From: an uncultured Chitinophagales bacterium | Lineage (GTDB): Bacteria > Bacteroidota > Ignavibacteria > UBA10030 > F1-140-MAGs086 | NCBI GenBank assembly: GCA_964358705.1 | Contig: CAYHPL010000004.1 | Coordinates: 62,750 to 126,749, forward strand | DNA length: 64,000 nt | Direction of reading: 5' to 3' | Shown here: positions 1 through 64,000 of the stretch, one piece after another | How the letters are laid out: each line of letters starts with the position of its first letter | How positions within the stretch are numbered: the stretch's first letter is position 1 | Notes under the pieces: model-generated | What the model saw: only the letters and a program-made list of their open reading frames with translations | Databases searched by the model: none | Told to the model about the DNA's origin: nothing | Made by a program: the position numbers and the translations under genes

Positions 1-1
1 A

Positions 2-2308
2 CAAAAGTTGGGAGTGTTTTGGCATACACAAGGAAGCGGAAAATCTTATTCAATGGTTTTTATGTGTCAGAAAATTCACCGCAAGTTTTTTGGTTCATAT
101 ACTTTCTTAATTCTTACCGACCGAAAAGAATTAGAAAAACAAATTTATGGAACCTTCAGTGGAGTAGGTGCGGTAAGGCAAGGAGCTATAAGAACAATCA
201 AAGCTGAAAGTGGAAAAGAGTTGAGACATCTTTTACAGCAAGACCACCGCTATTTATTTTCAATGATTTATAAATTCAATTTTGATGAAAAAATAACGGA
301 GAGTGAAGACATCATTGTAATTTCTGATGAAGCACACCGAACACAAGGCGGCAGTTTAGCATTGAACATGCGTAACGCTTTGCCGAATGCTTCTTTCATT
401 GGTTTTACAGGCACACCGCTTTTCAAAGACGATGAATTGACACGGAGAATTTTTGGCGAGTATGTTTCCAAATATAATTTCAAAAGAAGTGTTGATGATG
501 GTGCAACCGTTCCGCTTTACTATGAAAATCGTGGTGAGTATTTAGGGTTGAAAAATCCTGAACTCAACAAACAAATTCGTGAAGTGTTGGACACACACGA
601 AGATTTGGACAGCGACCAACTTTCAAGAGTAGAGCAATTGATTGGCAGAGATTATCACATTCTCACAGCAAAAAAAAGATTGGATGCAATTGCAAAAGAT
701 GTTGTTTGGCATTTCTGTAATCGTGGTTACAAAGGCAAAGCAATGTTTGTTGCGTTAGACAAACTCATCACCGTAAAAATGTATAACTACATCACACAGC
801 ATTGGAATGAATATGTAACGAAACTTGAAAAAGAAATTGAGAAAGGAAAATATGGCGACCAGGAAGTTTTAGAAAAAGCAAGAGAGTTGGAATGGATTAA
901 GGAAACTGAAATTGCCGTTGTAGTAAGCGGTGAGCAAAACGAAATTCAGAAATTCAGAAAGTGGGATTTGGATATTGAACCACATCGGGAAAAGATGAAT
1001 GACCCGACAAGAGATTTGGAAGTTGATTTTAAAGACGAAGAACATCCGTTCCGTTTCGTGATAGTGTGTGCCATGTGGATTACAGGATTTGATGTGCCTA
1101 CACTTTCAACCATGTATATTGACAAGCCCTTGCAGTCGCATACACTCATGCAAACAATCGCAAGAGCAAACCGCATAAGCGAAGGCAAGAACAACGGAAT
1201 GATTGTGGACTACATTGAAACTTACACAGCGTTACTTGATGCACTTGCAATTTACGGAGCAGGTGAAACTACAGGAGGCGGCAAAGGCGGAGAAGAACCA
1301 CCAGTGAAACCGAAAGCGGAATTGATAAAATTGTTGGAAGAAGCATTGGAGCAAACAGAAACTTTCTTGTTGGATGAAGTGAGTTTTAATTTGAATGATT
1401 TAATAAATGCTCCCGATAATATTCAAAAAATAAAAGTGTTTGAAGGCATCAATGCAGTTTACACCAATGATGAAACGAAACGGAAATTTCAATTGCTTGC
1501 AAGAGCAGTTTTCAAAAAATATAAAGCCATAATGCCAGACACAATTTTGAATTTGTTTGCACCGAGAAAAAATGCGATTGATGTAATCTACACAGCCATT
1601 GAAGATAATATTGAGAGTGCAGATGTTTCAGAAATCATGAGAGTAATTCAAGGTGTAGTTGATGAAAGCATTGAAAACATGGTTGCAGAGCCAAGCCACG
1701 ACACAGGAAAAATTATTGACCTGAGCGGATTGAACTTTGAATTGCTGGAGCAGCATTTTCTGAAATCAAAAAATAAAAATGCAGTTCTGCAATCTCTCAA
1801 AGACAAAATAGAAAAGCAGTTGAAGCAAATGGTAGAAAGAAATCCATTGCGAGTTGATTACTACAAGCGATATCAGGAAATAATTGCAGAATATAATTTG
1901 GGAAAAGAAGCAGTTACGATTGAAGAAACTTTCAAGAAACTGATTGATTACATGAATTCACTTTCAGCAGAAGAAGCAGAAACCAAACGGGAAGAACTAA
2001 CGGAAGAACAAAAAGCAGTGTTTGATATTTTACGTAAACCGGCATTGACAGAAGCGGACAAGAAACGAGTGAAAGAAATTGCAATTGAATTGTTGGAAGA
2101 ACTCAAAAAAGAAAAACTGAAAGTTGACCAAGTGTGGGAGAAAACGGAAACATCGGCAGCAGTTTTCAATGCTGTAAACAAAATTCTCTTTGACCAGTTG
2201 CCCTACCCCACCTATCAAACAGACGATATTGATTTGAGAACAAATTTAGTTTATAACCACTTGCGAAATCAGTATTATGGAGGGGGAAACAGTATTTACG
2301 GAAGCTAA
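2..2308 (+). CDS. hsdR: Type I restriction enzyme R subunit (HsdR), 5' end cut by window edge
   Basis: The frame is open from the first bases. SF2 helicase motifs are visible: HTQGSGKS (motif I), ISDEAHRTQ (DEAH, motif II), GFTGTP (motif III), QTIARANR (motif VI). A long helical C-terminal tail is typical of HsdR. No hsdM or hsdS lies in the window. Confidence 0.9.
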   Translation, partial: QKLGVFWHTQGSGKSYSMVFMCQKIHRKFFGSYTFLILTDRKELEKQIYGTFSGVGAVRQGAIRTIKAESGKELRHLLQQDHRYLFSMIYKFNFDEKITESEDIIVISDEAHRTQGGSLALNMRNALPNASFIGFTGTPLFKDDELTRRIFGEYVSKYNFKRSVDDGATVPLYYENRGEYLGLKNPELNKQIREVLDTHEDLDSDQLSRVEQLIGRDYHILTAKKRLDAIAKDVVWHFCNRGYKGKAMFVALDKLITVKMYNYITQHWNEYVTKLEKEIEKGKYGDQEVLEKARELEWIKETEIAVVVSGEQNEIQKFRKWDLDIEPHREKMNDPTRDLEVDFKDEEHPFRFVIVCAMWITGFDVPTLSTMYIDKPLQSHTLMQTIARANRISEGKNNGMIVDYIETYTALLDALAIYGAGETTGGGKGGEEPPVKPKAELIKLLEEALEQTETFLLDEVSFNLNDLINAPDNIQKIKVFEGINAVYTNDETKRKFQLLARAVFKKYKAIMPDTILNLFAPRKNAIDVIYTAIEDNIESADVSEIMRVIQGVVDESIENMVAEPSHDTGKIIDLSGLNFELLEQHFLKSKNKNAVLQSLKDKIEKQLKQMVERNPLRVDYYKRYQEIIAEYNLGKEAVTIEETFKKLIDYMNSLSAEEAETKREELTEEQKAVFDILRKPALTEADKKRVKEIAIELLEELKKEKLKVDQVWEKTETSAAVFNAVNKILFDQLPYPTYQTDDIDLRTNLVYNHLRNQYYGGGNSIYGS

Positions 2309-2383
2309 TAGTGATAATTATTTTATTAAAGAATTATATTCGTATCGTTTACTTCAATTACTCAAACCAATAATATTACATTT

Positions 2384-3844
2384 ATGAAACACACTCTATT
2401 TCTCATGTTTATCTTCTCCATCCTCTCCGCACATTCCCAAACGCTGAACTTTCCCATTGATACGATTGCGCGGGATGATTTTTATAATTACCGCAGTATG
2501 ATTAAACACGATGTGAACGGCAATCTCCATATCGTCAACTCGCGGCAACTCGGTACGAACAGCAGCACACGCGAAGTATTTTACCGCACGAATATCAGCG
2601 GACACTTTGATACGACGCAACTGAGCAACAACACGATTGATGATAATTATGCTACATTTGATTTCGACAAGAACAACAACGTGCATATTGGCTGGGAACG
2701 GCGCGATGCAAGCAATAATTTTCAGGTGGTGTATGCAAATAATATCGCAGATACTTTTTCTGCGCCGGTCTGGATTACTTCCGGCGGACTGAATAAAGCA
2801 ACGCCATCCATCGCAGTCGGAAAAGACAGTCTTGCGCATTTTGTGTATCTCACGTTTGTTACAGGACAGGATTTTGCTTTTTACCGCACGTACAATTTTA
2901 TTTCGCATACACTGAACGCGGAAATAAATCTCGGCGCAATGGAAGCAAGCAGTGAAAATGATATTGAAGTTGCAGTGGATTCAAATAATCGCGTGCATAT
3001 TGTCTTTGCAGCAAACGGCGCACTGAGCACCAGCGCGCTGAAATATTTCAACAACGAAAGCGGCACACTGACGGAATATTCCACGCCGCAAACTGCATAC
3101 ACGGAGTACCCCGACATTCTGATTGATAAAAATAATACGCTGCACATTATCTATCGCGTTTCAACGGATAAAAGAATTTACACAATAGAGCGACCCGCCG
3201 GCGGAAATTTTACTGCGCCCAAACCGGTTACGCCTGCAAGCGTCGGCAATCCATCGTATTGGCGCGCGTTTGATACAGATGATGAAGGACGCTTGTACGT
3301 TACGTATCAGAACAGCGTGAGCAGCGGTGCAAAAGGAATTTTTCTCGTGCATAGGAAAAACGGAAGTTTCAGTGCGCCGATTCTTGTGTTTGAAGACAGC
3401 AGCGGTCAATATGTAACACGCGGCTCATCCTCTGTTGCAGCGCAGGGCAACGGAGAAATTGCCGTGCTGTTTGATGTTGCAGGCGCGCGGAACGGACAAG
3501 TATTTTCCGATATGTTTTTGAAAAAAGGAACATTGATTTTTACTGATGTTGTAGAAAACGAAATACAGCGCGAACTGGCATTTGTATTATTTGAAAATTA
3601 TCCAAATCCGTTTAATCCGAAAACTGCTATTGGCTTTTCGCTGTTGGCAGTTGGAAATGTTTCATTGAAAGTATTTGATGTCCTTGGAAGTGAAGTAGCA
3701 ACGTTACTGAATAATGAGACATTAGAAGCAGGCGAACACAACATTCAATTTGATGCAAGTTTATTTTCGAGCGGAATATATTTTTATCGTTTGAATGTAG
3801 ATGGAAAGTTTTCGGAAACAAAAAAAATGATGTTGTTAAAATAG
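2384..3844 (+). CDS. Secreted beta-propeller-like repeat protein with T9SS C-terminal sorting domain
   Basis: Signal peptide MKHTLFLMFIFSILSAHSQ. A blade-like signature recurs about 7 times (DVNGNLHIV, DKNNNVHIGW, DSNNRVHIVF, DKNNTLHIIY, DDEGRLYVTY). The C-terminus ENYPNPFNPKTAIGF...GIYFYRLNV...KKMMLLK fits the Por/T9SS CTD pattern. Confidence 0.8.
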   Translation: MKHTLFLMFIFSILSAHSQTLNFPIDTIARDDFYNYRSMIKHDVNGNLHIVNSRQLGTNSSTREVFYRTNISGHFDTTQLSNNTIDDNYATFDFDKNNNVHIGWERRDASNNFQVVYANNIADTFSAPVWITSGGLNKATPSIAVGKDSLAHFVYLTFVTGQDFAFYRTYNFISHTLNAEINLGAMEASSENDIEVAVDSNNRVHIVFAANGALSTSALKYFNNESGTLTEYSTPQTAYTEYPDILIDKNNTLHIIYRVSTDKRIYTIERPAGGNFTAPKPVTPASVGNPSYWRAFDTDDEGRLYVTYQNSVSSGAKGIFLVHRKNGSFSAPILVFEDSSGQYVTRGSSSVAAQGNGEIAVLFDVAGARNGQVFSDMFLKKGTLIFTDVVENEIQRELAFVLFENYPNPFNPKTAIGFSLLAVGNVSLKVFDVLGSEVATLLNNETLEAGEHNIQFDASLFSSGIYFYRLNVDGKFSETKKMMLLK

Positions 3845-3845
3845 C

Positions 3846-4580
3846 GTGAAGGATAATTTTTCAGCGCAGGCAAAACTCTACGTGCAATTTCGTCCAGCGT
3901 ATCCTGCTGAACTTATTGCATTTATTCTCTCCGTTGTTGAACAAAAAAATATTGCGTGGGACTGCGGAACAGGGAACGGACAAATTGCAGCCGCGCTTGC
4001 AGAATATTTTCGCACCGTGTACGCAACCGATATCAGTGAACGGCAAATCGAAAACGCACTACAGAAAAAAAATATTATGTATCGCGTTGAAGCCGCAGAG
4101 AGCACTTCTTTTCCGGATGAATTTTTTGATGTCATCACCGTTGCGCAGGCAATTCATTGGTTTGATATTGAGAAATTTTACTGCAACGCGCAACGGACAT
4201 TGAAAACCAATGGAATACTTGCAGTCATCGGTTATTCTCTTCCTCGCGCGGATGAAAAAATAAATGCAATCATTGATGATTTCTATTCCCGCACACTCAA
4301 CTCATACTGGGATGCAGAGCGAAAATATATTGATGAATTGTATCAGACAATTCCATTTCCGTTCAGAGAAATTTCGTCCCCGCAATTTTCCATCACGTAT
4401 GAATGGCGTTTGGAAAATATGCTTGGCTATTTGCAAACGTGGAGCGCTGTGCAAAATTATGCAAAGCGGAATAATGTAAATCCTGTACATGCAATTGTAA
4501 ATGATGTGCAGCAATGCTGGAAAGAAAATGAACTGAAGCGCATCACTTTTCCCACGCTGCTGCGCATCGGAAGGAAATAA
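3846..4580 (+). CDS. Class I SAM-dependent methyltransferase (small-molecule type)
   Basis: Motif I WDCGTGNGQ, followed by an acidic post-I residue (YATDIS) and AQAIHWF. The GTG start lies 1 nt after the preceding stop. There is no NPPY/DPPY motif, so it is not a DNA N6-methyltransferase. Confidence 0.75.
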   Translation: MKDNFSAQAKLYVQFRPAYPAELIAFILSVVEQKNIAWDCGTGNGQIAAALAEYFRTVYATDISERQIENALQKKNIMYRVEAAESTSFPDEFFDVITVAQAIHWFDIEKFYCNAQRTLKTNGILAVIGYSLPRADEKINAIIDDFYSRTLNSYWDAERKYIDELYQTIPFPFREISSPQFSITYEWRLENMLGYLQTWSAVQNYAKRNNVNPVHAIVNDVQQCWKENELKRITFPTLLRIGRK

Positions 4581-4620
4581 AAAAAGGCGATGCAGAATTT
4601 CTTCCGTATCGCCTTTCGTG
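4578..4620. terminator. Hairpin terminator between convergent genes (member of a repeated terminator element)
   Basis: aaaaaaa-GGCGATGC-agaatttcttcc-GTATCGCC-tttcgtg. The A-run on one side and T-rich run on the other allow termination in both directions. Confidence 0.65.
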
Positions 4621-4672
4621 CGTTCTTCCAATGGAAATTAAGTGCTACGTATTTCAAGAATGCGTAGCACTT

Positions 4673-4710
4673 AAAAACTAATCCCCCTTGTAAAGGGGGT
4701 TAGGGGGATT
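4673..4710 (-). terminator. Rho-independent terminator immediately after the 903-aa gene
   Basis: Minus strand: AATCCCCC-(15 nt)-GGGGGATT-ag-TTTTT. An alternative CCCCCTT/AAGGGGG pairing is possible. A further 10-bp perfect hairpin lies at 4640..4672. Confidence 0.6.
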
Positions 4711-4711
4711 T

Positions 4712-7423
4712 CTATTTCATCAGCATCATTTTCTTTGTTGCAGAAAAATTTCCTGCGGTGAGTTTGTAGATGTACACACCGCTCGAAAGTTTCTTTGCAT
4801 CGAATACTATTTCGTGATACCCTGCTGCTTTGAATTCATTTGAAATGAGATTTATTTCTTTTCCTAAAATACTAACAATTTTCAATGTTACATTTGCATC
4901 CACCGGCAACGCAAATTTAATTGTCGTTGTCGGATTGAATGGATTTGGATAGTTTTGCTCAAGGGCAAACTCTTTGGGGAGTTCGCGCAGATTTCCTGTG
5001 TGGATTTTCTGCTCATTATTTTCATACACTGTAAATGAAACAGAATTTGATGGTTGCGATAAGTTTCCTGCAACATCAATCGTTTTTACGTGGTAGTACA
5101 CCGTTGTTGGCTCCCCGGGTGCATCGAGATACTCATTATCATCTATGAAATCATTGGTTGATGTGATGCCAATGTATGTCCAGGGACCAGTATCTCGCTT
5201 CTTATATATTTTATATTTCTGCGTTGGCAGATCTGATTCAAGTGAAACATCCCACGTAATGCGCGGATGATTGATGAGTTCAGGATCTTCAACATTGCTT
5301 CGAGCATTTTTCGGCGCTTCCGGCGGAGGATTAATACGATACAGACCTTTCGCTGTCGCGGCATAAATAATTGAGTCATTGCTGTTATTTCTTCGCAAAT
5401 CATAAATCGGCGTTGGAAGATTTCCCGTTACATCTGTCCAGGTTGTACACGCATCTGCAGTTTTAAATATTTTTCTCCCATTGGAAGATATTACCCACAA
5501 ATAATCTCCTGATGTCGGATAACTCGGATGCATAAGAATTTTTGTTACTGTATCACTACGTGTGAAAACGGGATTCCAATTACTGCCGGAATTTTCGGAT
5601 TTCCATAAACAAATAGAATCTGATACCAATGAAATATCCGAACTTGCATATACTATAGATGGAACTCTGATATTTAAAGCCACATCATAGACGGTGCGGT
5701 TTTCATCATAGTTCATCGGTGAATTTGGTAATGTCCATTGCGCCCAATAATTTCCTGAATTTGTCGTTTTATACAGACCAAATCCATACGAGCCGACATA
5801 ATATTTCTCTGTTTGTTGTGTTGCTCCCGATGTATCAAGCGCTATGGCTAAGAGTGTTGGTCTATACGTCGAATTAACTATTACTTCTTCCCAACTATTT
5901 GTTGCTCCATAATTTCCATTCGCAAAAAAATTGCTAGTACTACCAGCATTTCCGTTATTACCAACCATATACAACTTATTCGTAGCAACAGGGTCAACTA
6001 CTGCATCAAAAAAGCAAACATTCCACGCAGAAGAAGCAGCACCTGTATAAGAACTTTGCCACGTTTTTCCCGAGTCAGTGGAACGGATAAATTTCGCTGT
6101 GTCCCCCATTTTTCCCGCCGCAAATGCATACTGCGAGTTCGATGAATGCAGCAACATAAATTCTCCGTCAAAATTTTTATCATTCGTGCCACTTGCATCT
6201 ACACTCTGCCATACTGTATTCGGATTGCGCCAGACTGCCGGATAGTTTTCAGTCGTTGCCATTTGTAAATTTCCTCTGACACTTGCAGATGAAATTCCTA
6301 ATTTTTTAATATTGATATTGATGTCTGCCCAATCTGTTCCGGTGTTCGTGGTTTTGTACAGACTTCTGTACGACCCTGCATATACACGCGCTGAACTTTG
6401 CGGACTGACTGCGACAACATTGATGGAATCATCATACATTCCGCTGTCATACTTTGTAAAATTACTGCTACCCGATGGTTTGATGCAGAGTCCTTTATTG
6501 GTCGCAACATACACATTACTCCCGCTTGTTTTGATGTCGTAAATATGCACATTGGAAACAGGGAGTGAAACGATTGTCCACGAACTGCCATCCGTTGAGT
6601 GCAGTAATTTACTGTACACTGATTCTTTTGCCGCATACAAATGAATGTCTTCCTCAAACTGATACACACCGATTGCCGTTATTGTATCATTTTTCAATCC
6701 GAGCAAACACCAATGCGAACCCGCATCGGGAGAGTAAAATACACCGCCAGTGGTATCACTGGGTCCAAATACATTCATTGTTTTATTATGTCCCTCGATG
6801 GGATGAGAGCCCGCCGCCCACACTTTCTGATTATTACCAGAAAGTGTTGTGATTGCATTTACATCTGTTTTTACATCGCCAAAAAAGTAAGTAACGTGAC
6901 TCCAAGAATAACCAATGTCGTAACTTCTGTACATTGAGTAGTATAAAGAATCTTTTTCGTACCCTGCAAACATCAGTGCAGAATTCGCTTTCGCGATTTC
7001 GATGGATGTATGGTAAAGCGCGGAATTACTGTTTTTATCCGTCCAGGCACTTCCGCCGTCCGTGCTGAGCTTCAATTTTCCGCTCACTGATGCTAAAACT
7101 ATATTTGTATTCGTAAAAGCGCATACGACATTTACCGGCGAGGTAATCGTAGAACTACCTATTTGCGTCCACGATGCGCCGCTGTTCACCGATTTCAGCA
7201 AGCGCGTAGATTCAATTGCGTATAATGTATCCGCAGAACTTCCCGACGTTCTGTTCCCGACCGAAATATCTGTAACGGAATCTGCTCGCCACGGACCGTT
7301 CATATCTGTCCAGTTCCATGTTTGCGCAGAGACCTGCGAAGTAAATTGCGCCATTACGGCACAACAAAGTAATAATATTACCAATGCATGCGATGCATTG
7401 ATTTTTACTGTTATAGAATGCAT
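4712..7423 (-). CDS. Secreted BNR/Asp-box tandem beta-propeller protein (sortilin/VPS10- or GH74/Ycf48-like) + Fn3-like domain + T9SS CTD (903 aa)
   Basis: Signal peptide present. At least 9 Asp-boxes (SVNSGASWT, STDGGSAWT, SPDAGSHWC, STDGSSWT, TTNTGTDWA, STDSGKTWQ, TTNSGNYWA, SENSGSNWN, TADACTTWT). The CTD reads LEQNYPNPFNPTTTIKF...GVYIYKL...KKMMLMK. It is a paralogue of 15173..17878. Confidence 0.8.
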   Translation of the reverse strand: MHSITVKINASHALVILLLCCAVMAQFTSQVSAQTWNWTDMNGPWRADSVTDISVGNRTSGSSADTLYAIESTRLLKSVNSGASWTQIGSSTITSPVNVVCAFTNTNIVLASVSGKLKLSTDGGSAWTDKNSNSALYHTSIEIAKANSALMFAGYEKDSLYYSMYRSYDIGYSWSHVTYFFGDVKTDVNAITTLSGNNQKVWAAGSHPIEGHNKTMNVFGPSDTTGGVFYSPDAGSHWCLLGLKNDTITAIGVYQFEEDIHLYAAKESVYSKLLHSTDGSSWTIVSLPVSNVHIYDIKTSGSNVYVATNKGLCIKPSGSSNFTKYDSGMYDDSINVVAVSPQSSARVYAGSYRSLYKTTNTGTDWADININIKKLGISSASVRGNLQMATTENYPAVWRNPNTVWQSVDASGTNDKNFDGEFMLLHSSNSQYAFAAGKMGDTAKFIRSTDSGKTWQSSYTGAASSAWNVCFFDAVVDPVATNKLYMVGNNGNAGSTSNFFANGNYGATNSWEEVIVNSTYRPTLLAIALDTSGATQQTEKYYVGSYGFGLYKTTNSGNYWAQWTLPNSPMNYDENRTVYDVALNIRVPSIVYASSDISLVSDSICLWKSENSGSNWNPVFTRSDTVTKILMHPSYPTSGDYLWVISSNGRKIFKTADACTTWTDVTGNLPTPIYDLRRNNSNDSIIYAATAKGLYRINPPPEAPKNARSNVEDPELINHPRITWDVSLESDLPTQKYKIYKKRDTGPWTYIGITSTNDFIDDNEYLDAPGEPTTVYYHVKTIDVAGNLSQPSNSVSFTVYENNEQKIHTGNLRELPKEFALEQNYPNPFNPTTTIKFALPVDANVTLKIVSILGKEINLISNEFKAAGYHEIVFDAKKLSSGVYIYKLTAGNFSATKKMMLMK

Positions 7424-7500
7424 AAAGTTTATTCCTTTATATAAGGGTTATAGAAATTAGTGTTAATTAACTGTTTCCTTATATTTGAAGTAGTTTTTTC

Positions 7501-7599
7501 TGCGGCGGAAATAAAACACCCGTTGCAGAGCGGACGGTGAGCGGGAGAGTCTTCTTCGGAATCGCTCAATTCAGTGAATCGGACACTCCCCTCGCCGCA
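7501..7599 (-). other. GC-rich, self-complementary ~100-nt core inside the 514-aa/903-aa intergenic region
   Basis: TGCGGCG (7501..7507) can pair with CGCCGCA (7593..7599), and inner segments GGGAGAGTC/GACACTCCC are also complementary. The flanks are conserved with copy 2, whose core 17970..18066 differs in sequence but is also GC-rich (two GGCGCC hexamers). Confidence 0.35.
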
Positions 7600-7687
7600 T
7601 TATTTCCTTTGCATTGAAAACATTGCGAAAACGCGGAAACAAAAAATACCTTTTCGCACGTTCCTTCAAAACTTGTTTCGATAGACT

Positions 7688-7707
7688 GACAGACAAGAAT
7701 GTCTGTC
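7688..7707 (-). promoter_or_regulatory. Conserved 3' hairpin motif, copy 1 (after 514-aa gene)
   Basis: GACAGAC-aagaat-GTCTGTC followed by CTACC, about 15 nt from the stop. No adjacent U-tract. Confidence 0.5.
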
Positions 7708-7722
7708 CTACCTGTAAAATTT

Positions 7723-9252
7723 TTATTTCATCAAAATCATTTTCCTCGTCAATATGCTTGTTTTGTTTTTATCATTTGTTACGGAAAGTCGGTAAAAATA
7801 TATTCCGCTTGCCAGTCCTTCCGCATTCCATTCCGCAGTATATTTTCCTGCTTCCTTTTTTTCACTGACTAATGTTGCGACTTCTTTCCCGAAAATATCA
7901 TACACTTTTAATGAAACATTCCCAAGAGCCAACAGCGAAAAGCCAACAGCCGTGTGCGGATTAAACGGATTGGGATAATTTTGTTCAAGCGTAATACTTT
8001 GCGGGCTGTGTTCATCCTCTGTAACCGGAGTCGTTATAAATGTTCCCCGTCTCCCATAGAGTTGCCACGTCTGTAATGTGGAGTCAAATTCTGACCATGT
8101 AATAAACGCATAAGAGGATGTTATAATAGCTTTTGCCAGCACTCCTTCTTCACTAATGTACATCGGCGTACACCAGTCCCCTCCCGCATTGTAACTGATA
8201 CCTGCCTGTACACCATTGAAAAACATACTATCTACTGTCCAGGCACATATTATTTTTTCTCCATAATAAAATGAATTTGCAGCAAAACCAACCGGATGTT
8301 CTGTCAGCAGGTATTCTTCCTCCCATGATTCTCCGCCTGTCGTGCTGTACCGTCCGAGTATGCTGCATCCTGCTAATCCCATACATCCGTATTTGGTATC
8401 CTGCCATGTAATATTTAAATTTGTATTCCCATCTGATGATATAGATTGATCGGCAGTATTGTGATCGGAGTCTATTGTAGAAATGATGATGGAATCGTGC
8501 CACGTGTCCCCAAGGTCGGTACTTTTCTGATAGAACATCATAAACTCCAATACTCCTGAAATACCCCATCGCTTGCTCAGGTGCAGTGCGTTTTGCGTCA
8601 GCGTATGGGTAGGAAATTCTGCTGTTGTTAGTTCAGAAGAAAAACTCCACGACACCCCTGCATTTGTAGTTCGCAAGAGTTGCATTCTGTTGCAATGCAA
8701 AGCATAAACGGAAAATATAATTGTATCTCCCTTAATAATCGGATACTCTCTCGCACTGATTGTGTCTGTTGTAACAGAAGGCAAGGTAAAAGTTTCTCCC
8801 TTATCAGAACTTTTTTGCATCCAGAGCGCGTTTCCATGTACAACGCTGTCATCCATCTCTCTGAAAAAAACAAAGAGCATTTCTTTGTTTGCTAAAATAA
8901 ATTCATCATACGGCAAACGGTTATTTGAACCAAGCAGTAAATTTTTAGTATGAGAAAACGTTCTTCCTGTATTTGTGCTTTTTATGTAGGGAATCGTTGG
9001 TGTATCACGCCAGACATGCCAGATACAATAAATGATATTTTCATCACTGCTATCCAATGCAAGCCGCGCAGAAAAGTTATTGTAATGCGGATAATCGGCG
9101 GAGAGATGTATTTTAGGTTCCCATGCAATGCCGCACATCGTATCAATTTGTGCGTATGTCGTAAAATTCAGGAGGAGACAGAGAGAGGCAAGCAGAGCCA
9201 GTGTAGCCGTGCTGCAAGTGAACAACGAAGAAATGTAACGAGTACTGAGCAT
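7723..9252 (-). CDS. Secreted BNR/Asp-box (sialidase-fold-like) protein with T9SS CTD (~509 aa)
   Basis: Asp-boxes STNTGRTFS, SSDKGETFT, TTNAGVSWS, STDLGDTWH, STTGGESWE. CTD reads LEQNYPNPFNPHTAVGF...GIYFYRL...RKMILMK. I placed the start at ATG 9252 (MLSTRYISSLFTC), matching the paralogue 18155..19666. The ORF track extends to a TTG at 9267. Confidence 0.8.
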   Translation of the reverse strand: MLSTRYISSLFTCSTATLALLASLCLLLNFTTYAQIDTMCGIAWEPKIHLSADYPHYNNFSARLALDSSDENIIYCIWHVWRDTPTIPYIKSTNTGRTFSHTKNLLLGSNNRLPYDEFILANKEMLFVFFREMDDSVVHGNALWMQKSSDKGETFTLPSVTTDTISAREYPIIKGDTIIFSVYALHCNRMQLLRTTNAGVSWSFSSELTTAEFPTHTLTQNALHLSKRWGISGVLEFMMFYQKSTDLGDTWHDSIIISTIDSDHNTADQSISSDGNTNLNITWQDTKYGCMGLAGCSILGRYSTTGGESWEEEYLLTEHPVGFAANSFYYGEKIICAWTVDSMFFNGVQAGISYNAGGDWCTPMYISEEGVLAKAIITSSYAFITWSEFDSTLQTWQLYGRRGTFITTPVTEDEHSPQSITLEQNYPNPFNPHTAVGFSLLALGNVSLKVYDIFGKEVATLVSEKKEAGKYTAEWNAEGLASGIYFYRLSVTNDKNKTSILTRKMILMK

Positions 9253-9458
9253 AATGTTACCAATCAATTATTACAAAAATTTGATATTAATGATTACATC
9301 ACTACTGAACTAACATTCTCTACATTCATCAGGTTATGATGTAATCGTAAAAAAACTGGGCGTAATATACAATTCAATACAATTCAATACAATTCAATAC
9401 AATTCAATACAAGAAAATTTTGAAAATATTTTTTGAAAACGGACTCATTTGTCTTTAA
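9214..9458 (-). promoter_or_regulatory. Conserved upstream block, copy 1 (first 13 codons + 5' leader + tandem repeat + distal TTGAAAA repeats)
   Basis: Nearly identical to 19628..19872, with only a handful of mismatches by eye over the ~150 nt from taatgattacatcac to tattttttgaaaa. The flanking coding sequences are strongly diverged. It contains an inverted repeat ATTACATCA/TGATGTAAT in the leader. Confidence 0.7.
9367..9412 (-). repeat. Perfect 10-bp tandem repeat, 4 full units plus partial units (plus strand AATTCAATAC; gene-sense GTATTGAATT)
   Basis: Read directly: atac aattcaatac x4 aa. It lies about 115-160 nt upstream of ATG 9252. Confidence 0.95.
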
Positions 9459-9459
9459 C

Positions 9460-9495
9460 AAAAAAAAGGCGACACAGAATTACTTCCGTATCGCC
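9460..9495 (-). terminator. Rho-independent terminator after the 1642-aa gene (repeated element)
   Basis: Minus strand: GGCGATAC-ggaagtaattct-GTGTCGCC-TTTTTTTT. Confidence 0.75.
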
Positions 9496-9528
9496 TTTCG
9501 TGCGTTCCCCCAAATGAAGAGTATTTTT

Positions 9529-12500
9529 CTATTTCATCAGCATCATTTTTTTCACTGATGAAAATTGCTCCTCCGTATCAACATCCTTCGCGGTCAAACG
9601 GTAGAAATATACGCCGCTTGAAATTATATTTGCATCAAATGATACGTTGTAAATGCCAGCATCCATCGTTTCGTTACTGATGAGTGTTGCTACTTCTCTT
9701 CCGAGTACATCGTACACTTTCAAAGAAACATTGCTAACTGCCAACAGCGAAAAGCCAATAGCCGTTTGCGGATTGAACGGATTCGGATAGTTTTGCGTCA
9801 GCGCAAATTCTGTTGGAATAATACCATCCGTTGCGAGCATTCGTGTTTCATCTTTTGTGCCGGGAATGCGTTTGACAATGCCTGACTGATTTGCAGAAAG
9901 AGCGCCAAGTAATGTTACTGCGTACACGTTCTTTTTTCCCGCTACGCTGTCATCGCGCACGACAATTCCCAACGAATCCACTTTGTAATTTGTACTTGCG
10001 AATGTTGTCCAGAATCGTGTATTTATTGGGCGGAGAATATTTTCTGCAAACGACTGCAGATTTGCATAATCATCCGCATTATCAATATTCAATTCATCCC
10101 AGTACGTCATCAGACTATCCATATATTTTCCGATGGCGGAAAGCGTCATTCTTTCCAACTGTCGTCCTGCAAGCGTGAAAGTGGTATCGAGCACAAGCGC
10201 CCCAAATCCTTTTGGAGTAATTCCTTTTGCACTCGCTTTCATATTCAGATTGAAAATGATGCCCTGTTCCCACATAATGTTGTTATACGTTTTTTTATCT
10301 GCTTTGATTGCTTTGGAAAGTTTCTTTGCTTTCTTGCCGGTAGGTCGCAGAGAATCTATCGGATAATATTTTTCTGTGTGCGCGGCAGTGAACATTTTTC
10401 CCAAATCCGCTGCTTTCTTGTATAAAATCCAGCCGTGTGTTTTTGCCGCATCGCCGGTTTGTTCGTAGCCAAGAAATGTTGCGCCGAGTTTTCCCACACG
10501 CAAAAAGAAATTTTCCATTACGGTTGCAGTATTCGGTTGCTCGAGAAGTGCGCCGCTTTTGTATTTCAGTTTTACCGGTTTTGCAGTGAGAGCAACATCT
10601 GCTTTGAATGTGCGGAACGTATATGTATCTGCAAACACGCCGAAGTTCACTGTTGCATTATTTGTGCTGAAGGAAACTTCTGCGCCGTCGCTGTTTTGTG
10701 TGCCAACATAATTCGTCTGCAACACGACTGCAAGAGAATACTCTGCAAGTTCGAGCGCGTTAAAAGAATATTCACCGCTTTCGCTTGTTGTTGCTGTATC
10801 TGCTGCAATGCCGCCGCTACTGAGTATAACGCTCCAACCGTTCAAACCGCTTTCGCTTTCATCTTTTGTGCCGTCTCCATCTGCATCGTTATACACTGTT
10901 CCGCTGATTGTGCCGGTGAGTGATGAAATTTCTTCCGCTCTGAACGGCGTAAAATCTACTGTTCCGAATGAAACGGAATCTGTTCTATCGTAAATTTTTT
11001 CTGCAATAGTTACAGCATTCGTTGTTCCCCACCAGTTATTTGTTGCGTCAATATCATTCGGCGTGCCGTTGTAGAGATTGTAGCCGGTGTTTCCGGAGAA
11101 GTTTTGGTAGTTCAATCCTTCGACGACAATATTTCCTTCCAAATGAATTCCATCGCCGCCGTTATTGATAAATTCGTTTGTTCCATTATTATTGAATTTA
11201 TCTTCCTCAGTTATTGCTCTAAAACGATTAACCCACACATCAATTCTTGGTTCATTACGTAGAAGTATTCCATTTCCAGTGTTGTCAGCGAAAATATTTT
11301 TTAGGATGGTGGAAGTAACACTTCCCGAATCAATGGAAATCTCCAATCCATTTCCTTCATTGTTGGAGAACGTATTTGCGCCAAATCCGACATTCATCGT
11401 ATCATCTGCTTCGTTCGTGAGTGTTGCAAGCAATCCACCATCGCTGAGATTGGTGAAGGAATTATTACTTATTGCAAGACAGTATTCCGTTGCGGATGAA
11501 GTTTTTTGATAGTTTTTCGATTTTCTCGCAACAACTTCATATTTATTTCCTGCGGGCATTTTGTTTGCGCTTTCGCCATCAAACGTATTGCTATCGAGCG
11601 TTGCGCACACATCTTCAAGTCCAATCAAACCGCCTTCACCAAAGTTTGTATGTGTGTTCTTTGTGTAAGTCAGGAAGTCTTCTTGTCCAACGGAAGTAGT
11701 TTTCTGATAGTTTTTGGATTTTCTGACCGCGATTTCATATTTATTTCCTGCGGGAAATTTACTTGAAACAGGTGCAATTCCGTCAAACGAATTTCCATCC
11801 ATTGTTACGGAAGAAGCAACATCGGAAGAATCATCAATCGAAATTGCAACATCGTAACCGATAACGGAATTGTTGTTATACGTGAACATATCTTCCACTG
11901 TTGCAACAGAAGAAGAAGTTTTGCCGATTTTTGAACCGCGACGAAAATTCACTTCATATTTATTTGCCGCTTTGTTTGTTGCGCTTGAAGCATTAAACGT
12001 ATTATTTTCAATCGTTGAAACAAAATCGTCAACATTGAACACGACATCGCCGCCGGAAAAATCATTATCAGCCATTTCCAACACAAGTTGAATTTCAGAA
12101 AATGCAGTTTTGCTAAATCTTTGACCGCGACGAACACTTACTTCATATTTATTTCCCGCTTTGTTGAATACCGGTGTTGCATTGTTGAACGTATTACCCG
12201 TCATTACGAGCGCAACATCCGTATCGTTCACTGTTACATCATAACCATCAAAGGAATTATCTTTCATACTTGCGTAAAACATACTATCGCTTTCCGATTT
12301 ATTGAAACGACTGCTTCTGCGAAATTGCAACTCGTATTTATTGGTTGCTTTTGCAAATGCAGTTCCACTTGTCGCAGTGTTATTTTCAAAATTCATATCC
12401 ACATCTTCCGAAGCAATTAACACATCCACGCTGCAAAAGTGATTGTTCTTTACGTTTGCGGTAAGCGTATCATCACTTGCTGTAGTTTTACCAACTTTTG

Positions 12501-14457
12501 AACCTCTCCTATAATTGACTTCGTATTTATTCGCCGCTTTTCCTGCAACGATAGCGCCGCCGGTAATAGTGTTGTTTTCAAATGTAAGATTTCCGCCTTC
12601 TACAGTTGTAATCGCTTCAACGCCGCAATAATTATTTCCGCTGACGGAAACGTTCATTACGTCAATTGTTGTTCCTGTTTTGCGAACACGATTACTTCCA
12701 CGCACTTGGAGTTCGTATCTGTTTCCCGCTTTATTCTCTTTCGGAATTCCGGGATTGCAATCGGTACATTCGCCGGAAGTAAATAAGTTGTTATCGAATT
12801 TTACATCCGTGTAATCGGCAATATCAAACGTTCCATCTCCATCGGTAAAATGATTGTTTGAAATACTTAATGGCGCACCAGTCCAAAGTTCATCGTGAAC
12901 ATAATCTTGAAGCGCTAATCTACCAAGCGACATTCCGGAAATATTATTGTTATCAAACGTGAACGAGTGAACGCTCAATAACGATTCGGGAAGTGAAAAG
13001 AATGTTGGTTCGCTTAAAAATCCGCCGCTTTCGTAGTCAACAGTGTTGTTTGCAGTTCGGATTGCATCTACATTGGTCGGAAGTTCACTTCGTTTTGATT
13101 TTAACTGCATTGCAGAGGGTGAAGGACCAGTGAATGATGGCACGAGTGTAATAGTGTTTCCGATGGATTGAATTTTCGGAAATTTAATCGAGTCGAGAGG
13201 AATTCCACCAGTGTTTTCGTTATCGAATTCAATATCAATTCCTTTCGGAGTATTGGAAATGGTATTCCCGTCTATGCGATACGTAATATCGAAGAAACTA
13301 TCAACGTGCCAACCGCCGGCAATGGTTCGGATAGCGCTTCCTGTTCCATCGAGGTCAATCAAGTTTCCATACATTCCGACATCTTTATTCGGATTTCCAA
13401 CGACAGAAATTCCATCGCCGCCCGCCCAATAAATATCGTTGTCGTAAATAGTAATTTGGGTTTTTGCAAAAGCATCATTATCAATGGAAATATCAATTGC
13501 ATTTTCTGCGGGAGTAGAAGAAAATCGCGGCGTTCCGTTTTTGCCAAGAAGTTTTAACATCGAAGCGCTTGCACGTCTTGCTTTCTTTCCGCTCAAGGTA
13601 TTTGATGAACCGATAGTAATCGAGGCAAGATTATGCGCATTTGGAATATGCACGGAAGACGTATAAACGGAATCCACTCCACCGAGAATGTGAATTTCTC
13701 CGCCTTCTTCTGTATTGGTAATTACTGTTCCTACATCACAATACAATACGTTGTTATCTTGCTCTGTAATATTTGTTCCGCCGCTCACAGAAATTCCAGT
13801 TGTTGTTGCAGAACCGTAAACCGTGTTGCCTTCTATCATTGCAACTCCTGCTGTTGCAGATTTTGGTCCTGCGCAAGCAGAATATTCAATATTGATTGCA
13901 GTTGTCTGCACATTGATAATTAAACAACCAAAGACATTTACTATACCGCTGTTATCTGCGTGCACATCATATCCGCGTTCCGCGGTTGCTCCCGTAACGC
14001 CACCGCTTTGTATATACACATTACCGTTTTGTTCGCAATCATCAACACGGACTGCGGCTTTCCAGATTTCTGCAGGATTGGGAAACCAAATACAATTGTA
14101 AATCGTAATATCGCGAACTCCTTCGGCTTTAAATGCAATGGAATCGCTAACAAATCCTGGAGGAAGCTGTGAAATGTTGATTTCCGGTTTTTTACTGCCG
14201 CCCTGAAACATAGCAAAATAACCGGGTTGCGATGTTTGCGGATTTAGTTTCAGTTCAAAATCTGTATAAGTCGTATCCATCAGCATCAGCGAAACGGAAT
14301 CTGCGATACCGTTTGTATTGATGTCATCAAGTGCGACACGGAGCGTGGGATAATCGTAACCACCGCTGATGCCAACGGTTTTCGTTACGTTTGAAGCAAA
14401 ACTTGATTGCACGAACAGCGCAAGCAAGAGCGTTACGAATAGTATGAATTGTTTCAT
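9529..14457 (-). CDS. Giant secreted parallel beta-helix repeat protein + SdrD-B-like domain + conserved pre-CTD module + T9SS CTD (1642 aa)
   Basis: Signal peptide MKQFILFVTLLLALFVQSSFA. Short N/G/T-rich PbH1-like coils run throughout (NNTI.G, GNTF.N, NNSF.N). Seven ~64-aa repeats carry AGNKYEV.VRRGSK..KT. The SdrD-B-like segment reads ISGTVYNDADGDGTKDESESGLNGWSV. The CTD reads LTQNYPNPFNPQTAIGF...KKMMLMK. Confidence 0.8.
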   Translation of the reverse strand: MKQFILFVTLLLALFVQSSFASNVTKTVGISGGYDYPTLRVALDDINTNGIADSVSLMLMDTTYTDFELKLNPQTSQPGYFAMFQGGSKKPEINISQLPPGFVSDSIAFKAEGVRDITIYNCIWFPNPAEIWKAAVRVDDCEQNGNVYIQSGGVTGATAERGYDVHADNSGIVNVFGCLIINVQTTAINIEYSACAGPKSATAGVAMIEGNTVYGSATTTGISVSGGTNITEQDNNVLYCDVGTVITNTEEGGEIHILGGVDSVYTSSVHIPNAHNLASITIGSSNTLSGKKARRASASMLKLLGKNGTPRFSSTPAENAIDISIDNDAFAKTQITIYDNDIYWAGGDGISVVGNPNKDVGMYGNLIDLDGTGSAIRTIAGGWHVDSFFDITYRIDGNTISNTPKGIDIEFDNENTGGIPLDSIKFPKIQSIGNTITLVPSFTGPSPSAMQLKSKRSELPTNVDAIRTANNTVDYESGGFLSEPTFFSLPESLLSVHSFTFDNNNISGMSLGRLALQDYVHDELWTGAPLSISNNHFTDGDGTFDIADYTDVKFDNNLFTSGECTDCNPGIPKENKAGNRYELQVRGSNRVRKTGTTIDVMNVSVSGNNYCGVEAITTVEGGNLTFENNTITGGAIVAGKAANKYEVNYRRGSKVGKTTASDDTLTANVKNNHFCSVDVLIASEDVDMNFENNTATSGTAFAKATNKYELQFRRSSRFNKSESDSMFYASMKDNSFDGYDVTVNDTDVALVMTGNTFNNATPVFNKAGNKYEVSVRRGQRFSKTAFSEIQLVLEMADNDFSGGDVVFNVDDFVSTIENNTFNASSATNKAANKYEVNFRRGSKIGKTSSSVATVEDMFTYNNNSVIGYDVAISIDDSSDVASSVTMDGNSFDGIAPVSSKFPAGNKYEIAVRKSKNYQKTTSVGQEDFLTYTKNTHTNFGEGGLIGLEDVCATLDSNTFDGESANKMPAGNKYEVVARKSKNYQKTSSATEYCLAISNNSFTNLSDGGLLATLTNEADDTMNVGFGANTFSNNEGNGLEISIDSGSVTSTILKNIFADNTGNGILLRNEPRIDVWVNRFRAITEEDKFNNNGTNEFINNGGDGIHLEGNIVVEGLNYQNFSGNTGYNLYNGTPNDIDATNNWWGTTNAVTIAEKIYDRTDSVSFGTVDFTPFRAEEISSLTGTISGTVYNDADGDGTKDESESGLNGWSVILSSGGIAADTATTSESGEYSFNALELAEYSLAVVLQTNYVGTQNSDGAEVSFSTNNATVNFGVFADTYTFRTFKADVALTAKPVKLKYKSGALLEQPNTATVMENFFLRVGKLGATFLGYEQTGDAAKTHGWILYKKAADLGKMFTAAHTEKYYPIDSLRPTGKKAKKLSKAIKADKKTYNNIMWEQGIIFNLNMKASAKGITPKGFGALVLDTTFTLAGRQLERMTLSAIGKYMDSLMTYWDELNIDNADDYANLQSFAENILRPINTRFWTTFASTNYKVDSLGIVVRDDSVAGKKNVYAVTLLGALSANQSGIVKRIPGTKDETRMLATDGIIPTEFALTQNYPNPFNPQTAIGFSLLAVSNVSLKVYDVLGREVATLISNETMDAGIYNVSFDANIISSGVYFYRLTAKDVDTEEQFSSVKKMMLMK
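9811..10617 (-). other. Conserved uncharacterised pre-CTD module, copy in beta-helix protein
   Basis: FRTFKADVALTAKPVKLKYK...HGWILYKKAADLGKMFTAAH..YYPIDSLRPTGKKAKKLSKAIKADKKTYNN...FNLNMKASAKGITPKGFGALVLD...IGKYMDSLMTYW. Confidence 0.8.
11482..12738 (-). repeat. Seven in-frame tandem repeats (~190-215 bp, ~64 aa) inside the 1642-aa beta-helix gene
   Basis: Protein motif at aa ~578, 642, 705, 768, 832, 904 and 969: AGNRYELQVRGSNRVRKT, AANKYEVNYRRGSKVGKT, ATNKYELQFRRSSRFNKS, AGNKYEVSVRRGQRFSKT, AANKYEVNFRRGSKIGKT, AGNKYEIAVRKSKNYQKT, AGNKYEVVARKSKNYQKT. On the plus strand the string ttcatatttatttcc recurs with this period. Confidence 0.9.
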
Positions 14458-14475
14458 AAGTGTACCTAAGATAGA

Positions 14476-14501
14476 TGTGAGTAAATAATATGTGAGTAAA
14501 A
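14476..14501 (-). repeat. Direct repeat 2 x 11 bp (ATGTGAGTAAA), 15-bp period, just upstream of the 1642-aa gene start
   Basis: Read directly. It shares the core (G)TGAGTAA with 15021..15059. Confidence 0.8.
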
Positions 14502-14518
14502 AATTATTTTGTAAAACG

Positions 14519-14538
14519 GATAACGCCGTCGTTATCCT
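14519..14538 (-). terminator. Hairpin after the receiver-only gene
   Basis: GGATAACG-ccgt-CGTTATCC is a perfect 8-bp stem. The T-tract is weak on the minus strand (GTTTTAC) and stronger on the plus strand (TGTTTTCTGTTTTTT). Confidence 0.5.
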
Positions 14539-14550
14539 GTTTTCTGTTTT

Positions 14551-14919
14551 TTAAAAAATTGTTTGTGTTCGTTCTGCTTTTGCTATCGTTAATTTCAATT
14601 CCGCAATGTTTATCGGTTTCAATAAATAATCTAACGGGTTATATTTTATCGCCTTCACCGCATATTGCGAGTGTGCTGTAACAAACACAACTTTAAAATC
14701 AATGCGCTCAAACGACTGCAGCAAATCAAATCCTGTCTGAAACGGCATCTCGATATCTAAAAAAACTATATCGGGATTATGTGTTTCAATGGCATGTTTA
14801 CCGGTTGTTGCAGAATCTGCTAATGCAACTATTTCTACATTTGTGCAATATTTTTGCAGCATTGTTTTCAGCACTTGCTGACCTTTATGTTCATCGTCAA
14901 TAATTACGGCGCGAAGCAT
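14551..14919 (-). CDS. Stand-alone response-regulator receiver domain (LytTR-family receiver lacking the LytTR DNA-binding domain)
   Basis: The 122 aa align along their whole length with the receiver half of 19948..20694 (IIDDE, FLDIEMP, VVFVTAH..YA.KAIK...LDYLLKP). The protein stops right after the linker and no LytTR segment follows. Confidence 0.8.
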   Translation of the reverse strand: MLRAVIIDDEHKGQQVLKTMLQKYCTNVEIVALADSATTGKHAIETHNPDIVFLDIEMPFQTGFDLLQSFERIDFKVVFVTAHSQYAVKAIKYNPLDYLLKPINIAELKLTIAKAERTQTIF

Positions 14920-15020
14920 TCTTTAAAAATTTCTAATCGGAAATTAAATCTGTATAGTAAAAAATTCTATGGTAAAATTACTGTTCTCTTTGTTCTTCGC
15001 AAATGAAAAAAAAAGGAAAT

Positions 15021-15059
15021 TGAGTAAGCGGCAGGTTTTGTGAGTAAGCGGCGGGATTT
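15021..15059 (-). repeat. Direct repeat 2 x 19 bp (TGAGTAAGCGGC(A/G)GG(T/A)TTT), 20-bp period, upstream of the receiver-only gene
   Basis: Read directly. It lies about 100-140 nt upstream of ATG 14919. Confidence 0.8.
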
Positions 15060-15102
15060 ATTTAGTATTGAACAGAGAGAAAATGTGGGTTTTGACAAAA
15101 AT

Positions 15103-15137
15103 AAAAAAAAGCGACACAGAATTACTTCCGTATCGCC
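15103..15137 (-). terminator. Rho-independent terminator after the 901-aa gene (repeated element)
   Basis: Minus strand: GGCGATAC-ggaagtaattct-GTGTCGC-TTTTTTTT. The sequence gcgacacagaattacttccgtatcgcctttcgtgc is identical to 9469..9503. Confidence 0.75.
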
Positions 15138-15172
15138 TTTCGTGCAAATGTAAATGCTGGATAATTAAATTG

Positions 15173-17878
15173 TTATTTCATCAAGAGCATCTTCTTTGTT
15201 GCCGAATAATTTCCTGCGGTGAGTTTGTAGATGTACACACCGCTCGAAAGTTTTTTGGCGTCGAACGGGACTTCATAGTAGCCCGCTTCTTTTACGCCAT
15301 TCACTAATGTTGCAATTTCTTTTCCGTTGACATCAAAAATTCTCAAAGAAACAGTTGCATCAACCGGCAATGCAAATTTAATTGTTGTTGCCGGGTTGAA
15401 TGGATTCGGATAGTTTTGTGAGAGTGCAAACTCTTTGGGGAGGTCGCGTAGATTGCCGGTACGTATTTTCTGTTCGCTGATTCCATTATTGCACATAAAT
15501 GAAATTGTGTTGGATTGACCTGATACATTGCTGCCGTTGTCTATCACTTTTACATAATAATATATTCTTACTGGATCTTCGTCCGTGAGAAGTTCTTCTG
15601 AAATATCTGTATAGTTTGTTGTTGATACGGTCGCTTTTTCTATCCACGTTCCAATTGTTCCTCGTTTCTTGAACACTTTGTATTTCAGAGAAGGAAGGTC
15701 TGTTTCAGGCGATGCATCCCATCTGAAACTTGGATGCACAGACGAACCGGGATTATCAGTATCAAGCTGAAGGTTTTTAGGTGCTTCAGGTTTTGGATTT
15801 ATTTTATAAACGCCCTTTGGTGTGCTTACATAAATAAGAGTATCATTAAGTGGGTCGCGAACAAGTTGGTATATTGGAGTTGGAATCGTATCGGTAACAT
15901 CACTCCACGTACTTCCGCCATCAGCAGTTTTGAAAATTTTTCTTCCGTTCGCCGCTATTACCCAAAGATATTTTGATGAATCCGGATACGTCGGGTGCAT
16001 CAATATTTGTTTCACTGTATCCGAACGTGATATCATATTACTCCAGCTTGAACCAGAGTTGGTTGATTTCCAAAAACAGGTTGAATCTGTAGAAGAATAA
16101 CGTTCTCCTCCTGCATAAACTACCGATGGAACTTTAGGATTCAATGCAACCGCATACACTGTTCTGTCTTCATGCGTTGTACCAAGATCCCACTGAGTCC
16201 AATCTGTTCCGTTATTTGTGGTTTTCCATAAACCTTTTGCATCCACTCCTGCATAAATTTTCTGTGAATTATTATTTACAGCATTTGTTGAATCTATCGC
16301 AAGGGAAAAAATATCTTTGTTTTCACCCGGCGGTACTCGTGTGAATGAAGACCACGAAACACCGTCATCCGTGGATTGATAAAGATTATTATGGTCATAC
16401 ACTCTCCCTCCGCAAAGTATTCTCTGTGAATTTTTCGGGTCAAGTGCAAATGTATTGAACCATGAACTGTAATTCAAAGATATTTTATTATTCCAGTCTT
16501 TACCGTTGTTGCTTTCATATATCACGCCGTCATTGCCATTGCTGACACCACATAAAAATCTGTGCGTTCCGTTTTTATGCCAGAAGGTATTGTTTACTGT
16601 TGTCGTGATATCTTCTTCAATTTCATAGTTTGTCCATGTACTGTTTTTATATTGACTTACAGAATTGATTAAAGCGTTACTGCTTACTACCGAATCACGA
16701 TATACTGAAAGCGTTGTACTCCCAGCCATTCCAATCCCTCGGCTTATATCTTCCCAGACTTGCGACCCAATATTCTGAAAAACTCCGGTAGTTGTGCCGA
16801 CAAAAAATGCATCATCACTTCCTTCCGGCTGTATCAATGCTATGGATTTTGTATTCAGTTCATATAATCCTGAATGAACTCCTTCCCGTGCGAAAGATGT
16901 ACAGGCTAAGTTGTCACTGTAATACACGCCATCATTCGTTGCTACATATACTTCTCCGGTGGTTTTATCTACTGTAATGCCATAAATTTTATCTACTGCG
17001 GACGGTAAACTATATGCGTTTTGCCAGCTTTCACCATCGTTTGTTGAATATTTTACTCCTGCCTCACCGCCACTCACGGGCCTGTCTCCATATCCTGCAT
17101 ACACTACTGAATCTCCATACGTCGGGTCATAGTAATACGCCATTGCGGTTACGTTTCTTCCGCCAAGACCACTCTCGCTCCAGTTCACTCCGCCATTTGT
17201 GGAAAACCACACGCCGCGAAATTTTGGAGGTGGCGGGTCTTCTACTCCTGCTTTTAAATCTCCGTCTTCATATTGACTGCCTCCCAACCATACAAGATTT
17301 GGTTTTGTTGGATGAAACACAAGAGACGTAACTGATGTGCGGTTGACAAAGTATGAATCCGCTGCAAATGAATTTCCAAAATCATTACTTTTCCAGAGAG
17401 TCGAAACTCCCGGAATTGAATCTATACCAAGCCACACGCGGTTTGCATCCGATTCATGCGGTGCAAATACAAGACTGCGGGGAACAAGAGTTGAATAATT
17501 TTCAATTTTTACACCCCAACTTGTTCCGGAATTTGTACTACTCCAAATCTCGTGTCCATTATTAGTTACAACATACTTCGGACTATCAATATTACACGCA
17601 ACCACACGGGGGTTTGTAATAGTATTGATATGGTTCCATTGTTCGCTGGCGAAGTCATATTTTATTAAAGTGGTGCCGGAATCGGCGGCATACAAAAACA
17701 GTGTATTGGTACTATCATACGCTGTGGCAATCTGAAGAACAGTATTTGCTCTCCAGGGTCCGTTCAAACTGCTCGTAATTTGCTGAGCATTGGCAACATT
17801 CGCAAACGTCAATAATAGCATTGATGCGAAAGCGCTTATAATACTGAAGCATACGCTTCTCATAGATAATTTTTTCAT
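15173..17878 (-). CDS. Secreted BNR/Asp-box tandem beta-propeller protein + Fn3-like + T9SS CTD (901 aa), paralogue of 4712..7423
   Basis: Asp-boxes TNSGTSWG, STNGGVNWS, STNDGESWQ, STDDGVSWS, TTNNGTDWT, STNSGSSWS, TADGGSTWS. The C-terminal half is collinear with the 903-aa protein (LWVIAANGRKIFKTADGGSTWSDVTDTIPTPIYQL). The CTD reads LSQNYPNPFNPATTIKF...KKMLLMK. Confidence 0.8.
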   Translation of the reverse strand: MKKLSMRSVCFSIISAFASMLLLTFANVANAQQITSSLNGPWRANTVLQIATAYDSTNTLFLYAADSGTTLIKYDFASEQWNHINTITNPRVVACNIDSPKYVVTNNGHEIWSSTNSGTSWGVKIENYSTLVPRSLVFAPHESDANRVWLGIDSIPGVSTLWKSNDFGNSFAADSYFVNRTSVTSLVFHPTKPNLVWLGGSQYEDGDLKAGVEDPPPPKFRGVWFSTNGGVNWSESGLGGRNVTAMAYYYDPTYGDSVVYAGYGDRPVSGGEAGVKYSTNDGESWQNAYSLPSAVDKIYGITVDKTTGEVYVATNDGVYYSDNLACTSFAREGVHSGLYELNTKSIALIQPEGSDDAFFVGTTTGVFQNIGSQVWEDISRGIGMAGSTTLSVYRDSVVSSNALINSVSQYKNSTWTNYEIEEDITTTVNNTFWHKNGTHRFLCGVSNGNDGVIYESNNGKDWNNKISLNYSSWFNTFALDPKNSQRILCGGRVYDHNNLYQSTDDGVSWSSFTRVPPGENKDIFSLAIDSTNAVNNNSQKIYAGVDAKGLWKTTNNGTDWTQWDLGTTHEDRTVYAVALNPKVPSVVYAGGERYSSTDSTCFWKSTNSGSSWSNMISRSDTVKQILMHPTYPDSSKYLWVIAANGRKIFKTADGGSTWSDVTDTIPTPIYQLVRDPLNDTLIYVSTPKGVYKINPKPEAPKNLQLDTDNPGSSVHPSFRWDASPETDLPSLKYKVFKKRGTIGTWIEKATVSTTNYTDISEELLTDEDPVRIYYYVKVIDNGSNVSGQSNTISFMCNNGISEQKIRTGNLRDLPKEFALSQNYPNPFNPATTIKFALPVDATVSLRIFDVNGKEIATLVNGVKEAGYYEVPFDAKKLSSGVYIYKLTAGNYSATKKMLLMK

Positions 17879-18118
17879 AATAATAATTTGAAAAAGTTAA
17901 TAAATATTGTTAATTAACGGTTCCATTGTGCCAAAGGCATACCTTTCGGTATATTTGAAGCGGATTTTTGGCGGAAGCATAACAATGCCTCTGTCTCAAA
18001 CACGGTGTACAGGCGCCTTTCCTTCCGGATATTGCAACCCTGTGAAAAGAGGGGCGCCATCCACCGTTAAAAAACTACACGAAACCAAATTCGTTTTTTT
18101 CACTTCAAAACTTGTTTC

Positions 18119-18138
18119 GACAGACAGGAATGTCTGAC
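18119..18138 (-). promoter_or_regulatory. Conserved 3' hairpin motif, copy 2 (after 503-aa gene)
   Basis: GACAGAC-aggaat-GTCTGAC followed by CTACC. Confidence 0.5.
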
Positions 18139-18154
18139 CTACCAGTAAAAATTC

Positions 18155-19666
18155 TTATTTCATCAAGAGCATTTTCTGCGTGAGTATTGTTTGCTTCCCA
18201 TCATTGGTTACTGAAGTAAGACGGTAAAAATACATTCCACTCGCAAATTCTTCCGCGTTCCAATCCACGTTGTATTTACCTGCTTCATATTGTTTGTTAT
18301 TGATGAGTATTGCAACTTCTTTTCCGAACATATCGAATATTTTTATTGTAATTTTGCTGACTGCTGATTGCTTAAAGCTGATTGCTGTTTGCGGATTAAA
18401 CGGATTCGGATAATTTTGTTGTAATACAATATTCGATGGAATATTCTCTATTGGCTCTTTTACGGAGGTGCGCACTATTTCTCCACGTACATAATACATC
18501 TTCAAAGTGATTGCGTGCGAGAACACCACGTGGATTGCATTAGGTGAAATTGCTATTTTCGCATCTCCTGTTTTGGGAACTCCCGTATGGTGAACCGGAC
18601 AATATGTTTTTCCTCCGTCAAAACTTACACGTGCATAGACTTCGTACTCTACATCATTCCCGCCGCTCCAGGTAGAGGCAACTATATTTCCCTGTATGGC
18701 TACATCAGAGGTAATTCCATTTTGAATTTCGGTTAAAAGTTGGTCATCGTACCATTGCTCACCTCCTGAATCACTTCGTCTGCTCACGATACCGCACCCT
18801 AACGAACTGAAACATCCTCCGAATTTTGTATCGCGCCATGTTGCAATAATATTATTTCCTTCTGCCGCTACTGTTGCAATGGATGAACCAGCACCGTCGT
18901 GAGAGGAAAGGAACATTTTTTTTGTCCACGAAAACCCTAAATCCGTACTTTTCCAATATAAGATTTCCGGTGAAAGTAATGGAATACCGGTAGCGCTCAT
19001 TACAACGTGTAGTGCACCAGAGCCAAGTGCACATACCGGAACAAAACCAAGAATAGTATCCGTAGAAAAATTCCATGAATTTCCACCAGTGGTTGATGAT
19101 GCGATAACTGGAAGTATGACATAACCTGGAATAGGACGATAGTTAATACCCAATGCAATTGTATCATCATTAATAGTTACAGGGTTTTTTGATAACTCCT
19201 CTGGAAAAATTTGATTCGGTAAATTCCATGAAAGTCCTTTGTTGCTACTCTTTATAAACTGGATATAATCTTTTCCAGTACTATCATTAACAAATTGATA
19301 AAACAAATACAGCGATTGTGATGTTGGGATAATTTGATGATGAGATGCATGACTTCTTGGAGTATTCCATAGTTCCATTACTTCACTCCATTGCTCACCT
19401 TCCGTTGTAGAACGCATATATGGCAATTTTGTATATCCACTGCTCCAAGTTAAATGTACAATATTTCCTTCTGTTGCAATTTGAGGTAAACCTCTGTCAT
19501 TCATTAGTACGACCGGCTCGTGCCAGATAATGCCGCAGGCGGTATCCTGTGCATACGTATATGAGACACAAAAGGGAATATTTAAAAGGAGTGTGAGGGA
19601 GGCAAATCGCGCTATTTTTGCAATGGCGCAAGTGAACAACGAAGAAATGTAACGAGTACTGAGCAT
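18155..19666 (-). CDS. Secreted BNR/Asp-box protein with T9SS CTD (503 aa), paralogue of 7723..9252
   Basis: The first 13 residues are identical to the paralogue (MLSTRYISSLFTC). Asp-boxes STTEGEQWS, SSNKGLSWN, STTGGNSWN, STDLGFSWT, SDSGGEQWY. The CTD reads LQQNYPNPFNPQTAISF...GMYFYRL...QKMLLMK. Confidence 0.8.
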   Translation of the reverse strand: MLSTRYISSLFTCAIAKIARFASLTLLLNIPFCVSYTYAQDTACGIIWHEPVVLMNDRGLPQIATEGNIVHLTWSSGYTKLPYMRSTTEGEQWSEVMELWNTPRSHASHHQIIPTSQSLYLFYQFVNDSTGKDYIQFIKSSNKGLSWNLPNQIFPEELSKNPVTINDDTIALGINYRPIPGYVILPVIASSTTGGNSWNFSTDTILGFVPVCALGSGALHVVMSATGIPLLSPEILYWKSTDLGFSWTKKMFLSSHDGAGSSIATVAAEGNNIIATWRDTKFGGCFSSLGCGIVSRRSDSGGEQWYDDQLLTEIQNGITSDVAIQGNIVASTWSGGNDVEYEVYARVSFDGGKTYCPVHHTGVPKTGDAKIAISPNAIHVVFSHAITLKMYYVRGEIVRTSVKEPIENIPSNIVLQQNYPNPFNPQTAISFKQSAVSKITIKIFDMFGKEVAILINNKQYEAGKYNVDWNAEEFASGMYFYRLTSVTNDGKQTILTQKMLLMK

Positions 19667-19872
19667 AATATTATAATTAAATACTATAAAAATTAGATAC
19701 TAATGATTACATCACCACTGAATAAACATTCTCTACATTCATCAGGTTATGATGTTATCGTAAAAAAACTGGGCATAATATACAATTCAATACAATTCAA
19801 TACAATTCAATACAATTCAATACAAGAAAAGATTGAAAATATTTTTTGAAAAAAGATTAAGTTGTCTTTTGA
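19628..19872 (-). promoter_or_regulatory. Conserved upstream block, copy 2
   Basis: See 9214..9458. The 39 nt gcaagtgaacaacgaagaaatgtaacgagtactgagcat, which include the start codon, are identical in both copies. Confidence 0.7.
19778..19825 (-). repeat. Second copy of the same 10-bp x4 tandem repeat
   Basis: tacaattcaa x4 + tacaa, with the same unit and copy number as 9367..9412. It lies about 112-160 nt upstream of ATG 19666 and about 120 nt downstream of the LytTR regulator stop. Confidence 0.95.
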
Positions 19873-19898
19873 AAAAAATATTATACTCAGTGAAACAA

Positions 19899-19918
19899 GA
19901 CATACAAGAATATCTGTC
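19899..19918 (-). promoter_or_regulatory. Conserved 3' hairpin motif, degenerate copy 3 (after LytTR regulator gene)
   Basis: GACATAC-aagaat-ATCTGTC followed by CGACC. A near-palindrome ACCAATGTACATCGGT follows at 19921..19936. Confidence 0.4.
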
Positions 19919-19947
19919 CGACCAATGTACATCGGTACTTCTTTCTT

Positions 19948-20694
19948 TTACACAAGCAGCAATCGCTTCATCAGTTCCTCTTTGTGCCTGCGCGAAACTT
20001 CAACAGTGGAATTATCGGTGAGTATAATTGTTCCGCCATCGCCTTTTAGGTATTGCTTAATATGCAGCGCATTGACAAGATGCGATTGATGAATACGGAT
20101 AAAATTGTACTCCGTGAGAAGTTGCTCAAAATCTTTCAGCGTCTTTGCCGATGTGTGTTTTTCTCCGTTCGCAAGAAAAATTGTTGTGTAATTGCTTTCC
20201 GATTCGCAGCGCAGAATATCATTGATTTGCACAAACACAACGCCTATACGTGTCGGCAATCCGATTTTACTGTGCGCGCTTTTCATCGTCTGCAAAAAAC
20301 TTTCTACTGCAACGGGTGACTTTCCTGCTTTTATTTTTTCTTCTGCACGTGCTACGGCATCTTTTAATTCTTTGAGATTCACCGGCTTCAGCAAATAATC
20401 CAATGCGGACATTTTTATTGCCTGTATTGCGTAGTTCTCGTGCGCGGTTACAAATATGACCTCGAAATCAATTTTTCCGAATGATTGCAGTAATTCCAAC
20501 CCGGATTCTTTCGGCATTTCCACATCAAGAAAAACCAAATCGGGAGAACACTCCGCAATTGCTTTTCTTCCCGCATCTGCAGATTCTGCCATTGCAACTA
20601 TTTCCACTGTTCCGCTGCAATACTTGTGTAGCATTTGCTGCAAAACACTGCGTCCCCTTTTTTCATCATCTATTATTATTGTTCGTAGCATCAT
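19948..20694 (-). CDS. LytR/AlgR (LytTR) family response regulator
   Basis: Receiver domain (IIIDDE, FLDVEMP, LLKP) followed by a LytTR domain (IGVVFVQINDILRCESESNYTTIFLANGEKHTSAKTLKDFEQLL..FIRIHQSHLVN). The start lies 9 nt downstream of the kinase gene. Confidence 0.9.
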   Translation of the reverse strand: MMLRTIIIDDEKRGRSVLQQMLHKYCSGTVEIVAMAESADAGRKAIAECSPDLVFLDVEMPKESGLELLQSFGKIDFEVIFVTAHENYAIQAIKMSALDYLLKPVNLKELKDAVARAEEKIKAGKSPVAVESFLQTMKSAHSKIGLPTRIGVVFVQINDILRCESESNYTTIFLANGEKHTSAKTLKDFEQLLTEYNFIRIHQSHLVNALHIKQYLKGDGGTIILTDNSTVEVSRRHKEELMKRLLLV

Positions 20695-20703
20695 AGTATT
20701 TTT

Positions 20704-23700
20704 TTATGAATAGTAAAGCGGCAGCACAATTTCCACCCGCGTTCCTGTTGCGTTTCCTTCAGCATCGTGCAAATCAAGAATGCGCACGGAAGAATGTTTT
20801 GCGCCCGATGCATTCAGTTTTTCGATACGGTCAAATGTTACGCGCATTCCTTTCGATTCAAAATCCTGTTTCAACGGATGTTTGATGTGTTGCGATTTTT
20901 CTCTGCCAATGCCGTTATCTTCAATGACGCAAAGTAAATTTTCATTCTGCTGCGCAACAGTTATTTGAAGATTTCTTTCGCCATCTTTGTGCCGCAATCC
21001 GTGACCAATTGCATTTTCCGCAAAGGGCTGCAATAACATTGGCGGAAGAAAACATTCTCCGGTATTCAGTGTTTCATCAACGGAAATGGTGTAGGTAAAT
21101 TCATTTTCAAAGCGCAGCGATTCAAGTTGAAGGTACAGCGTCAGCACTTCAATCTCGCGGGCAAGCGTAATGAGCGGCACTTCGGCATTTTCAAAAATAA
21201 ATCTGATGAGCCGCGCAAATTTGGAAAGATAGTCGCATGCGGCTTCGGTGTTATCGCTGAGAATGCTTTCCTGAATTGCATTGAGCGAATTAAAAATAAA
21301 ATGCGGATTCATCTGCGCACGTAAAGCGCGGGATTCCAATTCGACCAGTTGTTGCTGCAATGTTGCTTTCCTGCGCTCTTCTGCCTGAATTTTCTTCTCT
21401 CGCTTTTTTACAATAAATGTAATGCCGCCAGCAATGAGCAGAAAGGTGAGAATCTGAAACCACCACGTCTCCCAAATATGCGGAGGAATAATTATTTTCA
21501 ACACTGCTCCCTGCGAATTCCACTCTCCCGTATTACTCGCGGCAATAACCCGAAACGTATATTCGCCTGCGGGAATATTTGTATAGTATGCTTTGCGCCG
21601 CGTTTCTGCTTCGTTCCATTGTGTTTCAAATCCTTCGAGCATATAGCGGAAGCGGATTTTTTCCGACGCAAAAAAAGAAAGCGCGGTGTATTCAATTTCA
21701 AATTTCTTTTTTCCGGGAGAAAGCGCAAGCGGTTCATTGACAAGCAACGTATCTTCATTGGAAATCAGCCGCTCAAAAATCACCTGCGGAGGCATACTGT
21801 AATTATTTATATCATTCGGATTCAGCAGTACAAATCCTTTCACTGTCGGAAACACCAACATTCCGTCGCGCGTCATTACTGATGTTGGCGTTGAGCCTCC
21901 GTTGCACTCCACACTTTTCATTCCGTCATCCATTCCGAAAGAAACGGACGTAATGGAAGAAATTTTTCCATCCGCGCAATCATTGAGTTCTTGCCTGCTT
22001 GCGCGGAAGATTCCGTGATTGCTACTCATCCAGAAATAGCCGTTGCTGTCTGCAAGAATAGAAAAGACGACGTTATCGTACAATCCGTGTTTTTTATTGA
22101 TGGAAATAAATTTTCCATTTTTGTAGCGAATGAGTCCCGCATTGTATGTCCCAATCCACATTGTAGAATCGTCTTCAAAATGAAATGCAAATACTTCGTT
22201 ATCAGGCATTCCTTCTTTGATACCGTAAAAAGTTATCGTTGTATCTTCAATACGATTGATGCCCGCCTGTGTTCCTATCCACAAAATGCCATTGTTATCT
22301 TCCGTAATTACGCGCACAAAACTGTTTGTCGTTTCATTATAATGCGGAAGACGGTTGAAAGAAATTTCCTTCCCGCGAATAATTACAACGCCCGCGCCGT
22401 ACGAACCGCACCAGATAATGTTATTTTTATCGCTATACACGGAACGAAACCGTGCTATTAATTTATTATCGTGCGGGTCATGCAAATTGTTGTAATAGTG
22501 AAAACGCGGCGTGGAAGAAATTGAACTGCTCATCAGTTGCGATAATCCGCTGATGCTGCCAAACCACATATTTCCTTCCGCATCTTCTTCAATTGCACGC
22601 ACCTGATTTTCCAGCAATCCGTTTGCGGTGGAATAATGCTGTGTAAATTTTCCGTTTTCAAACACATCTACTCCGCTGTTGCGCAACCCAATCCACAAAC
22701 GCTGCTTGCTGTCTTCAAACACACAATGCACATAATCGCTCGAGAGACCGTTCTCTTCCGCATACACAGAAATATTTTTGTCTTTCAATCTGCACAAACC
22801 GCCGCCGCGTGTACCAAGCCAGAGATTTCCTTCTCTGTCCTCGCAAATAGAAATTATGCGATTACTTTTTAAGCCGTCTTGTAAATTGAATTGAGAGAGC
22901 GTCCCATTCGTATAGCGAAATAATCCGTCCCCTTCTGTCCCTATCCAGAGATTGCCTGATTTATCTTTTATCACTTCACGTATCGGCGAAATAAAATCTT
23001 TCTTTGCGAAAGAAAACAAATTTTCTTTGCCGTCTTTTATAAAATAAAGCCCGTCTCCTTTTCCTCCCCATATTGTTCCCTGCGCATCCTCGCATATCAC
23101 GGAAAGAATTTCGCTTGTTGTCTGCGGGATTTTTGTAACAGAAAAATCTTTATTGTAGTATTTAAAATTTCCTGTGCCAAACCAAATTCTATTGTGAGAA
23201 TCTTCAAAAATGGTGCGCACATTATTAAACTGCGAAGTTTCTTCGGTAGGAATTACTATTGCTTTTTCGTTTTGAAAACGCGCGATTCCCATGTGCATAA
23301 ATCCGAGCCACAAATTATTTTTACTATCTACAAAAACTTCTACTACTTCATTCGTAGGCAAACCGTTTTCTTTTGTATAAAAATAAAATTTACCTTGATA
23401 ATATTTTCCCAATCCGCCGCGCAACATTGCAAACCATAAATTGCCGTTGCCGTCTTCAGCAAGCGACATAATGCTGTTATCAGACATTCGCGGAACTGTT
23501 GCAGAACTGAACGTGGTAAATTCAACGCCATCAAACCGAATAAGCCCGACATCTGTTCCAAGCCAGATGTAACCGTCCTTTGTTTGTTTAATTGCGTGAA
23601 TTGCGAATGCAGAAAGTCCGCGCGATTCATCCCACATATCAAGCCCGTACTGAGAAATATTTTTTGTCGGGTTCAATGCAAAAAGAGTATTGTGCAGACA

Positions 23701-23757
23701 AGTACTGCACAACACAACGGCGGAGAGAAACAATATTTTCCGTAGCACAACTATCAT
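20704..23757 (-). CDS. Sensor histidine kinase: periplasmic Reg_prop beta-propeller repeats + Y_Y_Y domain, TM, LytS/YehU-type His_kinase + HATPase_c
   Basis: Repeated GN(L/I)W(I/L/F)GT..GL motifs. Y_Y_Y-like FEIEYTALSFF..RFRYMLEGFETQWNE..IPAGEYTFRV. TM segment WWFQILTFLLIAGGITFIV. LytS-type box NPHFIFNSLNAI. ATPase box VIEDNGIG. Confidence 0.9.
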   Translation of the reverse strand: MIVVLRKILFLSAVVLCSTCLHNTLFALNPTKNISQYGLDMWDESRGLSAFAIHAIKQTKDGYIWLGTDVGLIRFDGVEFTTFSSATVPRMSDNSIMSLAEDGNGNLWFAMLRGGLGKYYQGKFYFYTKENGLPTNEVVEVFVDSKNNLWLGFMHMGIARFQNEKAIVIPTEETSQFNNVRTIFEDSHNRIWFGTGNFKYYNKDFSVTKIPQTTSEILSVICEDAQGTIWGGKGDGLYFIKDGKENLFSFAKKDFISPIREVIKDKSGNLWIGTEGDGLFRYTNGTLSQFNLQDGLKSNRIISICEDREGNLWLGTRGGGLCRLKDKNISVYAEENGLSSDYVHCVFEDSKQRLWIGLRNSGVDVFENGKFTQHYSTANGLLENQVRAIEEDAEGNMWFGSISGLSQLMSSSISSTPRFHYYNNLHDPHDNKLIARFRSVYSDKNNIIWCGSYGAGVVIIRGKEISFNRLPHYNETTNSFVRVITEDNNGILWIGTQAGINRIEDTTITFYGIKEGMPDNEVFAFHFEDDSTMWIGTYNAGLIRYKNGKFISINKKHGLYDNVVFSILADSNGYFWMSSNHGIFRASRQELNDCADGKISSITSVSFGMDDGMKSVECNGGSTPTSVMTRDGMLVFPTVKGFVLLNPNDINNYSMPPQVIFERLISNEDTLLVNEPLALSPGKKKFEIEYTALSFFASEKIRFRYMLEGFETQWNEAETRRKAYYTNIPAGEYTFRVIAASNTGEWNSQGAVLKIIIPPHIWETWWFQILTFLLIAGGITFIVKKREKKIQAEERRKATLQQQLVELESRALRAQMNPHFIFNSLNAIQESILSDNTEAACDYLSKFARLIRFIFENAEVPLITLAREIEVLTLYLQLESLRFENEFTYTISVDETLNTGECFLPPMLLQPFAENAIGHGLRHKDGERNLQITVAQQNENLLCVIEDNGIGREKSQHIKHPLKQDFESKGMRVTFDRIEKLNASGAKHSSVRILDLHDAEGNATGTRVEIVLPLYYS

Positions 23758-23787
23758 TTACGGCGAAATATAAGTGAAAGAAGAAAT

Positions 23788-23826
23788 GAAAAAAATAAAA
23801 AAGGCGATATGTTTTTAATATCGCCT
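23788..23826 (-). terminator. Rho-independent terminator after the 143-aa ORF, separating the NarL-type and LytTR-type two-component operons
   Basis: Perfect 9-bp stem AGGCGATAT-(7 nt)-ATATCGCCT, followed on the minus strand by TTTTTTATTTTTTT. Confidence 0.85.
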
Positions 23827-23850
23827 GTCTATATTTTTATCCTGTTCTAA

Positions 23851-24282
23851 TTACAACTCGTCAGTAAAATCGCGAAAATTACTAATCGCAATGGGCTGAT
23901 AATTTGGAAATTTTAAGGAATGAAGTTCGCGCTCCTGTAGTACGGTAAATTTCAGTTGCTTATTGCTATCGCGGGAAATTCTTTCTTTTATTTTATCAAA
24001 AAATTTCTCTGACAGTATGAAACGTGTTACATTTTTTTTGCTGTCTTCACACAATAATGCAATTGTTGTGTATTCATCGTCAGGCAAATTTATAAGCCAT
24101 TGGCGAGGCATCCGTTCAATACCAATTCCTACACCGATAATTTTCCCTCCCGATGTGTATGAATTACCGCGAATAAATTTGAGTTCTATCTTTTGTGTGC
24201 GCAAAAAATCAGTGAACCCGTTAATGATGATGCGCTTTTCTGCTTCTTCCTTTAAATGCAGGAAGCGTGTTTCTAAATCCAT
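23851..24282 (-). CDS. Hypothetical cytoplasmic protein (143 aa)
   Basis: ATG-initiated ORF 11 nt downstream of the NarL-type regulator and followed by a strong terminator. It has no signal peptide and no motif I can name with confidence. Confidence 0.5.
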   Translation of the reverse strand: MDLETRFLHLKEEAEKRIIINGFTDFLRTQKIELKFIRGNSYTSGGKIIGVGIGIERMPRQWLINLPDDEYTTIALLCEDSKKNVTRFILSEKFFDKIKERISRDSNKQLKFTVLQERELHSLKFPNYQPIAISNFRDFTDEL

Positions 24283-24293
24283 ACGATAGTATT

Positions 24294-24923
24294 TTATTTT
24301 TGCATTACTTTCATCATTGCTTCTGCGCGCGAGCGCACGTGGAGTTTTTCATAAATTTTGTGCACATGCGTACGCACTGTTTCGATGCTGATAAATAGTT
24401 TTTCGGCAATTTCTTTATAGCGAAATCCATTGGTGAGATAGCCGAGTATTTCCATTTCCCGTTTGGACAATTGCTCCGTAACGTCCGAAGATGCAACGCG
24501 GAATTGTTGAAAAACTGTAACAACTTTTCTGGCAATTTCTGCGGACATTGGCGCGCCTCCATTAATGACTTCCTGAATTGCTTCGAGAAGTTTTTCCGGT
24601 TTGGTACGCTTTACTAAATATCCCGTTGCGCCTGCGGCAAGCGCCTGAAAAATGCTTTCATCATTCTCATAGACCGTGAGCATAATGATGTGCGCAGGAG
24701 TATTTCCATCTTTCAGATTGCGCACGCAATCTATACCGGACATTCCCGGCAAATGAATATCCATCAATATTACGTTGGGAGGCTGCTGCCGTAAGGGAGA
24801 AATTGCTTCTTCGGCGGTTCGATAGGCACCCAGACAACGAAATCCGCGCGATGAATTTAACAGCATTGTTAATCCTTCACGAATCGTGGTATCATCTTCA
24901 ACTATGGCAACGGAAACAGGCAT
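24294..24923 (-). CDS. NarL/FixJ (LuxR-type HTH) family response regulator
   Basis: Receiver domain (VAIVEDD, MDIHLPGMSG, YLVK) plus a GerE/LuxR HTH (LSKREMEILGYLTNGFRYKEIAEKLFISIETVRTHVHKIYEKLHV). Confidence 0.9.
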   Translation of the reverse strand: MPVSVAIVEDDTTIREGLTMLLNSSRGFRCLGAYRTAEEAISPLRQQPPNVILMDIHLPGMSGIDCVRNLKDGNTPAHIIMLTVYENDESIFQALAAGATGYLVKRTKPEKLLEAIQEVINGGAPMSAEIARKVVTVFQQFRVASSDVTEQLSKREMEILGYLTNGFRYKEIAEKLFISIETVRTHVHKIYEKLHVRSRAEAMMKVMQK

Positions 24924-25008
24924 AACACTTATCAGGTTTTGTTCATTTTTTTCAGAAGAAAGATAAGAGAAGTTTTCTCATTAATCAATCACACGAAAGT
25001 TGTATTTT

Positions 25009-28000
25009 TTATAACGTTGCAATGCGTGTTGCTCCGTCGCAATGTACACGAAATTGTACGATTGTTCCGTTGTTGTCGGATGCGATGCTGTAAATTCCAT
25101 TGATGCGCTCAATGCGTTTTTGCATATTCGTTAAGCCATCGCTGAACGGAGAAATCTGTTCTTTTGAAAATCCAATGCCGTTATCCTTTACAACTGCTTT
25201 TATACTATTGTTATGAACAGAAAGAGTAATATGTACTTTTTCTGCCTGCGCGTGCTCTACGACGTTGTGCGCTGATTCTTTGAGGACAAGAAAAACATTA
25301 TGTCGAACATCCGGCGGCAAATTCAACGATGGTATATTTTCCGGAAAATCAAAGGTGAAATTTACACTGGAGGATTCTAAATATTCTGCAAGGTATTCGC
25401 GGACAAATGCAACAAGACTTTGGAGTGAATCGTGTTTGGGATTCAGAAACCATACAATTTCATCAAGACTTTCTGTTACGTTTTGCGCGGTTGCAGTAAT
25501 GCGTTTAATATTTTTTTCCACAATATTCACATCACCGAGATTGCGCTCTGTCAATTCACTGAGCATAGAAATTTGTGAAAGACTCGCGCCAACTTCATCA
25601 TGCATATCCTGCGAAATACGCGAGCGCTCTTTTTCCAGCGATTGCTGCATTTCTAATTTACGCAGTTTCGCCTGCAATTTCCGCAAGGAAATAAAACGAA
25701 CTCCTCCATACACGCCGCTTAAAAATATAAAAGCAAAAAATGAACGGAACCACCACGTTTCCCAATACAACGGAGGAATAGAAACAGGAAAAGAAATTCC
25801 CGCATTGTTCCATACGCCTTCGCCGTTGCATGCGCGCAAACGAAACACATAATCGCCATAGGGAAGTTTCGCGTAGATTGCTTTGCGCACTGTTCCTGCA
25901 TCAATCCATTCTTCATCGTATCCTTCCAACTTATATTTGAATTGAATTTTATGAATATTGCGATAGGTTAATGCGGTGTATTGTATTTCTAATTGTTTCA
26001 ATCCGCTGTTGGTAAGAATACTGTTGCACAAAGAAAAAGTATCTTTGTCTGCAATACATTGTTCAATCACAATTTCCGGAGGGCTGTATTCTTTCAATAA
26101 TCTTTTGGGATTTACTATTGCAACGCCGGCGGCAGTGGAGAACCATATTTGACCGTTGCGCGTTTTGCAAACGATGGGCTGGGTTGCGGCATTACATCCG
26201 AAATCTTTCATTCCTTCCTGCATACTGTAGGAAACATTTGTCAGCCGCGCACGCTTTCCATCTGCGACGGCATACAATTCTTCTTTGATAACACGAAAAA
26301 TCCCCTTGAACGAACCAAACCAGAAATTGCCAAAATCATCTTCTGCCATTGCAGAAATGATATCATCCAACATTCCGTTTGCGCGCGTTATGCTTGTAAA
26401 TTTTTTATTGCTGTCTGCGTTGGGATGATATTGCTGAATACCAAATCCCCACGTTGAAACCCAAATTTTGTTTTCTGCATCAGCATAAATTCCGATTACA
26501 ATATTTCCCTGCAAGCCATCTTTTTCCGTAAATTTAATATAGCCCGTATCCGTTACACAATGCAAGGCAAATTGCGTTCCCACCCACAAATTACCGCTAC
26601 TATCTTCACATATTGCACGGACGTTACTTAAAATTTCAGATTTTCTTCCGAAAAAATCTCTGATAAGATTTCCTTTTTCAAACTTCCCGACACCGGCGGC
26701 AAGAGAACCAACCCACGTATTTCCTTTTCTATCTGTAAAGACGGAGCGAATATCCTGAAAGCCAAGTGTATCAATAACAAATTGTTCCCACTGCTCATGG
26801 TAAAATCTGTTGAAGCCGTTATACGTGCCGACAAAAATACTGCCATCGCTTCCTTCGCAAACGGCGCGAACATTCGGGCAGGAAAGACCGTTGCGTTCAT
26901 CGTACACAATGTTCATAATTTTTTTCGGCTGCAAATTAATTGTGCCATTTTTTTCACGCTGCACAAACAAGCGATTAATTCCTCCACGAGCAGTGCCAAT
27001 CCAGATTTCGCCGCGCGAATCTTCAAAAATGGAATACACTAAATCGTTGGAAAGTCCGTCCTCTTTGGAGAACGTTTCAATGCTGTTATCTTTTAACTGA
27101 TACAAACCGCCGCCGCGTGTTCCGAACCACATACTGCCTTCGCGGTCTTCATAAAAACAGGCGACATTATCAATCATCAGATTATCAGACGGATGAAGTG
27201 AATCCAATGTTCCGTCGGGACTGATTCTATACAAACCGCTGCCTTCAGTTCCTGCCCATAATTCCCCATGCGAATCTGTATAGAGCGCAATGATGTACGA
27301 AACTTTCATTGATGATGCTAAAGGAAATAACGAAATTTTTCCTTGTTCATATTTATAGAGAAATTCTTTTGAGCCAGCCCAAAGCACACCGACTGAATCG
27401 AGCGCAATCGGACGTATTGTAGAAAAAGCATGGAGCGTGTCTATTTTTTCAGAAGCGATAGACATACGGTAAATATTTTCGCCTGTAAACCAAAGCGAAC
27501 CTTTTTTATCTGAAATAATTCTGTGTGCAAGATTTATTTTATCAGGAGGAACATTCCTTTTATCATACGCCTGAATGGAAAAATAATCGCGGCTATCAAA
27601 ACTTAACTTGTTAATGCCATTCGATGTTCCAGCGTATAAAACATTTTCCTGCTCAAAGAGAAGCGTATATATTTTATTGCTTGCGAGACCGTTGCTATCA
27701 TTTATGACAGTTATTATTCCCTGCGGGGTTCTTTTAAATATTCCTGCGCCGCGCGTACCGAACCACAAATTTCCTTTGTTATCTTCAGCAAGGCAGGTAA
27801 TATCGTTGTGCCTCATTCCGGGAGTATTTGTTTTATCATAGATAGTGAAATGCACGCCATCAAAACGCATCAAACCTTCATCAGTGGCAAGCCACAAATA
27901 ATTATCGCGTGTTTGAAAAATTGCGTTGATGGAATAAGTGGTAAATCCACGCGGCGGGTCCCACTTATCTATTCCGTATTTGTATAGCGATTTAGTAGGA

Positions 28001-28080
28001 TTGAGAGCAAATGAAGCAGATGCAGAAAAGAGCATTGCAGAAAAAAATACAGTACAACGAATGAAGAAAAGAGTTTTCAT
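25009..28080 (-). CDS. Sensor histidine kinase: Reg_prop repeats + Y_Y_Y domain, TM, HisKA_3 (NarX/DesK-type) + HATPase_c
   Basis: The periplasmic architecture matches 20704..23757 (GNLWFGTRGAGIF, GSMWFGTRGGGLYQL; LEIQYTALTYRN..FKYKLEGYDEEW..LPYGDYVFRL). TM segment WWFRSFFAFIFLSGVYGGV. HisKA_3 box ERSRISQDMHDEVGASLSQI. ATPase box VVKDNGIGF. Confidence 0.9.
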   Translation of the reverse strand: MKTLFFIRCTVFFSAMLFSASASFALNPTKSLYKYGIDKWDPPRGFTTYSINAIFQTRDNYLWLATDEGLMRFDGVHFTIYDKTNTPGMRHNDITCLAEDNKGNLWFGTRGAGIFKRTPQGIITVINDSNGLASNKIYTLLFEQENVLYAGTSNGINKLSFDSRDYFSIQAYDKRNVPPDKINLAHRIISDKKGSLWFTGENIYRMSIASEKIDTLHAFSTIRPIALDSVGVLWAGSKEFLYKYEQGKISLFPLASSMKVSYIIALYTDSHGELWAGTEGSGLYRISPDGTLDSLHPSDNLMIDNVACFYEDREGSMWFGTRGGGLYQLKDNSIETFSKEDGLSNDLVYSIFEDSRGEIWIGTARGGINRLFVQREKNGTINLQPKKIMNIVYDERNGLSCPNVRAVCEGSDGSIFVGTYNGFNRFYHEQWEQFVIDTLGFQDIRSVFTDRKGNTWVGSLAAGVGKFEKGNLIRDFFGRKSEILSNVRAICEDSSGNLWVGTQFALHCVTDTGYIKFTEKDGLQGNIVIGIYADAENKIWVSTWGFGIQQYHPNADSNKKFTSITRANGMLDDIISAMAEDDFGNFWFGSFKGIFRVIKEELYAVADGKRARLTNVSYSMQEGMKDFGCNAATQPIVCKTRNGQIWFSTAAGVAIVNPKRLLKEYSPPEIVIEQCIADKDTFSLCNSILTNSGLKQLEIQYTALTYRNIHKIQFKYKLEGYDEEWIDAGTVRKAIYAKLPYGDYVFRLRACNGEGVWNNAGISFPVSIPPLYWETWWFRSFFAFIFLSGVYGGVRFISLRKLQAKLRKLEMQQSLEKERSRISQDMHDEVGASLSQISMLSELTERNLGDVNIVEKNIKRITATAQNVTESLDEIVWFLNPKHDSLQSLVAFVREYLAEYLESSSVNFTFDFPENIPSLNLPPDVRHNVFLVLKESAHNVVEHAQAEKVHITLSVHNNSIKAVVKDNGIGFSKEQISPFSDGLTNMQKRIERINGIYSIASDNNGTIVQFRVHCDGATRIATL

Positions 28081-28188
28081 GTTTTTTTAGATGTAACAGG
28101 TATTCGGGATAAGGAAATAAGTTTTCAACATAATGTGAAATTACAGATATAATTATCGGAATGAAAATTGCTGTTTTTAGTACAAACA

Positions 28189-28221
28189 ATAAAAAAGCGA
28201 TTCCGGAAAATCCAGAACCGC
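28189..28221 (-). terminator. Terminator after the SBBP cargo gene
   Basis: Minus strand: GCGGTTCTGGA-ttt-TCCGGAATCGC (two mismatches) followed by TTTTTT. Confidence 0.6.
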
Positions 28222-28273
28222 TTTCGTGCTGTTGCTTTTTTCCTCTTGTTACAGAGAAAAAAAATCGAGGATT

Positions 28274-30778
28274 TTATTTCATCAACACCATTTTCATGGA
28301 TTTTACAAACGATACGCCGTTTTCTCCGTTTGCATTGAGACGATAAAAATACACACCGCTTGATAAGTAACTTGCATCAAATTGCAATTCGTGCGCACCT
28401 TCTTCCATCAGTTCATTATCCAAAAGCGTTGCCACTTCCTGACCAAGAACATCGTACACTTTCAGAGTTACTAATGATGAATTACTGATACCAAATGACA
28501 ACGTCGTTTGCGGATTGAAGGGGTTGGGATAGTTTTGCAGAAGAGAAAATTCATCCGGATTTTCATCTGATGATGTTATAAAATTCGTTTGCGCCTGTTT
28601 CCAGTTAGGGTTTTTTGCTACGATACCTACTTCATCTGGTGTTTTCACGCCGGAAAGTGTTACCGCATACGGTTTCTTTCCTGTTTTTACGAGAACTGAA
28701 TCTATCAGATAATTATCAAGCGACATAGTTTCATAGAATCCGCTATTTAAAATACTTAACAGATTAGCAAAGTTTCCAAGATTATTATATTCACTATCAG
28801 CGTTTGCACCTCCAATATCAAACTGTGCATACAAAGACATGAGCGAATCAAGATAATCTGCTATTGAGCGTAATGTCATACCTTCCAGTTCCTGACCGAT
28901 TAGAGTAAATGATGTATCGAGAACTAATTCTCCGAAACCGCTGGGTGTAACTCCATTATCGCAGGCAAGTATATTCAATCGCAAAAGAACACCTTGCGCC
29001 CATAGCGGATTATTATAACTTTTTCTTGTCGGTGTTATTGCTTTTGATAATACTTTGGATTTCTTGCCTGCTTTACGTACTGAATCTATCGGATACGATG
29101 ACCCTGTATGGAGGGCTGTATAAAATGCCTGAACAGATGATGCTTTTTTAAAGAGAAGCCAACTTTGTGTTTTAGCTTTTATTTTATCAGTTGTCGGAAT
29201 GCCAAGAAGTGTTGCACCGGCTTTTGGAACACCAGACAAAAAAACTTTTTCCAATACTGTTCCTTCGTTCGGTAATTCTGAAAGAATACCAGATTTTATT
29301 TTTAATTTAACTCCTTTTGAAGAAATAGCATTTATTGACTGTTGTGTAGATGCGCTGAATGTTCGAAACTTTCCCGATGAACCTAATTTAAATATTACTA
29401 AATCATAATCTTCAAAATTCTTGTTTTCCACAGTTATGCCATCAAAAGTTATTGTTTTACCGTAAAAATAACCTATAACAAAATTATTCCCTTTTGTGTC
29501 AACCGCAATACCGCTTAAATAATTACTCTGATTTGTTTGTACGTACTTTACCCATTTCATGCTACCGTTTGAATTATATTTAGCAACAAATATTATATTT
29601 CGATTGTTCGTATTTGTTAGTGATATCGCTCCAAAAATTGTTGTGAAAATATCTAGCTCTCCTGTTAGAAAAACATTCCCTATTGTGTCAACTGCGATGC
29701 TGTTATTAATATTACTATTTGCATAATCAACATAATTAATCCATTTAACATTTCCGGTACTATCGTATTTCATAATAAACATATTCCACTGACCATTATT
29801 TGTTGTTAATGTGGTGGAATCAAAAGTAATGGAATTACTGGCATAATATCCAGTCACATAGCAATTATTATTTAAGTCTATAGCAATATCGCATCCATAA
29901 TCTTCACTCATTCCTCCTCCTCTTTTTGCCCATAGAACATTTCCATCTGTATTAAATTTTACAATAAAAATATCACGAGCTCCGCTGCTATCATTTGTTA
30001 AGGTTTCTAAATTAAATTTGATGGTTGAACTCTCAAAAAATCCGGTTACATAACTATTTCCATCCCCGTCAGCTGCAATACCATTTCCATAATCATCCTT
30101 ATTCCCGCCTGCATTTTTTGCCCAAACAAAGTTACCATTAGAGTCATATTTTGCAATAAAAACATCATAAGTTAATCCAGTAGTATCATTATTTATTAGA
30201 GTTTCTGAGTCAAATGAAATTATTTTGTTGCCGAAAATACCAGTAACATAACTATTTCCACTTTTATCAACGCTGATACTACTACCCCATGCACTACCAT
30301 CACCTAGTGAATTTTTTGCCCATATTACATTCCCGTTAGAATCGTATTTAACTATAAAAACAGAAATGCCAATACCATGAGTTAACGTAGTCGTACCAAA
30401 TTGTATTGTTGGGCTATAGAAATAACCTGTTATATAAATATATCCATTTGCATCAACGGTAATGTCAATCCCTTGATCATCTCCATATCCCATGGAACCC
30501 TTTGCCCACACAACATTGCCGTTTATATCATATTTTGCTATAAATATTTGTATTCCGCTTGCAAAATTCGTTAATGTGATTGTTCCCAATGTAATTGTAG
30601 TGCTCGAAAAAGTACCAATAATGTAACTATTCCCATTTTTATCAACTGCAATACTTTTTCCAATTTCCTGAAGCGTGCCTCCAGCACTTTTCGCCCATTG
30701 CCAATCCGGAGTCTGTGATGAACTTTGAGTATTAAAAAATAAAATAATTATAAATAAAGTGAGAAAAATATGTTTCAT
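28274..30778 (-). CDS. Secreted SBBP-type beta-propeller repeat protein + conserved pre-CTD module + T9SS CTD (834 aa)
   Basis: Signal peptide present. About 9 repeats follow the pattern GNSY(V/I)TG.F.......F......D.FI(A/V)KYDSNGN..WAK. The shared module starts at FRTFSAST. The CTD reads LLQNYPNPFNPQTTLSF...KSMKMVLMK. Confidence 0.85.
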   Translation of the reverse strand: MKHIFLTLFIIILFFNTQSSSQTPDWQWAKSAGGTLQEIGKSIAVDKNGNSYIIGTFSSTTITLGTITLTNFASGIQIFIAKYDINGNVVWAKGSMGYGDDQGIDITVDANGYIYITGYFYSPTIQFGTTTLTHGIGISVFIVKYDSNGNVIWAKNSLGDGSAWGSSISVDKSGNSYVTGIFGNKIISFDSETLINNDTTGLTYDVFIAKYDSNGNFVWAKNAGGNKDDYGNGIAADGDGNSYVTGFFESSTIKFNLETLTNDSSGARDIFIVKFNTDGNVLWAKRGGGMSEDYGCDIAIDLNNNCYVTGYYASNSITFDSTTLTTNNGQWNMFIMKYDSTGNVKWINYVDYANSNINNSIAVDTIGNVFLTGELDIFTTIFGAISLTNTNNRNIIFVAKYNSNGSMKWVKYVQTNQSNYLSGIAVDTKGNNFVIGYFYGKTITFDGITVENKNFEDYDLVIFKLGSSGKFRTFSASTQQSINAISSKGVKLKIKSGILSELPNEGTVLEKVFLSGVPKAGATLLGIPTTDKIKAKTQSWLLFKKASSVQAFYTALHTGSSYPIDSVRKAGKKSKVLSKAITPTRKSYNNPLWAQGVLLRLNILACDNGVTPSGFGELVLDTSFTLIGQELEGMTLRSIADYLDSLMSLYAQFDIGGANADSEYNNLGNFANLLSILNSGFYETMSLDNYLIDSVLVKTGKKPYAVTLSGVKTPDEVGIVAKNPNWKQAQTNFITSSDENPDEFSLLQNYPNPFNPQTTLSFGISNSSLVTLKVYDVLGQEVATLLDNELMEEGAHELQFDASYLSSGVYFYRLNANGENGVSFVKSMKMVLMK
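28553..29368 (-). other. Conserved pre-CTD module, copy in SBBP protein
   Basis: FRTFSASTQQ..KGVKLKIK...QSWLLFKKASSVQAFYTALH..SYPIDSVRKAGKKSKVLSKAITPTRKSYNN...LRLNILACDNGVTPSGFGELVLD...IADYLDSLMSLY. Confidence 0.8.
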
Positions 30779-30820
30779 TGTTCTATTGTTTTTATGTTTT
30801 GGGAAATTAATTTACTATAA

Positions 30821-30862
30821 CGAAAAGATGCTGCGCACCCGATTCGAAAGGCACGCAGCATC
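30821..30862 (-). terminator. Terminator after the FG-GAP cargo gene
   Basis: Minus strand: GATGCTGCG-(18 nt)-CGCAGCATC followed by TTTTCG. Confidence 0.6.
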
Positions 30863-30873
30863 TCGTTTCTATT

Positions 30874-33800
30874 TTATTTCATCAACACCATTTTCATGGA
30901 TTTTACAAACGTCGCGCCGTTTTCTCCCTGCACATTGAGCCGATAAAAATACACGCCGCTTGATAAACGACTTGCATCAAATTGCAATCCATGCGTGCCT
31001 GCTTCCATCAGTTCATTATCCAAAAGCGTTGCTACTTCTTGTCCGAGTACATTGTATATTTTCAACGTTACTAATGACGAATTACTAATACCAAATGACA
31101 ACGTCGTTTGTGGATTGAAGGGATTGGGATAGTTTTGGTCAAGTCGAAATTGCAAAGGACTTGAAAAAATTTCCGTTTCTTCTTTGGGAATTTCTACCAG
31201 TCGTTTAAGGAAACCTATTTCTCCCGCAGAACGCGCTCCTTGCAATTTTACTCCGTATGGATTCTTTTTAACAACAACTTCTACGGAATCAATATCCTGC
31301 AACGTGAGACTGTCATAAAATGCTTCATTGATACCTCGCAGAACGGAATCACTGAACGTATAAAGTTGCTGCCGCGCATCGGTGTTGGTGAATCCTTTTT
31401 TATTAAAGTACGTCATTACAGTATCAAGCAGTTTTCCAATTTCTTTGAGCGTAACACCGCGTAGCTCTCTTCCTGCGAAAGTAAAATCTGCATCGTACAA
31501 AAGGTTGCCAAGCGTTGGCGGTAAAACAGAATCTTCGCTTGCTTCAAGATTGAATTTAAAGAGGAATCCTTGCTCTATTGCAATATTATTATAATTCTTT
31601 CGATTGGGTTTCAATGCTTTTAATAATTTTTTCACTTTGGAATTTCCATTATCATCGCGGGCAACATCAAAAGGAAATGCTAATTCATTTTCATTGGTAT
31701 GTGCTGATGTGTACAATTGTGTCATATCCGATGCTTTTTTATACTCAGCCCATCCATAAAATTTTGCTGAATCAAGACGTTTGATTCCTAATACAAGCGA
31801 ATTTGTTTTTCCGAATTTTTTAAATTGCGCTTCTAATACCGTTACCCAGTTTGGCGCATTCGGTACGCCTGCAATGTATTTTATTTTGCTGGCTTTTCCG
31901 GTTAATGCAATATTTGCTCCGGTTTTTACCGTGCGGAAAAATACCGGGTCATCGGGAAGATTTCCAAAATTGATGCTGGAAATTTCCTGACCGGCATCCA
32001 GAGTTTTATTATACGCACGTTGTCCGTCACCATACGGAGTAACATCTGTACCGGGTTTTGGCGCGCTCTGCTTCCAAAATGTCAGCAGACTTTCTTTAAT
32101 CGTGTACGTTCCTTCCGGAAGATTTGCAATAACAAAACTGCCGTTAATATCTGTTTCCGTCGAATACGATTTCCCACTGTTTACGGCGGTAACGCTCCAG
32201 TTCTTGAGTCCTTTTTCACTTACTGTAAGCAGACTGTCGCCGTTTTTATCGTTGAATATTTTCCCTGAAATTGATTGTACATTTTCATTTAACAAAATAG
32301 AAACGGTATTGGAACTTTGATTCACGACTGCAAAATCAATATCGCGGTCGCTGTCAAAATCGCCATACGAAATAGCAACGGGTTCACTGCCGACAGTAAC
32401 AGTTGTTACAGAATCGAAAGTGAGTTCGCCGCCATTGTACAAAACAGAAATACTGTTTGCACTGGAATTCGCAGTGATAATATCCGTCATTCCATCGCCA
32501 TTCACATCCGCGGTAAAAATAAAGCGCGGACTTGTATTTAAGGAAACTATAACGGTAACGGAATCTGCGCCCGAAAATGTGCCGCCATTGAAATTTTTGT
32601 GAATATAAATTTTATTTTCATTACTTGCGGCAACAAGAACATCAACATATCCATCATTATTCATATCGCCCGTTGCAACAGAAGAGGGACGGCTTCCTGT
32701 ACTAATTATTCCTGACTGCGTAAAGTTTCCCCTTTTTAAATTGCTGACTACTGATACTCTGTTTGAAAGTAAATTAGCAACTGCCAAATCAATACAGCCA
32801 TCATTATTGAAATCATCGGTGGCAATGGAAATCGGAAGCGAACTTACGCTTGTACTATCACCAGCTGAGAATGCAAAATTTCCGTCATTGTGTAAAACGC
32901 GAAGATTTGTTGAGAGGTACAGCGACGTAACAAGGTCCACAAATCCGTCATTATCAAAATCGCCGGCAGTAAGCGCGAACGGGTCTGTTCCTGATATTGT
33001 AGCGACGGGAACAGTTGCTCGTAAAGTAAAAGTACCCGTGCCGGAATTCTCATAAATAGAAACGGTATTACTTCCTGAATTTGCAACGGCAATATCAAGT
33101 ACGTTATCATTATCGAAATCCGCCGCCGCAATGCCCTGTGGACGTGTTCCGGTATTTATTGTTCCGCCAGCAGAAAATTTATTGCTCACGGAATCATAAA
33201 TTAACAATGCAAGTGTATTGGAACTTTGATTTGCTACAATCAGGTCAAGATAATTATCGTTATTGAAATACCCTGCAACCACTGCAACCGGTTTTGTTCC
33301 GCCCGATGAATAATTCGAATCGAGAACAAATATTCCTTTTCCGCCGACTGATTGTGCAGTAAACTTCCAGGAATATCCGCCCAATAATGTATCTCCGTTT
33401 TGCGTAAGAACTTTATTATTCATTACTACGCTAACCTGTTCGCCAAGTGAAAAGTCTTTGGCGGGATTAAATGAAAAAGAATTTGTACTTGCGGACAACG
33501 CTCCTGAAAATTTTCCGGAGAATGAGCCCTGAACAGTTACATTTGATGTATTGATTGAATTCGCATTCATATCATCATCAAATTCTGCTCTGAACGGAGC
33601 GTCTTGTTGCACATTTATTTCTCCGTTTACCGGTGTTGTGTTATCAACTAAATTGACCGGCGTATTGCGTAAAAAATATATGGAATTGGGACCGCCAAGA
33701 ACAACATCAATATCTCCATCGCTATCAAAATCCGCTGAAATTATTGCAAACAGTGAGTCATCAACTACCATTGATTTTTTTGTAAACTCACCATTGCCAT

Positions 33801-35100
33801 CATTGTAAAAAAATGTAACGTTGCTGGAACTCATAAAATGTGAAAAAGCAATATCCATATTCCCATCATTATCAAAATCACCTTTCGTAACCATCTCTGA
33901 TTTTAATGCAATAGCAGAATTGCTATCCGACAAAAAAACTCGGTTTCCTGCATTTCTATGAAACGTATAATTTCCGGAAAATTCATTTGCCAAAATAATA
34001 TCTGCATCTCCATCAGAATCGAAATCCGCAGAGACGGATGATGCGCTTATTTTTGTTGCGGGATATGTTATTTTGTCAACCGGGGCGCTTCCGTTGTTCC
34101 ACACGCCTAATGTAAAATATTGATTAGAGCCAAACATTATATCTGCATCACCATCATTATCAAAATCATTTGTTGCAATGCTGTACGGTCTTGCATCATT
34201 AAATCCTGTTATCGTGTTCGTTACAGCAAACGTACCCAATCCATCATTCGTAAGCACTGATACATTTAAAGCGTCGTGATTTCCCACCACAAGGTCCATA
34301 TCTCCATCGTTATCCCAATCAAGCGATGCAATATTATTAGAAAAACTGCCAACGTTAATTGTATCTGATGGAGTGAACGCTCCGTTTCCATTATTCAGCA
34401 CGACAATAACATTATTTGAAATCTGATTTGCAACAGCAATATCAAGTTTTCCATTATTATCAAAGTCCGCCGCGCAAATTCCCGCGGGCTCTTTACCGAC
34501 CGGAATGGTTGCCATTACAGTAAAATCTTCGTTTCCGTTGTTTTGCAACACCGTTACGGAACTATCCGAAATATTTGAAACAGCAATGTCAATATCGCCA
34601 TCACCATCAAAATCACCGGGCACCAATCGTGAAACAGAGAAATTAAATTTTATTCTCTTGGAGTAATAAAAATCTCCATATCCTTTTGTTGTCGCAATAG
34701 TGAACTTCCAGAAATATCCGGTTGTCAAACTATCGCCATTCGCATTTTTAATTTGTTGCGTAAGTGATACTGAAACATCTTCTCCAGTAACAAAATCGTT
34801 TGCTGGATTAAATGTAACATCGGAATTGCCATTGCTGAAGGCATAAGTTCCGGAATGATGTCCGCTGAGATTGCCTTGCACGACAAACGTACTGTTTGTA
34901 ACCGAAGCAGTATTCAACGCACTGTTAAAGGATACTTGAATATTCGCATTTTTTGCGATGTGTAATGCGTTCATTGTTGGAGTAACAGAGCTCACTGTTA
35001 CCTGCGCATACAATACATTGCTAATGGATTGTATTAAAAAAAGTACGAATGTTGCAGCAAGCAAATTAATACCTGTAACTATTTTGCAAAAAGACTTCAT
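30874..35100 (-). CDS. Secreted Big_5(SbsA-Ig)-like + FG-GAP/VCBS repeat protein + SdrD-B-like domain + conserved pre-CTD module + T9SS CTD (1408 aa)
   Basis: Signal peptide present. Two Ig-like segments (VSSVTPTMNA..., VDNTTPVNGE...). About 20 repeats of the (G/A)DFD.DG..D(I/L) type (GDFDGDGDIDIAVSN, ADFDNNGKLDIAVAN). The SdrD-B-like segment reads ISGKIFNDKNGDS..GLKNWSV..TDINGSFVIANLPEGTYTIKE. The CTD is nearly identical to that of 28274..30778. Confidence 0.85.
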   Translation of the reverse strand: MKSFCKIVTGINLLAATFVLFLIQSISNVLYAQVTVSSVTPTMNALHIAKNANIQVSFNSALNTASVTNSTFVVQGNLSGHHSGTYAFSNGNSDVTFNPANDFVTGEDVSVSLTQQIKNANGDSLTTGYFWKFTIATTKGYGDFYYSKRIKFNFSVSRLVPGDFDGDGDIDIAVSNISDSSVTVLQNNGNEDFTVMATIPVGKEPAGICAADFDNNGKLDIAVANQISNNVIVVLNNGNGAFTPSDTINVGSFSNNIASLDWDNDGDMDLVVGNHDALNVSVLTNDGLGTFAVTNTITGFNDARPYSIATNDFDNDGDADIMFGSNQYFTLGVWNNGSAPVDKITYPATKISASSVSADFDSDGDADIILANEFSGNYTFHRNAGNRVFLSDSNSAIALKSEMVTKGDFDNDGNMDIAFSHFMSSSNVTFFYNDGNGEFTKKSMVVDDSLFAIISADFDSDGDIDVVLGGPNSIYFLRNTPVNLVDNTTPVNGEINVQQDAPFRAEFDDDMNANSINTSNVTVQGSFSGKFSGALSASTNSFSFNPAKDFSLGEQVSVVMNNKVLTQNGDTLLGGYSWKFTAQSVGGKGIFVLDSNYSSGGTKPVAVVAGYFNNDNYLDLIVANQSSNTLALLIYDSVSNKFSAGGTINTGTRPQGIAAADFDNDNVLDIAVANSGSNTVSIYENSGTGTFTLRATVPVATISGTDPFALTAGDFDNDGFVDLVTSLYLSTNLRVLHNDGNFAFSAGDSTSVSSLPISIATDDFNNDGCIDLAVANLLSNRVSVVSNLKRGNFTQSGIISTGSRPSSVATGDMNNDGYVDVLVAASNENKIYIHKNFNGGTFSGADSVTVIVSLNTSPRFIFTADVNGDGMTDIITANSSANSISVLYNGGELTFDSVTTVTVGSEPVAISYGDFDSDRDIDFAVVNQSSNTVSILLNENVQSISGKIFNDKNGDSLLTVSEKGLKNWSVTAVNSGKSYSTETDINGSFVIANLPEGTYTIKESLLTFWKQSAPKPGTDVTPYGDGQRAYNKTLDAGQEISSINFGNLPDDPVFFRTVKTGANIALTGKASKIKYIAGVPNAPNWVTVLEAQFKKFGKTNSLVLGIKRLDSAKFYGWAEYKKASDMTQLYTSAHTNENELAFPFDVARDDNGNSKVKKLLKALKPNRKNYNNIAIEQGFLFKFNLEASEDSVLPPTLGNLLYDADFTFAGRELRGVTLKEIGKLLDTVMTYFNKKGFTNTDARQQLYTFSDSVLRGINEAFYDSLTLQDIDSVEVVVKKNPYGVKLQGARSAGEIGFLKRLVEIPKEETEIFSSPLQFRLDQNYPNPFNPQTTLSFGISNSSLVTLKIYNVLGQEVATLLDNELMEAGTHGLQFDASRLSSGVYFYRLNVQGENGATFVKSMKMVLMK
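31153..31938 (-). other. Conserved pre-CTD module, copy in FG-GAP protein
   Basis: FRTVKTGANIALTGKASKIKY...YGWAEYKKASDMTQLYTSAH...FPFDVARDDNGNSKVKKLLKALKPNRKNYNN...FKFNLEASEDSVLPPTLGNLLYD...IGKLLDTVMTYF. Confidence 0.8.
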
Positions 35101-35167
35101 AGTAATTGTTCTTTCTTTGAATTGTGATTAAATAATGTAAGTAAATAAAAATTGAGATGGCATTGTT

Positions 35168-37396
35168 TTATTTCATCAACACCATTTTCTTTGTCTGTAC
35201 AAACGAAACACCGTTTTCTCCCTGCACATTGAGCCGATAAAAATACACGCCGCTTGATAAACGACTTGCATCAAATTGTAATTCGTGTACGCCTGCTTCC
35301 ATCAGTTCATTATCCAAAAGCGTTGCTACTTCCTGACCAAGAACATCGTACACTTTCAGCGATACATTCCCGGCGTCCAACAATGAAAATCCAATAGCCG
35401 TTTGCGGATTGAAGGGATTGGGGTAGTTTTGAAGTAATGCAAATTGAGATGGCTCTGTTTCATTTTGTGAGTAAGCATGGCTTGTTGTTTGTTTCTCGGA
35501 AAGTGTGCGCATCAAGTAATCAACACTGCTAATTTCAATAAGCCCCTTCAATTTCAAAACTCCATTGCTGATGGAATCACCGTTGGATAATAAAATGGTG
35601 GTATCAAAAGCACTATTAACATTGTTGAGAACCAAGCGCAGAGTTTCTAACGCAGAATCGCCAATGGATACAAATGTCGAATCAAATAATGGTTTTGATT
35701 TATAATATGTAAGAACTGTATCAACATAATTGGAAATTTGCATAAGAGATGAACCATTCCATGGGCTTCCTGAAGAAACATAAATGAGAGAATCAAAACC
35801 AGTTGGTGTTACTCCTTTGATGCTTGAAGCAAGATTTAACTTAAACAAACCAAACGCCTGAACAAATGGATTGGTATATGTTTTTGAACTTATCATTACT
35901 TCTTTTATGAAACGTTTTTTCTTGCTTGACCCTTCTTTCCTTACTGTATCAAAAGGAGCGTTGTACTTCGCATTCGTTTGTAATTCTGTGTAGAATTTTC
36001 CAAAATCTGCACCTTTTTTAAACCGTACCCAACCAAAATTTTTTGCCGTATTTTTATCTGTCTGTGGAATTCCAAGCACTAAACCACTCTTACCACCATA
36101 ACGAGCGATTGCTGTATCGCGCCAATTGGCAACATTTGGTACAACCGCAGGTTTTCCTGCTTTATTAAGCTTGTTCGGTTTTACTGAAACATTCGTTGAA
36201 AGTGAAAATGTCCTGTATTTTATAGAATCATAACTACATTGAAAATTCGCAGGAATAGTATCAATTGCAGCCAGTTCAGTTACAAGTGTTCCAGTAGATG
36301 AACTATTCAATCCACCAGCAACTAACAATTTTTCAGTTGAAAGTAGTGCTGTTATATGGTCAGAATGTTTTTGATTCATTTCCGGACCTGGTAACCATTC
36401 ATTCGTATTGGGATTATATATCTCTGTTAAATTAAGTGGTCCAGATTGATTACTTCCACCACACACTATAACTAAACCAGATGGCAGAATGGTTGCAGTA
36501 TGTCTTGCACGTGGCACGCACATTGGTGAAGCATCTGTCCAAATACCAGTATTGGGATCATATATTTCTACAGTTCGCGTCGTAGTTAATTTTTCATCTC
36601 CGTCAGATGAAATAAAACCTCCAATAACTAAAACTTTTCCTGATAACAACAAAGTTGCAGTATGACCTAAGCGCGAAAAATGCATAGAGCTTGTTAAAGA
36701 CCACGCTCCGGTTTGGGGGTCAAACAATTCTGCTGAGTTTCTGAAAATATATGGATTGCGTTGAGCGCCTCCTGCAACTAATACTTTGGTTGACTGCAAA
36801 AGTGTGGCAGAATGTCCCGCCCTTGACTGTATCATTTGCTCAGTCGTAGTCCATTGATTACTTGTACGATTATATATTTCTGCAGTTTTATATGTACTTC
36901 CACAACATGTTCCATCATATCCTCCCGCAAGCAATACTTCGCCGGATGATAATAGCGTTAAGGAAGAACTATATCTTGAAATTGATGGCACTCCGGTGAT
37001 AATCCATTCATCTGTTATTTCACTATATAAATATCCTGTTGGAGGAGACGATGGAGTATCTTCTCCGACAACTAATATTTCATCTGTTGTAAGTTTTAGT
37101 GCATGCAAACGGTGAGGGGATGGCATAGAATTCGCCTGAGTCCATAATTCTGTCGTTGGGTCAAATATATAAGCATTGGATGAATAAACAACACCAGGTT
37201 GTGTATAACCACCAACTACAAGTATTTTTCCTGATGGCAATGTTGCTGAACCTGGATAAATGTAACCATCTTGCAGAGGAGAACTTGTTTGCCAAGAATG
37301 AATTTGAGCATGAGAAATAAAAGATATAAATAATAGTAAAACGCCGCATGTAAGCATGGAAAAAAGATTCCATGAAATAAATCGAAGTAAATTCAT
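35168..37396 (-). CDS. Secreted Kelch-repeat beta-propeller protein + conserved pre-CTD module + T9SS CTD (742 aa)
   Basis: Signal peptide present. Six or seven blades carry the Kelch signature (.R..H.AT.L..GKVLV.GG: SRAGHSATLL, SRLGHTATLL, PRARHTATIL, KHSDHITALL). The module starts at YRTFSLST. The CTD reads LLQNYPNPFNPQTAIGF...TKKMVLMK. Confidence 0.85.
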   Translation of the reverse strand: MNLLRFISWNLFSMLTCGVLLLFISFISHAQIHSWQTSSPLQDGYIYPGSATLPSGKILVVGGYTQPGVVYSSNAYIFDPTTELWTQANSMPSPHRLHALKLTTDEILVVGEDTPSSPPTGYLYSEITDEWIITGVPSISRYSSSLTLLSSGEVLLAGGYDGTCCGSTYKTAEIYNRTSNQWTTTEQMIQSRAGHSATLLQSTKVLVAGGAQRNPYIFRNSAELFDPQTGAWSLTSSMHFSRLGHTATLLLSGKVLVIGGFISSDGDEKLTTTRTVEIYDPNTGIWTDASPMCVPRARHTATILPSGLVIVCGGSNQSGPLNLTEIYNPNTNEWLPGPEMNQKHSDHITALLSTEKLLVAGGLNSSSTGTLVTELAAIDTIPANFQCSYDSIKYRTFSLSTNVSVKPNKLNKAGKPAVVPNVANWRDTAIARYGGKSGLVLGIPQTDKNTAKNFGWVRFKKGADFGKFYTELQTNAKYNAPFDTVRKEGSSKKKRFIKEVMISSKTYTNPFVQAFGLFKLNLASSIKGVTPTGFDSLIYVSSGSPWNGSSLMQISNYVDTVLTYYKSKPLFDSTFVSIGDSALETLRLVLNNVNSAFDTTILLSNGDSISNGVLKLKGLIEISSVDYLMRTLSEKQTTSHAYSQNETEPSQFALLQNYPNPFNPQTAIGFSLLDAGNVSLKVYDVLGQEVATLLDNELMEAGVHELQFDASRLSSGVYFYRLNVQGENGVSFVQTKKMVLMK
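35447..36217 (-). other. Conserved pre-CTD module, copy in Kelch protein
   Basis: YRTFSLSTNVSVKPNKLNK...FGWVRFKKGADFGKFYTELQ..YNAPFDTVRKEGSSKKKRFIKEVMISSKTYTNP...FKLNLASSIKGVTPTGFDSLIY...ISNYVDTVLTYY. Confidence 0.8.
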
Positions 37397-37451
37397 AACA
37401 ATAACCTTTCAGAGTTTTAATTTTTAAAGTAAATAATGTGTTAAAAAAAAT

Positions 37452-37502
37452 CCCGCAAAACCCTAAACAATACATTCGCATCTGTTCATTCAATTTTGCG
37501 GG
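37452..37502. promoter_or_regulatory. 9-bp inverted repeat CCCGCAAAA...TTTTGCGGG in the divergent intergenic region
   Basis: CCCGCAAAA lies at 37452..37460 and TTTTGCGGG at 37494..37502. A third half-site, CCCGCAA, lies at 37645..37651 just before ATG 37668. Confidence 0.5.
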
Positions 37503-37522
37503 TAAAATATAGAAACTCTCAT

Positions 37523-37556
37523 TTTGGCAGTCAATACAACGAAAGTTGTATTTTTG
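37523..37556 (+). promoter_or_regulatory. Candidate Bacteroidota-type sigma-A promoter for the oxidoreductase gene
   Basis: TTTG (37523..37526), then a 22-nt spacer, then TAttTTTG (37549..37556), matching the -33 TTTG / -7 TAnnTTTG consensus described for Bacteroidetes. It lies about 110 nt upstream of the ATG. Confidence 0.4.
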
Positions 37557-37667
37557 CATTCGTGTGATTTTACCCAAAATCTCCTTTTCTGCAATTCTTC
37601 GCTCCCTTTTCCTACTCCATTACTCCCGCTTTTCTTATCTTTTGCCCGCAATTTTTTAAAATGGACA

Positions 37668-40600
37668 ATGGAAAACTTACACATACATCTTCCCGGTTTC
37701 ACATACTACGATTTTCACAATCCCGATAAACTCGCAGAACTCACTTCACTTTTTTATGATGAGGTAAAGAAAAAAAATCCTGCACTGTACGAGCAATTCT
37801 TCTCTTATAAAACTTCAAATGGAAAAGAATTTTCTGAAATACAGATATCCAATCTCCTCGTAGCAATGGCTCCGTATATCAGCGAATTTATTGCTGCAAT
37901 CTTCGGCATTCAAAGTGAATGGAAAGCATTGCAGATTATTGCAGATAAAGAGCATATTCTCTTCCATTGCAAAAAAGAATTTTTCACACGCCGTGTGTTG
38001 AAAAAATTTCAACAATCCGATGCGAAACAATTTAATCTCGCAGAATTGACACAGCAAGTTACAGCAGTAAAGAAAACATTCAGCGGGATTCCTGAAAACG
38101 ATGATGAGCTTGCGTTGGCTGCAATTTTGTATGAATTATTGCCTCACGACAAACTTTTAAAAGAAGGATTGCCGGAAGAATCTCTCGTGTATGTTCGTGC
38201 ATTGAAGAAAAAATTACCGCAGGAAGAAACGCTCGCATATCTCCATTCACTTCCCGATTCCAAGGAAGGCATTGCCAAATTATTAGAAGAACTTGTTTCA
38301 TTGTTTGAACACTATCTTGCCGCAAGTTATTTTCAAAAAGAATCTGCGACAAAAAGCTGGGTAATGTTTCGTCAGCCGAATAAACTTGATTATGCACATC
38401 TCGTTGCATTTGAAGAACTGCACACGCCTGTTACAGAATTTTTCGGACACGAAGAACACTATCGCCATCGCGATGGATTTGATTTAACGGATGAACGGTA
38501 TTCACGCCGTGAAGTGAAAAGCGAAGTGGATTATTGCATTTTCTGCCACGACCGCAGTAAAGATTCGTGTTCAAAAGGTTTGAAGGAAAAAAATGAATTC
38601 AAGAAAAATCCCATTGGCTTCGAATTAAAAGGATGTCCGCTTGACCAGAAAATTTCTGAATCACACGCACTGCAAAACGTCGGAGATTCTATTGGTGCGC
38701 TTGCGTTGATAACAATTGATAATCCGATGTGTCCCGGAACAGGTCATCGTATTTGCAACGATTGTATGAAAGCGTGTATTTATCAAAAGCAGGAGCCCGT
38801 CAATATTCCGCAAATTGAAACGCGCGTACTGACTGACGTGCTGCATCTTCCGTGGGGCTTTGAAATCTATTCTCTTCTCACGCGCTGGAATCCGTTGAAT
38901 ATCGAGCGTCCTCATTCTTTACCGTACAGCGGAAAGAAAATTCTTGTCGTCGGTATGGGTCCTGCAGGATACACAATGGCGCACTATCTTTTAAACGAAG
39001 GGTTTGGCGTTGTCGGTATTGATGGATTAAAAATTGAACCGCTTCCGGTGGAGATTACGGGCAATGCAACTACTCCATTTCAACCAATCAAAAATTTTTC
39101 TTCCATCAATAAAAAACTCAGCGAAAGAATTTTGCTCGGATTTGGCGGCGTTTCAGAATACGGCATTACCGTGCGTTGGGATAAAAATTTTCTTACTGTT
39201 GTCTATCTCAATCTGATTCGCCGCAATACATTTCGCGTCTTCGATGGCATTCGTTTTGGCGGAACGCTGACAGTGGAAGATGCATGGGAGAAAGGATTCG
39301 ACCATATTTGTTTTGCAATGGGTGCAGGAAAACCAACGTTTGTTTCCATAAAAAATAATTTGCTGCGCGGCATCAGAAAAGCAAGTGATTTTTTGATGGC
39401 GTTGCAACTTACCGGCGCAGGAAAAAAAGATTCGCTTGCAAATTTACAAATTCAACTTCCCGCAATTGTCATTGGCGGCGGCTTAACTGCTGTGGATACC
39501 GCAACGGAATTAATGGCGTACTATCCCGTGCAGATGGAAAAAGTACAATTCCGTTACGAAGCATTGTGCAGAGAAAACGGAAAAGAAAACACCGACGCAA
39601 TAATGAATGAAGAAGAGAAAAAAATTCTTGCTACATTCTTGCAACACGCAAAAGAAATTACGGAAGAACGTAATCGAGCCGCAAAGAAAAATGAATCGCC
39701 GAATTTTATTCCGCTCATTCGCAAATGGGGTGGCGTTCATTTGTACTATCGAAAAAGTCTGAATGATGCACCCGCGTATCGTTTGAATCACGAAGAAATT
39801 ATCAAAGCATTAGAAGAGGGAATTTTTATTGCAGAAAAAATGAGTCCTGTCGAAGCGATTGCTGATGAATACGGCGCAGTAAAAGAATTAATTTTTGAAA
39901 AGATGGATGTAATCAGCGGCAAATGGAAATCAAGCAACGAGCAGATTTCTGTGTATGCAAAATCTGTACTTGTTGCGGCAGGAACTTCACCGAATGTAAT
40001 GTACGAGCGCGAACATCCGCAGACAATTCAACTTGATGAATGGGGAGAATTTTTTCAGAGTTTTCAGATTGTGAAAAACGGCAAAACGGAATTGCTGCAA
40101 ACATCAAAAGGAGAAACAGGATTTTTTACATCGTATGAAAAAGACGGAAAATATATTTCGTTCTATGGAGATAATCATCCCGTGTATGAAGGAAATGTTG
40201 TAAAAGCAATGGCATCTGCAAAACACGGGTATAAAAAAGTGATTGCACTGTTTGAGCAATCAGAAAAAAATCGTCCGCTACAGAATACAATCGGAGAATG
40301 GAATAATTTTGCTTTGAAACTTGATAGCGAATTTCGTCCGCGTGTCGTTGAAGTAAATCGCCTTACACAAACAATTGTGGAAGTAGTTGTTCACGCACCG
40401 CAAGCTGCAAAAAAATTTCAACCGGGACAGTTTTTCCGCTTGCAGAATTATGAAGTAGATTCTCCAACGATTGAAAACACATTGCTGATGATGGAAGGAC
40501 TTGCACTCACAGGCGCGTGGGTGGATGTTGAAAAAGGATTGCTCGGAATGATTGTTCTCGAAATGGGCGCAAGTTCACGAATGGTGAGTATGCTGAAACC

Positions 40601-41306
40601 CGGACAGCGTGTTGTCGTGATGGGGCCAACGGGAACACCGACAGAAATTCCGGAAAACTCGACGGTGTTATTACTTGGCGGCGGTTTGGGAAATGCCGTA
40701 TTGTTTTCCATTGCAAAAGCGATGAAAGAAAAAAACACAAAAGTAATTTATTTTGCCGGCTACAAAAAGCGAGAAGATATTTTCAAGCGGGAAGAAGTAG
40801 AAGCAGGAACGGATGTTGTTGTGTACAGTGTTGATGCAGGAGAACTAATTGTACCGCAACGTCCACAGGATAAGACATTTGTCGGCAATATTGTGCAGGC
40901 AATGGTTGCGTATAGCAAAGGAGAACTTGGAGAAATTCAGATTCCGCTGAATGAAGCAACAAGAGTAATTGCTATCGGTTCGGATAGAATGATGGCGGCG
41001 GTTACGGCGGCAAGACATACCGTACTCAAGCCATATTTGAATGAAGAGCATATTGGCATTGCATCCATCAATTCGCCGATGCAGTGTATGATGAAAGCCG
41101 TGTGCGCGCAATGTTTGCAACGACACGTAGATAAAGAAACAGGAAAAGAGAAATTTGTTTTTACGTGCGTGAATCAAGACCAGTGTATGGATGATGTTGA
41201 TTTTGACCATTTAAGTTCGCGCCTGAAAGTAAATACACTGATGGAGAAAATTGCGAATAAATGGTTTGAACATATTTGCGAACGCCACCACCTTGAAAAA
41301 GTGTAG
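37668..41306 (+). CDS. Large fused Fe-S flavoprotein: N-terminal helical extension + GltD/NfnB-like (4Fe-4S + FAD/NAD(P) Rossmann) + PyrK/NfnA/SudB-like ferredoxin-reductase module with 2Fe-2S
   Basis: Cys clusters CIFCHDRSKDSCSKG, GCPLDQ and MCPGTGHRICNDCMKAC. Dinucleotide folds KILVVGMGPAGYTMAHYL and IVIGGGLTAVDTATEL. FNR-like RVVEVNRLTQTIVEVVVHAP..FQPGQFFRLQ and LLLGGGLGNAVLF. Terminal Cys cluster CMMKAVCAQC..FTCVNQDQC. I placed the start at ATG 37668 (MENLHIHLPGF); the upstream 48 codons of the ORF look non-coding. Confidence 0.7.
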   Translation: MENLHIHLPGFTYYDFHNPDKLAELTSLFYDEVKKKNPALYEQFFSYKTSNGKEFSEIQISNLLVAMAPYISEFIAAIFGIQSEWKALQIIADKEHILFHCKKEFFTRRVLKKFQQSDAKQFNLAELTQQVTAVKKTFSGIPENDDELALAAILYELLPHDKLLKEGLPEESLVYVRALKKKLPQEETLAYLHSLPDSKEGIAKLLEELVSLFEHYLAASYFQKESATKSWVMFRQPNKLDYAHLVAFEELHTPVTEFFGHEEHYRHRDGFDLTDERYSRREVKSEVDYCIFCHDRSKDSCSKGLKEKNEFKKNPIGFELKGCPLDQKISESHALQNVGDSIGALALITIDNPMCPGTGHRICNDCMKACIYQKQEPVNIPQIETRVLTDVLHLPWGFEIYSLLTRWNPLNIERPHSLPYSGKKILVVGMGPAGYTMAHYLLNEGFGVVGIDGLKIEPLPVEITGNATTPFQPIKNFSSINKKLSERILLGFGGVSEYGITVRWDKNFLTVVYLNLIRRNTFRVFDGIRFGGTLTVEDAWEKGFDHICFAMGAGKPTFVSIKNNLLRGIRKASDFLMALQLTGAGKKDSLANLQIQLPAIVIGGGLTAVDTATELMAYYPVQMEKVQFRYEALCRENGKENTDAIMNEEEKKILATFLQHAKEITEERNRAAKKNESPNFIPLIRKWGGVHLYYRKSLNDAPAYRLNHEEIIKALEEGIFIAEKMSPVEAIADEYGAVKELIFEKMDVISGKWKSSNEQISVYAKSVLVAAGTSPNVMYEREHPQTIQLDEWGEFFQSFQIVKNGKTELLQTSKGETGFFTSYEKDGKYISFYGDNHPVYEGNVVKAMASAKHGYKKVIALFEQSEKNRPLQNTIGEWNNFALKLDSEFRPRVVEVNRLTQTIVEVVVHAPQAAKKFQPGQFFRLQNYEVDSPTIENTLLMMEGLALTGAWVDVEKGLLGMIVLEMGASSRMVSMLKPGQRVVVMGPTGTPTEIPENSTVLLLGGGLGNAVLFSIAKAMKEKNTKVIYFAGYKKREDIFKREEVEAGTDVVVYSVDAGELIVPQRPQDKTFVGNIVQAMVAYSKGELGEIQIPLNEATRVIAIGSDRMMAAVTAARHTVLKPYLNEEHIGIASINSPMQCMMKAVCAQCLQRHVDKETGKEKFVFTCVNQDQCMDDVDFDHLSSRLKVNTLMEKIANKWFEHICERHHLEKV

Positions 41307-41435
41307 TAGGATATTTACCGACAATTGCGCAGCAAAAGAAAAATACTATTTCTCTATTGTTTCACAGATAATTTTTTCATATTCACATCAGAAAAAAGGG
41401 CAACAAAATTTCTATGACAAACTCTGCATTTGACT

Positions 41436-43244
41436 ATGAATAAAAATACACTTCCGTTGCTGCAACGCAAACTCCTCACAAACCTGATGCTCGCAATATG
41501 CGGGGTCAGTATTCTTTCGCTCATACTCGGCATTTATATTCAAAATATTTCCATTGGCATTGGTATGTTAATATTCAGCATTCCGCTGTTTGCCTATCCG
41601 GTGCTGAAGCGCAATATCAAACCACTCACGCGCGCGTTTCACTCAATGATTGAAGAGCAGGAACGCCTTGAAGATGAATTGCGCGAGTACACGGCAAAAG
41701 TATCTGCAATGGTGGAGGAAAAGACAAAAGTGCTTCGCGAAAAGGAATCGCGCTTTCACGATTTTATAGAAAATGCAAGCGATAGTATTCTGATTTTTGA
41801 AATGAGCGGAAAACTCATCTACATCAATCCGAAAGGAATTGAAATACTCTGCTTCGATTCCGCTCAGGATGCTCTTGCTTCTGCAACAGTAAAAAATTTG
41901 ATGGTATTTGATACGCGCACAGAAAAATTTTTTACCGAACTGCAACTGAAAAATTCCGTTGCACAAAAAGAATTATCTTTTATTACAAAGAAAAAAGAGC
42001 ATCTTACCGTAGAAGTTTCTGCGACACTTCATCTTGATGCGCAATCGCAAACGCAGCATATTCATATCATTCTTCGCGACATTAGCGAGAAGAAAAAGCG
42101 TGACGAGCAGCAATTCCGCGCGCTCAAAATGGAATACATCAGTTCCATCGCAGGAGGATTAGCACACGACTTTAACAATATGCTTGGCGGAATACTTGGC
42201 TACGCATCATTTTCAAAAGCAAAACTTTCTCAAAATGACCCGCTATATCATAATCTTGACGCGATTGAGCAATCTGCTATTCGCGCCGCCGAATTTACAC
42301 AAAAACTGATGGGATTTTCTCGCGGTGCATCGCATGGATTTCAACAAATAAATCTCAACGCGCTCGTTGGCGATTCATTGATGATGCTGGAAAAAAGTTT
42401 TGATAAAACAATTGCAATTCAGCGACGGTTTGCATCAACGGAATTATTTATTGAAGGAGATTTAGCGCAACTTGAACAAATGATGCTGATGCTGTGTTTT
42501 AATGCACGTGATGCAATGCCAAACGGCGGCGTGTTACAAATCAGTACAGCGCACATTTCTGTTTCAGAGGCAGATGCGCACAAGCACTACAACAGCATTG
42601 AAGGCGATTATGCTGTAATTACTATCAGCGATTCCGGAACGGGAATGCATCCTGATGTGCAACAACGTATTTTTGAACCTTTTTTTACTACAAAAGATTC
42701 GGGAAAGGGAGCCGGATTGGGACTTGCAACAGTGTATCGTACCGTGCATAACCACAAAGGATTTATAACATTTCAAAGTGAATTGAATAAAGGCACAACT
42801 TTTTCCATCCACATTCCCATTGTTTCCAAGCGAATTGTTGCGGAAGAAAAAATTGCAGAATCATCTTCGTATTCAGGTGAATCAACGATACTCATTGTGG
42901 ATGACGAGCAAATTATGCGGCAGATTCTTCGCGAAGGTTTGGAGGCAGAGGGATACAGAACTCTTGAAGCGTGCAATGGAATAGAAGCAGTGCAAATCTT
43001 TATAAAAGAAAAAGAAAATATTGATTTGATTATTCTTGATATGATTATGCCAAAGCAAAATGGTTTGGAGACCTTTAAACAAATGAAAGCGCTGCAACTC
43101 AATGTTCCCGTTATTCTCTCCAGCGGCTACGGGGAAAATAAACAAGTGCAGGAAATGATTAACGAAGGTGTGCGCGATGTTCTGCAAAAGCCATATCGCG
43201 TAGATACGCTCACGAAAAAAGTAAAAGAAATTCTCGATGAGTAA
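41436..43244 (+). CDS. Hybrid sensor histidine kinase/response regulator (2 TM, PAS, HisKA, HATPase_c, REC)
   Basis: Two N-terminal TM helices and a coiled linker. PAS-like FIENASDSILIFEMSGKLIYINP. H-box LAHDFNNMLGGILGY. N/G boxes NARDAMPNGG, DSGTGM and GKGAGLGLA. C-terminal receiver ILIVDDE..DLIILDMIMP..QKP. Confidence 0.9.
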   Translation: MNKNTLPLLQRKLLTNLMLAICGVSILSLILGIYIQNISIGIGMLIFSIPLFAYPVLKRNIKPLTRAFHSMIEEQERLEDELREYTAKVSAMVEEKTKVLREKESRFHDFIENASDSILIFEMSGKLIYINPKGIEILCFDSAQDALASATVKNLMVFDTRTEKFFTELQLKNSVAQKELSFITKKKEHLTVEVSATLHLDAQSQTQHIHIILRDISEKKKRDEQQFRALKMEYISSIAGGLAHDFNNMLGGILGYASFSKAKLSQNDPLYHNLDAIEQSAIRAAEFTQKLMGFSRGASHGFQQINLNALVGDSLMMLEKSFDKTIAIQRRFASTELFIEGDLAQLEQMMLMLCFNARDAMPNGGVLQISTAHISVSEADAHKHYNSIEGDYAVITISDSGTGMHPDVQQRIFEPFFTTKDSGKGAGLGLATVYRTVHNHKGFITFQSELNKGTTFSIHIPIVSKRIVAEEKIAESSSYSGESTILIVDDEQIMRQILREGLEAEGYRTLEACNGIEAVQIFIKEKENIDLIILDMIMPKQNGLETFKQMKALQLNVPVILSSGYGENKQVQEMINEGVRDVLQKPYRVDTLTKKVKEILDE

Positions 43245-43270
43245 GAAATAATTTCTATTGCTGATTCATA

Positions 43271-43300
43271 AAGGTAATACAAGTTGTATTACCTTTTTTT
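43271..43300 (+). terminator. Rho-independent terminator after the hybrid kinase gene
   Basis: AGGTAATAC-aagtt-GTATTACC-TTTTTTT. Confidence 0.85.
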
Positions 43301-43424
43301 ATGTCTGAACAGAAAATTCCGGAGACATTTTTTTCTCTTAAAAAAAAGACGCCCTTGTCCCGTATTTCAAAAATACTGTATATTCACGTTGCAAAAAAAC
43401 AGGAACAATTACACCCGAATATTT

Positions 43425-44168
43425 ATGCAACACCATCCGATATTTTCAATTCGCTTACGGGAATTGCCAACAGAAATAAAACTTCTCGTAACATTTTTCC
43501 TCTTAACGCTGGGCGCGGGATATTGTATTTCGCTCATCAATCTGAACTATCAGTACAGCATGCTTGACGGAGAACCGGGCGTAACTCCCGCAGATATGAA
43601 GCGTGCGTTTTTCGGAGACCGCACCAATACACGGCTAGCGGCAAAAATCAGCGGCGGCAGTATGGAGCAATATCTTCCGAATCCCGCGGATAAAAATGTT
43701 ATTTTAAACTGGATACAGGATGGCGCGAATGAACATAATTTTGCGTCAGTGCAAAAAATTATTCATCGCAATTGCGTACGCTGCCACAGCGATGATGGCA
43801 TAATGTCGCAGCGTCCATTTATGCAATACAGCGACATAATGACGGTGGTAAAAATTGACCGCGGCGAACCGCCTTCACTGTGGGCGCGCGTTGCACATAC
43901 ACACATTCAGGCAATCGGAATGATTTTATTTTTACTTGGCATTATTTTTACTTTCTCCTCCATCTCCTCTAAAATAAAAATAATTACAATTTGTGTTCCG
44001 TTTGTTGTACTCGTATTGGATTTTGCCTCCCGCTATCTTGCAAAATACAACGCAGATTTTGTGTACGTTATGATGGGAACAGGCGCAATGCTTGGTCTTT
44101 CAATCGGTACGATGATTATTGTTTCTCTTTGGGAAATGTGGCTGAAAAAAAAGGAGCAATTATTTTAA
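43425..44168 (+). CDS. Integral membrane protein with a single CXXCH (haem c-type) motif in an extracytoplasmic loop
   Basis: TM1 is LLVTFFLLTLGAGYCISLI. The loop contains IIHRNCVRCHSDDG. Three more TM helices follow. I placed the start at ATG 43425 (MQHHPIF); the upstream ORF part overlaps the terminator of the preceding gene. Confidence 0.6.
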   Translation: MQHHPIFSIRLRELPTEIKLLVTFFLLTLGAGYCISLINLNYQYSMLDGEPGVTPADMKRAFFGDRTNTRLAAKISGGSMEQYLPNPADKNVILNWIQDGANEHNFASVQKIIHRNCVRCHSDDGIMSQRPFMQYSDIMTVVKIDRGEPPSLWARVAHTHIQAIGMILFLLGIIFTFSSISSKIKIITICVPFVVLVLDFASRYLAKYNADFVYVMMGTGAMLGLSIGTMIIVSLWEMWLKKKEQLF

Positions 44169-47100
44169 TAACAACAGTTTCTTTGTTTCTGCTTTTTCAC
44201 CGGCGATAAGTTTGTAGTAATACACACCGCTGGGCAACATACTTGCATTGAACTCGATTGTGTGTTCGCCTGCATCCATTACTTCATTATGCAATAATGT
44301 TGCAACTTCCTGCCCAAGTACGTTATAGATTTTCAATGTAACATTACCAAAAGCCAACAGCGAAAAGCCAATAACTGTTTGAGGGTTGAATGGATTCGGA
44401 TAGTTTTGCTCGAGTATAAAATCATCTGCTACTGTTTCGTTAGTAAAGGAATTTAACGGCTCAGTTTTTCCATTGGGAAGTTTTTGCAGTTTTGGAAATG
44501 TATAGAGCGCAATTGTTCCGGGAAATTTTAATCCCGCGTTTGCTACTATCGAATCCCCGTTGACGAATGATATCGAAGTATAAAATGCTTCGTTGATTCC
44601 ATTCAACATTTTTCTCAATTGTTCTAATTCTGTTGCACCTGCAATCGCAAAACTTCCATTCGGTAATTGTTTCCATGCATATTTGGAAAGAAGGGTATCA
44701 ACTGCATTTGCAATTTGCGAAAGTGTTTTTCCGCTCCACATACTTGCAGCATCACTATAGGTGAGTGAATCTAATCCCGATGGTGTAATGAATTTTCTGC
44801 TCGCATACAGGTTCAGTTTAAATACACTAAACGCCTGCGCAAGCGGGTTCGTGTAACTTTCCGAAGTTGGCTTCAGTTCTTTCAAAAATTTTTTCTTTTT
44901 CCCAGACCCGGCTTTTCTCACCGTATCGAATGGCGCATTGTACAAAGAATCTGTTTGCAGCGATGTATAAAATTTTCCAAAATCAGTTCCCTTTTTGAAA
45001 CGAATCCATCCGTATTTTTTTAAAGAATCTTTATTCGTTTCAGCAATACCAATGACGATGCCTGCTTTACTATCAAATCGCGAAATCACCGTATCGCGAA
45101 AATTAGCGACATTCGGTAATGCGGCTGGGCGGGCGGATTTCACTTTGAGTTTATTGGGTTTTGCAGAAAATGCAACTTCGGTTTTGAACGTTCTGTATTT
45201 CACTAAATCCGTTAATGGAATTTCGTAATTGTATCCGAAATTTTTTCCGCTTGCATTGGTGTTGGAAGTAATAACGACCGTATAAAAAGAAAATTCTGTT
45301 GGTTGTGTTTGAATCCAGAGCGATTGTGATTGCGCAGAAATCTGATACGTTCCCGATAATAAATCGGAAAAAAAGTAATTGCCATTGGTATCAGAAATTG
45401 TGCTGTCGAGGAGGAGAATATTCTGCGACAGATAAATTTTTCCGGATGTCAACGCAGTGTCATTTCCATTAAATATACCGTTGCTATCAATATCGTGATA
45501 GAGTTTACCGCTGATGTTTCCCAGTTTAAACACGCCAAAATTATTTCCTGTGGAATAACTGTTGCTCTGCATCGTTATTGAATATGTTTCGGGAGAAGTG
45601 GGAAGAGTTTGTATCCAATTCATTGGAGGAATTTCTTCGAGAGAATACTCTCCTGCAAGTAAGTTGCTGAAAATATAATTGCCGTCTTCATCCGTAAGTG
45701 TCGAATCATTTTCTGCGCCGCTCAATGTTATTTTCCAATCGGAAAGCCCAAGTTCATTTTCCTCTTTTGTACCATCGCCATTGACATCATTAAATACTGT
45801 TCCCGTAATCGTTCCAACAGCAAAGTTCGCAAAATTTTTATCTGCAACATTTTCTCCTGCGTTCAAAGTAATATTATACTCATTGCTTTCCGGAAAAGTG
45901 ATAATCCAATTGCTTTGTATTTCTTCGCTCATAGAATAGTTTCCAACAATTAAATTTGAAAAGGTATAATTTCCGTTTTCATCTGTAAGCGTCGTTTCAT
46001 TCATTGCTCCGGAAAGAAAGACTTTCCATTGTAATAAACCGCCGTCCTCACTATCTAATGTTCCATTACCTTCGACATCGTTAAATACTTTTCCGCTAAT
46101 TGATGCCGGAAGTCTGTTCCCAAAATATCTTCCTGTAAAATTACTGCCACTAAAGATAGAACAAGAATACGTCCCGTTCCCGGTAGGAAATGTTTGTATC
46201 CAATCAGGTTGCTGAATCTCGTGAATCGAATAATTTCCTACAACGAGGTTTTGAAAAGTATAATTACCATTTGCATCTGTGAGGAGGGTATCATTTCGTG
46301 TTCCGTTCAGAATTATTTTCCAGTTTTGTAATCCTGCTTCACCGTTATCAATATTACCATTTGCATTTACGTCATGAAATTTTTTTCCCGCAATCGTGCC
46401 CAGCTGAAAACTGCCGAAATTTTTATTTGAAAAAGTACCGCCGCTCTGTATCGTTACGGCGTAAAATGTTGGTGCAGCAGGAAAAGTTTGTATCCATCCC
46501 GTTCTGGTTTCTGCCGTGATGTTGTACGTTCCGTATGATAAATTAGAAAACAAGTAATTCCCCTCTACACTTGATAAAAGGGAATCTACAACCGTATTAT
46601 TCTTTTTGAGATAGATTTTCCATTGTGCAATGGTATTTTCTGCATTACCAAAAATGCTGTCCCCGTTGCTGTCATTAAAAATGCTTCCGCTAACAGTTCC
46701 TAAATGAAAATTGCCAAAGTTTTTATTGGTTGCACTATCTGTTCCTGTCAGTGTTATAGAATATGTTGTCGGCAATGTTGTTTGCGTCCATCCGGTGGGA
46801 ATAGATTGTGTGAGGATATAGTTTCCTCCTGCTAAATTTGAGAAGCGGAATGTTCCGTTTCCGTCGGTGATAACCGAATCTGTTTTTGTGCCGCTTAATT
46901 TAATTTTCCACTGCGTAATTCCATTCTCACTAATATCTTTAATTCCATTGCCATTTATATCATTAAAAATATTTCCGCTAATTGAACTTGCAAATACCTG
47001 TTGTTGTAATTGAAACGCAAACGTATCCGGCGAAACTGTTTCATTGAAGTCATCTGTCGTTGTGATGTTCCATTTATAATTTTGCGACGGCTGAAATTGA

Positions 47101-48377
47101 GAAGTCAATGTAAAATTATATGTACTGTCCAATGCTTTTACTGTTGTATCTACACCGGGACCGAAAATATGCAGGCGATAGTAATGCGGGTCATTGGAAA
47201 TATTTGCCGTGCGGTTCCAGCGAAATGTAATATTCGCATTTAGTTGAAACGTAGAATTTTCTGCCGGAGAAATATTGTAAACCACAACACGCGCTCTCAA
47301 CGAATCGTGCGTAAACACATACGTGCCTGTTTGCAAATCCGATGCAATTATTTTTCCCGAAGGAAAATACGGATACACACCCCATACACCATCGTAGCCG
47401 CCGCTGTTTCCCGGATACGAATCGTATGAGCCCGCCGTTGCAGGATTGTTCGGGTCACGAATATCCACGGCAACTGTTCCTGCCGTGTACCACGCAACAT
47501 ACGCATACTTTCCGCGCACGGTTACGTTATGCACAATGTCTGCAGGATTGATGGAGTACGTCATAGCAGGCGATGATGGCGGCGTTGGAAGCGAAGATAA
47601 ATCCCAGAACTTTAAATTTTTATTTGTACTGCCGATTTCATCGGTGGAGATTACATATTTGCCGTCTGCTGTTGTCCACGTATTGTGCGTACCGGAACCG
47701 CTGTATGTAATGCGTGCAATAAGTGCAGGAGAAGTTTTATTCGCAACATTCACAATATCCACGCCGCCGTTGCTATAGACAGCCGCTGCAAACATCGTAT
47801 CGTTACGCACGTAACTATCGTGTATATACCGTTGCGCATATTCACCCTGAAATACAGGCGCAGTCGGATTGGCAAGGAGTGAAAATATCAATACGCCGCC
47901 CGGACTCCAGTTTGCACATCCGTTGAGATACAAATAGCCGTCAAAGATTTCCAGCGAGTGTGCTTTCTGTGTATGCTTTGCGCCGCTTGTATAAACATAA
48001 GAAGTTACAAGCGATGCAGAAGTGGGAAGATTGGAGAGGTCAATTATTTGCATTCCGCTGCCGCCTTCCGTTACTACATACGCATAATTTTTATACGTGC
48101 GGATTTCTCGCCATATCGAAGAAGGTCCGCTGATGAATGCGACTTCGGTTGCGCCGGTGGTTATATCAATGATTGCTGTTCCGGTATATGTGCCGACTAT
48201 TGCATATTCTTTTCCATTGGGCGCAGTCCATCCCCAACAGCCGCTGTATGCATCCGTTCCGCTTTGTCCGTGCTTTTGGTCGAGATGCGCGAACAGCGAA
48301 ATGCCATTGGGCGGAAGTGCAAACGTAGTACCGCATAAAATGAAAATGCTTAAAAAAATATAGATACATAGTTTCAT
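44160..48377 (-). CDS. Secreted LVIVD-repeat (choice-of-anchor-B-like) beta-propeller + Ig-like + 6x SdrD-B-like repeats + conserved pre-CTD module + T9SS CTD
   Basis: N-terminal segment DAYSGCWGWTAPNGKEYAIVGTYTGTAIIDIT. LVIVD-like blades (AYVVTEGGSGMQIIDLSN, AVYSNGGVDIVNVAN, AYVAWYTAGTVAVDIRDPNNP). Six ~97-aa repeats ISG.(I/V)FND.NG(N/D)G......GL..WK(I/V).L.G...TD.NGNY.FSNL..G.Y. CTD LEQNYPNPFNPQTVIGF...TKKLLLLK. ATG 48377 (MKLCIYIF...) is preferred over TTG 48404. Confidence 0.85.
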   Translation of the reverse strand: MKLCIYIFLSIFILCGTTFALPPNGISLFAHLDQKHGQSGTDAYSGCWGWTAPNGKEYAIVGTYTGTAIIDITTGATEVAFISGPSSIWREIRTYKNYAYVVTEGGSGMQIIDLSNLPTSASLVTSYVYTSGAKHTQKAHSLEIFDGYLYLNGCANWSPGGVLIFSLLANPTAPVFQGEYAQRYIHDSYVRNDTMFAAAVYSNGGVDIVNVANKTSPALIARITYSGSGTHNTWTTADGKYVISTDEIGSTNKNLKFWDLSSLPTPPSSPAMTYSINPADIVHNVTVRGKYAYVAWYTAGTVAVDIRDPNNPATAGSYDSYPGNSGGYDGVWGVYPYFPSGKIIASDLQTGTYVFTHDSLRARVVVYNISPAENSTFQLNANITFRWNRTANISNDPHYYRLHIFGPGVDTTVKALDSTYNFTLTSQFQPSQNYKWNITTTDDFNETVSPDTFAFQLQQQVFASSISGNIFNDINGNGIKDISENGITQWKIKLSGTKTDSVITDGNGTFRFSNLAGGNYILTQSIPTGWTQTTLPTTYSITLTGTDSATNKNFGNFHLGTVSGSIFNDSNGDSIFGNAENTIAQWKIYLKKNNTVVDSLLSSVEGNYLFSNLSYGTYNITAETRTGWIQTFPAAPTFYAVTIQSGGTFSNKNFGSFQLGTIAGKKFHDVNANGNIDNGEAGLQNWKIILNGTRNDTLLTDANGNYTFQNLVVGNYSIHEIQQPDWIQTFPTGNGTYSCSIFSGSNFTGRYFGNRLPASISGKVFNDVEGNGTLDSEDGGLLQWKVFLSGAMNETTLTDENGNYTFSNLIVGNYSMSEEIQSNWIITFPESNEYNITLNAGENVADKNFANFAVGTITGTVFNDVNGDGTKEENELGLSDWKITLSGAENDSTLTDEDGNYIFSNLLAGEYSLEEIPPMNWIQTLPTSPETYSITMQSNSYSTGNNFGVFKLGNISGKLYHDIDSNGIFNGNDTALTSGKIYLSQNILLLDSTISDTNGNYFFSDLLSGTYQISAQSQSLWIQTQPTEFSFYTVVITSNTNASGKNFGYNYEIPLTDLVKYRTFKTEVAFSAKPNKLKVKSARPAALPNVANFRDTVISRFDSKAGIVIGIAETNKDSLKKYGWIRFKKGTDFGKFYTSLQTDSLYNAPFDTVRKAGSGKKKKFLKELKPTSESYTNPLAQAFSVFKLNLYASRKFITPSGLDSLTYSDAASMWSGKTLSQIANAVDTLLSKYAWKQLPNGSFAIAGATELEQLRKMLNGINEAFYTSISFVNGDSIVANAGLKFPGTIALYTFPKLQKLPNGKTEPLNSFTNETVADDFILEQNYPNPFNPQTVIGFSLLAFGNVTLKIYNVLGQEVATLLHNEVMDAGEHTIEFNASMLPSGVYYYKLIAGEKAETKKLLLLK
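44424..45197 (-). other. Conserved pre-CTD module, copy in LVIVD/SdrD protein
   Basis: YRTFKTEVAFSAKPNKLKVK...YGWIRFKKGTDFGKFYTSLQ..YNAPFDTVRKAGSGKKKKFLKELKPTSESYTNP...FKLNLYASRKFITPSGLDSLTY...IANAVDTLLSKY. Confidence 0.8.
45225..46982 (-). repeat. Six in-frame tandem ~290-bp (~97-aa) SdrD-B/CarboxypepD_reg-like repeats
   Basis: Each repeat opens with ISGNIFNDINGNG, VSGSIFNDSNGDS, IAGKKFHDVNANG, ISGKVFNDVEGNG, ITGTVFNDVNGDG or ISGKLYHDIDSNG, and contains TD.NGNY.FSNL..G.Y. Confidence 0.9.
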
Positions 48378-48530
48378 AGTATTATTCCCTGTTAAGTAAT
48401 TCAAATCGTAAAAATCACGTGCGTAATTTAAGGAAATTCAATTCAAAAAAAAACAGCCCCCTTTTGCACTTGTACATTAATTTCTCCCTTTCGCGATTTT
48501 CCTATATTTATTCCGCAATTATTACCATGT

Positions 48531-50201
48531 ATGAACATCAACTATTTAAAAATACTATTAACTCTCTGCCTGTTGTTTTCCGCTTTGAGCAAAACTTACT
48601 CCCAATCGTTGCTCGAAGCGCATCCCTCGTCGTTGAATTTCGGAACGAAGCAGACTTCTAAAACTGATTCGCTTGCCGTTTGGTTAGTGAATACAAGCGC
48701 AAATGAAATACATGTAACAGATATAAATTCCTCTCATCCGCAATTCACAGTACGCGATACGAATTTTACTCTTGCTCCGTCTGAAAGCGTGAAGACGTAT
48801 GTATTTTTTTATGCGAAAGATAATCTTTCGTTTCATAGTGTTGTGCTTATTGAAAACAATGGCGGACGTGGCGATATAGGTGTGCGTTGTTCCGCGACAG
48901 CATTCTATGCGGATACAATGTATGCTTTCACACAAAACCTGCGCGATGAACCTTTGAAAACTGCGCTGTATAATTTTAGCAAAAACCATACAGCGTTCAG
49001 TTATAATGCTGCGCGGGATAAGATGTTTGCAACAGTGGATGATTACAATAATGATGATTCGATTGAGTGCGTTTATACGGGAAGAAAAGTGTATGCGCCA
49101 ACCCGCAACGATGCGCAAAATCAGGGATTCAATACGGAACATACATGGCCGCAGAGTTTTTTTAACAGCGCAACTCCGATGGTTTCCGATGTCTATCATT
49201 TATATCCAACTGATGATAATGCGAATAACGTGCGCTCCAATTATCCGTTTGGTGTTCCCACCAGCAATATTACGTGGCAGCAAGGCGGTTCCAAACTCGG
49301 CAAGAATTCACAGAATCAAACGGTGTTCGAGCCGCGTGATGTGCATAAAGGAAATGTTGTGCGCAGTATTCTTTATTTTGTTGTACGGTACGATAGCAAC
49401 TACGGAGGGTTTCTCGATAATCTACAGGAATTTTGGTTTCGCAAATGGAATACAAGTGATGCAGTGGACGCGCATGAACGCACACGCAATAACCGCATTG
49501 CAGCATTTCAATTGAAGCGCAATCCGTTTATTGACCATCCGGAATTTATTGACCGCATTTCAAAATTCACCGGTACTGCAACAACTTCAACGGCGCCGGA
49601 GGTTTCTGTTTCTGAACAATCCATCAATTTCGGAACGGTGAATGTAGGAGATACGAGCCATTGGGCATTAGTAATTGTCAATAGCGGCAATGCTGTTCTG
49701 CAAATTGCATCACTGCAATTTACATCATCGTATTTTTCTTATGAAGGAACAATTACTTCTGTGCCAGCAGAAAATTACGCAATTCTTCCGTTGCGATTTA
49801 TTCCGACAATGCCAAATCAATTGTACGAAGATACGCTGACGCTTATGAGCAATGATAATGATGAAAGCGAAATAAAAGTTTTCGTTGCGGGCAATACAAA
49901 TCCTGTTTCTGTCAGTAGCGAAATGAATGCGCCATTACATTTTTCACTTGCGCAAAATTATCCGAATCCGTTTAATCCAATGACGGCAATCAGCATTCAG
50001 CTTTCAGCAGTCAGCGCCGTTTCATTGAAAGTGTACGATGTTCTCGGCAGAGAAGTCGCTACGCTCATTAACAACGAACGAAAAGTTGCAGGAAATTACT
50101 CCGTAGAATTTGACGCGAAAGACTTACCAAGCGGAATATATCTCTATACACTTACCGCTGGCTCGTATATGGAAGTGAAGAAAATGTTCTTGATGAAATA
50201 A
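48531..50201 (+). CDS. Secreted endonuclease I family nuclease with Ig-like flanking domains and T9SS CTD
   Basis: Signal peptide present. Endonuclease_1 signatures NTEHTWPQSFF, YHLYPTDDNANNVRSNYPFG, FEPRDVHKGNVVRSILYF and RNPFIDHPEF. CTD LAQNYPNPFNPMTAISI...GIYLYTL...KKMFLMK. Confidence 0.85.
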   Translation: MNINYLKILLTLCLLFSALSKTYSQSLLEAHPSSLNFGTKQTSKTDSLAVWLVNTSANEIHVTDINSSHPQFTVRDTNFTLAPSESVKTYVFFYAKDNLSFHSVVLIENNGGRGDIGVRCSATAFYADTMYAFTQNLRDEPLKTALYNFSKNHTAFSYNAARDKMFATVDDYNNDDSIECVYTGRKVYAPTRNDAQNQGFNTEHTWPQSFFNSATPMVSDVYHLYPTDDNANNVRSNYPFGVPTSNITWQQGGSKLGKNSQNQTVFEPRDVHKGNVVRSILYFVVRYDSNYGGFLDNLQEFWFRKWNTSDAVDAHERTRNNRIAAFQLKRNPFIDHPEFIDRISKFTGTATTSTAPEVSVSEQSINFGTVNVGDTSHWALVIVNSGNAVLQIASLQFTSSYFSYEGTITSVPAENYAILPLRFIPTMPNQLYEDTLTLMSNDNDESEIKVFVAGNTNPVSVSSEMNAPLHFSLAQNYPNPFNPMTAISIQLSAVSAVSLKVYDVLGREVATLINNERKVAGNYSVEFDAKDLPSGIYLYTLTAGSYMEVKKMFLMK

Positions 50202-50242
50202 TCATTGACGTTCTCGAAAAAATACGTTCTTTCATTTTGACT

Positions 50243-50866
50243 ATGGATTGGTATCAACTTATCGGCTATGCGGGTTCATTGCTCATTGCAATTGCATTGA
50301 TGATGAACAATATCTGGAAACTGCGCTGGATTAATATGTGCGGTGCGGCGACCTTTGCTGTCTATGGTTTACTCATTCATTCGTATCCGGTGCTTCTTCT
50401 CAATGCGTGGAATACGTGCGTCAATGCATACTATCTTTTCATCGTTGCAAAGAAGAAAGATTATTTTTCCGTGCTGCAACTTCCCGAAGTAAAGACAAAT
50501 TACCTCGAGCGCTTTCTGCATTTTTATCAGAAGGACATCCATAAATTTTTTCCTGCATTTGATTGGGATGCATTAGAAAAACCGCAGGGATATTTTATTC
50601 TCCGCAATCTTTTTCCTGTTGGGCTGTTTGTCTATACTACAAAATCAGATGGCGTGATTGAAATTATTCTTGACTATGTTATTCCCGATTACCGCGATTT
50701 GAAGAACGCGCATTTTTCATTTAATGCGCAAGCAAAAATTTTTAAAGAACAAGGTTTTCGCTGCTTTGAAACACGGACAACGATACAAGCGCATCGTAAG
50801 TATTTGCTGCAAATTGGTTTTAGAGAAATTTCCTCCGATGCAACACTCTTTCGCAAAGACATTTGA
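50243..50866 (+). CDS. Membrane protein: YgjV-like 3-TM N-terminal domain fused to an uncharacterised (possibly GNAT-like) cytoplasmic domain
   Basis: The N-terminus MDWYQLIGYAGSLLIAIALMMNNIWKLRWINMCGAATFAVYGLLI..LLLNAWN resembles the YgjV inner-membrane family. The C-terminal ~130 aa carry no clear motif. Confidence 0.45.
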   Translation: MDWYQLIGYAGSLLIAIALMMNNIWKLRWINMCGAATFAVYGLLIHSYPVLLLNAWNTCVNAYYLFIVAKKKDYFSVLQLPEVKTNYLERFLHFYQKDIHKFFPAFDWDALEKPQGYFILRNLFPVGLFVYTTKSDGVIEIILDYVIPDYRDLKNAHFSFNAQAKIFKEQGFRCFETRTTIQAHRKYLLQIGFREISSDATLFRKDI

Positions 50867-50867
50867 A

Positions 50868-51335
50868 ATGAAACACGTAACAATTTATACCGATGGCGCA
50901 TGTTCAGGAAATCCCGGTCCTGGTGGTTGGGCTGCAATTCTTATTTTCGGAACACATCGCAAAGAAATTTCCGGCGGATTTTTAAACACAACAAATAATC
51001 GTATGGAACTCATCGCAGTTCTCGAAGCGCTTTCTTTGCTAAAAGAGCAATGCAGTGTTGCGTTGTACAGCGATTCGCGCTATATCGTTGATGCAATAAA
51101 TGCGGGCTGGTTAAAAAAATGGCAGGCGAATAACTGGAGGAGAAATAAAAAAGAGAAAGCACTGAACGTAGATTTGTGGCAACGACTTCTTCCATTCATG
51201 CAGCAGCATCAAATAAAATTTTTGTGGACGAAAGGGCACGCAAATGATGAACGGAACATTCGCTGCGATGAACTCGCCGTTGCGGCATCAAGGAAAAAAG
51301 ATTTGCAGGAAGATGTACGCGGTGAAGAGGGATAA
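50868..51335 (+). CDS. rnhA: Ribonuclease HI
   Basis: MKHVTIYTDGACSGNPGPGGWAAIL, TNNRMEL, LYSDSRY, WTKGHAN..NIRCDELA: the complete RNase H DEDD signature. The ATG lies 1 nt after the previous stop. Confidence 0.92.
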   Translation: MKHVTIYTDGACSGNPGPGGWAAILIFGTHRKEISGGFLNTTNNRMELIAVLEALSLLKEQCSVALYSDSRYIVDAINAGWLKKWQANNWRRNKKEKALNVDLWQRLLPFMQQHQIKFLWTKGHANDERNIRCDELAVAASRKKDLQEDVRGEEG

Positions 51336-51343
51336 AAAAAAAT

Positions 51344-52846
51344 TCACTTCCAGTTTTTCATCATTTCCACAAGCAATCGCACACCAACACCGCTTCCACC
51401 TTTTGGACAATAAGGTTGATTATCTTCGAGTATTGCTGTTCCTGCAATATCAAGATGTACCCATTTATAATTGCCGATAAATTTTTTCAAAAAGAAAGCC
51501 GCGGTAATTGCACCCCCCCAGCGTCCACCGACATTCTTTACGTCCGCAATATCGCTCTTAATCAGTTTTTCATATTCATCAAACATAGGAAGTTGCCACA
51601 CACGCTCGTAGGTTTTTTCTCCGGCTGATTTTAGTTTACTCATCAGTTCATCGTTGTTGCCCATCATTCCCGATGCATAATGTCCCAGCGCAACAACACA
51701 CGCACCGGTGAGTGTTGCTAAATCAATAACTGCTGATGGTTTAAATTTATCTGCATACGCAAGCGCATCAGCAAGAATTAATCTTCCCTCTGCATCCGTG
51801 TTATCAACTTCGGAAGTTTTTCCTCCGTAATGGCGCACAATATCTCCCGGTTTCACTGCGTTTCCGCTCAATAAATTTTCTGTTGAAGGAATTAATCCGA
51901 TAACGCGCACAGGAAGTTTTAAACGCGCAACGGTCTGCATCGTTCCGATAACTGCTGCTGCTCCGCTCATATCCATTTTCATTTCCGCCATATTTGCCGC
52001 AGGTTTTATGGAGATTCCGCCGCTATCAAACGTTACGCCTTTTCCGACGAGTACGATTGGTTGTGTAGTTTTTTTTCGTGTTCCGTTGTATTCCATAATA
52101 ATAAATCGCGGCTCTTTATCGCTACCGGAACTGACGGCAAGCAATCCGCCGAATTTTTCTTTCGCGATTCTTTTTTTATTCCACACATCGCAACTGAATT
52201 TATATGTTTGCGCAGAAGATTTTGCCGTAAGCGCAAGTGTTTCAGGATAAATTTCATTGCCCGGCGCATTTTCCAAATTGCGTGCGAGAATTGTTCCTTC
52301 ACAAATTACTTCCGCAATAGAAAAAGCATCGCTCATTTTTTTCACAACGCCTTCCGCACCATCGAACAGAATAACTTCTGTAATTTTTTCTTTCTCTTTC
52401 TTTTCAGAAAAATATTTATCAAATTTGTATTGCGAGAGCATTGCGCCTTCCACAATTGCCTGCGCTATTTCTTCCGAAGAATGTTGCAGCAATTTTGCTG
52501 CGGAAGAAAAATCGAACGCGACTTTTTTGGCGTTAAACGATTTGGTCGAGTTCAACGCCAATGCACTTGCGCGGCGAAGAAATTCTAAAGAAAATTTTTC
52601 TTTTTTCCCGATTCCGATGAAGAGTAAAAACGGCGATGCAATTGAATTATCCGTAAACACTTTGCACACTTCTCCCTCTTTGCCTTTAAAATTTTCGAGC
52701 GAAGAAATTTTTTCGGCAATACTTTTTAATTGCTTTGGGAGAGTTTCAAATTGTTTAACAATGGGTTTTGTTTCTTCGGCAACGAAAAAAATTATTGCGG
52801 CGGATTTGATTTGTTGTAATGTAGATTTTTGTGCTGTCAGTTTCAT
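51344..52846 (-). CDS. pepA: Leucyl aminopeptidase (M17 family)
   Basis: VGKGVTFDSGGISIKP and NTDAEGRLILADAL signatures, 500 aa. Confidence 0.92.
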   Translation of the reverse strand: MKLTAQKSTLQQIKSAAIIFFVAEETKPIVKQFETLPKQLKSIAEKISSLENFKGKEGEVCKVFTDNSIASPFLLFIGIGKKEKFSLEFLRRASALALNSTKSFNAKKVAFDFSSAAKLLQHSSEEIAQAIVEGAMLSQYKFDKYFSEKKEKEKITEVILFDGAEGVVKKMSDAFSIAEVICEGTILARNLENAPGNEIYPETLALTAKSSAQTYKFSCDVWNKKRIAKEKFGGLLAVSSGSDKEPRFIIMEYNGTRKKTTQPIVLVGKGVTFDSGGISIKPAANMAEMKMDMSGAAAVIGTMQTVARLKLPVRVIGLIPSTENLLSGNAVKPGDIVRHYGGKTSEVDNTDAEGRLILADALAYADKFKPSAVIDLATLTGACVVALGHYASGMMGNNDELMSKLKSAGEKTYERVWQLPMFDEYEKLIKSDIADVKNVGGRWGGAITAAFFLKKFIGNYKWVHLDIAGTAILEDNQPYCPKGGSGVGVRLLVEMMKNWK

Positions 52847-52912
52847 AATTGATTAAATTTTGGTTTGTTGCTTATAGTGAGATTCTCTCTGCTCACTTCT
52901 CTCTGCTCTCCG

Positions 52913-53911
52913 CTATTTGCTCTCTGCTACAAGGTACTTTTCTGCTCTCCTGATAATATCGCTCACGATGGCATCAAGTTGCACATCAAATATTCTTGCG
53001 CCTGCTGCATTTTTATGTCCGCCGCCGCCGTACTCTTTGGCAAGTTCATTGAATGCAATATTTCCTTTTGAGCGAAAACTTATTTTCACACCGTTTTCGA
53101 GTTCATTGATGAGTATGCCTGCAACAACACCTTCAATGCTCATCGGATATGTTGTAAAATTATCCGTTTCAATTTCGCTTGTATTTGTTTCCTGAAACAT
53201 TTTTTGCGTGCAAATGATGTACGCAAGTTTTCCGTTGTATGCGAATTGCATTTCCCCGAGCGCGCGTCCGAGCAATACCATCCTTCCCTGCGACCAGCGT
53301 TCGTACACATTTGCAAACGCATCTGTTGGGTCAACGCCGAATGAAAGTAAATCTGCAATAATATTGTGTGTAGAAATATTGGTACGCGGAAAACGAAACG
53401 AACCGGTGTCTGTCATTATCGCAACGTAAAGATTGGAAGCAATTGCTGTGTTCAAATCGAAATGCGGACGGAATGACGTGAGTAAGTGATACACAATTTC
53501 TCCGGTGGAAGCAAACGCATCAGAAATAATGTAATGGTCTGCAAATAATTCTTCATCAAGATGATGGTCAATAATTATTTTTTTTGCTGAACTTTTCTTT
53601 ACAGCATTTTCCATCGAGCGCAAGCGGTTTCCCTGATTGGTATCGAGTATCATTATACACTCCGCAGAATAAATTTTTCCCGCATCACGCGCTTCATCGT
53701 AGCAAATAATTTCATTCGTCGGGTCAAGAAAATCGTATTGCTTCGGTGTTTCGCTGTGATTGATAATGGAAACCTTCTTTCCCATTTGCGTGAGAAAATG
53801 TTTCATTGCTACTTCACATCCCAATCCATCGCCGTCAGGATTGACGTGCGTAGTGAGAACGAACGAAGTATGTTCTGCAATTATTTTTTGAAAAAGTTGT
53901 GTATAGGGCAT
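52913..53911 (-). CDS. nrnA: DHH/DHHA1 phosphoesterase (NrnA-like oligoribonuclease / pAp phosphatase)
   Basis: HVNPDGDGLGC, LDTN, IIIDHH and the DHHA1 motif GGGHKNAAG. Confidence 0.85.
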   Translation of the reverse strand: MPYTQLFQKIIAEHTSFVLTTHVNPDGDGLGCEVAMKHFLTQMGKKVSIINHSETPKQYDFLDPTNEIICYDEARDAGKIYSAECIMILDTNQGNRLRSMENAVKKSSAKKIIIDHHLDEELFADHYIISDAFASTGEIVYHLLTSFRPHFDLNTAIASNLYVAIMTDTGSFRFPRTNISTHNIIADLLSFGVDPTDAFANVYERWSQGRMVLLGRALGEMQFAYNGKLAYIICTQKMFQETNTSEIETDNFTTYPMSIEGVVAGILINELENGVKISFRSKGNIAFNELAKEYGGGGHKNAAGARIFDVQLDAIVSDIIRRAEKYLVAESK

Positions 53912-53920
53912 TGTTGGGAA

Positions 53921-53950
53921 TAAAAAAGCGAGAAAAGAATATTTTCTCGC
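53921..53950 (-). terminator. Rho-independent terminator ending the korA-hicBA-korB-lipoprotein unit
   Basis: Minus strand: GCGAGAAAA-tattc-TTTTCTCGC-TTTTTTA. Confidence 0.8.
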
Positions 53951-53977
53951 TTGGTATAATCAAAAAAAAAAATAGTG

Positions 53978-54373
53978 TTAGTGAGCAATAATAGAAATAG
54001 TATCCGAAATTATATTTCTGTATTTCTCTCGCAGCAACATAGAAATTTTATAAACTCCCGGTCGGTCTAATAGTGCTGTATCAACATAAGTTCTTTGCGC
54101 ATTAATTAATGTATCTGGAAGAGTATAAATAAGTACCTTTCTTCCGCCTTTACCAAACACGAATTTAGCTGGAACAAACATTTTCATAGAATCAATTTTT
54201 CCAATTAGATTTCCTGTCAATGTAACTTTCAATGGAGATACACCGTTGTAAATATTCGCTTTCAGGGATAATTCTTTTTCTTGGACTTTCGTTGGCTCGA
54301 ACAACTCACTGCAAGAAAATGAAATAAAAACACAAACAAGAAAAAAAAGGAAGTACTTAAATGAATTTACCAT
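53978..54373 (-). CDS. Small putative lipoprotein, unknown function
   Basis: MVNSFKYFLFFLVCVFISFSC has a lipobox-like ISFSC. It is the last gene of the kor transcription unit and is followed by a terminator. ATG 54373 is preferred over TTG 54427. Confidence 0.5.
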   Translation of the reverse strand: MVNSFKYFLFFLVCVFISFSCSELFEPTKVQEKELSLKANIYNGVSPLKVTLTGNLIGKIDSMKMFVPAKFVFGKGGRKVLIYTLPDTLINAQRTYVDTALLDRPGVYKISMLLREKYRNIISDTISIIAH

Positions 54374-54440
54374 TTTTATTAAATGCTCTGATACTTCTTC
54401 TCTTGAAAAAGATTCTTCACGATTCAAATTCTTTACAAAA

Positions 54441-55487
54441 TTATTTTATTTCCCACGTCTGTCCGCTTCCAAGAAGTTCGTTGAGACTTCCTTTTTTCTT
54501 AGCGGCGGCTTTTTGTACCTGTGTTTCCATATCTGCATCATACGTCGGGCGTTCAATTGCGCGGAAAATTCCAATCGGTCGCGGCATTCCTTCCATTGAT
54601 GAAAAACTCGCAAGTATAAATGCAAGCACGGAATCTTTCTCATTATGGACGAGTAAATCATCAACGGAAATTCCATCACCGAGCGTTACCACTTTCGGCG
54701 TAAATCCGTCAAGTTTAATTCCTCTCGTTTTTTCTTTTCCGAACACCATCGGTTTTCCGTGTTCAAGAATGAGCACAGTATCATCCCGTGTGTCTTTTTC
54801 TGTAAAAGCAAAAAAAGCGCCATCGTTAAAGACGTTGCAGTTCTGATATATTTCCACAAATGCAGTGCCTTTGTGTTCGCCCGCACGTTTTAAAATGTAC
54901 TGCATGTGTTTCGGGTCGCGGTCAAGTGTGCGTGCGACAAAACTTCCTTCTGCACCCAGCGCAAGCAATGCGGGAATAAACGGATGGTCAATATTTCCGT
55001 ACGGTGTGGATTTGGTTACTTGTCCGTATAATGATGTCGGAGAATACTGTCCTTTCGTCAATCCGTAAATTTGATTATTGAAGAGCACAATTTTTATATC
55101 CACATTGCGGCGCAACGTGTGAATAAAATGATTTCCTCCGATACTCATTCCATCGCCATCACCTGTTGCAACCCACACGGAAAGGTCGGGACGGGAAATT
55201 TTTACTCCTGTTGCAATTGCAGTTGCGCGACCGTGAATACCGTGAAAGCCATACGTATCCATATAATATGGAAAGCGGCTGGAACATCCGATGCCCGATA
55301 CCCATACGATATTATGTTTTGCAACACCGAATTCCGGCATTGTCCGTTGTACCTGTGCGAGAATTGAGTAATCACCGCATCCGGGACACCATCGCACATC
55401 CTGATTGGATTGAAAATCTCGCGCAGAGTATTTTGGTTGTGTAAAATTTTGTTTTGCTTTTTCTAATGTTTCTGTTACAAGCGACAT
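54441..55487 (-). CDS. korB: 2-oxoglutarate/2-oxoacid:ferredoxin oxidoreductase beta subunit
   Basis: WCPGCGDYSIL and the TPP-binding motif GDGDGMSIGGNHFIH; 348 aa, the typical KorB size. Confidence 0.9.
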   Translation of the reverse strand: MSLVTETLEKAKQNFTQPKYSARDFQSNQDVRWCPGCGDYSILAQVQRTMPEFGVAKHNIVWVSGIGCSSRFPYYMDTYGFHGIHGRATAIATGVKISRPDLSVWVATGDGDGMSIGGNHFIHTLRRNVDIKIVLFNNQIYGLTKGQYSPTSLYGQVTKSTPYGNIDHPFIPALLALGAEGSFVARTLDRDPKHMQYILKRAGEHKGTAFVEIYQNCNVFNDGAFFAFTEKDTRDDTVLILEHGKPMVFGKEKTRGIKLDGFTPKVVTLGDGISVDDLLVHNEKDSVLAFILASFSSMEGMPRPIGIFRAIERPTYDADMETQVQKAAAKKKGSLNELLGSGQTWEIK

Positions 55488-55506
55488 AGTTTTTTAGTTT
55501 TTGTTT

Positions 55507-55746
55507 TTAATTTTTTTTATTAAATAAAATGACAAATTCGTCAAGTGTTAATTCTAAATCTTCCCGGATTATCTTTCTCAGCAATCCTTTCGGAATTTCT
55601 CTCTTTGCATGAACCGGAATTGTTGTTACTCTACCATCTTCTGATTTCATTCGGATATGTGAGCCTTTTGTTCGCACGTTTTGAAATCCAATGGATTCTA
55701 ACAAGCGCACCAATTGCTTTCCGCTAAGCGAAGGCAACTTTGGCAT
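55507..55746 (-). CDS. hicA: HicA-family toxin (YcfA-like mRNA interferase)
   Basis: LSGKQLVRLLESIGFQNVRTKGSHIRM....TIPVH..EIPKGLLRKIIRE is the classic HicA dsRBD-like pattern with the GSH motif. The start overlaps the hicB-like ORF by 23 nt. Confidence 0.8.
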   Translation of the reverse strand: MPKLPSLSGKQLVRLLESIGFQNVRTKGSHIRMKSEDGRVTTIPVHAKREIPKGLLRKIIREDLELTLDEFVILFNKKN

Positions 55747-55969
55747 GCGTGTTTATTTCAATTTCACGAAAGCCAACAAACGTATTTAACTTTTCTACGT
55801 TTGTTTCTTCTATGCAAAGTTCTATTACTTCACGAATATTATTCAGTGCTTCCTCAATAGTTACACCATATGAATGGCATCCCTTAAAGAGCGGACAACC
55901 AACAATATAATAACCGTCTTCGTCCATTTCGATGATAATGGGAAAGTGAAAAGATTTTTGTTTATCCAT
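55724..55969 (-). CDS. hicB: HicB/UPF0150-family antitoxin, N-terminal (toxin-binding) domain only
   Basis: FHFPIIIEMDEDGYYIVGCPLFKGCHSYGVTIEEALNNIREVIELCIEE matches the HicB N-domain pattern. The 81 aa carry no RHH/HTH extension. Confidence 0.75.
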   Translation of the reverse strand: MDKQKSFHFPIIIEMDEDGYYIVGCPLFKGCHSYGVTIEEALNNIREVIELCIEETNVEKLNTFVGFREIEINTHAKVAFA

Positions 55970-55991
55970 TTTGAAAAATATATATAGTAAT

Positions 55992-57824
55992 TTATTTCAT
56001 CCCCAGCACTTCATCAATTTTCTTTTCCAGTTCCGATGCCTTGAATGGCTGTCCCTGAATTTTATTGTATGAAATTGTTGGAATGAGATAGCGGAAGCGC
56101 AATACTTTTGAAAGTTGTCCGAGATTTAATTCCGGCACGAGAATATGTTTAAAGCGATAAAGAATTTCGCCGACATTTTTCTGCATCGGATTGAGATAGC
56201 GCAAATGCAAATGCGATACTGATTTTCCTTCTCTGCGTTTATTCATCACTGCTGTTTTAATTGCTCCGTACGTGCCGCCCCAACCAACTACAAGTACATC
56301 ACCGCTTTCATCACCTTCAATTTCTGCAAGCGGAATGTCATCGGCAATGCGGTCAATTTTTTCCTGACGCAATTTGCACATATACTCGTGGTTTCCTGCT
56401 TCGTAATTTACATTACCGGTGATGTGTTGCTTTTCCAAACCGCCGATACGGTGCTCAAGTCCGGGAGTTCCGGGAATTGCCCACGGACGCGATAAGGTTT
56501 TCTCATCACGCAAGTATGGGAAAAATCCTTCTTTTTCTGTTCGGAATGTTGGATGTAATTCCGGTAAATCTTCTTCCGCCGGATATTTCCATGGTTCTGC
56601 GCCATTTGCAATGTATCCATCGGAAAGAAAAATTACCGGCGACATTGTATTCAACGCAATACGAGCCGCTTCAAATACTGTTTCAAAACAATCTGAAGGT
56701 GTTTTAGATGCAATAACGCATACTGGCGCTTCACCATTTCTTCCGTACATCGCCTGCATTAAATCCGCCTGCTCTGTTTTTGTCGGAAGTCCTGTGCTTG
56801 GTCCGCCGCGCTGAATATTTACAATGACGAGCGGAAGTTCCGTCATCAATGCAAGCCCGATAGCTTCACCTTTTAATGCAAGACCTGGACCGCTTGTCGT
56901 TGTTACGGCAAGCGCACCAGAATATGATGCGCCAATCGTACTTGCAATTGCCGCAATTTCATCTTCTGCCTGAAATGTTTTGACGCGGAAATTTTTGTGC
57001 CGTGAAAGTTCGTGCAAAATATCGCTTGCAGGCGTTATCGGATACGTGCCGAGAAATAAATCCAATCCTGATTTTATCGAAGCGGCAATCAATCCGAATG
57101 CAACCGCTTCATTTCCGGTAATGCTGCGATACGTGCCGGGCGTAAGTTTTGCAGGCGCAACATCGTAACGGACGGCGAAAATTTCTGTCGTCTCTCCGTA
57201 ATTATAACCGGCTTTCAACACCCGTGAGTTCGCTTCAACAAATTCCGGCGTTTTTTTGAACTTGTCCTGAATCCATTCCAGAGATGGCTCCATCGAACGG
57301 TTAAACATCCAGTACATCATTCCAAGCGCAAAAAAGTTTTTGCAACGGTCAACGTGTTTGGAAGACATATTCATATCTGCCAACACATTTCCTGTCAGTT
57401 TTGTAATATCAACGACGTGCAATTTATATTTTTGCAGAGAGCCATCGTCCAGCGGACTTTTTTCATAGCCGGCAAGTTTCAGATTTTTTACATCAAAGCC
57501 ATCGCGATTGGCGATGATAATGCCGCCATCTTTCAGACTGTTGAGATTTACTTTGAGCGATGCAGGGTTCATTGCAACAAGCACATCGCACGTATCGCCG
57601 GGCGTGTGAATATCAATTGCACCAAAGTGCAGTTGAAATCCGCTCACACCGAAAAGTGTTCCGGCTGGAGCGCGAATTTCTGCAGGGTAATCGGGAAATG
57701 TACTCAAATCATTGCCAAACAAAGCGGTTGTTTTGGTAAATTCCATTCCGGTTAATTGCATACCGTCGCCGGAATCGCCGGCAAAACGTATTGTTACTTC
57801 ATCAAGGTTTTGGAGTGTTTTCAT
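55992..57824 (-). CDS. korA: 2-oxoglutarate/2-oxoacid:ferredoxin oxidoreductase alpha subunit (fused gamma-alpha type)
   Basis: 610 aa. The N-terminal POR-gamma-like domain reads RFAGDSGDGMQLTG. The pyrimidine-binding/transketolase-like core reads GNEAVAFGLIAAS..YPITPASDI..EDEIAA. Confidence 0.9.
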   Translation of the reverse strand: MKTLQNLDEVTIRFAGDSGDGMQLTGMEFTKTTALFGNDLSTFPDYPAEIRAPAGTLFGVSGFQLHFGAIDIHTPGDTCDVLVAMNPASLKVNLNSLKDGGIIIANRDGFDVKNLKLAGYEKSPLDDGSLQKYKLHVVDITKLTGNVLADMNMSSKHVDRCKNFFALGMMYWMFNRSMEPSLEWIQDKFKKTPEFVEANSRVLKAGYNYGETTEIFAVRYDVAPAKLTPGTYRSITGNEAVAFGLIAASIKSGLDLFLGTYPITPASDILHELSRHKNFRVKTFQAEDEIAAIASTIGASYSGALAVTTTSGPGLALKGEAIGLALMTELPLVIVNIQRGGPSTGLPTKTEQADLMQAMYGRNGEAPVCVIASKTPSDCFETVFEAARIALNTMSPVIFLSDGYIANGAEPWKYPAEEDLPELHPTFRTEKEGFFPYLRDEKTLSRPWAIPGTPGLEHRIGGLEKQHITGNVNYEAGNHEYMCKLRQEKIDRIADDIPLAEIEGDESGDVLVVGWGGTYGAIKTAVMNKRREGKSVSHLHLRYLNPMQKNVGEILYRFKHILVPELNLGQLSKVLRFRYLIPTISYNKIQGQPFKASELEKKIDEVLGMK

Positions 57825-57850
57825 TGTTGCTAAATTATATTTGTAAATTT

Positions 57851-60800
57851 TTATTTCAAGTGTACAAGTTTTTTCGTTTCTACAAATTCACCTGCTTGCA
57901 AACGATAAATGTAAATACCAGATGGGAATTTTGTAGCATCCCATTCTGTATCGTGCATACCCGCTAAGAGTTCATCATTTACTAATGTTGCAATTTCTTC
58001 CCCTATCAAATTATATATTTTGAGAATTACATAACTTGGTTTTTGCAAATGAAATTGAATTGTTGTTGTAGGATTAAAAGGATTGGGTGTGTTCTGCAAA
58101 AGTTTTGTTTTTCGTAATGATGAATCTTGTTTGTTATTTATAACTGGTTTTAAGATTTTTTGTGTTGCAACCGCTTCATATCGTCCACGTGTTACAAAGA
58201 TAAATGACCGTTCCATTCCTTCCTGTAAAGGTGGTGCGTTAAATTCAAGGTCAATCCATTCACCGGGATTCAATTCTGCATAATCTTGATCCCAGTTTTG
58301 CAAATGATTTTTTATATCGCCGATATCTGAGTGAACTGCTTGAAGCAACTGTGTTGAATGAACGGTAAACGGCAATTCTAATTTGTTACTTAATTCTGTA
58401 TAGTCAATTTCAGAGTCTTCTTTCCATTGAATATTAATTTGCAAGGTGCTTGTATCTGCGGCTGGAACCATCATCCATGTAAAAGATGGATTTCTTCGTA
58501 AATGAAATGAAGAAAATGTTTTTTGTCCTTCTTCTCCATTAATAGTAACCTCCCCAGCAGTATTTTTCTTTGTTGAATTTGGTTTTAACCGAGCAACCAG
58601 AAGCAAACCGTTTTCGTAAGATTGTCCGCCGTTTTGAGTGAATAATAATTGGAGGTTGTCGTTCTTTGCTGCTTCAACTTTTACTCCATCTAATGTTGAT
58701 ATTTCTTTTATCACTTCTTCAGAATCAAGTTCGGCGCTTGCGACATAAATGGGCTTTGCAAACTGTATAATTGTTCCATTATCATCAATTGTAATTGAAA
58801 CATCGGAAGAGTGGTCTATTGCGAGCAATTGAAAACGATCAAACCACGAATGTTCTTGTTCAAACTCTGCAACGGCTAACTTATATGTTTCTCCTTCAAC
58901 AACTGGAGAAGAATAGAGCTGATAATAATCGGTAACATCTTGTCCGTGGTTTTCAGGAAATTCACTTTGAGGTAAAATGTTGTTGTCTTCTATATATGTT
59001 CCACCGTTCCAGACGTACACAAACGGGCATCCGTTTCCACCTGCAAAAGTAGGGTGATAAACAATTGTTTGTGATATTCCGGCCTGATTAGTAACATAGC
59101 ATTCCAATTCCCACGTAGGTGCTTTAAATGAATGATTACTGCTTAATTTATTATTGCCATAATGCAGAATAGCCTTTTTTCCGTTAAATGTAACCGTAGA
59201 ACCAGATGGTTCATTTCTTGATATCCAATGGTATTGCAGATTTCCATTGCCCTGCGAAAGGCTACAAATTACTTCACCATTTTGGTAAGGGAAAAAAGGA
59301 AATGGATTTTGACTAATATTGGAAATCAATGGCGGAAAAATGGGAGGATGTTGATAAAAAAATGGGTACTCTCGAATTACCCAATCTTGTTGATAAACAC
59401 CATAATCTCCATTAAAATATGGCTTTACTTTAATGACTAGAGAATAATTGTCCGAAGTCCATTGAGATGCATCTATAAAATAATTATGTAAATATGCGCC
59501 AGTAGTATCGTATGATTGTATAAGAGTTTCCACAATACTACCAGTGCTATTCTTTTTTATATATGCATGAATTTTACTCAAATTCGTAGGTAAAAATTTC
59601 GCATTAACAGTTGAACCTTGTACATTTACGTTCATTTTTATTATATCTGCCCCAGGAAGAAATGTCCTCATTCCCGTAGTATTGCCCCAACTATCAGCCG
59701 TATATAAATAAAATGCTCTACCATAATGTGCTATCCCATTATTATCTTCATACATCAGCCATGGAGATTTACTTATTCTTTGTGGAGATGAAAATCCTAC
59801 GGTCGAAACTATATATTCACCCGTCCAGGAAAATTTATGGACCATTTCTAATCCTTCATCAGTAATCCACCACTCGTCTACATCATCTTGACCAATGTCC
59901 GTTAGATAAGAATTCGATAAAAACTCTGTACTACGAATAGCTATCGCGGTTTGAGTTGAATTATTTATTGAATTGGGATCTATAAGTACAAAAGAATTTC
60001 TTGCACCATCAATGACACCGATATAATTACTCCATGAAAATGAGTAACCTTCTGAAGCAAGAATTTTCCTTGGACGTAAAAGTCTGTATGTTTGTCCATC
60101 AAGGGTATAATATTTTATAGTTCTTAATACATTACAATTCATATCGGTTTCAACGATTTGTCCTGCTCTATCATCAGCAATCCAGAGGCGGTTGTTGTCT
60201 GCATTATAAAACCCGCCATCTAATTTTAAAGATATATCACAGAGATGTTCTATGCCGTCAATTACTACATCAGATACATAACCAAGAACACCCTGATAAA
60301 TGTAATAAACTAGTCGTACTATTTTATTACCATCAATAACATATACTCTTGAATTATCTTGTTGTAAATAAGACAATGGTTCTACTGCAATTGCTTGAGG
60401 ATTAAAAAATTCATGATTCCCCAAATGGTCTCCATATGATTTTACCCAGTTCCCGCTTTTATTTAAGTACACAATTCGATTCCAATCTGGATCAAGAAAA
60501 AATGAAACGGCATTAGCCTCATTAGTGTTAATGTAAAGCCCGTCTGCATCAATTTTACTGTTATTTGCAAAAAGTTTGAGTTGAAGATGTTGTTGAGTTA
60601 CTGTCGCATTTAATACCTGAATATTCGTGTTCGGATGATTGATAGATAACAATGCTTTGTCGCTCGTAATTAAATCATTTAATATCAGAACGGAAGAAAC
60701 ATTATTTGATTTGTTATTCTGGTATTCAATGTTCATCAGATACTCCGGTATTTCAATAAATATCCATCCCCTCTTTGACCTCTCGAATTTGATAAGTGAA

Positions 60801-61168
60801 CTTGTCAAGTTAATATTTTTCCCATCAGTAATATCACATATAGTGTAAGCCGAATTCCCTTCTATCTTTATTTGATGAGGTTTTATTGTAAAATTTTCAA
60901 AAGAAATTTTCTCCTTTTTAAAAAAAATCCTTTTCGCTGATTTATTGACTTTTGAAGCAAAGTATTTATTGGGGAGGTATTGCTGAATACTTGATATATC
61001 TCCTCTTCGCAAAGAAAACATAAATTGCTGCAAGAGCAATTTTATTTGTACTTCTTCAGATGGTCTTTCTCCGGGGAGCAACAAGGGCTGAATTCCTTGA
61101 GAAAAACTTGGAAAGAAAATCTCTAATTCAAGAATTCCTATTGCTAATATGAAGATGATATATTTCAT
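57851..61168 (-). CDS. Large secreted protein of unknown function with divergent T9SS CTD (1105 aa)
   Basis: Signal peptide present. NHL-like stretches (RLWIADDRAGQIVETDMNCNVLRTI). The CTD LLQNTPNPFNPTTTIQF...GIYIYRLQ...KKLVHLK differs from the other 11 CTDs. The gene is AT-rich. Confidence 0.7.
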   Translation of the reverse strand: MKYIIFILAIGILELEIFFPSFSQGIQPLLLPGERPSEEVQIKLLLQQFMFSLRRGDISSIQQYLPNKYFASKVNKSAKRIFFKKEKISFENFTIKPHQIKIEGNSAYTICDITDGKNINLTSSLIKFERSKRGWIFIEIPEYLMNIEYQNNKSNNVSSVLILNDLITSDKALLSINHPNTNIQVLNATVTQQHLQLKLFANNSKIDADGLYINTNEANAVSFFLDPDWNRIVYLNKSGNWVKSYGDHLGNHEFFNPQAIAVEPLSYLQQDNSRVYVIDGNKIVRLVYYIYQGVLGYVSDVVIDGIEHLCDISLKLDGGFYNADNNRLWIADDRAGQIVETDMNCNVLRTIKYYTLDGQTYRLLRPRKILASEGYSFSWSNYIGVIDGARNSFVLIDPNSINNSTQTAIAIRSTEFLSNSYLTDIGQDDVDEWWITDEGLEMVHKFSWTGEYIVSTVGFSSPQRISKSPWLMYEDNNGIAHYGRAFYLYTADSWGNTTGMRTFLPGADIIKMNVNVQGSTVNAKFLPTNLSKIHAYIKKNSTGSIVETLIQSYDTTGAYLHNYFIDASQWTSDNYSLVIKVKPYFNGDYGVYQQDWVIREYPFFYQHPPIFPPLISNISQNPFPFFPYQNGEVICSLSQGNGNLQYHWISRNEPSGSTVTFNGKKAILHYGNNKLSSNHSFKAPTWELECYVTNQAGISQTIVYHPTFAGGNGCPFVYVWNGGTYIEDNNILPQSEFPENHGQDVTDYYQLYSSPVVEGETYKLAVAEFEQEHSWFDRFQLLAIDHSSDVSITIDDNGTIIQFAKPIYVASAELDSEEVIKEISTLDGVKVEAAKNDNLQLLFTQNGGQSYENGLLLVARLKPNSTKKNTAGEVTINGEEGQKTFSSFHLRRNPSFTWMMVPAADTSTLQINIQWKEDSEIDYTELSNKLELPFTVHSTQLLQAVHSDIGDIKNHLQNWDQDYAELNPGEWIDLEFNAPPLQEGMERSFIFVTRGRYEAVATQKILKPVINNKQDSSLRKTKLLQNTPNPFNPTTTIQFHLQKPSYVILKIYNLIGEEIATLVNDELLAGMHDTEWDATKFPSGIYIYRLQAGEFVETKKLVHLK

Positions 61169-61178
61169 TTTGGCTCCA

Positions 61179-62261
61179 TTATTTATTTATTTTCAATATT
61201 TGAATATATAATTTAGTAAAGTCTTTCACGTTAATCTTGTCCACTTTTTCGTCAGACGTAACCACCATAATATACATACTCCCGTTAGGACTGATTTTTA
61301 ATTTCGTCTGGTCAGTAAAAATATTTTTCTCCTCAAATTGTTTTAAAGGAGTCGAGTAATCTTTTACTAAATTTAAGTTCTTGTCGTATTGTTTTGTAAT
61401 TTCACCGTTTGTAACATATAAGTTATCCTTCCAGTCTATTCCTGCAAAAGTATAAAAGTTTCCATACATTGAACCAGTGTTTCCAAATGGAAGATGTTCT
61501 TCCTTACTTTCTCGCACTAACTGATCTGATGCGACCATTCCTTTATTAATTCCTTTTAGATATTTGACAAACGATTTATAACCCTTATGTTCAGAAGATA
61601 ATCTATAAACATCTCCTTCGGAATTTTCAATATAATAATCTACCTGCCCAAGAAGTTTACCATTTTTGTCATAAGCAAAGTCGGGATTAGAGGTATCTAA
61701 TGGATTGCCAACAGGAGAAGTATGTAAATAAATGATTCCATTTTTGCTTACAAAAAAGCCAATTACTCTTTTATCTATGCCAGGAATTTTTCCATTTAAA
61801 GAAATTTGTACTACAGAGATTCTATTGGTATCAATTTTGTAGATGCCGTATTCATTTACACCGAAGCATACATTGATGTAGATTTGGTTTAGTCCATCAA
61901 GCGAGAGTTTCATTCTTGTTCTCGTTCCACCAGTCCACTCTAACCTTGATTTACCGTCATCAACAAAAGTCGGCATACTAATACTTTTTTCCCAATGCCC
62001 AAACTTATTAAAGAAGTGAATTTGTTCTTTATCATTATCCGCTATTATAATATTATCTTTTTGGTCAACAATGAAATCACCTGGAAAATTATTAAAAACA
62101 GCCCCTTCATTTTTATTAAACCCTATCTTTTTATCTTCCATCCCAAATTGAGCATTGACAATAACCTCATATTTTGTGAACTGCTGACAGATGGAACTAT
62201 CAATTAAGATGTACGTTAAGGTTATTGATAGAAGAACGAATTTAATTATTGAGTTTTTCAT
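61179..62261 (-). CDS. Secreted protein, unknown function (NHL/beta-propeller-like?)
   Basis: Signal peptide MKNSIIKFVLLSITLTYILIDSSIC. Strand-rich repeats (GDFIVDQKDNIIIADNDKEQIHFF). It lies 10 nt upstream of the 1105-aa gene and is very AT-rich. Confidence 0.55.
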   Translation of the reverse strand: MKNSIIKFVLLSITLTYILIDSSICQQFTKYEVIVNAQFGMEDKKIGFNKNEGAVFNNFPGDFIVDQKDNIIIADNDKEQIHFFNKFGHWEKSISMPTFVDDGKSRLEWTGGTRTRMKLSLDGLNQIYINVCFGVNEYGIYKIDTNRISVVQISLNGKIPGIDKRVIGFFVSKNGIIYLHTSPVGNPLDTSNPDFAYDKNGKLLGQVDYYIENSEGDVYRLSSEHKGYKSFVKYLKGINKGMVASDQLVRESKEEHLPFGNTGSMYGNFYTFAGIDWKDNLYVTNGEITKQYDKNLNLVKDYSTPLKQFEEKNIFTDQTKLKISPNGSMYIMVVTSDEKVDKINVKDFTKLYIQILKINK

Positions 62262-62275
62262 ATTTGTAATAAATT

Positions 62276-63082
62276 TTAATTATGATTTTCGTTATATCGT
62301 ACGAATACCCAGTTATAGCCAGAATAATTAGGTATACTACTATCAAATTTTCCTATTCTTACTTCTGCAACACCAAATTGAAAGTCCTGATAAATATCTA
62401 AACAACTGATTGCGTCCCAGTCTTTTGAAGATACTTGTCCTCTTTTATTAGTAACAATAGCAATGTGATCAAAACTAAGATTATTATCCCAATCAAATAG
62501 TACAAAATCGCCGACTTGTACAGTACCCAATGTAACTACAGTGGAGTCTTTTATTCGAATTAAAGTAGACTTCTGATACCACCAATCACAATCTTGGTAT
62601 TGAACATTCAAGTATCCAGCGTCAATCATTGCCTTTCCAACAAAACGCCAGCATACCATACCAGCTTCGTTCGTAGCATTATCCAGTACATACATAGAAA
62701 AAGGATATCCATATTTCTTATTATTATCACTACCAATTGTATATTGACTCCAAGTTGTTTGGTTAGCAACACTAGAATTATTAATTCGCTCTCTGTATGT
62801 GGAAATAGGTTCCGGAACATGATAGCCATATGCCATTGCACCAGTTGTGTTTGAACCACCGGTTGAGTATCCATAACTATAACTAATACCGCCAATTGTT
62901 ACATTGGCATATGGAGGAATAAAGAATTGAGGATTACCGCTCAAGTAATCTTTTGCTTTGCTTACCAAGGTTCTATTTTTTGTTAGGTCCCCCCCTGTTT
63001 GAGTTGTATCGGTTCCGACACATCCATAAAACGATAAAACAAATAAAATTGCAACGGTGCAAGAAAAAGATGGTATTTTCAT
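62276..63082 (-). CDS. Lipoprotein with putative papain-fold (CHAP / NlpC-P60-like) cysteine peptidase/amidase domain
   Basis: Lipobox LSFYGC. Candidate nucleophile in GMVCWRFVGKA and candidate His in GDFVLFDWDNNLSFDHIAIVT. This ordering is typical of CHAP/NlpC-P60 enzymes but was called by eye only. Confidence 0.45.
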   Translation of the reverse strand: MKIPSFSCTVAILFVLSFYGCVGTDTTQTGGDLTKNRTLVSKAKDYLSGNPQFFIPPYANVTIGGISYSYGYSTGGSNTTGAMAYGYHVPEPISTYRERINNSSVANQTTWSQYTIGSDNNKKYGYPFSMYVLDNATNEAGMVCWRFVGKAMIDAGYLNVQYQDCDWWYQKSTLIRIKDSTVVTLGTVQVGDFVLFDWDNNLSFDHIAIVTNKRGQVSSKDWDAISCLDIYQDFQFGVAEVRIGKFDSSIPNYSGYNWVFVRYNENHN

Positions 63083-63150
63083 AATAATAGATTGTTAGTT
63101 ATAATAATTTGAATTATTGAAAAACAAAAATTCAATCGCGTGCATTGTCT

Positions 63151-63891
63151 TTATCCCACCTCATTTAAGAACGGAAACCATTTGGAAAAATAGCCCGCAA
63201 GTATCGTCAGTGAGTTGGTAAAAATTAAAATGCCCACAATAATCAGCATAATGCCGCCGATAACTTCTACTGTGTGCATGTGTTTCTTGAGTTTGTTAAA
63301 AAAATTATAAAACCACGTTATACTCAATCCGGTAATTAAAAACGGAATGCCGAGCCCCAAAGAATAACTCGTGAGCAAAACGATTCCCTGCCCGACTGTT
63401 TCCTGCTGACTTGCGATGGCAAGAATTGCGGCGAGTATCGGACCAATGCACGGAGTCCAGCCGAAAGCAAATGCAAGCCCGACGAGAAACGCGCCGAAAA
63501 ATCCGAGCGGTTTAGCATCGCTGTGAAATCGTTTTTCGTAGTTCAAAAATGGAATTTTAAAAACGCCAATCATATTCAAACCGAATATGATAATTATTGC
63601 GCCTGCTATTTTACTGATGATGTTGAGTTTACTCAGAAGAAACTGTCCCACCGCAGAAGCAGATGCTCCGAGCGCGATAAAAACAAGTGAGAATCCTGCT
63701 ATAAAAAAAAGTGTGCGGAGTAAAATCTGATTGCGCATTGCTTTTTTCTCGTTCTCATTTTTCATTGCTTCGATGGAAACGCCGGAAATAAATGAAATAT
63801 AACCGGGAACAATTGGAAGCACGCAGGGAGAAATAAACGAGAGGAATCCGAAAAAAAATGCGGTGAGGATGTTGACGTTGTCAGTTGCCAT
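63151..63891 (-). CDS. ccdA: Cytochrome c biogenesis thiol-disulfide transporter CcdA/DsbD-TM family
   Basis: FLSFISPCVLPIVPGY and GWTPCIGPIL Cys motifs in a 6-TM protein. ATG 63891 (MATDNVN...) is preferred over the longer ORF. Confidence 0.85.
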   Translation of the reverse strand: MATDNVNILTAFFFGFLSFISPCVLPIVPGYISFISGVSIEAMKNENEKKAMRNQILLRTLFFIAGFSLVFIALGASASAVGQFLLSKLNIISKIAGAIIIIFGLNMIGVFKIPFLNYEKRFHSDAKPLGFFGAFLVGLAFAFGWTPCIGPILAAILAIASQQETVGQGIVLLTSYSLGLGIPFLITGLSITWFYNFFNKLKKHMHTVEVIGGIMLIIVGILIFTNSLTILAGYFSKWFPFLNEVG

Positions 63892-64000
63892 TAATAATAT
63901 TGTAAAATTGCGGGTTAAAAATACGCGAAATTGCAAGAATACCAAAAACAATGCACGTGTTATTCATTGCAGAATGGTTTCTATTTCTTTTTTCGCAATT

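Follow-up and report, generated by a model that had tools for sequence, protein, structure and literature searches.

The 64-kb window, by which we mean the whole stretch of DNA analysed, carries two collinear cassettes on the minus strand, copy 1 at 4712-9252 and copy 2 at 15173-19666, each with a gene for a protein of ~505 aa (small) followed by one for a protein of ~900 aa (large). In our analysis the two cassettes are true, ancient paralogues, full-length collinear in protein, and the pair is not a recent segmental duplication. We propose that they derive from a conserved two-gene T9SS-cargo cassette. The propeller-coding cores have diverged to near saturation, and three modules have stayed near-identical: an expression module of ~250 nt, the CTD 3' ends with a post-stop hairpin, and a common intrinsic terminator. 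Gene conversion (intragenomic recombination) is the most likely way in which the modules were kept alike. As the signals for transcription, translation start and export would be the same in both cassettes, the two are probably co-expressed and co-secreted, and may well be co-regulated, the ligand-facing domains diversifying meanwhile. We give this explanation as a whole a probability of roughly 70%. The features are listed in Table 1.

Table 1. Features of the cassette locus, in window coordinates
Feature	Position	Strand	Remarks
Shared terminator element, 3' of copy-1 large gene	4579..4636	-	stem-loop 4586-4613 and T-run
Separate G/C hairpin directly 3' of copy-1 large-gene stop codon	4683-4699	-	
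Copy-1 large gene, 903 aa	4712..7423	-	putative signal peptide, predicted GH74/PorZ-like double beta-propeller, beta-sandwich, T9SS type A CTD (fold assigned by homology to modelled copy 2)
Copy-1 intergenic spacer, 299 nt	7424..7722	-	
Palindrome GTTAATTAAC in copy-1 spacer		-	about 40 nt 5' of large-gene ATG
Copy-1 post-stop hairpin	7688-7707	-	GACAGAC-ATTCTT-GTCTGTC, in 299-nt spacer
Copy-1 small gene, 509 aa	7723..9252	-	putative signal peptide MLSTRYISSLFTC..., predicted six-bladed sialidase-like propeller, T9SS CTD
Copy-1 5' module	9214..9465	-	includes first 13 codons; ATG at 9252
Copy-1 5'UTR hairpin arms	9287-9301 and 9337-9351	-	
Copy-1 TATATT box	9364-9369	-	followed by CAGTTTTTTT
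Copy-1 (TTGTATTGAA)x4.6 array	9367-9412	-	
Shared terminator element, 3' of 1642-aa gene	9461..9518	-	abuts copy-1 5' module
1642-aa T9SS cargo gene	9529..14457	-	SdrD_B and CTD; between receiver gene and cassette 1
Related repeat TTTACTCACAT x2	14475-14504	-	upstream of 1642-aa gene
Stand-alone receiver gene, 122 aa	14551..14919	-	60% identical to REC of LytTR regulator
Exact direct repeat GCCGCTTACTCA x2	15021..15052	-	start-to-start 20 nt; upstream of receiver gene
Shared terminator element, 3' of copy-2 large gene	15103..15160	-	
Copy-2 large gene, 901 aa	15173..17878	-	Sortilin-Vps10/BNR repeats, GH74/PorZ-like double-propeller model, T9SS CTD
Copy-2 spacer, 276 nt	17879..18154	-	post-stop hairpin 18119-18138
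Copy-2 small gene, 503 aa	18155..19666	-	
Copy-2 5' module	19628..19878	-	decamer array 19780-19825, TATATT box 19777-19782, hairpin ~19700-19764, ATG 19666
REC+LytTR response regulator, 248 aa	19948..20694	-	
Sensor kinase, 1017 aa	20704..23757	-	Reg_prop repeats, Y_Y_Y, LytS-type His_kinase, HATPase_c

All ORFs named in the initial annotation were found on the minus strand, and its account of cassette order, strand, sizes and spacers (299 and 276 nt) agrees with the ORFs and their coordinates. The copy-1 small ORF spans 7723-9267, and its ATG at 9252 gives the 509-aa protein. In BLASTP comparisons of copy 1 with copy 2 over their full length, identity is 37% for the large proteins (933 columns, E 1e-162) and 35% for the small ones (526 columns, E 6e-86); the peptides quoted in the annotation as evidence of diverged homology lie within these alignments. 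The non-coding elements (5' block, post-stop hairpin, spacer flanks and terminator) are collinear as well, so that the similarity extends beyond generic CTD/Asp-box motifs, the case that the initial annotation had named as refuting it. In blastn comparisons DNA similarity between the copies is confined to four short tracts. Identity is 86% over 293 nt in the 5' module (E 2e-97), 74% over 329 nt across the small-gene CTD and its hairpin, 78% over 308 nt at the 3' end of the large gene, and 91-98% in the terminators.

The coding regions are old. Identity at four-fold degenerate sites is 0.42 for the small and 0.36 for the large genes, against a chance expectation of 0.28, and is mostly 0.2-0.35 (range 0.0-0.5) in interior windows; the synonymous sites of the cassette genes are nearly saturated. 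In a neighbour-joining tree of the propeller cores, copies 1 and 2 cluster with P0001 and P0013 respectively, two relatives from another metagenome, and each grouping has 100% bootstrap. Identity to the closer orthologue is 61% for copy 1 and 44% for copy 2, compared with 35% between the copies. Since each copy has its own closer orthologue, the split predates those lineages. A recent segmental duplication is recognised by DNA collinearity of the whole unit and unsaturated synonymous sites; here we found only four short tracts and four-fold identities of 0.36-0.42.

The locus could nevertheless be read as a recent segmental duplication of regulator plus cassette, in which diversifying selection quickly drove the coding regions apart, the non-coding blocks being the least-changed remnants. 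The gene order across the locus, RR-small-large-REC-[1642]-small-large, is the expected product of an RR-small-large tandem duplication, the receivers are 60% identical and the non-coding elements are collinear. Against this, the orthologues at 61% and 44% are closer than the paralogue at 35%, with 100% bootstrap; four-fold sites, which diversifying selection is not expected to erase, are near saturation, and those of the receiver pair are only 0.43 identical; the identity of the modules tracks the genome and not the gene; and a copy-2-type cassette in a relative (L017) has neither a tandem partner nor a LytTR gene. The orthologue tree already largely refutes this reading, and we consider it quite improbable. 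The "diverged segmental duplication" of the initial annotation thus holds in so far as the cassettes are true paralogues, and it does not fit the saturated sites, the orthologue tree or the genome-tracking modules. The accompanying proposal that regulator and cassette were duplicated as one unit is possible and fits the gene order, but it finds no other support, synteny elsewhere included. The 1642-aa gene is outside the duplicated unit.

The upstream blocks are real and far above chance. The 5' module, of ~250 nt, comprises an A/T-tract region, (TTGTATTGAA)x4.6, a TATATT box, a 17-bp 5'UTR hairpin, the ATG and the first 13 codons. In the non-coding columns (9253-9465 versus 19667-19878) 189/213 positions are identical (88.7%), and the first 13 codons are the same in both copies at 39/39 nt, synonymous sites included. 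The (TTGTA)n-TATATT core is kept in the window, in L001/L032, in L005 and in L017, and we regard this repeat/TATATT element as a putative promoter; its TTGTAT-N17-TATATT arrangement scores below the threshold of a sigma-70 scan and is absent from the 5-bp-repeat versions. The 5'UTR hairpin shows covariation, with 94% of cells paired and 4 pairs changed on both sides, a signal which, like that of concerted evolution, amounts to very few events, since the hairpin-containing module occurs in only two independent lineages. Its G-U pairs form on the sense strand only. The conservation across lineages of the core, the 5'UTR hairpin and the post-stop hairpin argues for function. A search against Rfam 15 gave no match at gathering score in the window, with only chance-level similarity (E > 1) in 9100-9560. 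Two readings of the hairpin loop were rejected: a hammerhead at CUGAUGA, which has no Rfam match and is not kept in the second lineage, and an 11-codon uORF, likewise not kept there. The 64-kb window holds no further copies of the module beyond the two cassettes. The gapped DNA pattern CAGTTTTTT...ACATCAT...GTGATGTA gave 0 matches in GTDB representative genome contigs, its 9 matches in metagenome contigs all lie in sequence unrelated to the module and were judged to be chance, and searching proteins with the 40-aa leader peptide likewise brought up no candidates.

The distribution of module identity is discordant with the core tree. In the 5'UTR and leader the window copies are 0.90 identical to each other, and the paralogues L003 and L017 0.95, the former pair lying on one contig and the latter on separate contigs from the same two JGI samples; the orthologous comparisons give only 0.54 (copy 1 with L003) and 0.57 (copy 2 with L017). 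Paralogues are thus more alike than orthologues within a bounded tract, as is expected of gene conversion. The L003/L017 pair is similar in the 5' module and the small-gene CTD, and L003 ends before the large-gene 3' end. The leader MLSTRYISSLFTC is common to the window copies and P0002, and MKLLHYISSPCSS to P0001 and P0013. One large protein, L017_902, has a copy-1-type leader on a copy-2-type body, so that the leaders of the large genes appear to have been shuffled. As the near-identical modules track the genome or sample and not the gene, they must have been homogenised after the split, and the pattern of module identity indicates concerted evolution. The window modules are 89% identical and not 100%, which suggests that any conversion was not very recent.

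Purifying selection certainly contributes, since part of the module is kept across lineages, and co-evolution with a trans-acting factor could mimic conversion. It is conceivable, then, that there was no gene conversion and that the shared regulatory DNA or RNA was held by purifying selection while co-evolving with a lineage-specific trans factor, either a protein or an sRNA. This would explain why lineages share the (TTGTA)n-TATATT core, CAGTTTTTT, the stems of the hairpin and the post-stop hairpin, and also why the modules fall short of full identity. Harder to explain in this way are the lineage-specific features that paralogues have in common (the hairpin loop of 20 nt, the linkers and the synonymous sites of the 13 codons) and the homogenised CTDs of unrelated neighbouring genes. 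We consider selection without conversion unlikely.

The contiguity of terminator and 5' module, seen at copy 1 and, in a different genomic context, at L001/L032, would also be compatible with a small mobile or reused promoter element inserted independently before the cassettes. Promoter reuse is documented in prokaryotes (PMC3575422), and the module resembles those cases in that a near-identical, promoter-containing intergenic sequence precedes far more diverged genes. It differs from them in that the downstream genes are homologous and the block, found only at cassettes of this family, runs in frame into at least the first 13 codons. Terminal inverted repeats or target duplications common to the copies were not seen, nor was another copy in the 64-kb window, and independent insertion seems very improbable. 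More doubtful still is that the block acts as a phase-variable switch, through slippage among the decamers or through inversion at flanking inverted repeats. The number of full repeat units does vary, from 4 in the window copies to 3 in L001/L032, and an imperfect inverted repeat (ACTGAGTATAATATT / AATATTATGCTCAGT) flanks the copy-2 module. The 3-versus-4 difference is found only between different loci, however; the copy-2 locus in an independent assembly (L031, 99.2% identical) also has 4 units, and the 10-bp unit leaves the spacing of the TATATT box unaltered. Neither copy 1 nor L001 has the inverted repeat, the window has no recombinase gene, and the inverton version was rejected.

The 3' ends carry the remaining homogenised modules. 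The terminator element GGCGATACGGAAGTAATTCTGTGTCGCC-T8 is present in three places, 3' of each large gene and of the 1642-aa gene, and the hairpin GACAGACATTCTTGTCTGTC lies 3' of both small-gene stop codons; shuffled sequences are expected to contain neither (0 in each case). The post-stop hairpin is also present in relatives with only ~31-44% protein identity. All four cassette proteins pass the curated cut-offs for the T9SS CTD (Por_Secre_tail, PF18962 / TIGR04183), scoring 36.7-43.9 bits in Pfam (cut-off 27) and 34.9-41 in NCBIfam (cut-off 23), and their sequences show hydrophobic N-terminal leaders that have an A|Q cleavage context. Three adjacent and otherwise unrelated cargo genes at 28274-37396 have CTD DNA that is 80-87% identical over 281 nt. 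This is independent evidence that CTD modules are homogenised in this genome, and it points to a general recombination process.

A comparable arrangement is the tandem lpl paralogue cluster of Staphylococcus aureus (Tsuru & Kobayashi 2008, PMC2568036). In both, paralogues of exported proteins have short conserved tracts as recombination sites, variable parts are shuffled between copies and the unit of evolution is not the ORF. In lpl the conserved tract lies in the middle of the ORF and there are many tandem copies, whereas here the tracts are a 5' leader module and a 3' CTD/terminator, the window has two copies with two genes per unit, and recombination is inferred from two lineages only. The locus is a tidy case of homogenised modules and not an unprecedented one. 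It also illustrates clearly that similarity between sequences can give a false idea of how old a duplication is: the promoter/leader and the terminators, which are the most similar, are the youngest, and the genes themselves are old paralogues. If the modules drive both co-expression and recombination, the locus would serve well as a model of how regulatory modules are homogenised and cargo is diversified in uncultured FCB-group bacteria; if they do not, it is an ordinary paralogous gene pair. We speculate, with considerable doubt, that a portable expression scaffold is made up of the 5' modules, the CTD/hairpin ends and the terminator. Recombination at its conserved ends would reassort propellers and leaders between loci, with one regulator reading (TTGTA)n and the 5'UTR stem-loop acting as a new cis-regulatory element. 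This would amount to a cassette-exchange system that diversifies T9SS surface or secreted proteins in uncultured Ignavibacteria-like bacteria.

The 248-aa protein upstream of copy 2 is a REC + LytTR regulator (Pfam Response_reg, E 4.6e-21; LytTR, E 5.1e-20). The 122-aa protein, described in the initial annotation as a truncated paralogue of it, is 60% identical to its receiver half (E 2e-52) and retains the acidic pocket, D54, T81 and K103. It is an intact stand-alone receiver, and we do not retain the truncation: neither tblastn with the LytTR half nor Pfam gave anything significant for a LytTR remnant downstream of the 122-aa gene. A 166-aa tblastn extension after this gene, obtained at word size 2, vanished at default settings. 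The receiver may possibly act as a phosphate sink or competitor. Receiver-only genes beside cassettes in L002 and L017 are not its orthologues (24-34%, partial, 58-67 aa). The direct repeat at 15021..15052 is a candidate LytTR-type site by the site geometry of PMC4847170, in which repeats of 9-11 nt usually stand 11-13 nt apart; the 10-nt tandem array of the cassette module does not fit this geometry. The TTACTCA repeat motif upstream of the 122-aa gene is common to the 1642-aa gene and not to the cassette. As in LytS/LytTR regulons (AgrA, YpdB/BtsR; PMC4847170, PMC4227749), a kinase with PF06580 His_kinase adjoins a REC+LytTR regulator, which lies directly upstream of target-like genes with upstream direct repeats. 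Unlike in those regulons, the sensor has a Reg_prop/Y_Y_Y periplasmic domain, the array is a 10-nt tandem, the adjacency is not kept in relatives and the binding site is a candidate. The adjacency, which is that of this genome alone, suggests that the cassettes may be under the Reg_prop/Y_Y_Y kinase and LytTR regulator.

Structure prediction bears on the labels BNR and BNR/Fn3 that the cassette proteins had been given. The AF2 model of the small protein (pLDDT 85.5) has bacterial sialidases as its top Foldseek matches (E 6e-11, TM 0.5-0.6), Asp-box-like S-x-D-x-G-x-T-W motifs are present, and we predict a six-bladed sialidase-like beta-propeller. Pfam BNR_2 reaches 27 bits in the copy-1 small protein, below the gathering score of 31.4, and has no match in copy 2; where many family members have the Arg of the (Y)RLP motif, copy 1 has Thr and copy 2 has Lys. 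The small proteins thus have neither a GH33-like HMM score above threshold nor a FRIP-like Arg. The copy-2 large-protein model is of moderate quality (pLDDT 72.8, pTM 0.57), with top structural matches to GH74 (E 1e-21, TM 0.42-0.50) and PorZ 5m11. Sortilin-Vps10 exceeds its cut-off in the copy-2 large protein only, and the NCBIfam F510_1955 glycosylhydrolase model scores 86-89 bits in the large proteins against a cut-off of 175. The large protein is predicted to be a GH74/PorZ-like double propeller followed by a beta-sandwich; in region 690-810 no Pfam Fn3 was found even at E <= 10. The models support propellers and a sandwich, and not the labels as Pfam families. The predicted fold of the small protein resembles the six-bladed, Asp-box-bearing propeller of GH33 sialidases, that of the large protein may correspond to the tandem seven-bladed propellers of GH74 xyloglucanases and PorZ, and the type A CTD is shared with T9SS cargo sialidases, GH74 and PorZ. 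The cassette proteins differ from these in their 10-16% identity to solved structures, the sub-threshold BNR_2 and a FRIP-like Arg not kept in the window copies.

The cassette appears to belong to a widespread and previously undescribed T9SS-cargo operon family with candidate cis-elements, namely (TTGTA)n-TATATT, the 5'UTR stem-loop and the intercistronic hairpin. The small-protein core is matched at E <= 1e-30 by about 1,650 cluster representatives. A protein-based scan of GTDB representative genome contigs gave only three full-length relatives and no informative synteny. The survey of synteny in relatives that had been suggested found the gene pair again in several MAGs of uncultured Ignavibacteria-like "Bacteroidota". 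The pair is kept in L003, L005, L006/7, L017 and L032, and its surroundings are not: the copy-2-type cassette of L017 has no upstream LytTR gene and no adjacent copy-1-type cassette, and other family members adjoin different two-component genes or none. In L031 only 3.8 kb matches the window, and the contig is either chimeric or noisy or comes from a rearranged strain.

The two cassettes, each made up of a small gene followed by a large one, are paralogous. All the genes described in the initial annotation are present on the minus strand at the positions it gave, the large proteins are 37% identical end to end (E 1e-162), with the peptides it compared in register, and the small proteins are 35% identical (E 6e-86). 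The finding is confirmed, and the claim of paralogy is correct. As an account of how the locus evolved, the proposed duplication holds for the paralogous cassettes but not as a recent event: the split is ancient, and the promoter/leader, C-terminal sorting domain (CTD) and terminator modules appear to have undergone concerted evolution.

Positions of the cassette genes and spacers and of the neighbouring regulator in the window
Feature	Position	Strand	Length	Remarks
Cassette 1 small gene	7723-9252	-	509 aa	counted from ATG at 9252
Cassette 1 spacer		-	299 nt	between small and large gene
Cassette 1 large gene	4712-7423	-	903 aa	
Cassette 2 small gene	18155-19666	-	503 aa	
Cassette 2 spacer		-	276 nt	between small and large gene
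Cassette 2 large gene	15173-17878	-	901 aa	
REC+LytTR regulator	19948-20694	-	248 aa	preceded by 1017-aa Reg_prop/Y_Y_Y/His_kinase sensor

Full-length relatives of the small proteins (30-61% identity) are followed by a partner of ~900 aa in the related metagenome contigs L003/L004, L005, L006/L007, L017 and L032, and a profile of the propeller core recovers about 1,650 cluster representatives at E <= 1e-30. These T9SS cargo operons form a family that is widespread though uncharacterised, and the locus adds a new case of phenomena already known. The nearest relatives of the copy 1 small protein are P0001 (61%) and P0002 (46%), that of copy 2 is P0013 (44%), and neither copy is nearer to the other than to the rest of the family. 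When the propeller cores, with leader and CTD cut out, are placed in a neighbour-joining tree, copy 1 groups with P0001 and copy 2 with P0013, both from another metagenome, with 100% bootstrap each. Identity at four-fold degenerate sites is 0.42 and 0.36, against 0.28 expected from composition, and is at chance level in interior windows of the cassette alignments. From the orthologue tree and the near-saturated four-fold sites it follows that the cassettes were duplicated before the window organism and the organism of JGI samples 3300045115/6 parted. The term 'segmental duplication' is therefore not appropriate in its recent sense, as closer orthologues exist elsewhere and four-fold sites are near chance. 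The partner of P0001 is merely 26% identical to the copy 1 large protein.

Non-coding elements are collinear between the copies, as had been proposed for the 5' block, the post-stop hairpin and the terminator, with none expected in shuffled sequence. The upstream blocks are 86% identical over 293 nt (blastn, E 2e-97), with 189/213 non-coding columns and all of the first 39 coding nucleotides identical. When the cassettes are compared by blastn only four tracts are found: the 5' module, the small-gene CTD and hairpin (74% identity), the end of the large gene (78% over the last ~300 nt) and the terminators (91-98%). The 5' and small-gene CTD tracts recur between L003 (copy 1 type) and L017 (copy 2 type), where L003 stops short of the large-gene 3' end. 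The terminator, a 28-nt stem-loop with a T-run, is found 3' of both large genes and also 3' of the 1642-aa T9SS cargo gene upstream of cassette 1. Identity of the 5'UTR and leader is 0.90 between the window paralogues and 0.95 between L003 and L017, but just 0.54-0.57 in orthologous pairs. The leader peptide MLSTRYISSLFTC is common to both window copies and P0002, while MKLLHYISSPCSS is common to P0001 and P0013. The large-gene leaders are reassorted, with L017_902 having a copy-2-type body under a copy-1-type leader. A third cassette type, L001/L032 from Hainich groundwater, has a small protein 46% identical to that of copy 1, a large protein at 43.5% identity and a module of the window type (88-95% identity), with the same terminator before it and three full decamers instead of four. 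It is probably a third paralogue, from the window genome or one very close to it. Bounded tracts in which paralogues are more alike than orthologues suggest concerted evolution, for which gene conversion would be the simplest route. Among published cases, we found the S. aureus lpl cluster (PMC2568036) to be the nearest parallel, and promoter reuse (PMC3575422) is a related idea. A more novel but less likely reading would be a recombination-based cassette-exchange scaffold.

Three neighbouring and otherwise unrelated cargo genes (28274-37396) have CTD and 3' flank DNA that is 80-87% identical. The CTD modules of these neighbours appear to have been homogenised, which indicates that module homogenisation is general in the window genome. 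The shared tracts are ~281 nt each (28271-28551, 30871-31151 and 35165-35445), the CTDs are 75-88% identical as protein, and the N-terminal domains are unrelated (SBBP propeller, FG-GAP and Kelch).

Some features of the 5' module are kept across lineages and are therefore probably selected, not merely converted. Both upstream blocks contain a perfect 4.6-unit TTGTATTGAA array. A TATATT box closes the TTGTA-type repeats. The window has these as (TTGTATTGAA)4, both L017 and L005 have (TTGTA)4, and in L003 they are degenerate; the repeat/TATATT motif has no further occurrence in the 64-kb window. The box is followed by CAGTTTTTT, kept across lineages, and then by a 17-bp hairpin. In an alignment that draws on two lineages only, 94% of the hairpin cells are paired and four pairs differ in both partners from one module type to the other; slid controls lose this signal. 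The stability of the whole 156-nt leader is not unusual (z = -0.75). The hairpin most likely works in the mRNA 5'UTR, because an invariant U-G and further G-U pairs suit the sense strand alone. An 11-codon uORF, MNVENV(S/Y/C)SVVM, lies in the hairpin loop (9300-9335 and 19713-19748) and also in L001; the JGI-type module does not preserve it. A 20-nt hairpin 3' of the stop codon of both small genes (GTAG-GACAGAC-ATTCYT-GTCTGTC) recurs at this place in L006/7 and L017/18, is degenerate in L003/4, and persists among relatives at 31-44% protein identity; it may be an intercistronic stabiliser or processing site. No element matches an Rfam family, and a more novel reading would be a 5'UTR RNA element of a new kind.

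Other repeats were noted around the cassettes. The 10-bp palindrome GTTAATTAAC (minus strand, ~7465-7475 and ~17918-17928) stands about 40 nt 5' of both large-gene starts and could serve as an operator or as part of an internal promoter; neither L017 nor L032 showed it. An imperfect inverted repeat, ACTGAGTATAATATT / AATATTATGCTCAGT (19658-19681 / 19868-19891, core 14/15), brackets the copy 2 5' module including the start codon; it is absent in copy 1 and L001, and there are no recombinase genes in the window. REP/MITE-like hairpin repeats of the type GTCATT(G/C)CG... occur in cassette spacers and upstream regions of relatives (L032 1922-2472, L017 2700-2790) and are absent from the window cassettes.

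The LytTR pair directly adjoins cassette 2 on its upstream side, and its Reg_prop/Y_Y_Y sensor belongs to the glycan-sensing type. That this adjacent system controls the cassettes is a reasonable hypothesis, weakened by several observations. Adjacency to two-component genes differs among relatives. In L017 the gene upstream of the cassette is divergent and a HisKA_3/LuxR system lies 3.5 kb downstream, the L005 cassette adjoins a HisKA kinase, that of L002 neighbours HisKA_3/LuxR genes and a receiver non-orthologous to the window's stand-alone receiver, and there are no two-component genes near those of L006 and L032. Classical LytTR sites are 9-11-nt repeats, 11-13 nt apart (PMC4847170), whereas the window cassettes have a 10-nt tandem array. 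A second Reg_prop/Y_Y_Y sensor kinase (HisKA_3) with a LuxR-type regulator lies just upstream of the LytTR system (24294-28080), and because such pairs also adjoin cassettes in L002 and L017 it is an alternative candidate regulator. A regulator that reads the (TTGTA)n element would be another of the more novel readings.

The stand-alone 122-aa receiver, REC122 (14551-14919), had been taken for a truncated regulator paralogue. It shares 60% identity with the receiver half of the 248-aa REC+LytTR regulator, but no LytTR remnant was found for it, and every phospho-acceptor residue is kept. About 100 nt upstream of its gene is an exact 12-nt direct repeat, two copies of GCCGCTTACTCA (15021-15052, minus strand, 20 nt start to start), whose spacing conforms to LytTR site geometry, and two copies of TTTACTCACAT with period 15 (14475-14504, minus strand) lie upstream of the 1642-aa gene. 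From their shared core, TTACTCA, these repeats are candidate LytTR-type sites of a separate small regulon, and REC122 seems to form its own unit with the 1642-aa gene. The four-fold identity of the receiver pair (0.43, n = 28) is saturated like that of the cassettes, and speaks neither for nor against an origin shared with the duplicated cassettes.

All four cassette proteins have a type A T9SS sorting domain with scores above curated cut-offs, and the window contains at least 12 T9SS cargo genes. The small-protein core is confidently modelled as a six-bladed propeller (pLDDT 85.5), with bacterial sialidases as best structural matches (10-14% identity). The BNR label agrees with this model, but the Pfam BNR_2 score is under threshold. 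Where many small-protein relatives have a FRIP-like Arg, copy 1 has Thr and copy 2 has Lys. The large-protein model is of moderate confidence (pLDDT 72.8) and predicts two tandem propellers and then beta-sandwich domains, with GH74 xyloglucanases and the T9SS component PorZ as best matches. Its sequence matches to BNR glycosyl hydrolases are weak, and no Pfam Fn3 match backs its Fn3 label. We describe the cassette proteins as secreted or surface-attached propellers, putatively glycan-binding or glycan-cleaving. The predicted signal-peptide cleavage in all four is between Ala and Gln (YA|Q, SA|Q, NA|Q; for example 9150-9252 and 7330-7423), which agrees with the Bacteroidetes 'Q-rule' for signal peptidase I substrates (PMC5837995).

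The window DNA is chromosomal and from an uncultured FCB-group organism, whose named relatives are 'Bacteroidota bacterium', Ignavibacteriales and Melioribacteraceae MAGs. The 159-kb contig L031 (ENA ERZ1286166 contig_3762) matches the window over just 3.8 kb (17268-21101, 99.2%), with unrelated flanks and fragmented gene calls, and stems either from a rearranged strain or from a long-read assembly that is chimeric or noisy. At its left edge (8-2308) the window carries part of a type I restriction enzyme R subunit, with SWI2_SNF2, ResIII and T1R_D3-like domains, and the third cassette, in L032, adjoins a type ISP restriction enzyme.

Follow-up and report, generated by a model that had tools for sequence, protein, structure and literature searches.

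Concerted evolution as the probable origin of a near-identical promoter-leader block shared by diverged type IX secretion cassettes in a groundwater Bacteroidota lineage

The window, by which we mean the whole 64-kb stretch of DNA that was analyzed, contains two paralogous two-gene cassettes on the minus strand. In cassette B, gene B1 (18155 to 19666) encodes a 503-aa protein whose sole Pfam match was Por_Secre_tail, the type IX secretion C-terminal domain, and gene B2 (15173 to 17878) encodes a 901-aa sortilin/Vps10-like protein that also carries a type IX secretion C-terminal domain (Pfam). Their paralogs in cassette A are A1 (7723 to 9252), which encodes 509 aa and is 35% identical to B1, and A2 (4712 to 7423), which encodes 903 aa and is 37% identical to B2. 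A1 and other members of the gene 1 family showed weak Pfam matches to BNR_2. Directly upstream of cassette B, on the same strand, Pfam identified a two-component system (19948 to 23757) made up of a Reg_prop/Y_Y_Y/LytS-type histidine kinase (20704 to 23757) and a LytTR response regulator (19948 to 20694).

Each cassette is preceded by a copy of the same block, which is composed of an upstream element, a tandem repeat, a putative core promoter, a leader of about 104 nt and the first 13 codons of gene 1. Copy B lies at 19628 to 19869 and copy A at 9214 to 9456, both on the minus strand. The original prediction described a near-identical region of about 240 bp with a 39-nt identical run, and the MAFFT alignment bore this out, with 222 of 243 columns identical (91%). 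Identity was complete in the TTTTCAAAAAATATTTTCAA sub-element (20/20), the tandem repeat of 4.6 units of 10 nt (46/46) and the first 13 codons (39/39 nt), and it was 21/22 from the repeat end to the leader, 51/55 in the first part of the leader and 27/36 in the last 36 nt 5' of the ATG. Over the stretch of about 150 nt for which under 10 mismatches had been estimated by eye, 7 were counted. In sliding windows, identity was 0.9 to 1.0 from about -200 to +39 and dropped to 0.35 to 0.55 over the gene bodies, a range typical of AT-rich sequences that are unrelated. The coding sequences had been described as retaining roughly half amino acid identity, which overstated their similarity; beside the 35% and 37% of the full proteins, the mature gene 1 proteins were only 25% identical, compared with 93% identity of the DNA over -165 to +39.

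The 13 codons (MLSTRYISSLFTC; B, 19628 to 19666; A, 9214 to 9252, both on the minus strand) form the start of the signal peptide. Their third positions were identical at 13 of 13 codons, compared with about 45% for residues that are identical in the gene cores, and the synonymous sites inside the tract were thus conserved as much as the other sites. An exhaustive search of 1.84 billion representatives with the 45-aa N-terminus returned P0006 only, and this long signal peptide is therefore not common to other protein families. Mismatches within the block clustered weakly (p of about 0.02 to 0.08), which is compatible with graded selection or with overlapping conversion tracts of different ages. 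The resemblance of A and B is not due to chance, as the 20-mer repeat probe occurred 6 times where 0.02 occurrences were expected. An assembly artifact was ruled out because positions 10507 to 21401 of the window are 100% identical to a separate public ENA contig (L018) and because the two copies differ at 21 positions.

A third copy of the block (C, contig L017) was found in the same metagenome sample and was 87 to 92% identical to A and B, with 92% identity to B. It precedes a third paralogous cassette with protein identities of 38 to 46% for gene 1 and 40% for gene 2. Two further copies, D and E, were found on contigs that come from one and the same pair of samples and are taken to represent a second genome. 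The ortholog of A1 in this genome is gene D (P0009, L020), with 62% identity in the mature protein and nucleotide identity of 0.8 to 0.97 at +82 to +200; block D, in contrast, was about 60% identical to block A, with 19/39 identical positions in the first 39 nt. Block E precedes a B-like paralog (P0130, L024) and was 87% identical to block D, with 38/39 nt identical in the first 13 codons. The 13 codons of A and B matched those of C at 37/39 nt and those of the second genome (MKLLHYISSPCSS) at 19 to 20 of 39. Block identity was thus 87 to 93% among paralogs of one genome but 60 to 65% between genomes, and the contrast was clear in single pairs: A and B share 0.93 of the block and 0.25 of the mature protein, whereas A and D share 0.60 and 0.62, respectively. 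Because C, D and E lie on separate metagenomic contigs, the placement of C in the genome of the window and of D and E in one genome follows from their shared samples; the central argument requires only A and B, which are on one contig, compared with D. The original prediction took absence of the block from orthologous loci in relatives as evidence against it, and the outcome was divided, as the block was recognizable there but strongly diverged.

The ends of the similar tract were sharp and differed from pair to pair, giving a mosaic pattern. The tract extended from -210 to +39 between A and B, from -216 to +125 between B and C, which covers the whole signal peptide, and from -124 to +25 between D and E. 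Between A and C it extended from about -255 to +25 and included a terminator hairpin. In copy A this hairpin (9464 to 9499, minus strand) is the terminator of the preceding gene, lies immediately 5' of the block and belongs to a repeated terminator family, a member of which also precedes copy C. A similar pattern was observed for the same gene family in another lineage (L013). There, paralogs with only 39% protein identity were 98% identical over 164 nt of upstream sequence, unrelated to the block described here, and over the last 270 nt at the 3' end. The closest homolog of B1 (P0002, 57% identical) has a different gene context and no block upstream.

Four features of the block were kept between the two genomes, namely, TATATT-N5-CA, the CAGTTTTTT motif, a variable (TTGTA)n array and a 57-nt leader hairpin. 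At the distal end, the direct repeat TTTTCAA-N6-TTTTCAA (B, 19833 to 19852; A, 9420 to 9439, minus strand) was identical at 20/20 positions in A, B and C; in the second genome, as read from the alignment, only TTCAA..CTTG was retained, with variable spacing to TATATT. The tandem repeat detected by TRF (B, 19780 to 19825; A, 9367 to 9412, minus strand) consists of 4.6 units of TGTATTGAAT, in which TTGTA and TTGAA pentamers alternate. Copies A and B each have 4.6 units and copy C has 3.6, whereas copy E carries (TTGTA)x4 and copy D is degenerate; judged from these copies, the (TTGTA)n array is a labile, variable microsatellite.

The TATATT-N5-CA element of copy B occupies 19782 to 19770 on the minus strand, with the putative -10 element at 19782 to 19777 and the putative start at the A of position 19770. 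In copy A, TATATT is at 9369 to 9364 and the putative start is at 9357. TATATT-N5-CAGTTTTTT was invariant in 5/5 copies from the two genomes, and we infer that TATATT is a -10 element and CA the transcription start, which would place the repeat array at about -13 to -58. A consensus promoter scan did not report the TATATT site because its -35 element is weak: this is TTGTAT in the first genome and TTGGAT in D and is absent in E. Compared with the Bacteroidota -7 consensus TAnnTTTG, TATATT matched at only 4/6 specified positions, and inspection by eye for sigma-54, ECF-type and TAnnTTTG motifs gave no convincing conserved match. A 20-nt repeat probe against genome contigs of species representatives other than the source genome gave 11 single chance matches in unrelated taxa, and the pattern CAGTTTTTT..WACATCAT..GTGATGTA had 3 matches in a set of metagenome contigs separate from the JGI contigs L019 to L025, all within one unrelated coding region. 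The TTTTTTACTCACAT motif, which is seen upstream of other secreted-protein genes, was not enriched in the window, with 19 matches compared with 20 expected.

The inverted repeat of the leader was present as predicted in A (9287 to 9301 and 9337 to 9351) and, with one mismatch, in B (19705 to 19714 and 19750 to 19759). The suggested 5'-UTR stem proved to be part of a longer hairpin of 57 nt, corresponding to +12 to +68 of the putative transcript (B, 19703 to 19759; A, 9290 to 9346, minus strand). This hairpin folded better than shuffled sequences in 5/5 copies (z-scores, -2.6 to -6.6). In the structure, which was derived from the same sequences used to score its pairing, 96% of cells were paired, compared with 14 to 56% when the partners were slid. 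Three to four pairs, three of them basal, changed on both sides between the genomes, by exchanges of G-C with C-G, A-U with U-A and U-A with G.U, and the several G.U pairs are specific to the sense RNA. This covariation rests on one divergence event because only two independent lineages carry the block. The stem of copy B also contains an uncompensated A.A mismatch. The hairpin was significant only for the segment taken from the putative start site; folds of 131 to 132 nt from inside the 5' arm into the coding sequence did not outscore shuffled sequences (z, +0.5 and +0.8). Rfam gave no match at the gathering threshold over the whole window and none at E of <=1 over 19600 to 19900, and no additional hairpin of this kind was detected when 174 kb of loci were searched with its covariance model. 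Subject to the two-lineage caveat, these results support a structured leader RNA that is stable and has undergone compensatory changes, and the hairpin may function in mRNA stabilization or in regulator binding. A leader upstream open reading frame of the first genome (MNVENVSSVVM*) was considered and rejected, as the second genome has no ATG there and its reading frame differs.

The near-identity of A and B is best explained, with a probability that we put at nearly 80%, by concerted evolution through gene conversion within the genome, acting on a block that would serve as a shared promoter-leader module. This is a known process and not an unusually conserved regulatory element. In this explanation, the front end of about 240 bp is near-identical because each genome has copied this segment time and again from one member of the gene family to another. 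The original prediction had named two possible causes, of which recent conversion of the control region agrees with the data, while strong selection on the whole element does not; given the contrast between paralogs and orthologs, the near-identity is no evidence for the latter. Homology-dependent conversion among paralogs, rather than purifying selection acting ever since the duplication, would maintain the similarity, and once a homology island is present, it would be renewed by conversion that cannot spread far past it. The block edges would be sharp because conversion is confined to this island.

The block would thus be the shared 5' module through which a small family of paralogous operons is expressed. 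Each of these operons has two genes, encoding a BNR-related protein of about 505 aa and a sortilin-like protein of about 900 aa, both predicted exports of the type IX secretion system. From 5' to 3' on the minus strand, the proposed module starts with an A/T-rich upstream element with two TTTTCAA copies, followed by the (TTGTA/TTGAA)n microsatellite, which would span the -35 region together with adjacent upstream DNA, and by the -10-like TATATT with the likely transcription start at CA 5 nt further on. The predicted leader of about 100 nt begins with AGUUUUUU, forms the three-tier hairpin and continues as an A/U-rich, poorly conserved stretch, without a Shine-Dalgarno sequence, before the AUG, and the module would end with the first 13 signal peptide codons. 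A likely consequence is that one promoter and leader drive all cassettes, which would then be coregulated.

Among the alternatives, it is possible, although we consider it rather unlikely, that the adjacent LytTR regulator, together with its propeller-sensor kinase, uses the block as its operator and promoter and that all cassettes form one regulon. Such a model does not conflict with conversion having produced the identity. LytTR proteins such as AgrA, ComE and YpdB bind direct repeats upstream of weak -35 elements, and the block resembles LytTR promoters (agr P2/P3, comCDE and yjiY) in the position of its array and in having a LytTR gene beside one copy. In this model, the LytTR sites would be either the 10-nt repeats, which are phased, or the copies of TTTTCAA, with spacings of 13 and 23 nt. 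However, the repeats are contiguous 5/10-nt units and not sites of 9 to 10 nt spaced by about 21 bp, copy D has only a degenerate array, and no similar repeat was found upstream of the kinase operon. Adjacency to the system is also not kept for the other four copies: A follows a gene for a 1,642-aa secreted protein, C follows a peptidase S49 gene, and E adjoins a divergent BNR-type gene. Within the 14.5 kb of L024 surrounding E, LytTR genes were absent. The two-component system, which adjoins copy B only, is a candidate regulator of the block.

Another conceivable reading is that the invariant core, made up of TATATT-N5-CAGUUUUUU and the three-tier hairpin, is a new cis-regulatory leader RNA found only with these cassettes for type IX secretion cargo, that (TTGTA)n is a tunable operator and that conversion spreads a regulatory "plug"; we regard this as doubtful. 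In such a system, readout would fall to the neighboring sensor system, to a small RNA or to an RNA-binding protein dedicated to this task, and conversion would bring new paralogs under one switch. Stem-loops in 5' UTRs, for example, in the ompA leader, are known to stabilize bacterial mRNAs, and the leader examined here is similar in having a stable hairpin near the 5' end of a long leader on the mRNA of a secreted or envelope protein. In contrast to ompA-type leaders, the hairpin would start about 11 nt from the putative start and could equally be a protein or small RNA site.

A phase-variable promoter, in which slipped-strand changes in unit number switch or tune single cassettes in the style of a contingency locus, appears improbable. 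The perfect 4.6-unit array overlaps the -35 region, the number of units is 4.6, 4.6 and 3.6 among the paralogous copies, and the type of repeat differs between the genomes. At the assembly level, however, the repeat differed only between paralogous copies, and its length at the same locus was constant across independent assemblies (L024 and L025; the window and L018), and L019 and L020, compared by eye, agreed throughout the upstream sequence common to both. A perfect repeat is lacking in copy D, and since a 10-nt unit keeps helical phase, no on/off change in spacing is expected.

It is very improbable that purifying selection has kept the block near-invariant over its whole length, as an ancient cis-regulatory or RNA element, since the cassettes were duplicated, which was the cause named first in the original prediction. 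The high identity over 243 nt beside genes with 25 to 37% protein identity would fit such an element, as would the sub-motifs and the hairpin kept between the genomes. However, the block as a whole fell to 60 to 65% and its 13 codons to 19 to 20 of 39 between genomes, where adjacent orthologous coding DNA was 80 to 97% identical; the tandem repeat varied in unit and number between copies, and no Rfam family was matched. Finally, a mobile or selfish (MITE-like) repeat or an assembly artifact is hardly credible, as the multiple near-identical copies and the repeated terminator hairpin adjoining A and C are outweighed by the same register of every copy before one gene family, start codon and 13 codons included, by the lack of terminal inverted repeats and of any other copy in the window or in the 174 kb of loci searched (BLAST and covariance model), and by the identical public contig and 21 differences already mentioned.

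Conversion as the preferred explanation was also compared with known systems. Classic cases of conversion in bacteria involve rRNA operons, tuf and the pilin or opa genes, in which coding sequence is homogenized, whereas the tract here is essentially a noncoding control region with 13 codons, homogenization being weaker at the 3' secretion-domain ends. One account of concerted evolution describes its signature as homogeneous stretches in which paralogs are more similar than orthologs (PMC2720389); the block shows this signature, together with mosaic tract ends and identical synonymous sites. The closest likeness in organization was to the erp loci of Borrelia burgdorferi, in which many paralogous mono- or bicistronic surface-protein operons have conserved promoter/operator DNA, leader and N-terminus but different mature proteins, and in which the common 5' DNA permits coexpression of all copies (PMC9112904). 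The erp operator, or "upstream homology box," and the block share this arrangement of a common 5' region with diverged mature proteins. The erp loci are located on cp32 prophage plasmids, have a leader of 14 nt and contain defined binding sites for BpaB, BpuR and EbfC, whereas the cassettes here are chromosomal, encode type IX secreted proteins and have a leader of about 100 nt with a hairpin. In the present case, homogenization was demonstrated by the contrast between paralogs and orthologs.

The locus provides a clean single-locus example of a trap in comparative genomics, in which noncoding DNA that seems over-conserved may be no more than a conversion tract, which becomes apparent only when orthologs are compared. 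The leader hairpin and TATATT-N5-CA are testable candidates for elements through which this uncultured group may regulate its type IX secretion cargo. Altogether, the results suggest that this groundwater Bacteroidota lineage places several strongly diverged secreted protein pairs under a common promoter and leader, as in the erp loci of Borrelia, and that, as the protein cores diversify, homogenization within the gene family affects both the 5' control region and the 3' end with the secretion signal.

The block lies on the minus strand 5' of the ORF at 18155..19666 (B1, the first gene of cassette B) and extends into that ORF. A repeat search placed its partner 10.4 kb away, with 90% identity between positions 9262-9465 and 19675-19878 and a second match between 9163-9268 and 19577-19682. 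When block B (19869..19628) was aligned on the coding strand with block A (9456..9214), which precedes A1 (7723..9252), 222 of 243 columns were identical. Three stretches matched perfectly, TTTTCAAAAAATATTTTCAA (20/20), the tandem repeat (46/46), and the first 13 codons (39/39); the mismatches fell mostly at the 5' edge of the block and in the 36 nt preceding the ATG. In sliding windows over both entire cassettes, identity of 0.9 to 1.0 was confined to the block; the gene bodies showed 0.35 to 0.55 and the 3' secretion-domain ends intermediate values of 0.7 to 0.9. The A1 and B1 proteins (509 and 503 aa) are 35% identical, and those of the second genes, A2 (4712..7423) and B2 (15173..17878), are 37% identical (903 and 901 aa). 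These values confirm the original prediction that the upstream block is far better conserved than the genes that follow it. An assembly artefact is made less likely by a separate public ENA contig (L018) that was 100% identical to window positions 10507-21401.

In each cassette, gene 1 encodes a type IX secretion C-terminal domain, with weak BNR_2 matches in A1 and other gene-1 family members, and gene 2 encodes a sortilin/Vps10-like protein that has this secretion domain as well. The window forms an island of genes for type IX secretion cargo (SdrD_B, SBBP, FG-GAP, Kelch, and endonuclease I types), in which several two-component systems also lie, and the relatives carry Bacteroidota or Ignavibacteriae names in the databases. 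Two paralogous sensors of ~1020 aa (20704-23757 and 25009-28080) both have Reg_prop propellers and a Y_Y_Y domain but differ in output, one having a LytS-type kinase and LytTR regulator and the other a HisKA_3 kinase and GerE/LuxR regulator (24294-24923). A stand-alone receiver-domain protein of 122 aa (14551-14919) lies between cassette B and a 1642-aa SdrD_B cargo gene. Upstream of the latter is a 15-nt tandem repeat (14475-14504), ATGTGAGTAAAAAAT twice on the plus strand or TTTTTTACTCACAT on the coding strand; the same 14-mer occurs upstream of the protein P0002 of a different organism (L012, ~215-235), and the motif showed no enrichment across the window overall. The gene 1-gene 2 spacers (270 to 300 nt) are otherwise unrelated between cassettes A and B, but both retain CTTCAAATATA and the palindrome GTTAATTAACA, at different spacing, within ~70 nt 5' of 7423 (A2) and ~85 nt 5' of 17878 (B2). 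Both motifs are candidates for an internal promoter or operator of gene 2.

When all retrieved loci were searched with the block by BLAST, a third copy (C) turned up in L017, whose ENA sample also yielded a contig identical to the window. Copy C matches B at 92% and A at 87% identity and has 3.6 repeat units versus 4.6. It precedes P0006, a 503-aa paralog (identity 38% with B1 and 46% with A1) that begins with MLSTRYISSLFTC, like A1 and B1, and shares its entire 42-aa signal peptide with B1; a sortilin-like gene downstream is 40% identical to A2. A second lineage was found in two JGI metagenomes. Its P0009 (L019 and L020; block copy D) is the A1 ortholog, 61% identical overall and 62% in the mature part, and its P0130 (L024 and L025; copy E) is B-like, with 42% identity in the mature part. 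Both start with MKLLHYISSPCSS.

Identities were compared for the block (-165..+39), the first 39 coding nucleotides, and the mature protein. Within genomes, with C assigned to genome 1 and D and E to genome 2 from shared samples, these were 0.93, 39/39, and 0.25 for A-B; 0.92, 37/39, and 0.27 for B-C; 0.87, 37/39, and 0.39 for A-C; and 0.87, 38/39, and 0.28 for D-E. The orthologs A-D showed 0.60, 19/39, and 0.62, and the B-like pair B-E showed 0.65, 20/39, and 0.42; all between-genome pairs lay at 0.60 to 0.65 in the block and 19 to 20/39 in the first codons. Grouping by mature protein therefore runs opposite to grouping by block. The A-D profile was normal, with 0.5 to 0.77 in the block and 0.8 to 0.97 at coding positions +82..+200. 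The shared tracts extended over -210..+39 in A-B, -216..+125 in B-C, -255..+25 in A-C, and -124..+25 in D-E. Third codon positions were identical at 13/13 within the tract, at ~45% of identical residues in gene cores, and at an intermediate 22/29 to 23/31 in the secretion-domain ends. Inside a bounded segment, then, paralogs resemble one another more than orthologs do, the textbook mark of concerted evolution through gene conversion. Of the causes first proposed, the data support recent conversion confined to the control region, with paralog blocks at 0.87 to 0.93 versus 0.60 for orthologs and tract ends varying by pair; strong selection over the whole 240 bp is unsupported, since the A-D block has diverged to 0.60 though the mature proteins retain 0.62.

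A third lineage (L013) behaves alike although its upstream sequence is unrelated: its paralogs are 39% identical as proteins, yet a 164-nt upstream block (9281-9444 and 14286-14449) and a 270-nt 3' end (10930-11199 and 15833-16102) show 98% identity. Upstream of one copy (8827-9079) are 42-nt and 21-nt tandem repeats and a fragment similar to the 3' terminus of a secretion-domain gene. In the window, 3' ends that code for the type IX secretion C-terminal domain share 80 to 92% DNA identity across otherwise unrelated SBBP, FG-GAP, and Kelch cargo genes (28271-28551, 30871-31151, and 35165-35445), and synonymous-site identity is also raised between the A2 and B2 3' ends (4741-5004 and 15202-15465), which suggests conversion at 3' ends as well. 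Intrinsic terminators with nearly the same hairpin (AAAGGCGA..TCGCCTTT, then a T-run) follow different type IX secretion cargo genes (4579-4636, 9461-9518, 15103-15160, and L017 ~865-905). This family lies directly 5' of copies A and C, so the A-C tract takes in the upstream terminator and its similarity begins inside it.

Comparison of the blocks of genomes 1 and 2 served as a footprint. TTCAA..CTTG was conserved, as were the arms ACATCAT, CTGA / TC(A/G)G, and GTGATGTA. An invariant TATATT is separated by exactly 5 nt from a downstream CAGTTTTTT; this TATATT-N5-CA arrangement is spaced like a -10 hexamer and start site, placing putative transcription starts at 19770 and 9357 with predicted leaders of 97 to 105 nt. 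This promoter and start assignment is an inference, given a weak -35 element that reads TTGTAT in genome 1 and TTGGAT in D and is lacking in E. A TTG-pentamer microsatellite was retained in variable form, as TTGTATTGAA x4.6, x4.6, and x3.6 in genome 1, TTGTA x4 in E, and a degenerate array in D.

Folding predicted a three-tier hairpin at +12..+68 from the putative start in 5/5 copies, with free energies of -16 to -23 kcal/mol and z-scores of -2.6 to -6.6. In the alignment 96% of cells pair, compared with 14 to 56% when partners were slid, although only two independent lineages contribute and the same sequences were used to derive the structure. Both partners of each of the three basal pairs change between genomes (G-C/C-G, A-U/U-A, and U-A/G.U), and the apical stems differ in sequence between lineages yet form in both; the copy B stem has one A.A mismatch. 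Several G.U pairs favour a sense-strand RNA, since the opposite strand would have C.A mismatches in their place. No Rfam family matched, and a search of 174 kb with a covariance model of the hairpin gave no further instance. The probable role of the hairpin is mRNA stabilisation or the binding of a regulator.

The neighbouring LytTR system is a plausible regulator of the block, on weak evidence. Block B lies 80 nt downstream of the end of the Reg_prop/Y_Y_Y/LytS-type kinase and LytTR response regulator pair; however, the system adjoins copy B only, the geometry of the block repeats is atypical for LytTR, and the repeat array, the proposed target, is not conserved. Phase variation through the tandem repeat is not supported, since the same loci in independent assemblies carry identical repeats.

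Among known systems the Borrelia erp family comes closest; in it, all loci share highly conserved promoter/operator DNA and leader and N-terminal sequences before divergent surface proteins, and the shared 5' DNA permits co-expression of loci (PMC9112904). Concerted evolution (a definition is given in PMC2720389, for instance) is an ordinary and already known process; the novelty here lies in its setting, type IX secretion cargo cassettes in an uncultured Bacteroidota lineage, and in a candidate leader hairpin absent from Rfam. No Shine-Dalgarno motif was present before the start codons, where the sequence is A/T-rich instead. The A/U-rich stretch before the AUG fits Shine-Dalgarno-independent initiation, which PMC6847099 describes for Bacteroidota as tuned by mRNA structure. 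Under the proposed mechanism, the block would act as a promoter, leader, and signal-peptide start common to at least three cassettes per genome, and RecA-type ectopic conversion, bounded by loss of homology on both flanks, would hold this homology island uniform. Diverged cargo pairs would in this way have their transcription and translation signals in common.

Follow-up and report, generated by a model that had tools for sequence, protein, structure and literature searches.

A conserved basic domain adjoins the type A sorting domain in a class of T9SS cargo proteins from Ignavibacteriota-like bacteria

The window, which is the whole 64-kb stretch of DNA that was analyzed and comes from an uncultured member of the Ignavibacteriales, carries five minus-strand genes (g1 to g5) coding for T9SS cargo proteins that share one module under different heads. 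Three of the genes stand in tandem. The first, g2 (28274..30778), encodes an 834-aa protein with an SBBP β-propeller head (E 1e-22) and g4 (35168..37396) a 742-aa protein with a Kelch β-propeller head (E 9e-38). Between them g3 (30874..35100) codes for a 1408-aa protein with two Big_5 domains, FG-GAP/VCBS repeats (Big_5 x2 + FG-GAP_3, E 4e-79) and an SdrD_B/CarboxypepD_reg-like spacer. Terminator-like hairpins are found downstream of g2 (28225-28193) and g3 (30864-30825). Further away are g1 (9529..14457), encoding 1642 aa with a repeat-rich head and one SdrD_B domain, and g5 (44160..48377), encoding about 1405 aa with a choice-of-anchor B/LVIVD head (also matched by TIGR04312) and six SdrD_B repeats. 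In all five the module and a type A C-terminal domain (CTD) follow the head. Each of the five ORFs named in the original prediction is present, and its SBBP, Big_5 plus FG-GAP/VCBS, Kelch, and LVIVD plus six SdrD-B heads were all recovered. It also gave g1 a parallel β-helix head, for which no tool provided support. The only match to the g1 head in our Pfam and NCBIfam searches was the one SdrD_B domain; the head contains seven NKYE repeats of about 63 aa. At 742-1642 aa the proteins are shorter than the word giant, used of them earlier, would imply.

A hydrophobic stretch follows Lys/Arg at the N-terminus of all five proteins, as judged by inspection, in keeping with a Sec signal peptide. For g5, the ORF listing extends to a TTG at 48404 while the earlier reading began at the ATG at 48377. 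The ATG is preferable given the canonical signal peptide that it yields (MKLCIYIFLSIFILCGTTFA). All five C-termini score above the cut-offs for both PF18962 (35.4-38.4 bits, cut-off 27) and TIGR04183 (32-38.6 (~39) bits, cut-off 23). By these sequence features, g1 to g5 are assigned to the type A cargo of the T9SS. The window codes for 12 type A cargo proteins, with the module present in five and absent from seven. Some of the cargo proteins lacking the module have BNR/Sortilin-type heads similar to those of module-bearing cargo. None of SprA/Sov, PorV, PorU, PorZ or GldKLMN is encoded within the 64-kb window. One published account describes the T9SS as probably present in Ignavibacteriota (PMC11285876). 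A sigma-70 promoter scan returned 37 sites where 34.6 were expected.

As originally predicted, the module lies just before the CTD in each of the five proteins. On the minus strand the copies span 9805..10626 in g1 (aa 1278-1551), 28547..29377 in g2 (aa 468-744), 31147..31947 in g3 (aa 1052-1318), 35441..36226 in g4 (aa 391-652) and 44418..45206 in g5, within 6-9 nt of the boundaries first proposed. The segments are 262-277 aa long with the linker to the CTD counted in; that of g1 comprises about 250 structured residues and a low-confidence linker of about 25 aa. The copies of g1, g2 and g3 belong to one subtype (A) and those of g4 and g5, which are 51% identical to one another, to a second (B). 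Pairwise identity among the five is 30-51% with BLASTP E-values of 1e-22 to 1e-89, and the landmark motifs listed earlier are found in the alignment. A six-frame profile search of the window detected exactly these five copies. Similarity by chance or composition is ruled out by the E-values together with the conserved columns of a 627-member family. The modules were rightly called Lys-rich, with a lysine content of 8.7-11.4% versus 2.5-5.2% in the rest of the same proteins. Their pI is 9.1-9.8, versus 4.2-5.2 for the remainder. In g2 and g4, only a few residues separate head and module.

To place the module among known domains, we searched Pfam-A 2025 and NCBIfam 20.0 with the five copies at E<=10, and nothing reached a curated cut-off. 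When 58 diverse members were scanned singly against Pfam and NCBIfam (E<=1), each weak match was confined to one member. A profile of the same 58 sequences had no match among PDB sequences at E<=10. An AlphaFold model built from the 58 sequences is confident (pLDDT 93.7, pTM 0.92) and predicts a compact globular α/β domain, in which five long helices combine with short strands, and not the stalk that had been suggested. The last 25 or so residues before the CTD have a pLDDT of only 56-62, and so are predicted to form a flexible linker. The model replaced an earlier one from 11 sequences (pLDDT 65), for which the Foldseek matches were meaningless. With the confident model, Foldseek found no fold neighbor in the PDB, the best match having an E-value of 4.7 and a TM of 0.13. 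Identity with a known domain is thus ruled out by Pfam, NCBIfam, PDB sequence and PDB fold searches, and the segments align significantly, so neither finding that was to have overturned the proposal was made. In the literature searched, the module is nowhere described.

The only structural neighbor is a predicted structure in BFVD, the Tupanvirus deep ocean 'Ig family protein' A0A6N1NZ86, aligned by Foldseek over all 274 columns (E 2e-4, probability 1.00, TMq 0.49). The two share 13% identity with an RMSD of 6.8 Å, and the TM is under the usual threshold for the same fold. The viral protein is uncharacterized, gives no functional clue and may itself be of bacterial origin. No relative of the module was found among IMG/VR viral contigs, and a viral origin is unsupported.

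To determine how widespread the module is, we relied on an exhaustive search of cluster representatives, as a word-indexed search returned just 5-6 matches, even with wide alignment. The exhaustive search revealed 627 cluster representatives at E<=1e-3, 109 of them at E<=1e-30. Every named representative is from an Ignavibacteriota or "Bacteroidota" MAG, the taxonomic breadth being that of the named cluster members. A separate, pattern-limited search for related loci returned three from genomes and 12 from metagenomes. All 117 full-length matches have a single module followed by a CTD, with a median tail of 94 aa after the module. Among 46 members surveyed with Pfam, the heads represent 59 families and Por_Secre_tail was found in 45, so the constant co-occurrence with T9SS sorting domains, which had been put forward as a check, is borne out. 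Some heads are enzyme-like (GSDH, PLD-like). Module paralogs number five in this window, and several other loci have two to three. In the cargo, a signal peptide is always followed by an acidic head that varies, a single basic module, a flexible linker of about 25 aa and a type A CTD. The module is an undescribed, autonomous globular α/β domain of about 250 residues, and marks out a class of type A cargo restricted to one lineage, the Ignavibacteriota-like bacteria. That it represents a real, new and CTD-coupled domain family we regard as virtually certain. The diverse, mostly β-rich heads on one constant module support a putative modular surface-display family.

Opposite charge of head and module holds throughout the family. 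The median module pI is 9.68 (above 8.5 in 116 of 117) with a median net charge of +14, while the median head pI is 4.57 (below 6 in 101 of 106). The positive charge is concentrated in residues 1-120 of the module, and the net charge of the segment from 92 to 116 lies between +2 and +9 in all 58 aligned members. Only 18 of the 58 contain a strict Cardin-Weintraub-type polyanion motif, compared with 2.1 +/- 1.3 in shuffled sequences. At a mean column identity of 31%, the conserved polar and aromatic residues in the 58-sequence alignment are R5, W66, D91, N116, N128, S132, D170 and N202. Among the invariant residues, several Asn, Asp and Gly may be mere structural caps and turns. No His, Cys, Glu or Tyr is conserved; the His at about position 82 of subtype A is a Gln in subtype B.

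The CTDs of cargo with and without the module intermix. The CTD nearest to that of g1 belongs to a cargo protein lacking the module, and the reverse case is also seen. A separate CTD subclass for module-bearing cargo is therefore ruled out, and the module belongs to the cargo and not to a special signal. In the tandem genes the CTDs are 76-88% identical, having been homogenized independently of the modules (33-36%). Across about 13 non-redundant loci there is no recurrent neighbor that could be a dedicated shuttle or partner, such as a barrel of the PorP/SprF or PorV type, nor did Pfam detect PorP/SprF-like neighbors in the five loci L001-L005. The proteins are thus distinct from type B cargo with a cognate PorP/SprF shuttle, as their CTDs are type A. 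A new T9SS-associated domain or system had been proposed; the domain stands, while the system, having neither a partner gene nor a CTD subclass of its own, does not. What is new is the domain family, the T9SS type A cargo system itself being already known.

At three independent loci, complete minimal proteins consisting of a signal peptide, about 65 aa, the module and the CTD are encoded 14-21 nt downstream of a fibre-like gene. The product of the upstream gene has a signal peptide and no CTD. This arrangement suggests that a nearly lone module with its CTD could also be an anchoring subunit in its own right. The notion of many such minimal members was rejected. Most short-headed matches turned out to be fragments truncated at the N-terminus, and P0004, P0005 and P0120 alone could be shown to be complete. 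The argument for a stand-alone anchor is accordingly confined to the three loci.

In Porphyromonas gingivalis, PorU cuts cargo at the CTD boundary and attaches it to anionic LPS (PMC10202324, PMC4804311). How a cell sorts its type A cargo into proteins retained on the surface and proteins released is a question that the literature expressly leaves unresolved (PMC10202324). We tentatively propose that the module acts as a base which retains and orients the protein on the cell surface once the CTD is removed, a role we consider quite possible though short of probable. The cargo would be exported by Sec and translocated by the T9SS through its CTD, and a PorU-type sortase would then cut off the CTD inside the flexible linker. 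Cleavage on the CTD side is favored because the junctions between head and module in g2 and g4 are very short. The mature protein would thereby end in the module, which would lie close to the membrane and beside the point of glycolipid attachment. With its charge of about +14, two conserved Lys/Arg clusters beside the invariant Arg, Asp, Asn and Trp may bind the anionic surface of the outer membrane (LPS or an anionic surface glycan). The module would in this way form a cationic pedestal, keeping the protein on the cell with its acidic head facing outward. The choice-of-anchor class to which the g5 head belongs is found on surface-anchored proteins, which we count in support of a surface base.

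The strict coupling to the CTD in 117 of 117 matches and the fixed position of the module are also what one would expect if it acted while the cargo is being secreted or attached, and not afterwards. The module could dock cargo to a lineage-specific PorV/PorU/PorZ-like component or stabilize the CTD, and so set how the protein is processed. It would then be comparable to the IgSF domain of RgpB, which has to pack against the CTD. Such a co-factor would explain why the module always adjoins the CTD in one copy with a fixed tail of about 94 aa, and why a module without a CTD was seen in none of the 117 full matches. In the gingipain RgpB, breaking the contact between the CTD and the preceding domain blocks secretion (PMC11285876), and what leads PorU to release one cargo protein and attach another has yet to be explained (PMC10202324). 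However, of the 12 genes for type A cargo in the window, seven do without the module, which is thus not needed for T9SS export as such. The CTDs are not partitioned by its presence, those of the tandem genes were homogenized apart from it, a low-confidence linker of about 25 aa intervenes between the two, and no shuttle- or porin-like neighbor is recurrent in the roughly 13 loci. On balance we consider a secretion co-factor unlikely, if worth weighing. Many paralogs per genome with one constant compact domain under variable heads could alternatively point to lateral self-association, by which varied cargo would co-assemble into a surface coat or S-layer-like lattice with the heads on top. S-layer proteins secreted by the T9SS exist in Tannerella (cited in PMC8869499 and PMC4404884), and the module can stand almost alone. 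Yet within one genome the paralogous modules share just 30-51% identity and divide into two subtypes, making a poor shared interface, and a uniform charge of about +14 would disfavor homotypic packing unless a polyanion is present. We hold a lattice to be decidedly improbable.

The opposite charges of head and module might instead reflect an intramolecular folding or solubility domain, acting as a charge-balancing chaperone for the acidic head in the periplasm. It would have no role at the surface and, sitting C-terminally beside the part that is cleaved off, might be removed with the CTD. Against this, the heads come from at least 59 unrelated fold families, many of which fold elsewhere in the absence of such a domain, and cargo in the same window has similar BNR/Sortilin-type heads and no module. 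The junctions of g2 and g4 leave no room for an exposed cleavage site while the linker from module to CTD is flexible, and the minimal proteins keep the module with almost no head. A chaperone is very improbable on these grounds. Still less credible to us is that the module is an enzyme acting, for example, on a surface glycan or lipid, with the heads for targeting. Its predicted compact α/β fold and the invariance or near invariance of R5, D91, N116, N128, S132, D170 and N202 in the 58 sequences are what an enzyme might show. But the lack of a conserved His, Cys, Glu or Tyr leaves no Ser-His-Asp-type triad, and no likeness in sequence or fold to any enzyme was found in Pfam, NCBIfam or the PDB. 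A catalytic domain would not typically keep a fixed place beside the CTD, and enzyme-like domains already occur among the heads.

The surface base can be carried further. In a bolder version, the module would decide between retention and release of type A cargo as a glycolipid binder of new fold, cationic and placed by the sortase attachment point, and would define a surface-display class in Ignavibacteriota. The lone module with its CTD would anchor the upstream fibre proteins, which lack a CTD, and perhaps carry them piggy-back through the outer membrane. We consider this larger proposal doubtful. T9SS cargo is usually described as functional domains plus a CTD, to which the module adds a large basic domain ahead of the CTD. 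Carried by five of the 12 cargo proteins here and coupled to the CTD over 600+ protein clusters, it is a candidate determinant of retention and orientation in a little-studied phylum.

Known cargo offers two partial parallels. The KLIKK proteases of Tannerella forsythia are likewise clustered paralogous T9SS cargo with near-identical CTDs and a shared pre-CTD extension of unknown function (PMC4404884). In their C-terminal extension (CTE), only the CTD and a 30-aa region A are conserved, the 140-160-aa region between being variable and unique to each protease (PMC4404884). By that published description the module is set apart, since the whole region of about 250 aa before the CTD is conserved across both paralogs and genomes. 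The P. gingivalis gingipain RgpB, with an IgSF domain before the CTD, has the same layout of Sec signal peptide, functional domains, pre-CTD domain and type A CTD. The pre-CTD domain of RgpB is functionally coupled to its CTD (PMC11285876), and for mature cargo of this type cleavage at the CTD boundary with attachment to anionic LPS is expected (PMC10202324). The gingipain domain is a small Ig-like β-sandwich, whereas the module is predicted to be an α/β domain of about 250 aa with five long helices, and Foldseek gave it no PDB match. Unlike the gingipain IgSF domain, the module is strongly basic and common to hundreds of otherwise unrelated cargo proteins.

SLH domains and the N-terminal S-layer/LPS-binding domain of Caulobacter RsaA bind envelope polymers non-covalently. 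The mechanism we propose would follow the same logic, with a constant binder next to the envelope presenting a variable or functional part outward. There is no similarity in sequence or fold, those domains are not coupled to a T9SS CTD, and binding by the module is our proposal. The module merits a Pfam/InterPro model at the DUF level, which would improve annotation of hundreds of hypothetical proteins and proteins listed as 'T9SS type A sorting domain-containing'. Should the module prove to be an anchor, it might also find use as a scaffold for display.

Immediately downstream of the three tandem genes, also on the minus strand, are genes for two Reg_prop/Y_Y_Y sensor histidine kinases (20704-23757 and 25009-28080) and a LuxR-type response regulator (24294-24923). 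They are candidate regulators, as the same families recur beside module genes elsewhere.

Each of the five T9SS cargo genes g1 to g5 (9529..14457, 28274..30778, 30874..35100, 35168..37396 and 44160..48377) is present on the minus strand, where the ORF listing and translations place them in agreement with the original prediction. Their proteins are type A T9SS cargo: of the features that define this class, the two that could be tested were both found, and all five carry a C-terminal type A sorting domain (CTD) exceeding the curated cut-offs of PF18962 and TIGR04183. In each, a 262-277-aa segment separates the CTD from the last recognised domain. The five segments, predicted to be a common module and now found to align significantly, do so end to end at 30-51% identity (BLASTP E 1e-22 to 1e-89), and a module profile searched against the six-frame translation of the window finds exactly five copies, those of g1 to g5. 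The shared module is thus real, far beyond chance. Its predicted coordinates lay within 6-9 nt of the boundaries found here. The copies form two subtypes, g1 with g2 and g3, and g4 with g5.

Four of the five predicted heads, the variable parts N-terminal to the module, were borne out by Pfam: an SBBP propeller in g2, two Big_5 domains with FG-GAP/VCBS repeats in g3, a Kelch propeller in g4, and LVIVD with six SdrD_B repeats in g5, where NCBIfam also recognises a choice-of-anchor B domain. The parallel beta-helix proposed for g1 is supported by no Pfam or NCBIfam family. The g1 head comprises seven repeats of ~63 aa that bear a basic NKYE..R[RK]....KT motif, then one SdrD_B domain. These repeats (11545-12724, aa 579-971) start with [AP][AG]N[KR]YE[VIL]..R[RKG]....[KT], alternate the basic motif with NN.F-type turns, and match nothing in Pfam or NCBIfam. 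This repeat-rich head may be a beta-helix.

As predicted, the module has no named family; the five copies gave no meaningful match in Pfam-A or NCBIfam (E<=10). When 58 diverse family members were scanned singly against both (E<=1), matches were scattered, each in one member only. Module sequence profiles matched no PDB sequence, and the module turned up nowhere in full-text literature searches. Public annotations name the head or CTD alone ('T9SS type A sorting domain-containing', 'VCBS repeat-containing', 'hypothetical'). AlphaFold with an 11-sequence alignment gave an unconvincing model of the module (pLDDT 65), and with 58 sequences a confident one for g1 (pLDDT 93.7, pTM 0.92). Rather than the stalk originally envisaged, it is a compact alpha/beta domain in which five long helices combine with several short strands. 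The final ~25 residues of the model are at pLDDT 56-62, which suggests a flexible linker to the CTD. Foldseek found no neighbour in PDB (best E 4.7, TM 0.13) and a single weak one in BFVD, the uncharacterised 606-aa 'Ig family protein' A0A6N1NZ86 of Tupanvirus deep ocean (E 2e-4, TMq 0.49, 13% identity). It is the only structural neighbour of the g1 module model in the two databases, and the likeness may stem from horizontal transfer or from contamination by bacterial sequence. IMG/VR viral contigs held no relative of the module. The module is a member of no curated family and has no known fold; the predicted fold is new within the limits of Foldseek on PDB and BFVD.

To size the family, an exhaustive HMM search covered 1.84 billion cluster representatives; 627 matched at E<=1e-3, of which 321 passed E<=1e-10 and 109 passed E<=1e-30. 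Among the best 150 of the 627, 117 cover the whole module. A T9SS CTD directly follows the module in all 117, and the post-module tail has a median length of 94 aa (range 49-122). Each of the 117 carries a single copy, and the region N-terminal to the module spans 16 to 4,870 aa. Very short-headed members are mostly fragments truncated at the N-terminus; three short-headed proteins with signal peptides, P0004, P0005 and P0120, are complete. A Pfam survey of 46 members found Por_Secre_tail in 45 and 59 different head families, including SdrD_B, CarboxypepD_reg, ASH/HYDIN/Cep192-type Ig, Flg_new_2, FG-GAP, Sortilin/BNR, SBBP and GSDH. One family member is PLD-like. Every member with a named source is from a MAG assigned to Ignavibacteriales, Ignavibacteriae or Ignavibacteriota, or from one labelled 'Bacteroidota bacterium'. 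The window belongs to an Ignavibacteriales bacterium as well, its leucyl aminopeptidase sharing 77% identity with the enzyme of an Ignavibacteriales MAG. We regard the module as a new domain family, restricted to one lineage, that marks out a sub-class of T9SS cargo. It is distinct from the Ig-like pre-CTD domain found in gingipains and unlike the C-terminal extension of the KLIKK proteases, in which the corresponding region is variable (PMC4404884).

The module is basic and the heads are acidic. In the window, pI is 9.1-9.8 for the module and 4.2-5.2 for the rest of the protein; family medians are 9.68 for the module (116 of 117 above 8.5) and 4.57 for the heads (101 of 106 below 6). The median module net charge of +14 is concentrated in the N-terminal half. 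In all 58 members aligned, the segment matching residues 92-116 has a net charge of +2 to +9, and 18 of the 58 have a Cardin-Weintraub-type polyanion motif there, versus 2.1 +/- 1.3 in shuffled controls. Invariant or nearly so are R5, T6, P31, G53, W66, D91, K101, N116, N128, S132, L144, D170, N202, F205 and G241.

Twelve type A cargo genes are encoded in the window. Since seven lack the module, it is not required for T9SS export per se. The CTDs of the window cargo do not partition by module presence; that nearest to the g1 CTD (70%) belongs to a module-less cargo, whose own nearest is the g4 CTD (75%). A 486-aa type A cargo at 2384-3844 (plus strand), with the CTD as its sole recognisable domain and no module, has its nearest CTD (75%) in module-bearing g4. 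Within the tandem trio g2, g3 and g4, the CTDs share 76-88% protein identity and 85-86% DNA identity, whereas identity between the modules is only 33-36%, so module and CTD evolve independently. The trio CTDs appear homogenised, and their coding ends (28274-28546, 30874-31146 and 35168-35440) suggest gene conversion or concerted evolution restricted to the sorting signal. An identical 17-nt string, GTCGTTTATCAAGCGGC, occurs in these ends at 35265-35249 and 30971-30955. Terminator-like hairpins lie downstream of g3 and of g2. Tandem module genes are frequent in other genomes too.

The architecture, strict CTD coupling, predicted compact fold, CTD-side flexible linker and family-wide charge polarity are established. 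In P. gingivalis, cargo is cut by PorU at the boundary of the CTD and passed on to anionic LPS (PMC10202324, PMC4804311). By analogy, cleavage may fall within the linker between module and CTD, which would leave the mature protein with the module at its C-terminus, next to the membrane. A globular base of charge +14, set beside an anionic glycolipid surface and bearing an acidic head, would make a coherent retention and orientation device on the cell surface, the role we tentatively propose. Minimal proteins (signal peptide, ~65 aa, module and CTD) would fit such an anchor. At three independent loci (L001, 2113-5600; L004, 5443-8687; L018, 5577-9071) the gene 14-21 nt upstream of one encodes a fibre-like protein that has a signal peptide but lacks a CTD. 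The L001 fibre carries a Peptidase_S74 chaperone domain and shares a ~125-aa N-terminal domain with that of L004; the L018 upstream protein is of the same BLAST family. The cassette may be an anchor-plus-fibre pair or serve piggy-back secretion.

Strict module-CTD adjacency would also suit action during secretion or attachment. The CTD analysis weakens this account, as does the lack of a partner gene, no PorP/SprF- or PorV-like one recurring among neighbours of module genes in the loci compared, and we consider it unlikely. A lattice-forming coat domain is rather improbable, and more doubtful again is a folding or charge-balancing domain removed together with the CTD. An enzyme is very improbable; in the module alignment His, Cys, Glu and Tyr are nowhere conserved, and this speaks against a conventional hydrolase. 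As a retention and orientation device, this sizeable domain of predicted new fold would bear, through a functional link that we infer, on the acknowledged open question of released versus attached cargo.

A ~33-kb same-strand island (4712-37396, minus) holds nine T9SS type A cargo genes. Also in it, on the minus strand, are Reg_prop/Y_Y_Y histidine kinases (20704-23757, 25009-28080) and response regulators (14551-14919; 19948-20694, LytTR; 24294-24923, LuxR). Such sensor kinases and response regulators recur beside module genes in the window and at the other loci L015, L018 and L020. Elsewhere in the window, 8-2308 (plus) encodes a type I restriction enzyme R subunit (SWI2_SNF2, T1R_D3-like, ResIII), apparently truncated by the window start. 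Apart from a weak Pyr_redox_2 region (aa 472-717), a 1260-aa protein at 37524-41306 (plus) matches no family. A 294-aa ORF without Pfam match (43284-44168, plus) overlaps the g5 stop region by 9 nt at its 3' end, on the opposite strand. Within 57851-63082 (minus) lies a 1105-aa CTD cargo without other recognisable domain, followed on the map by a 360-aa ORF without family and a CHAP-domain protein (62276-63082).
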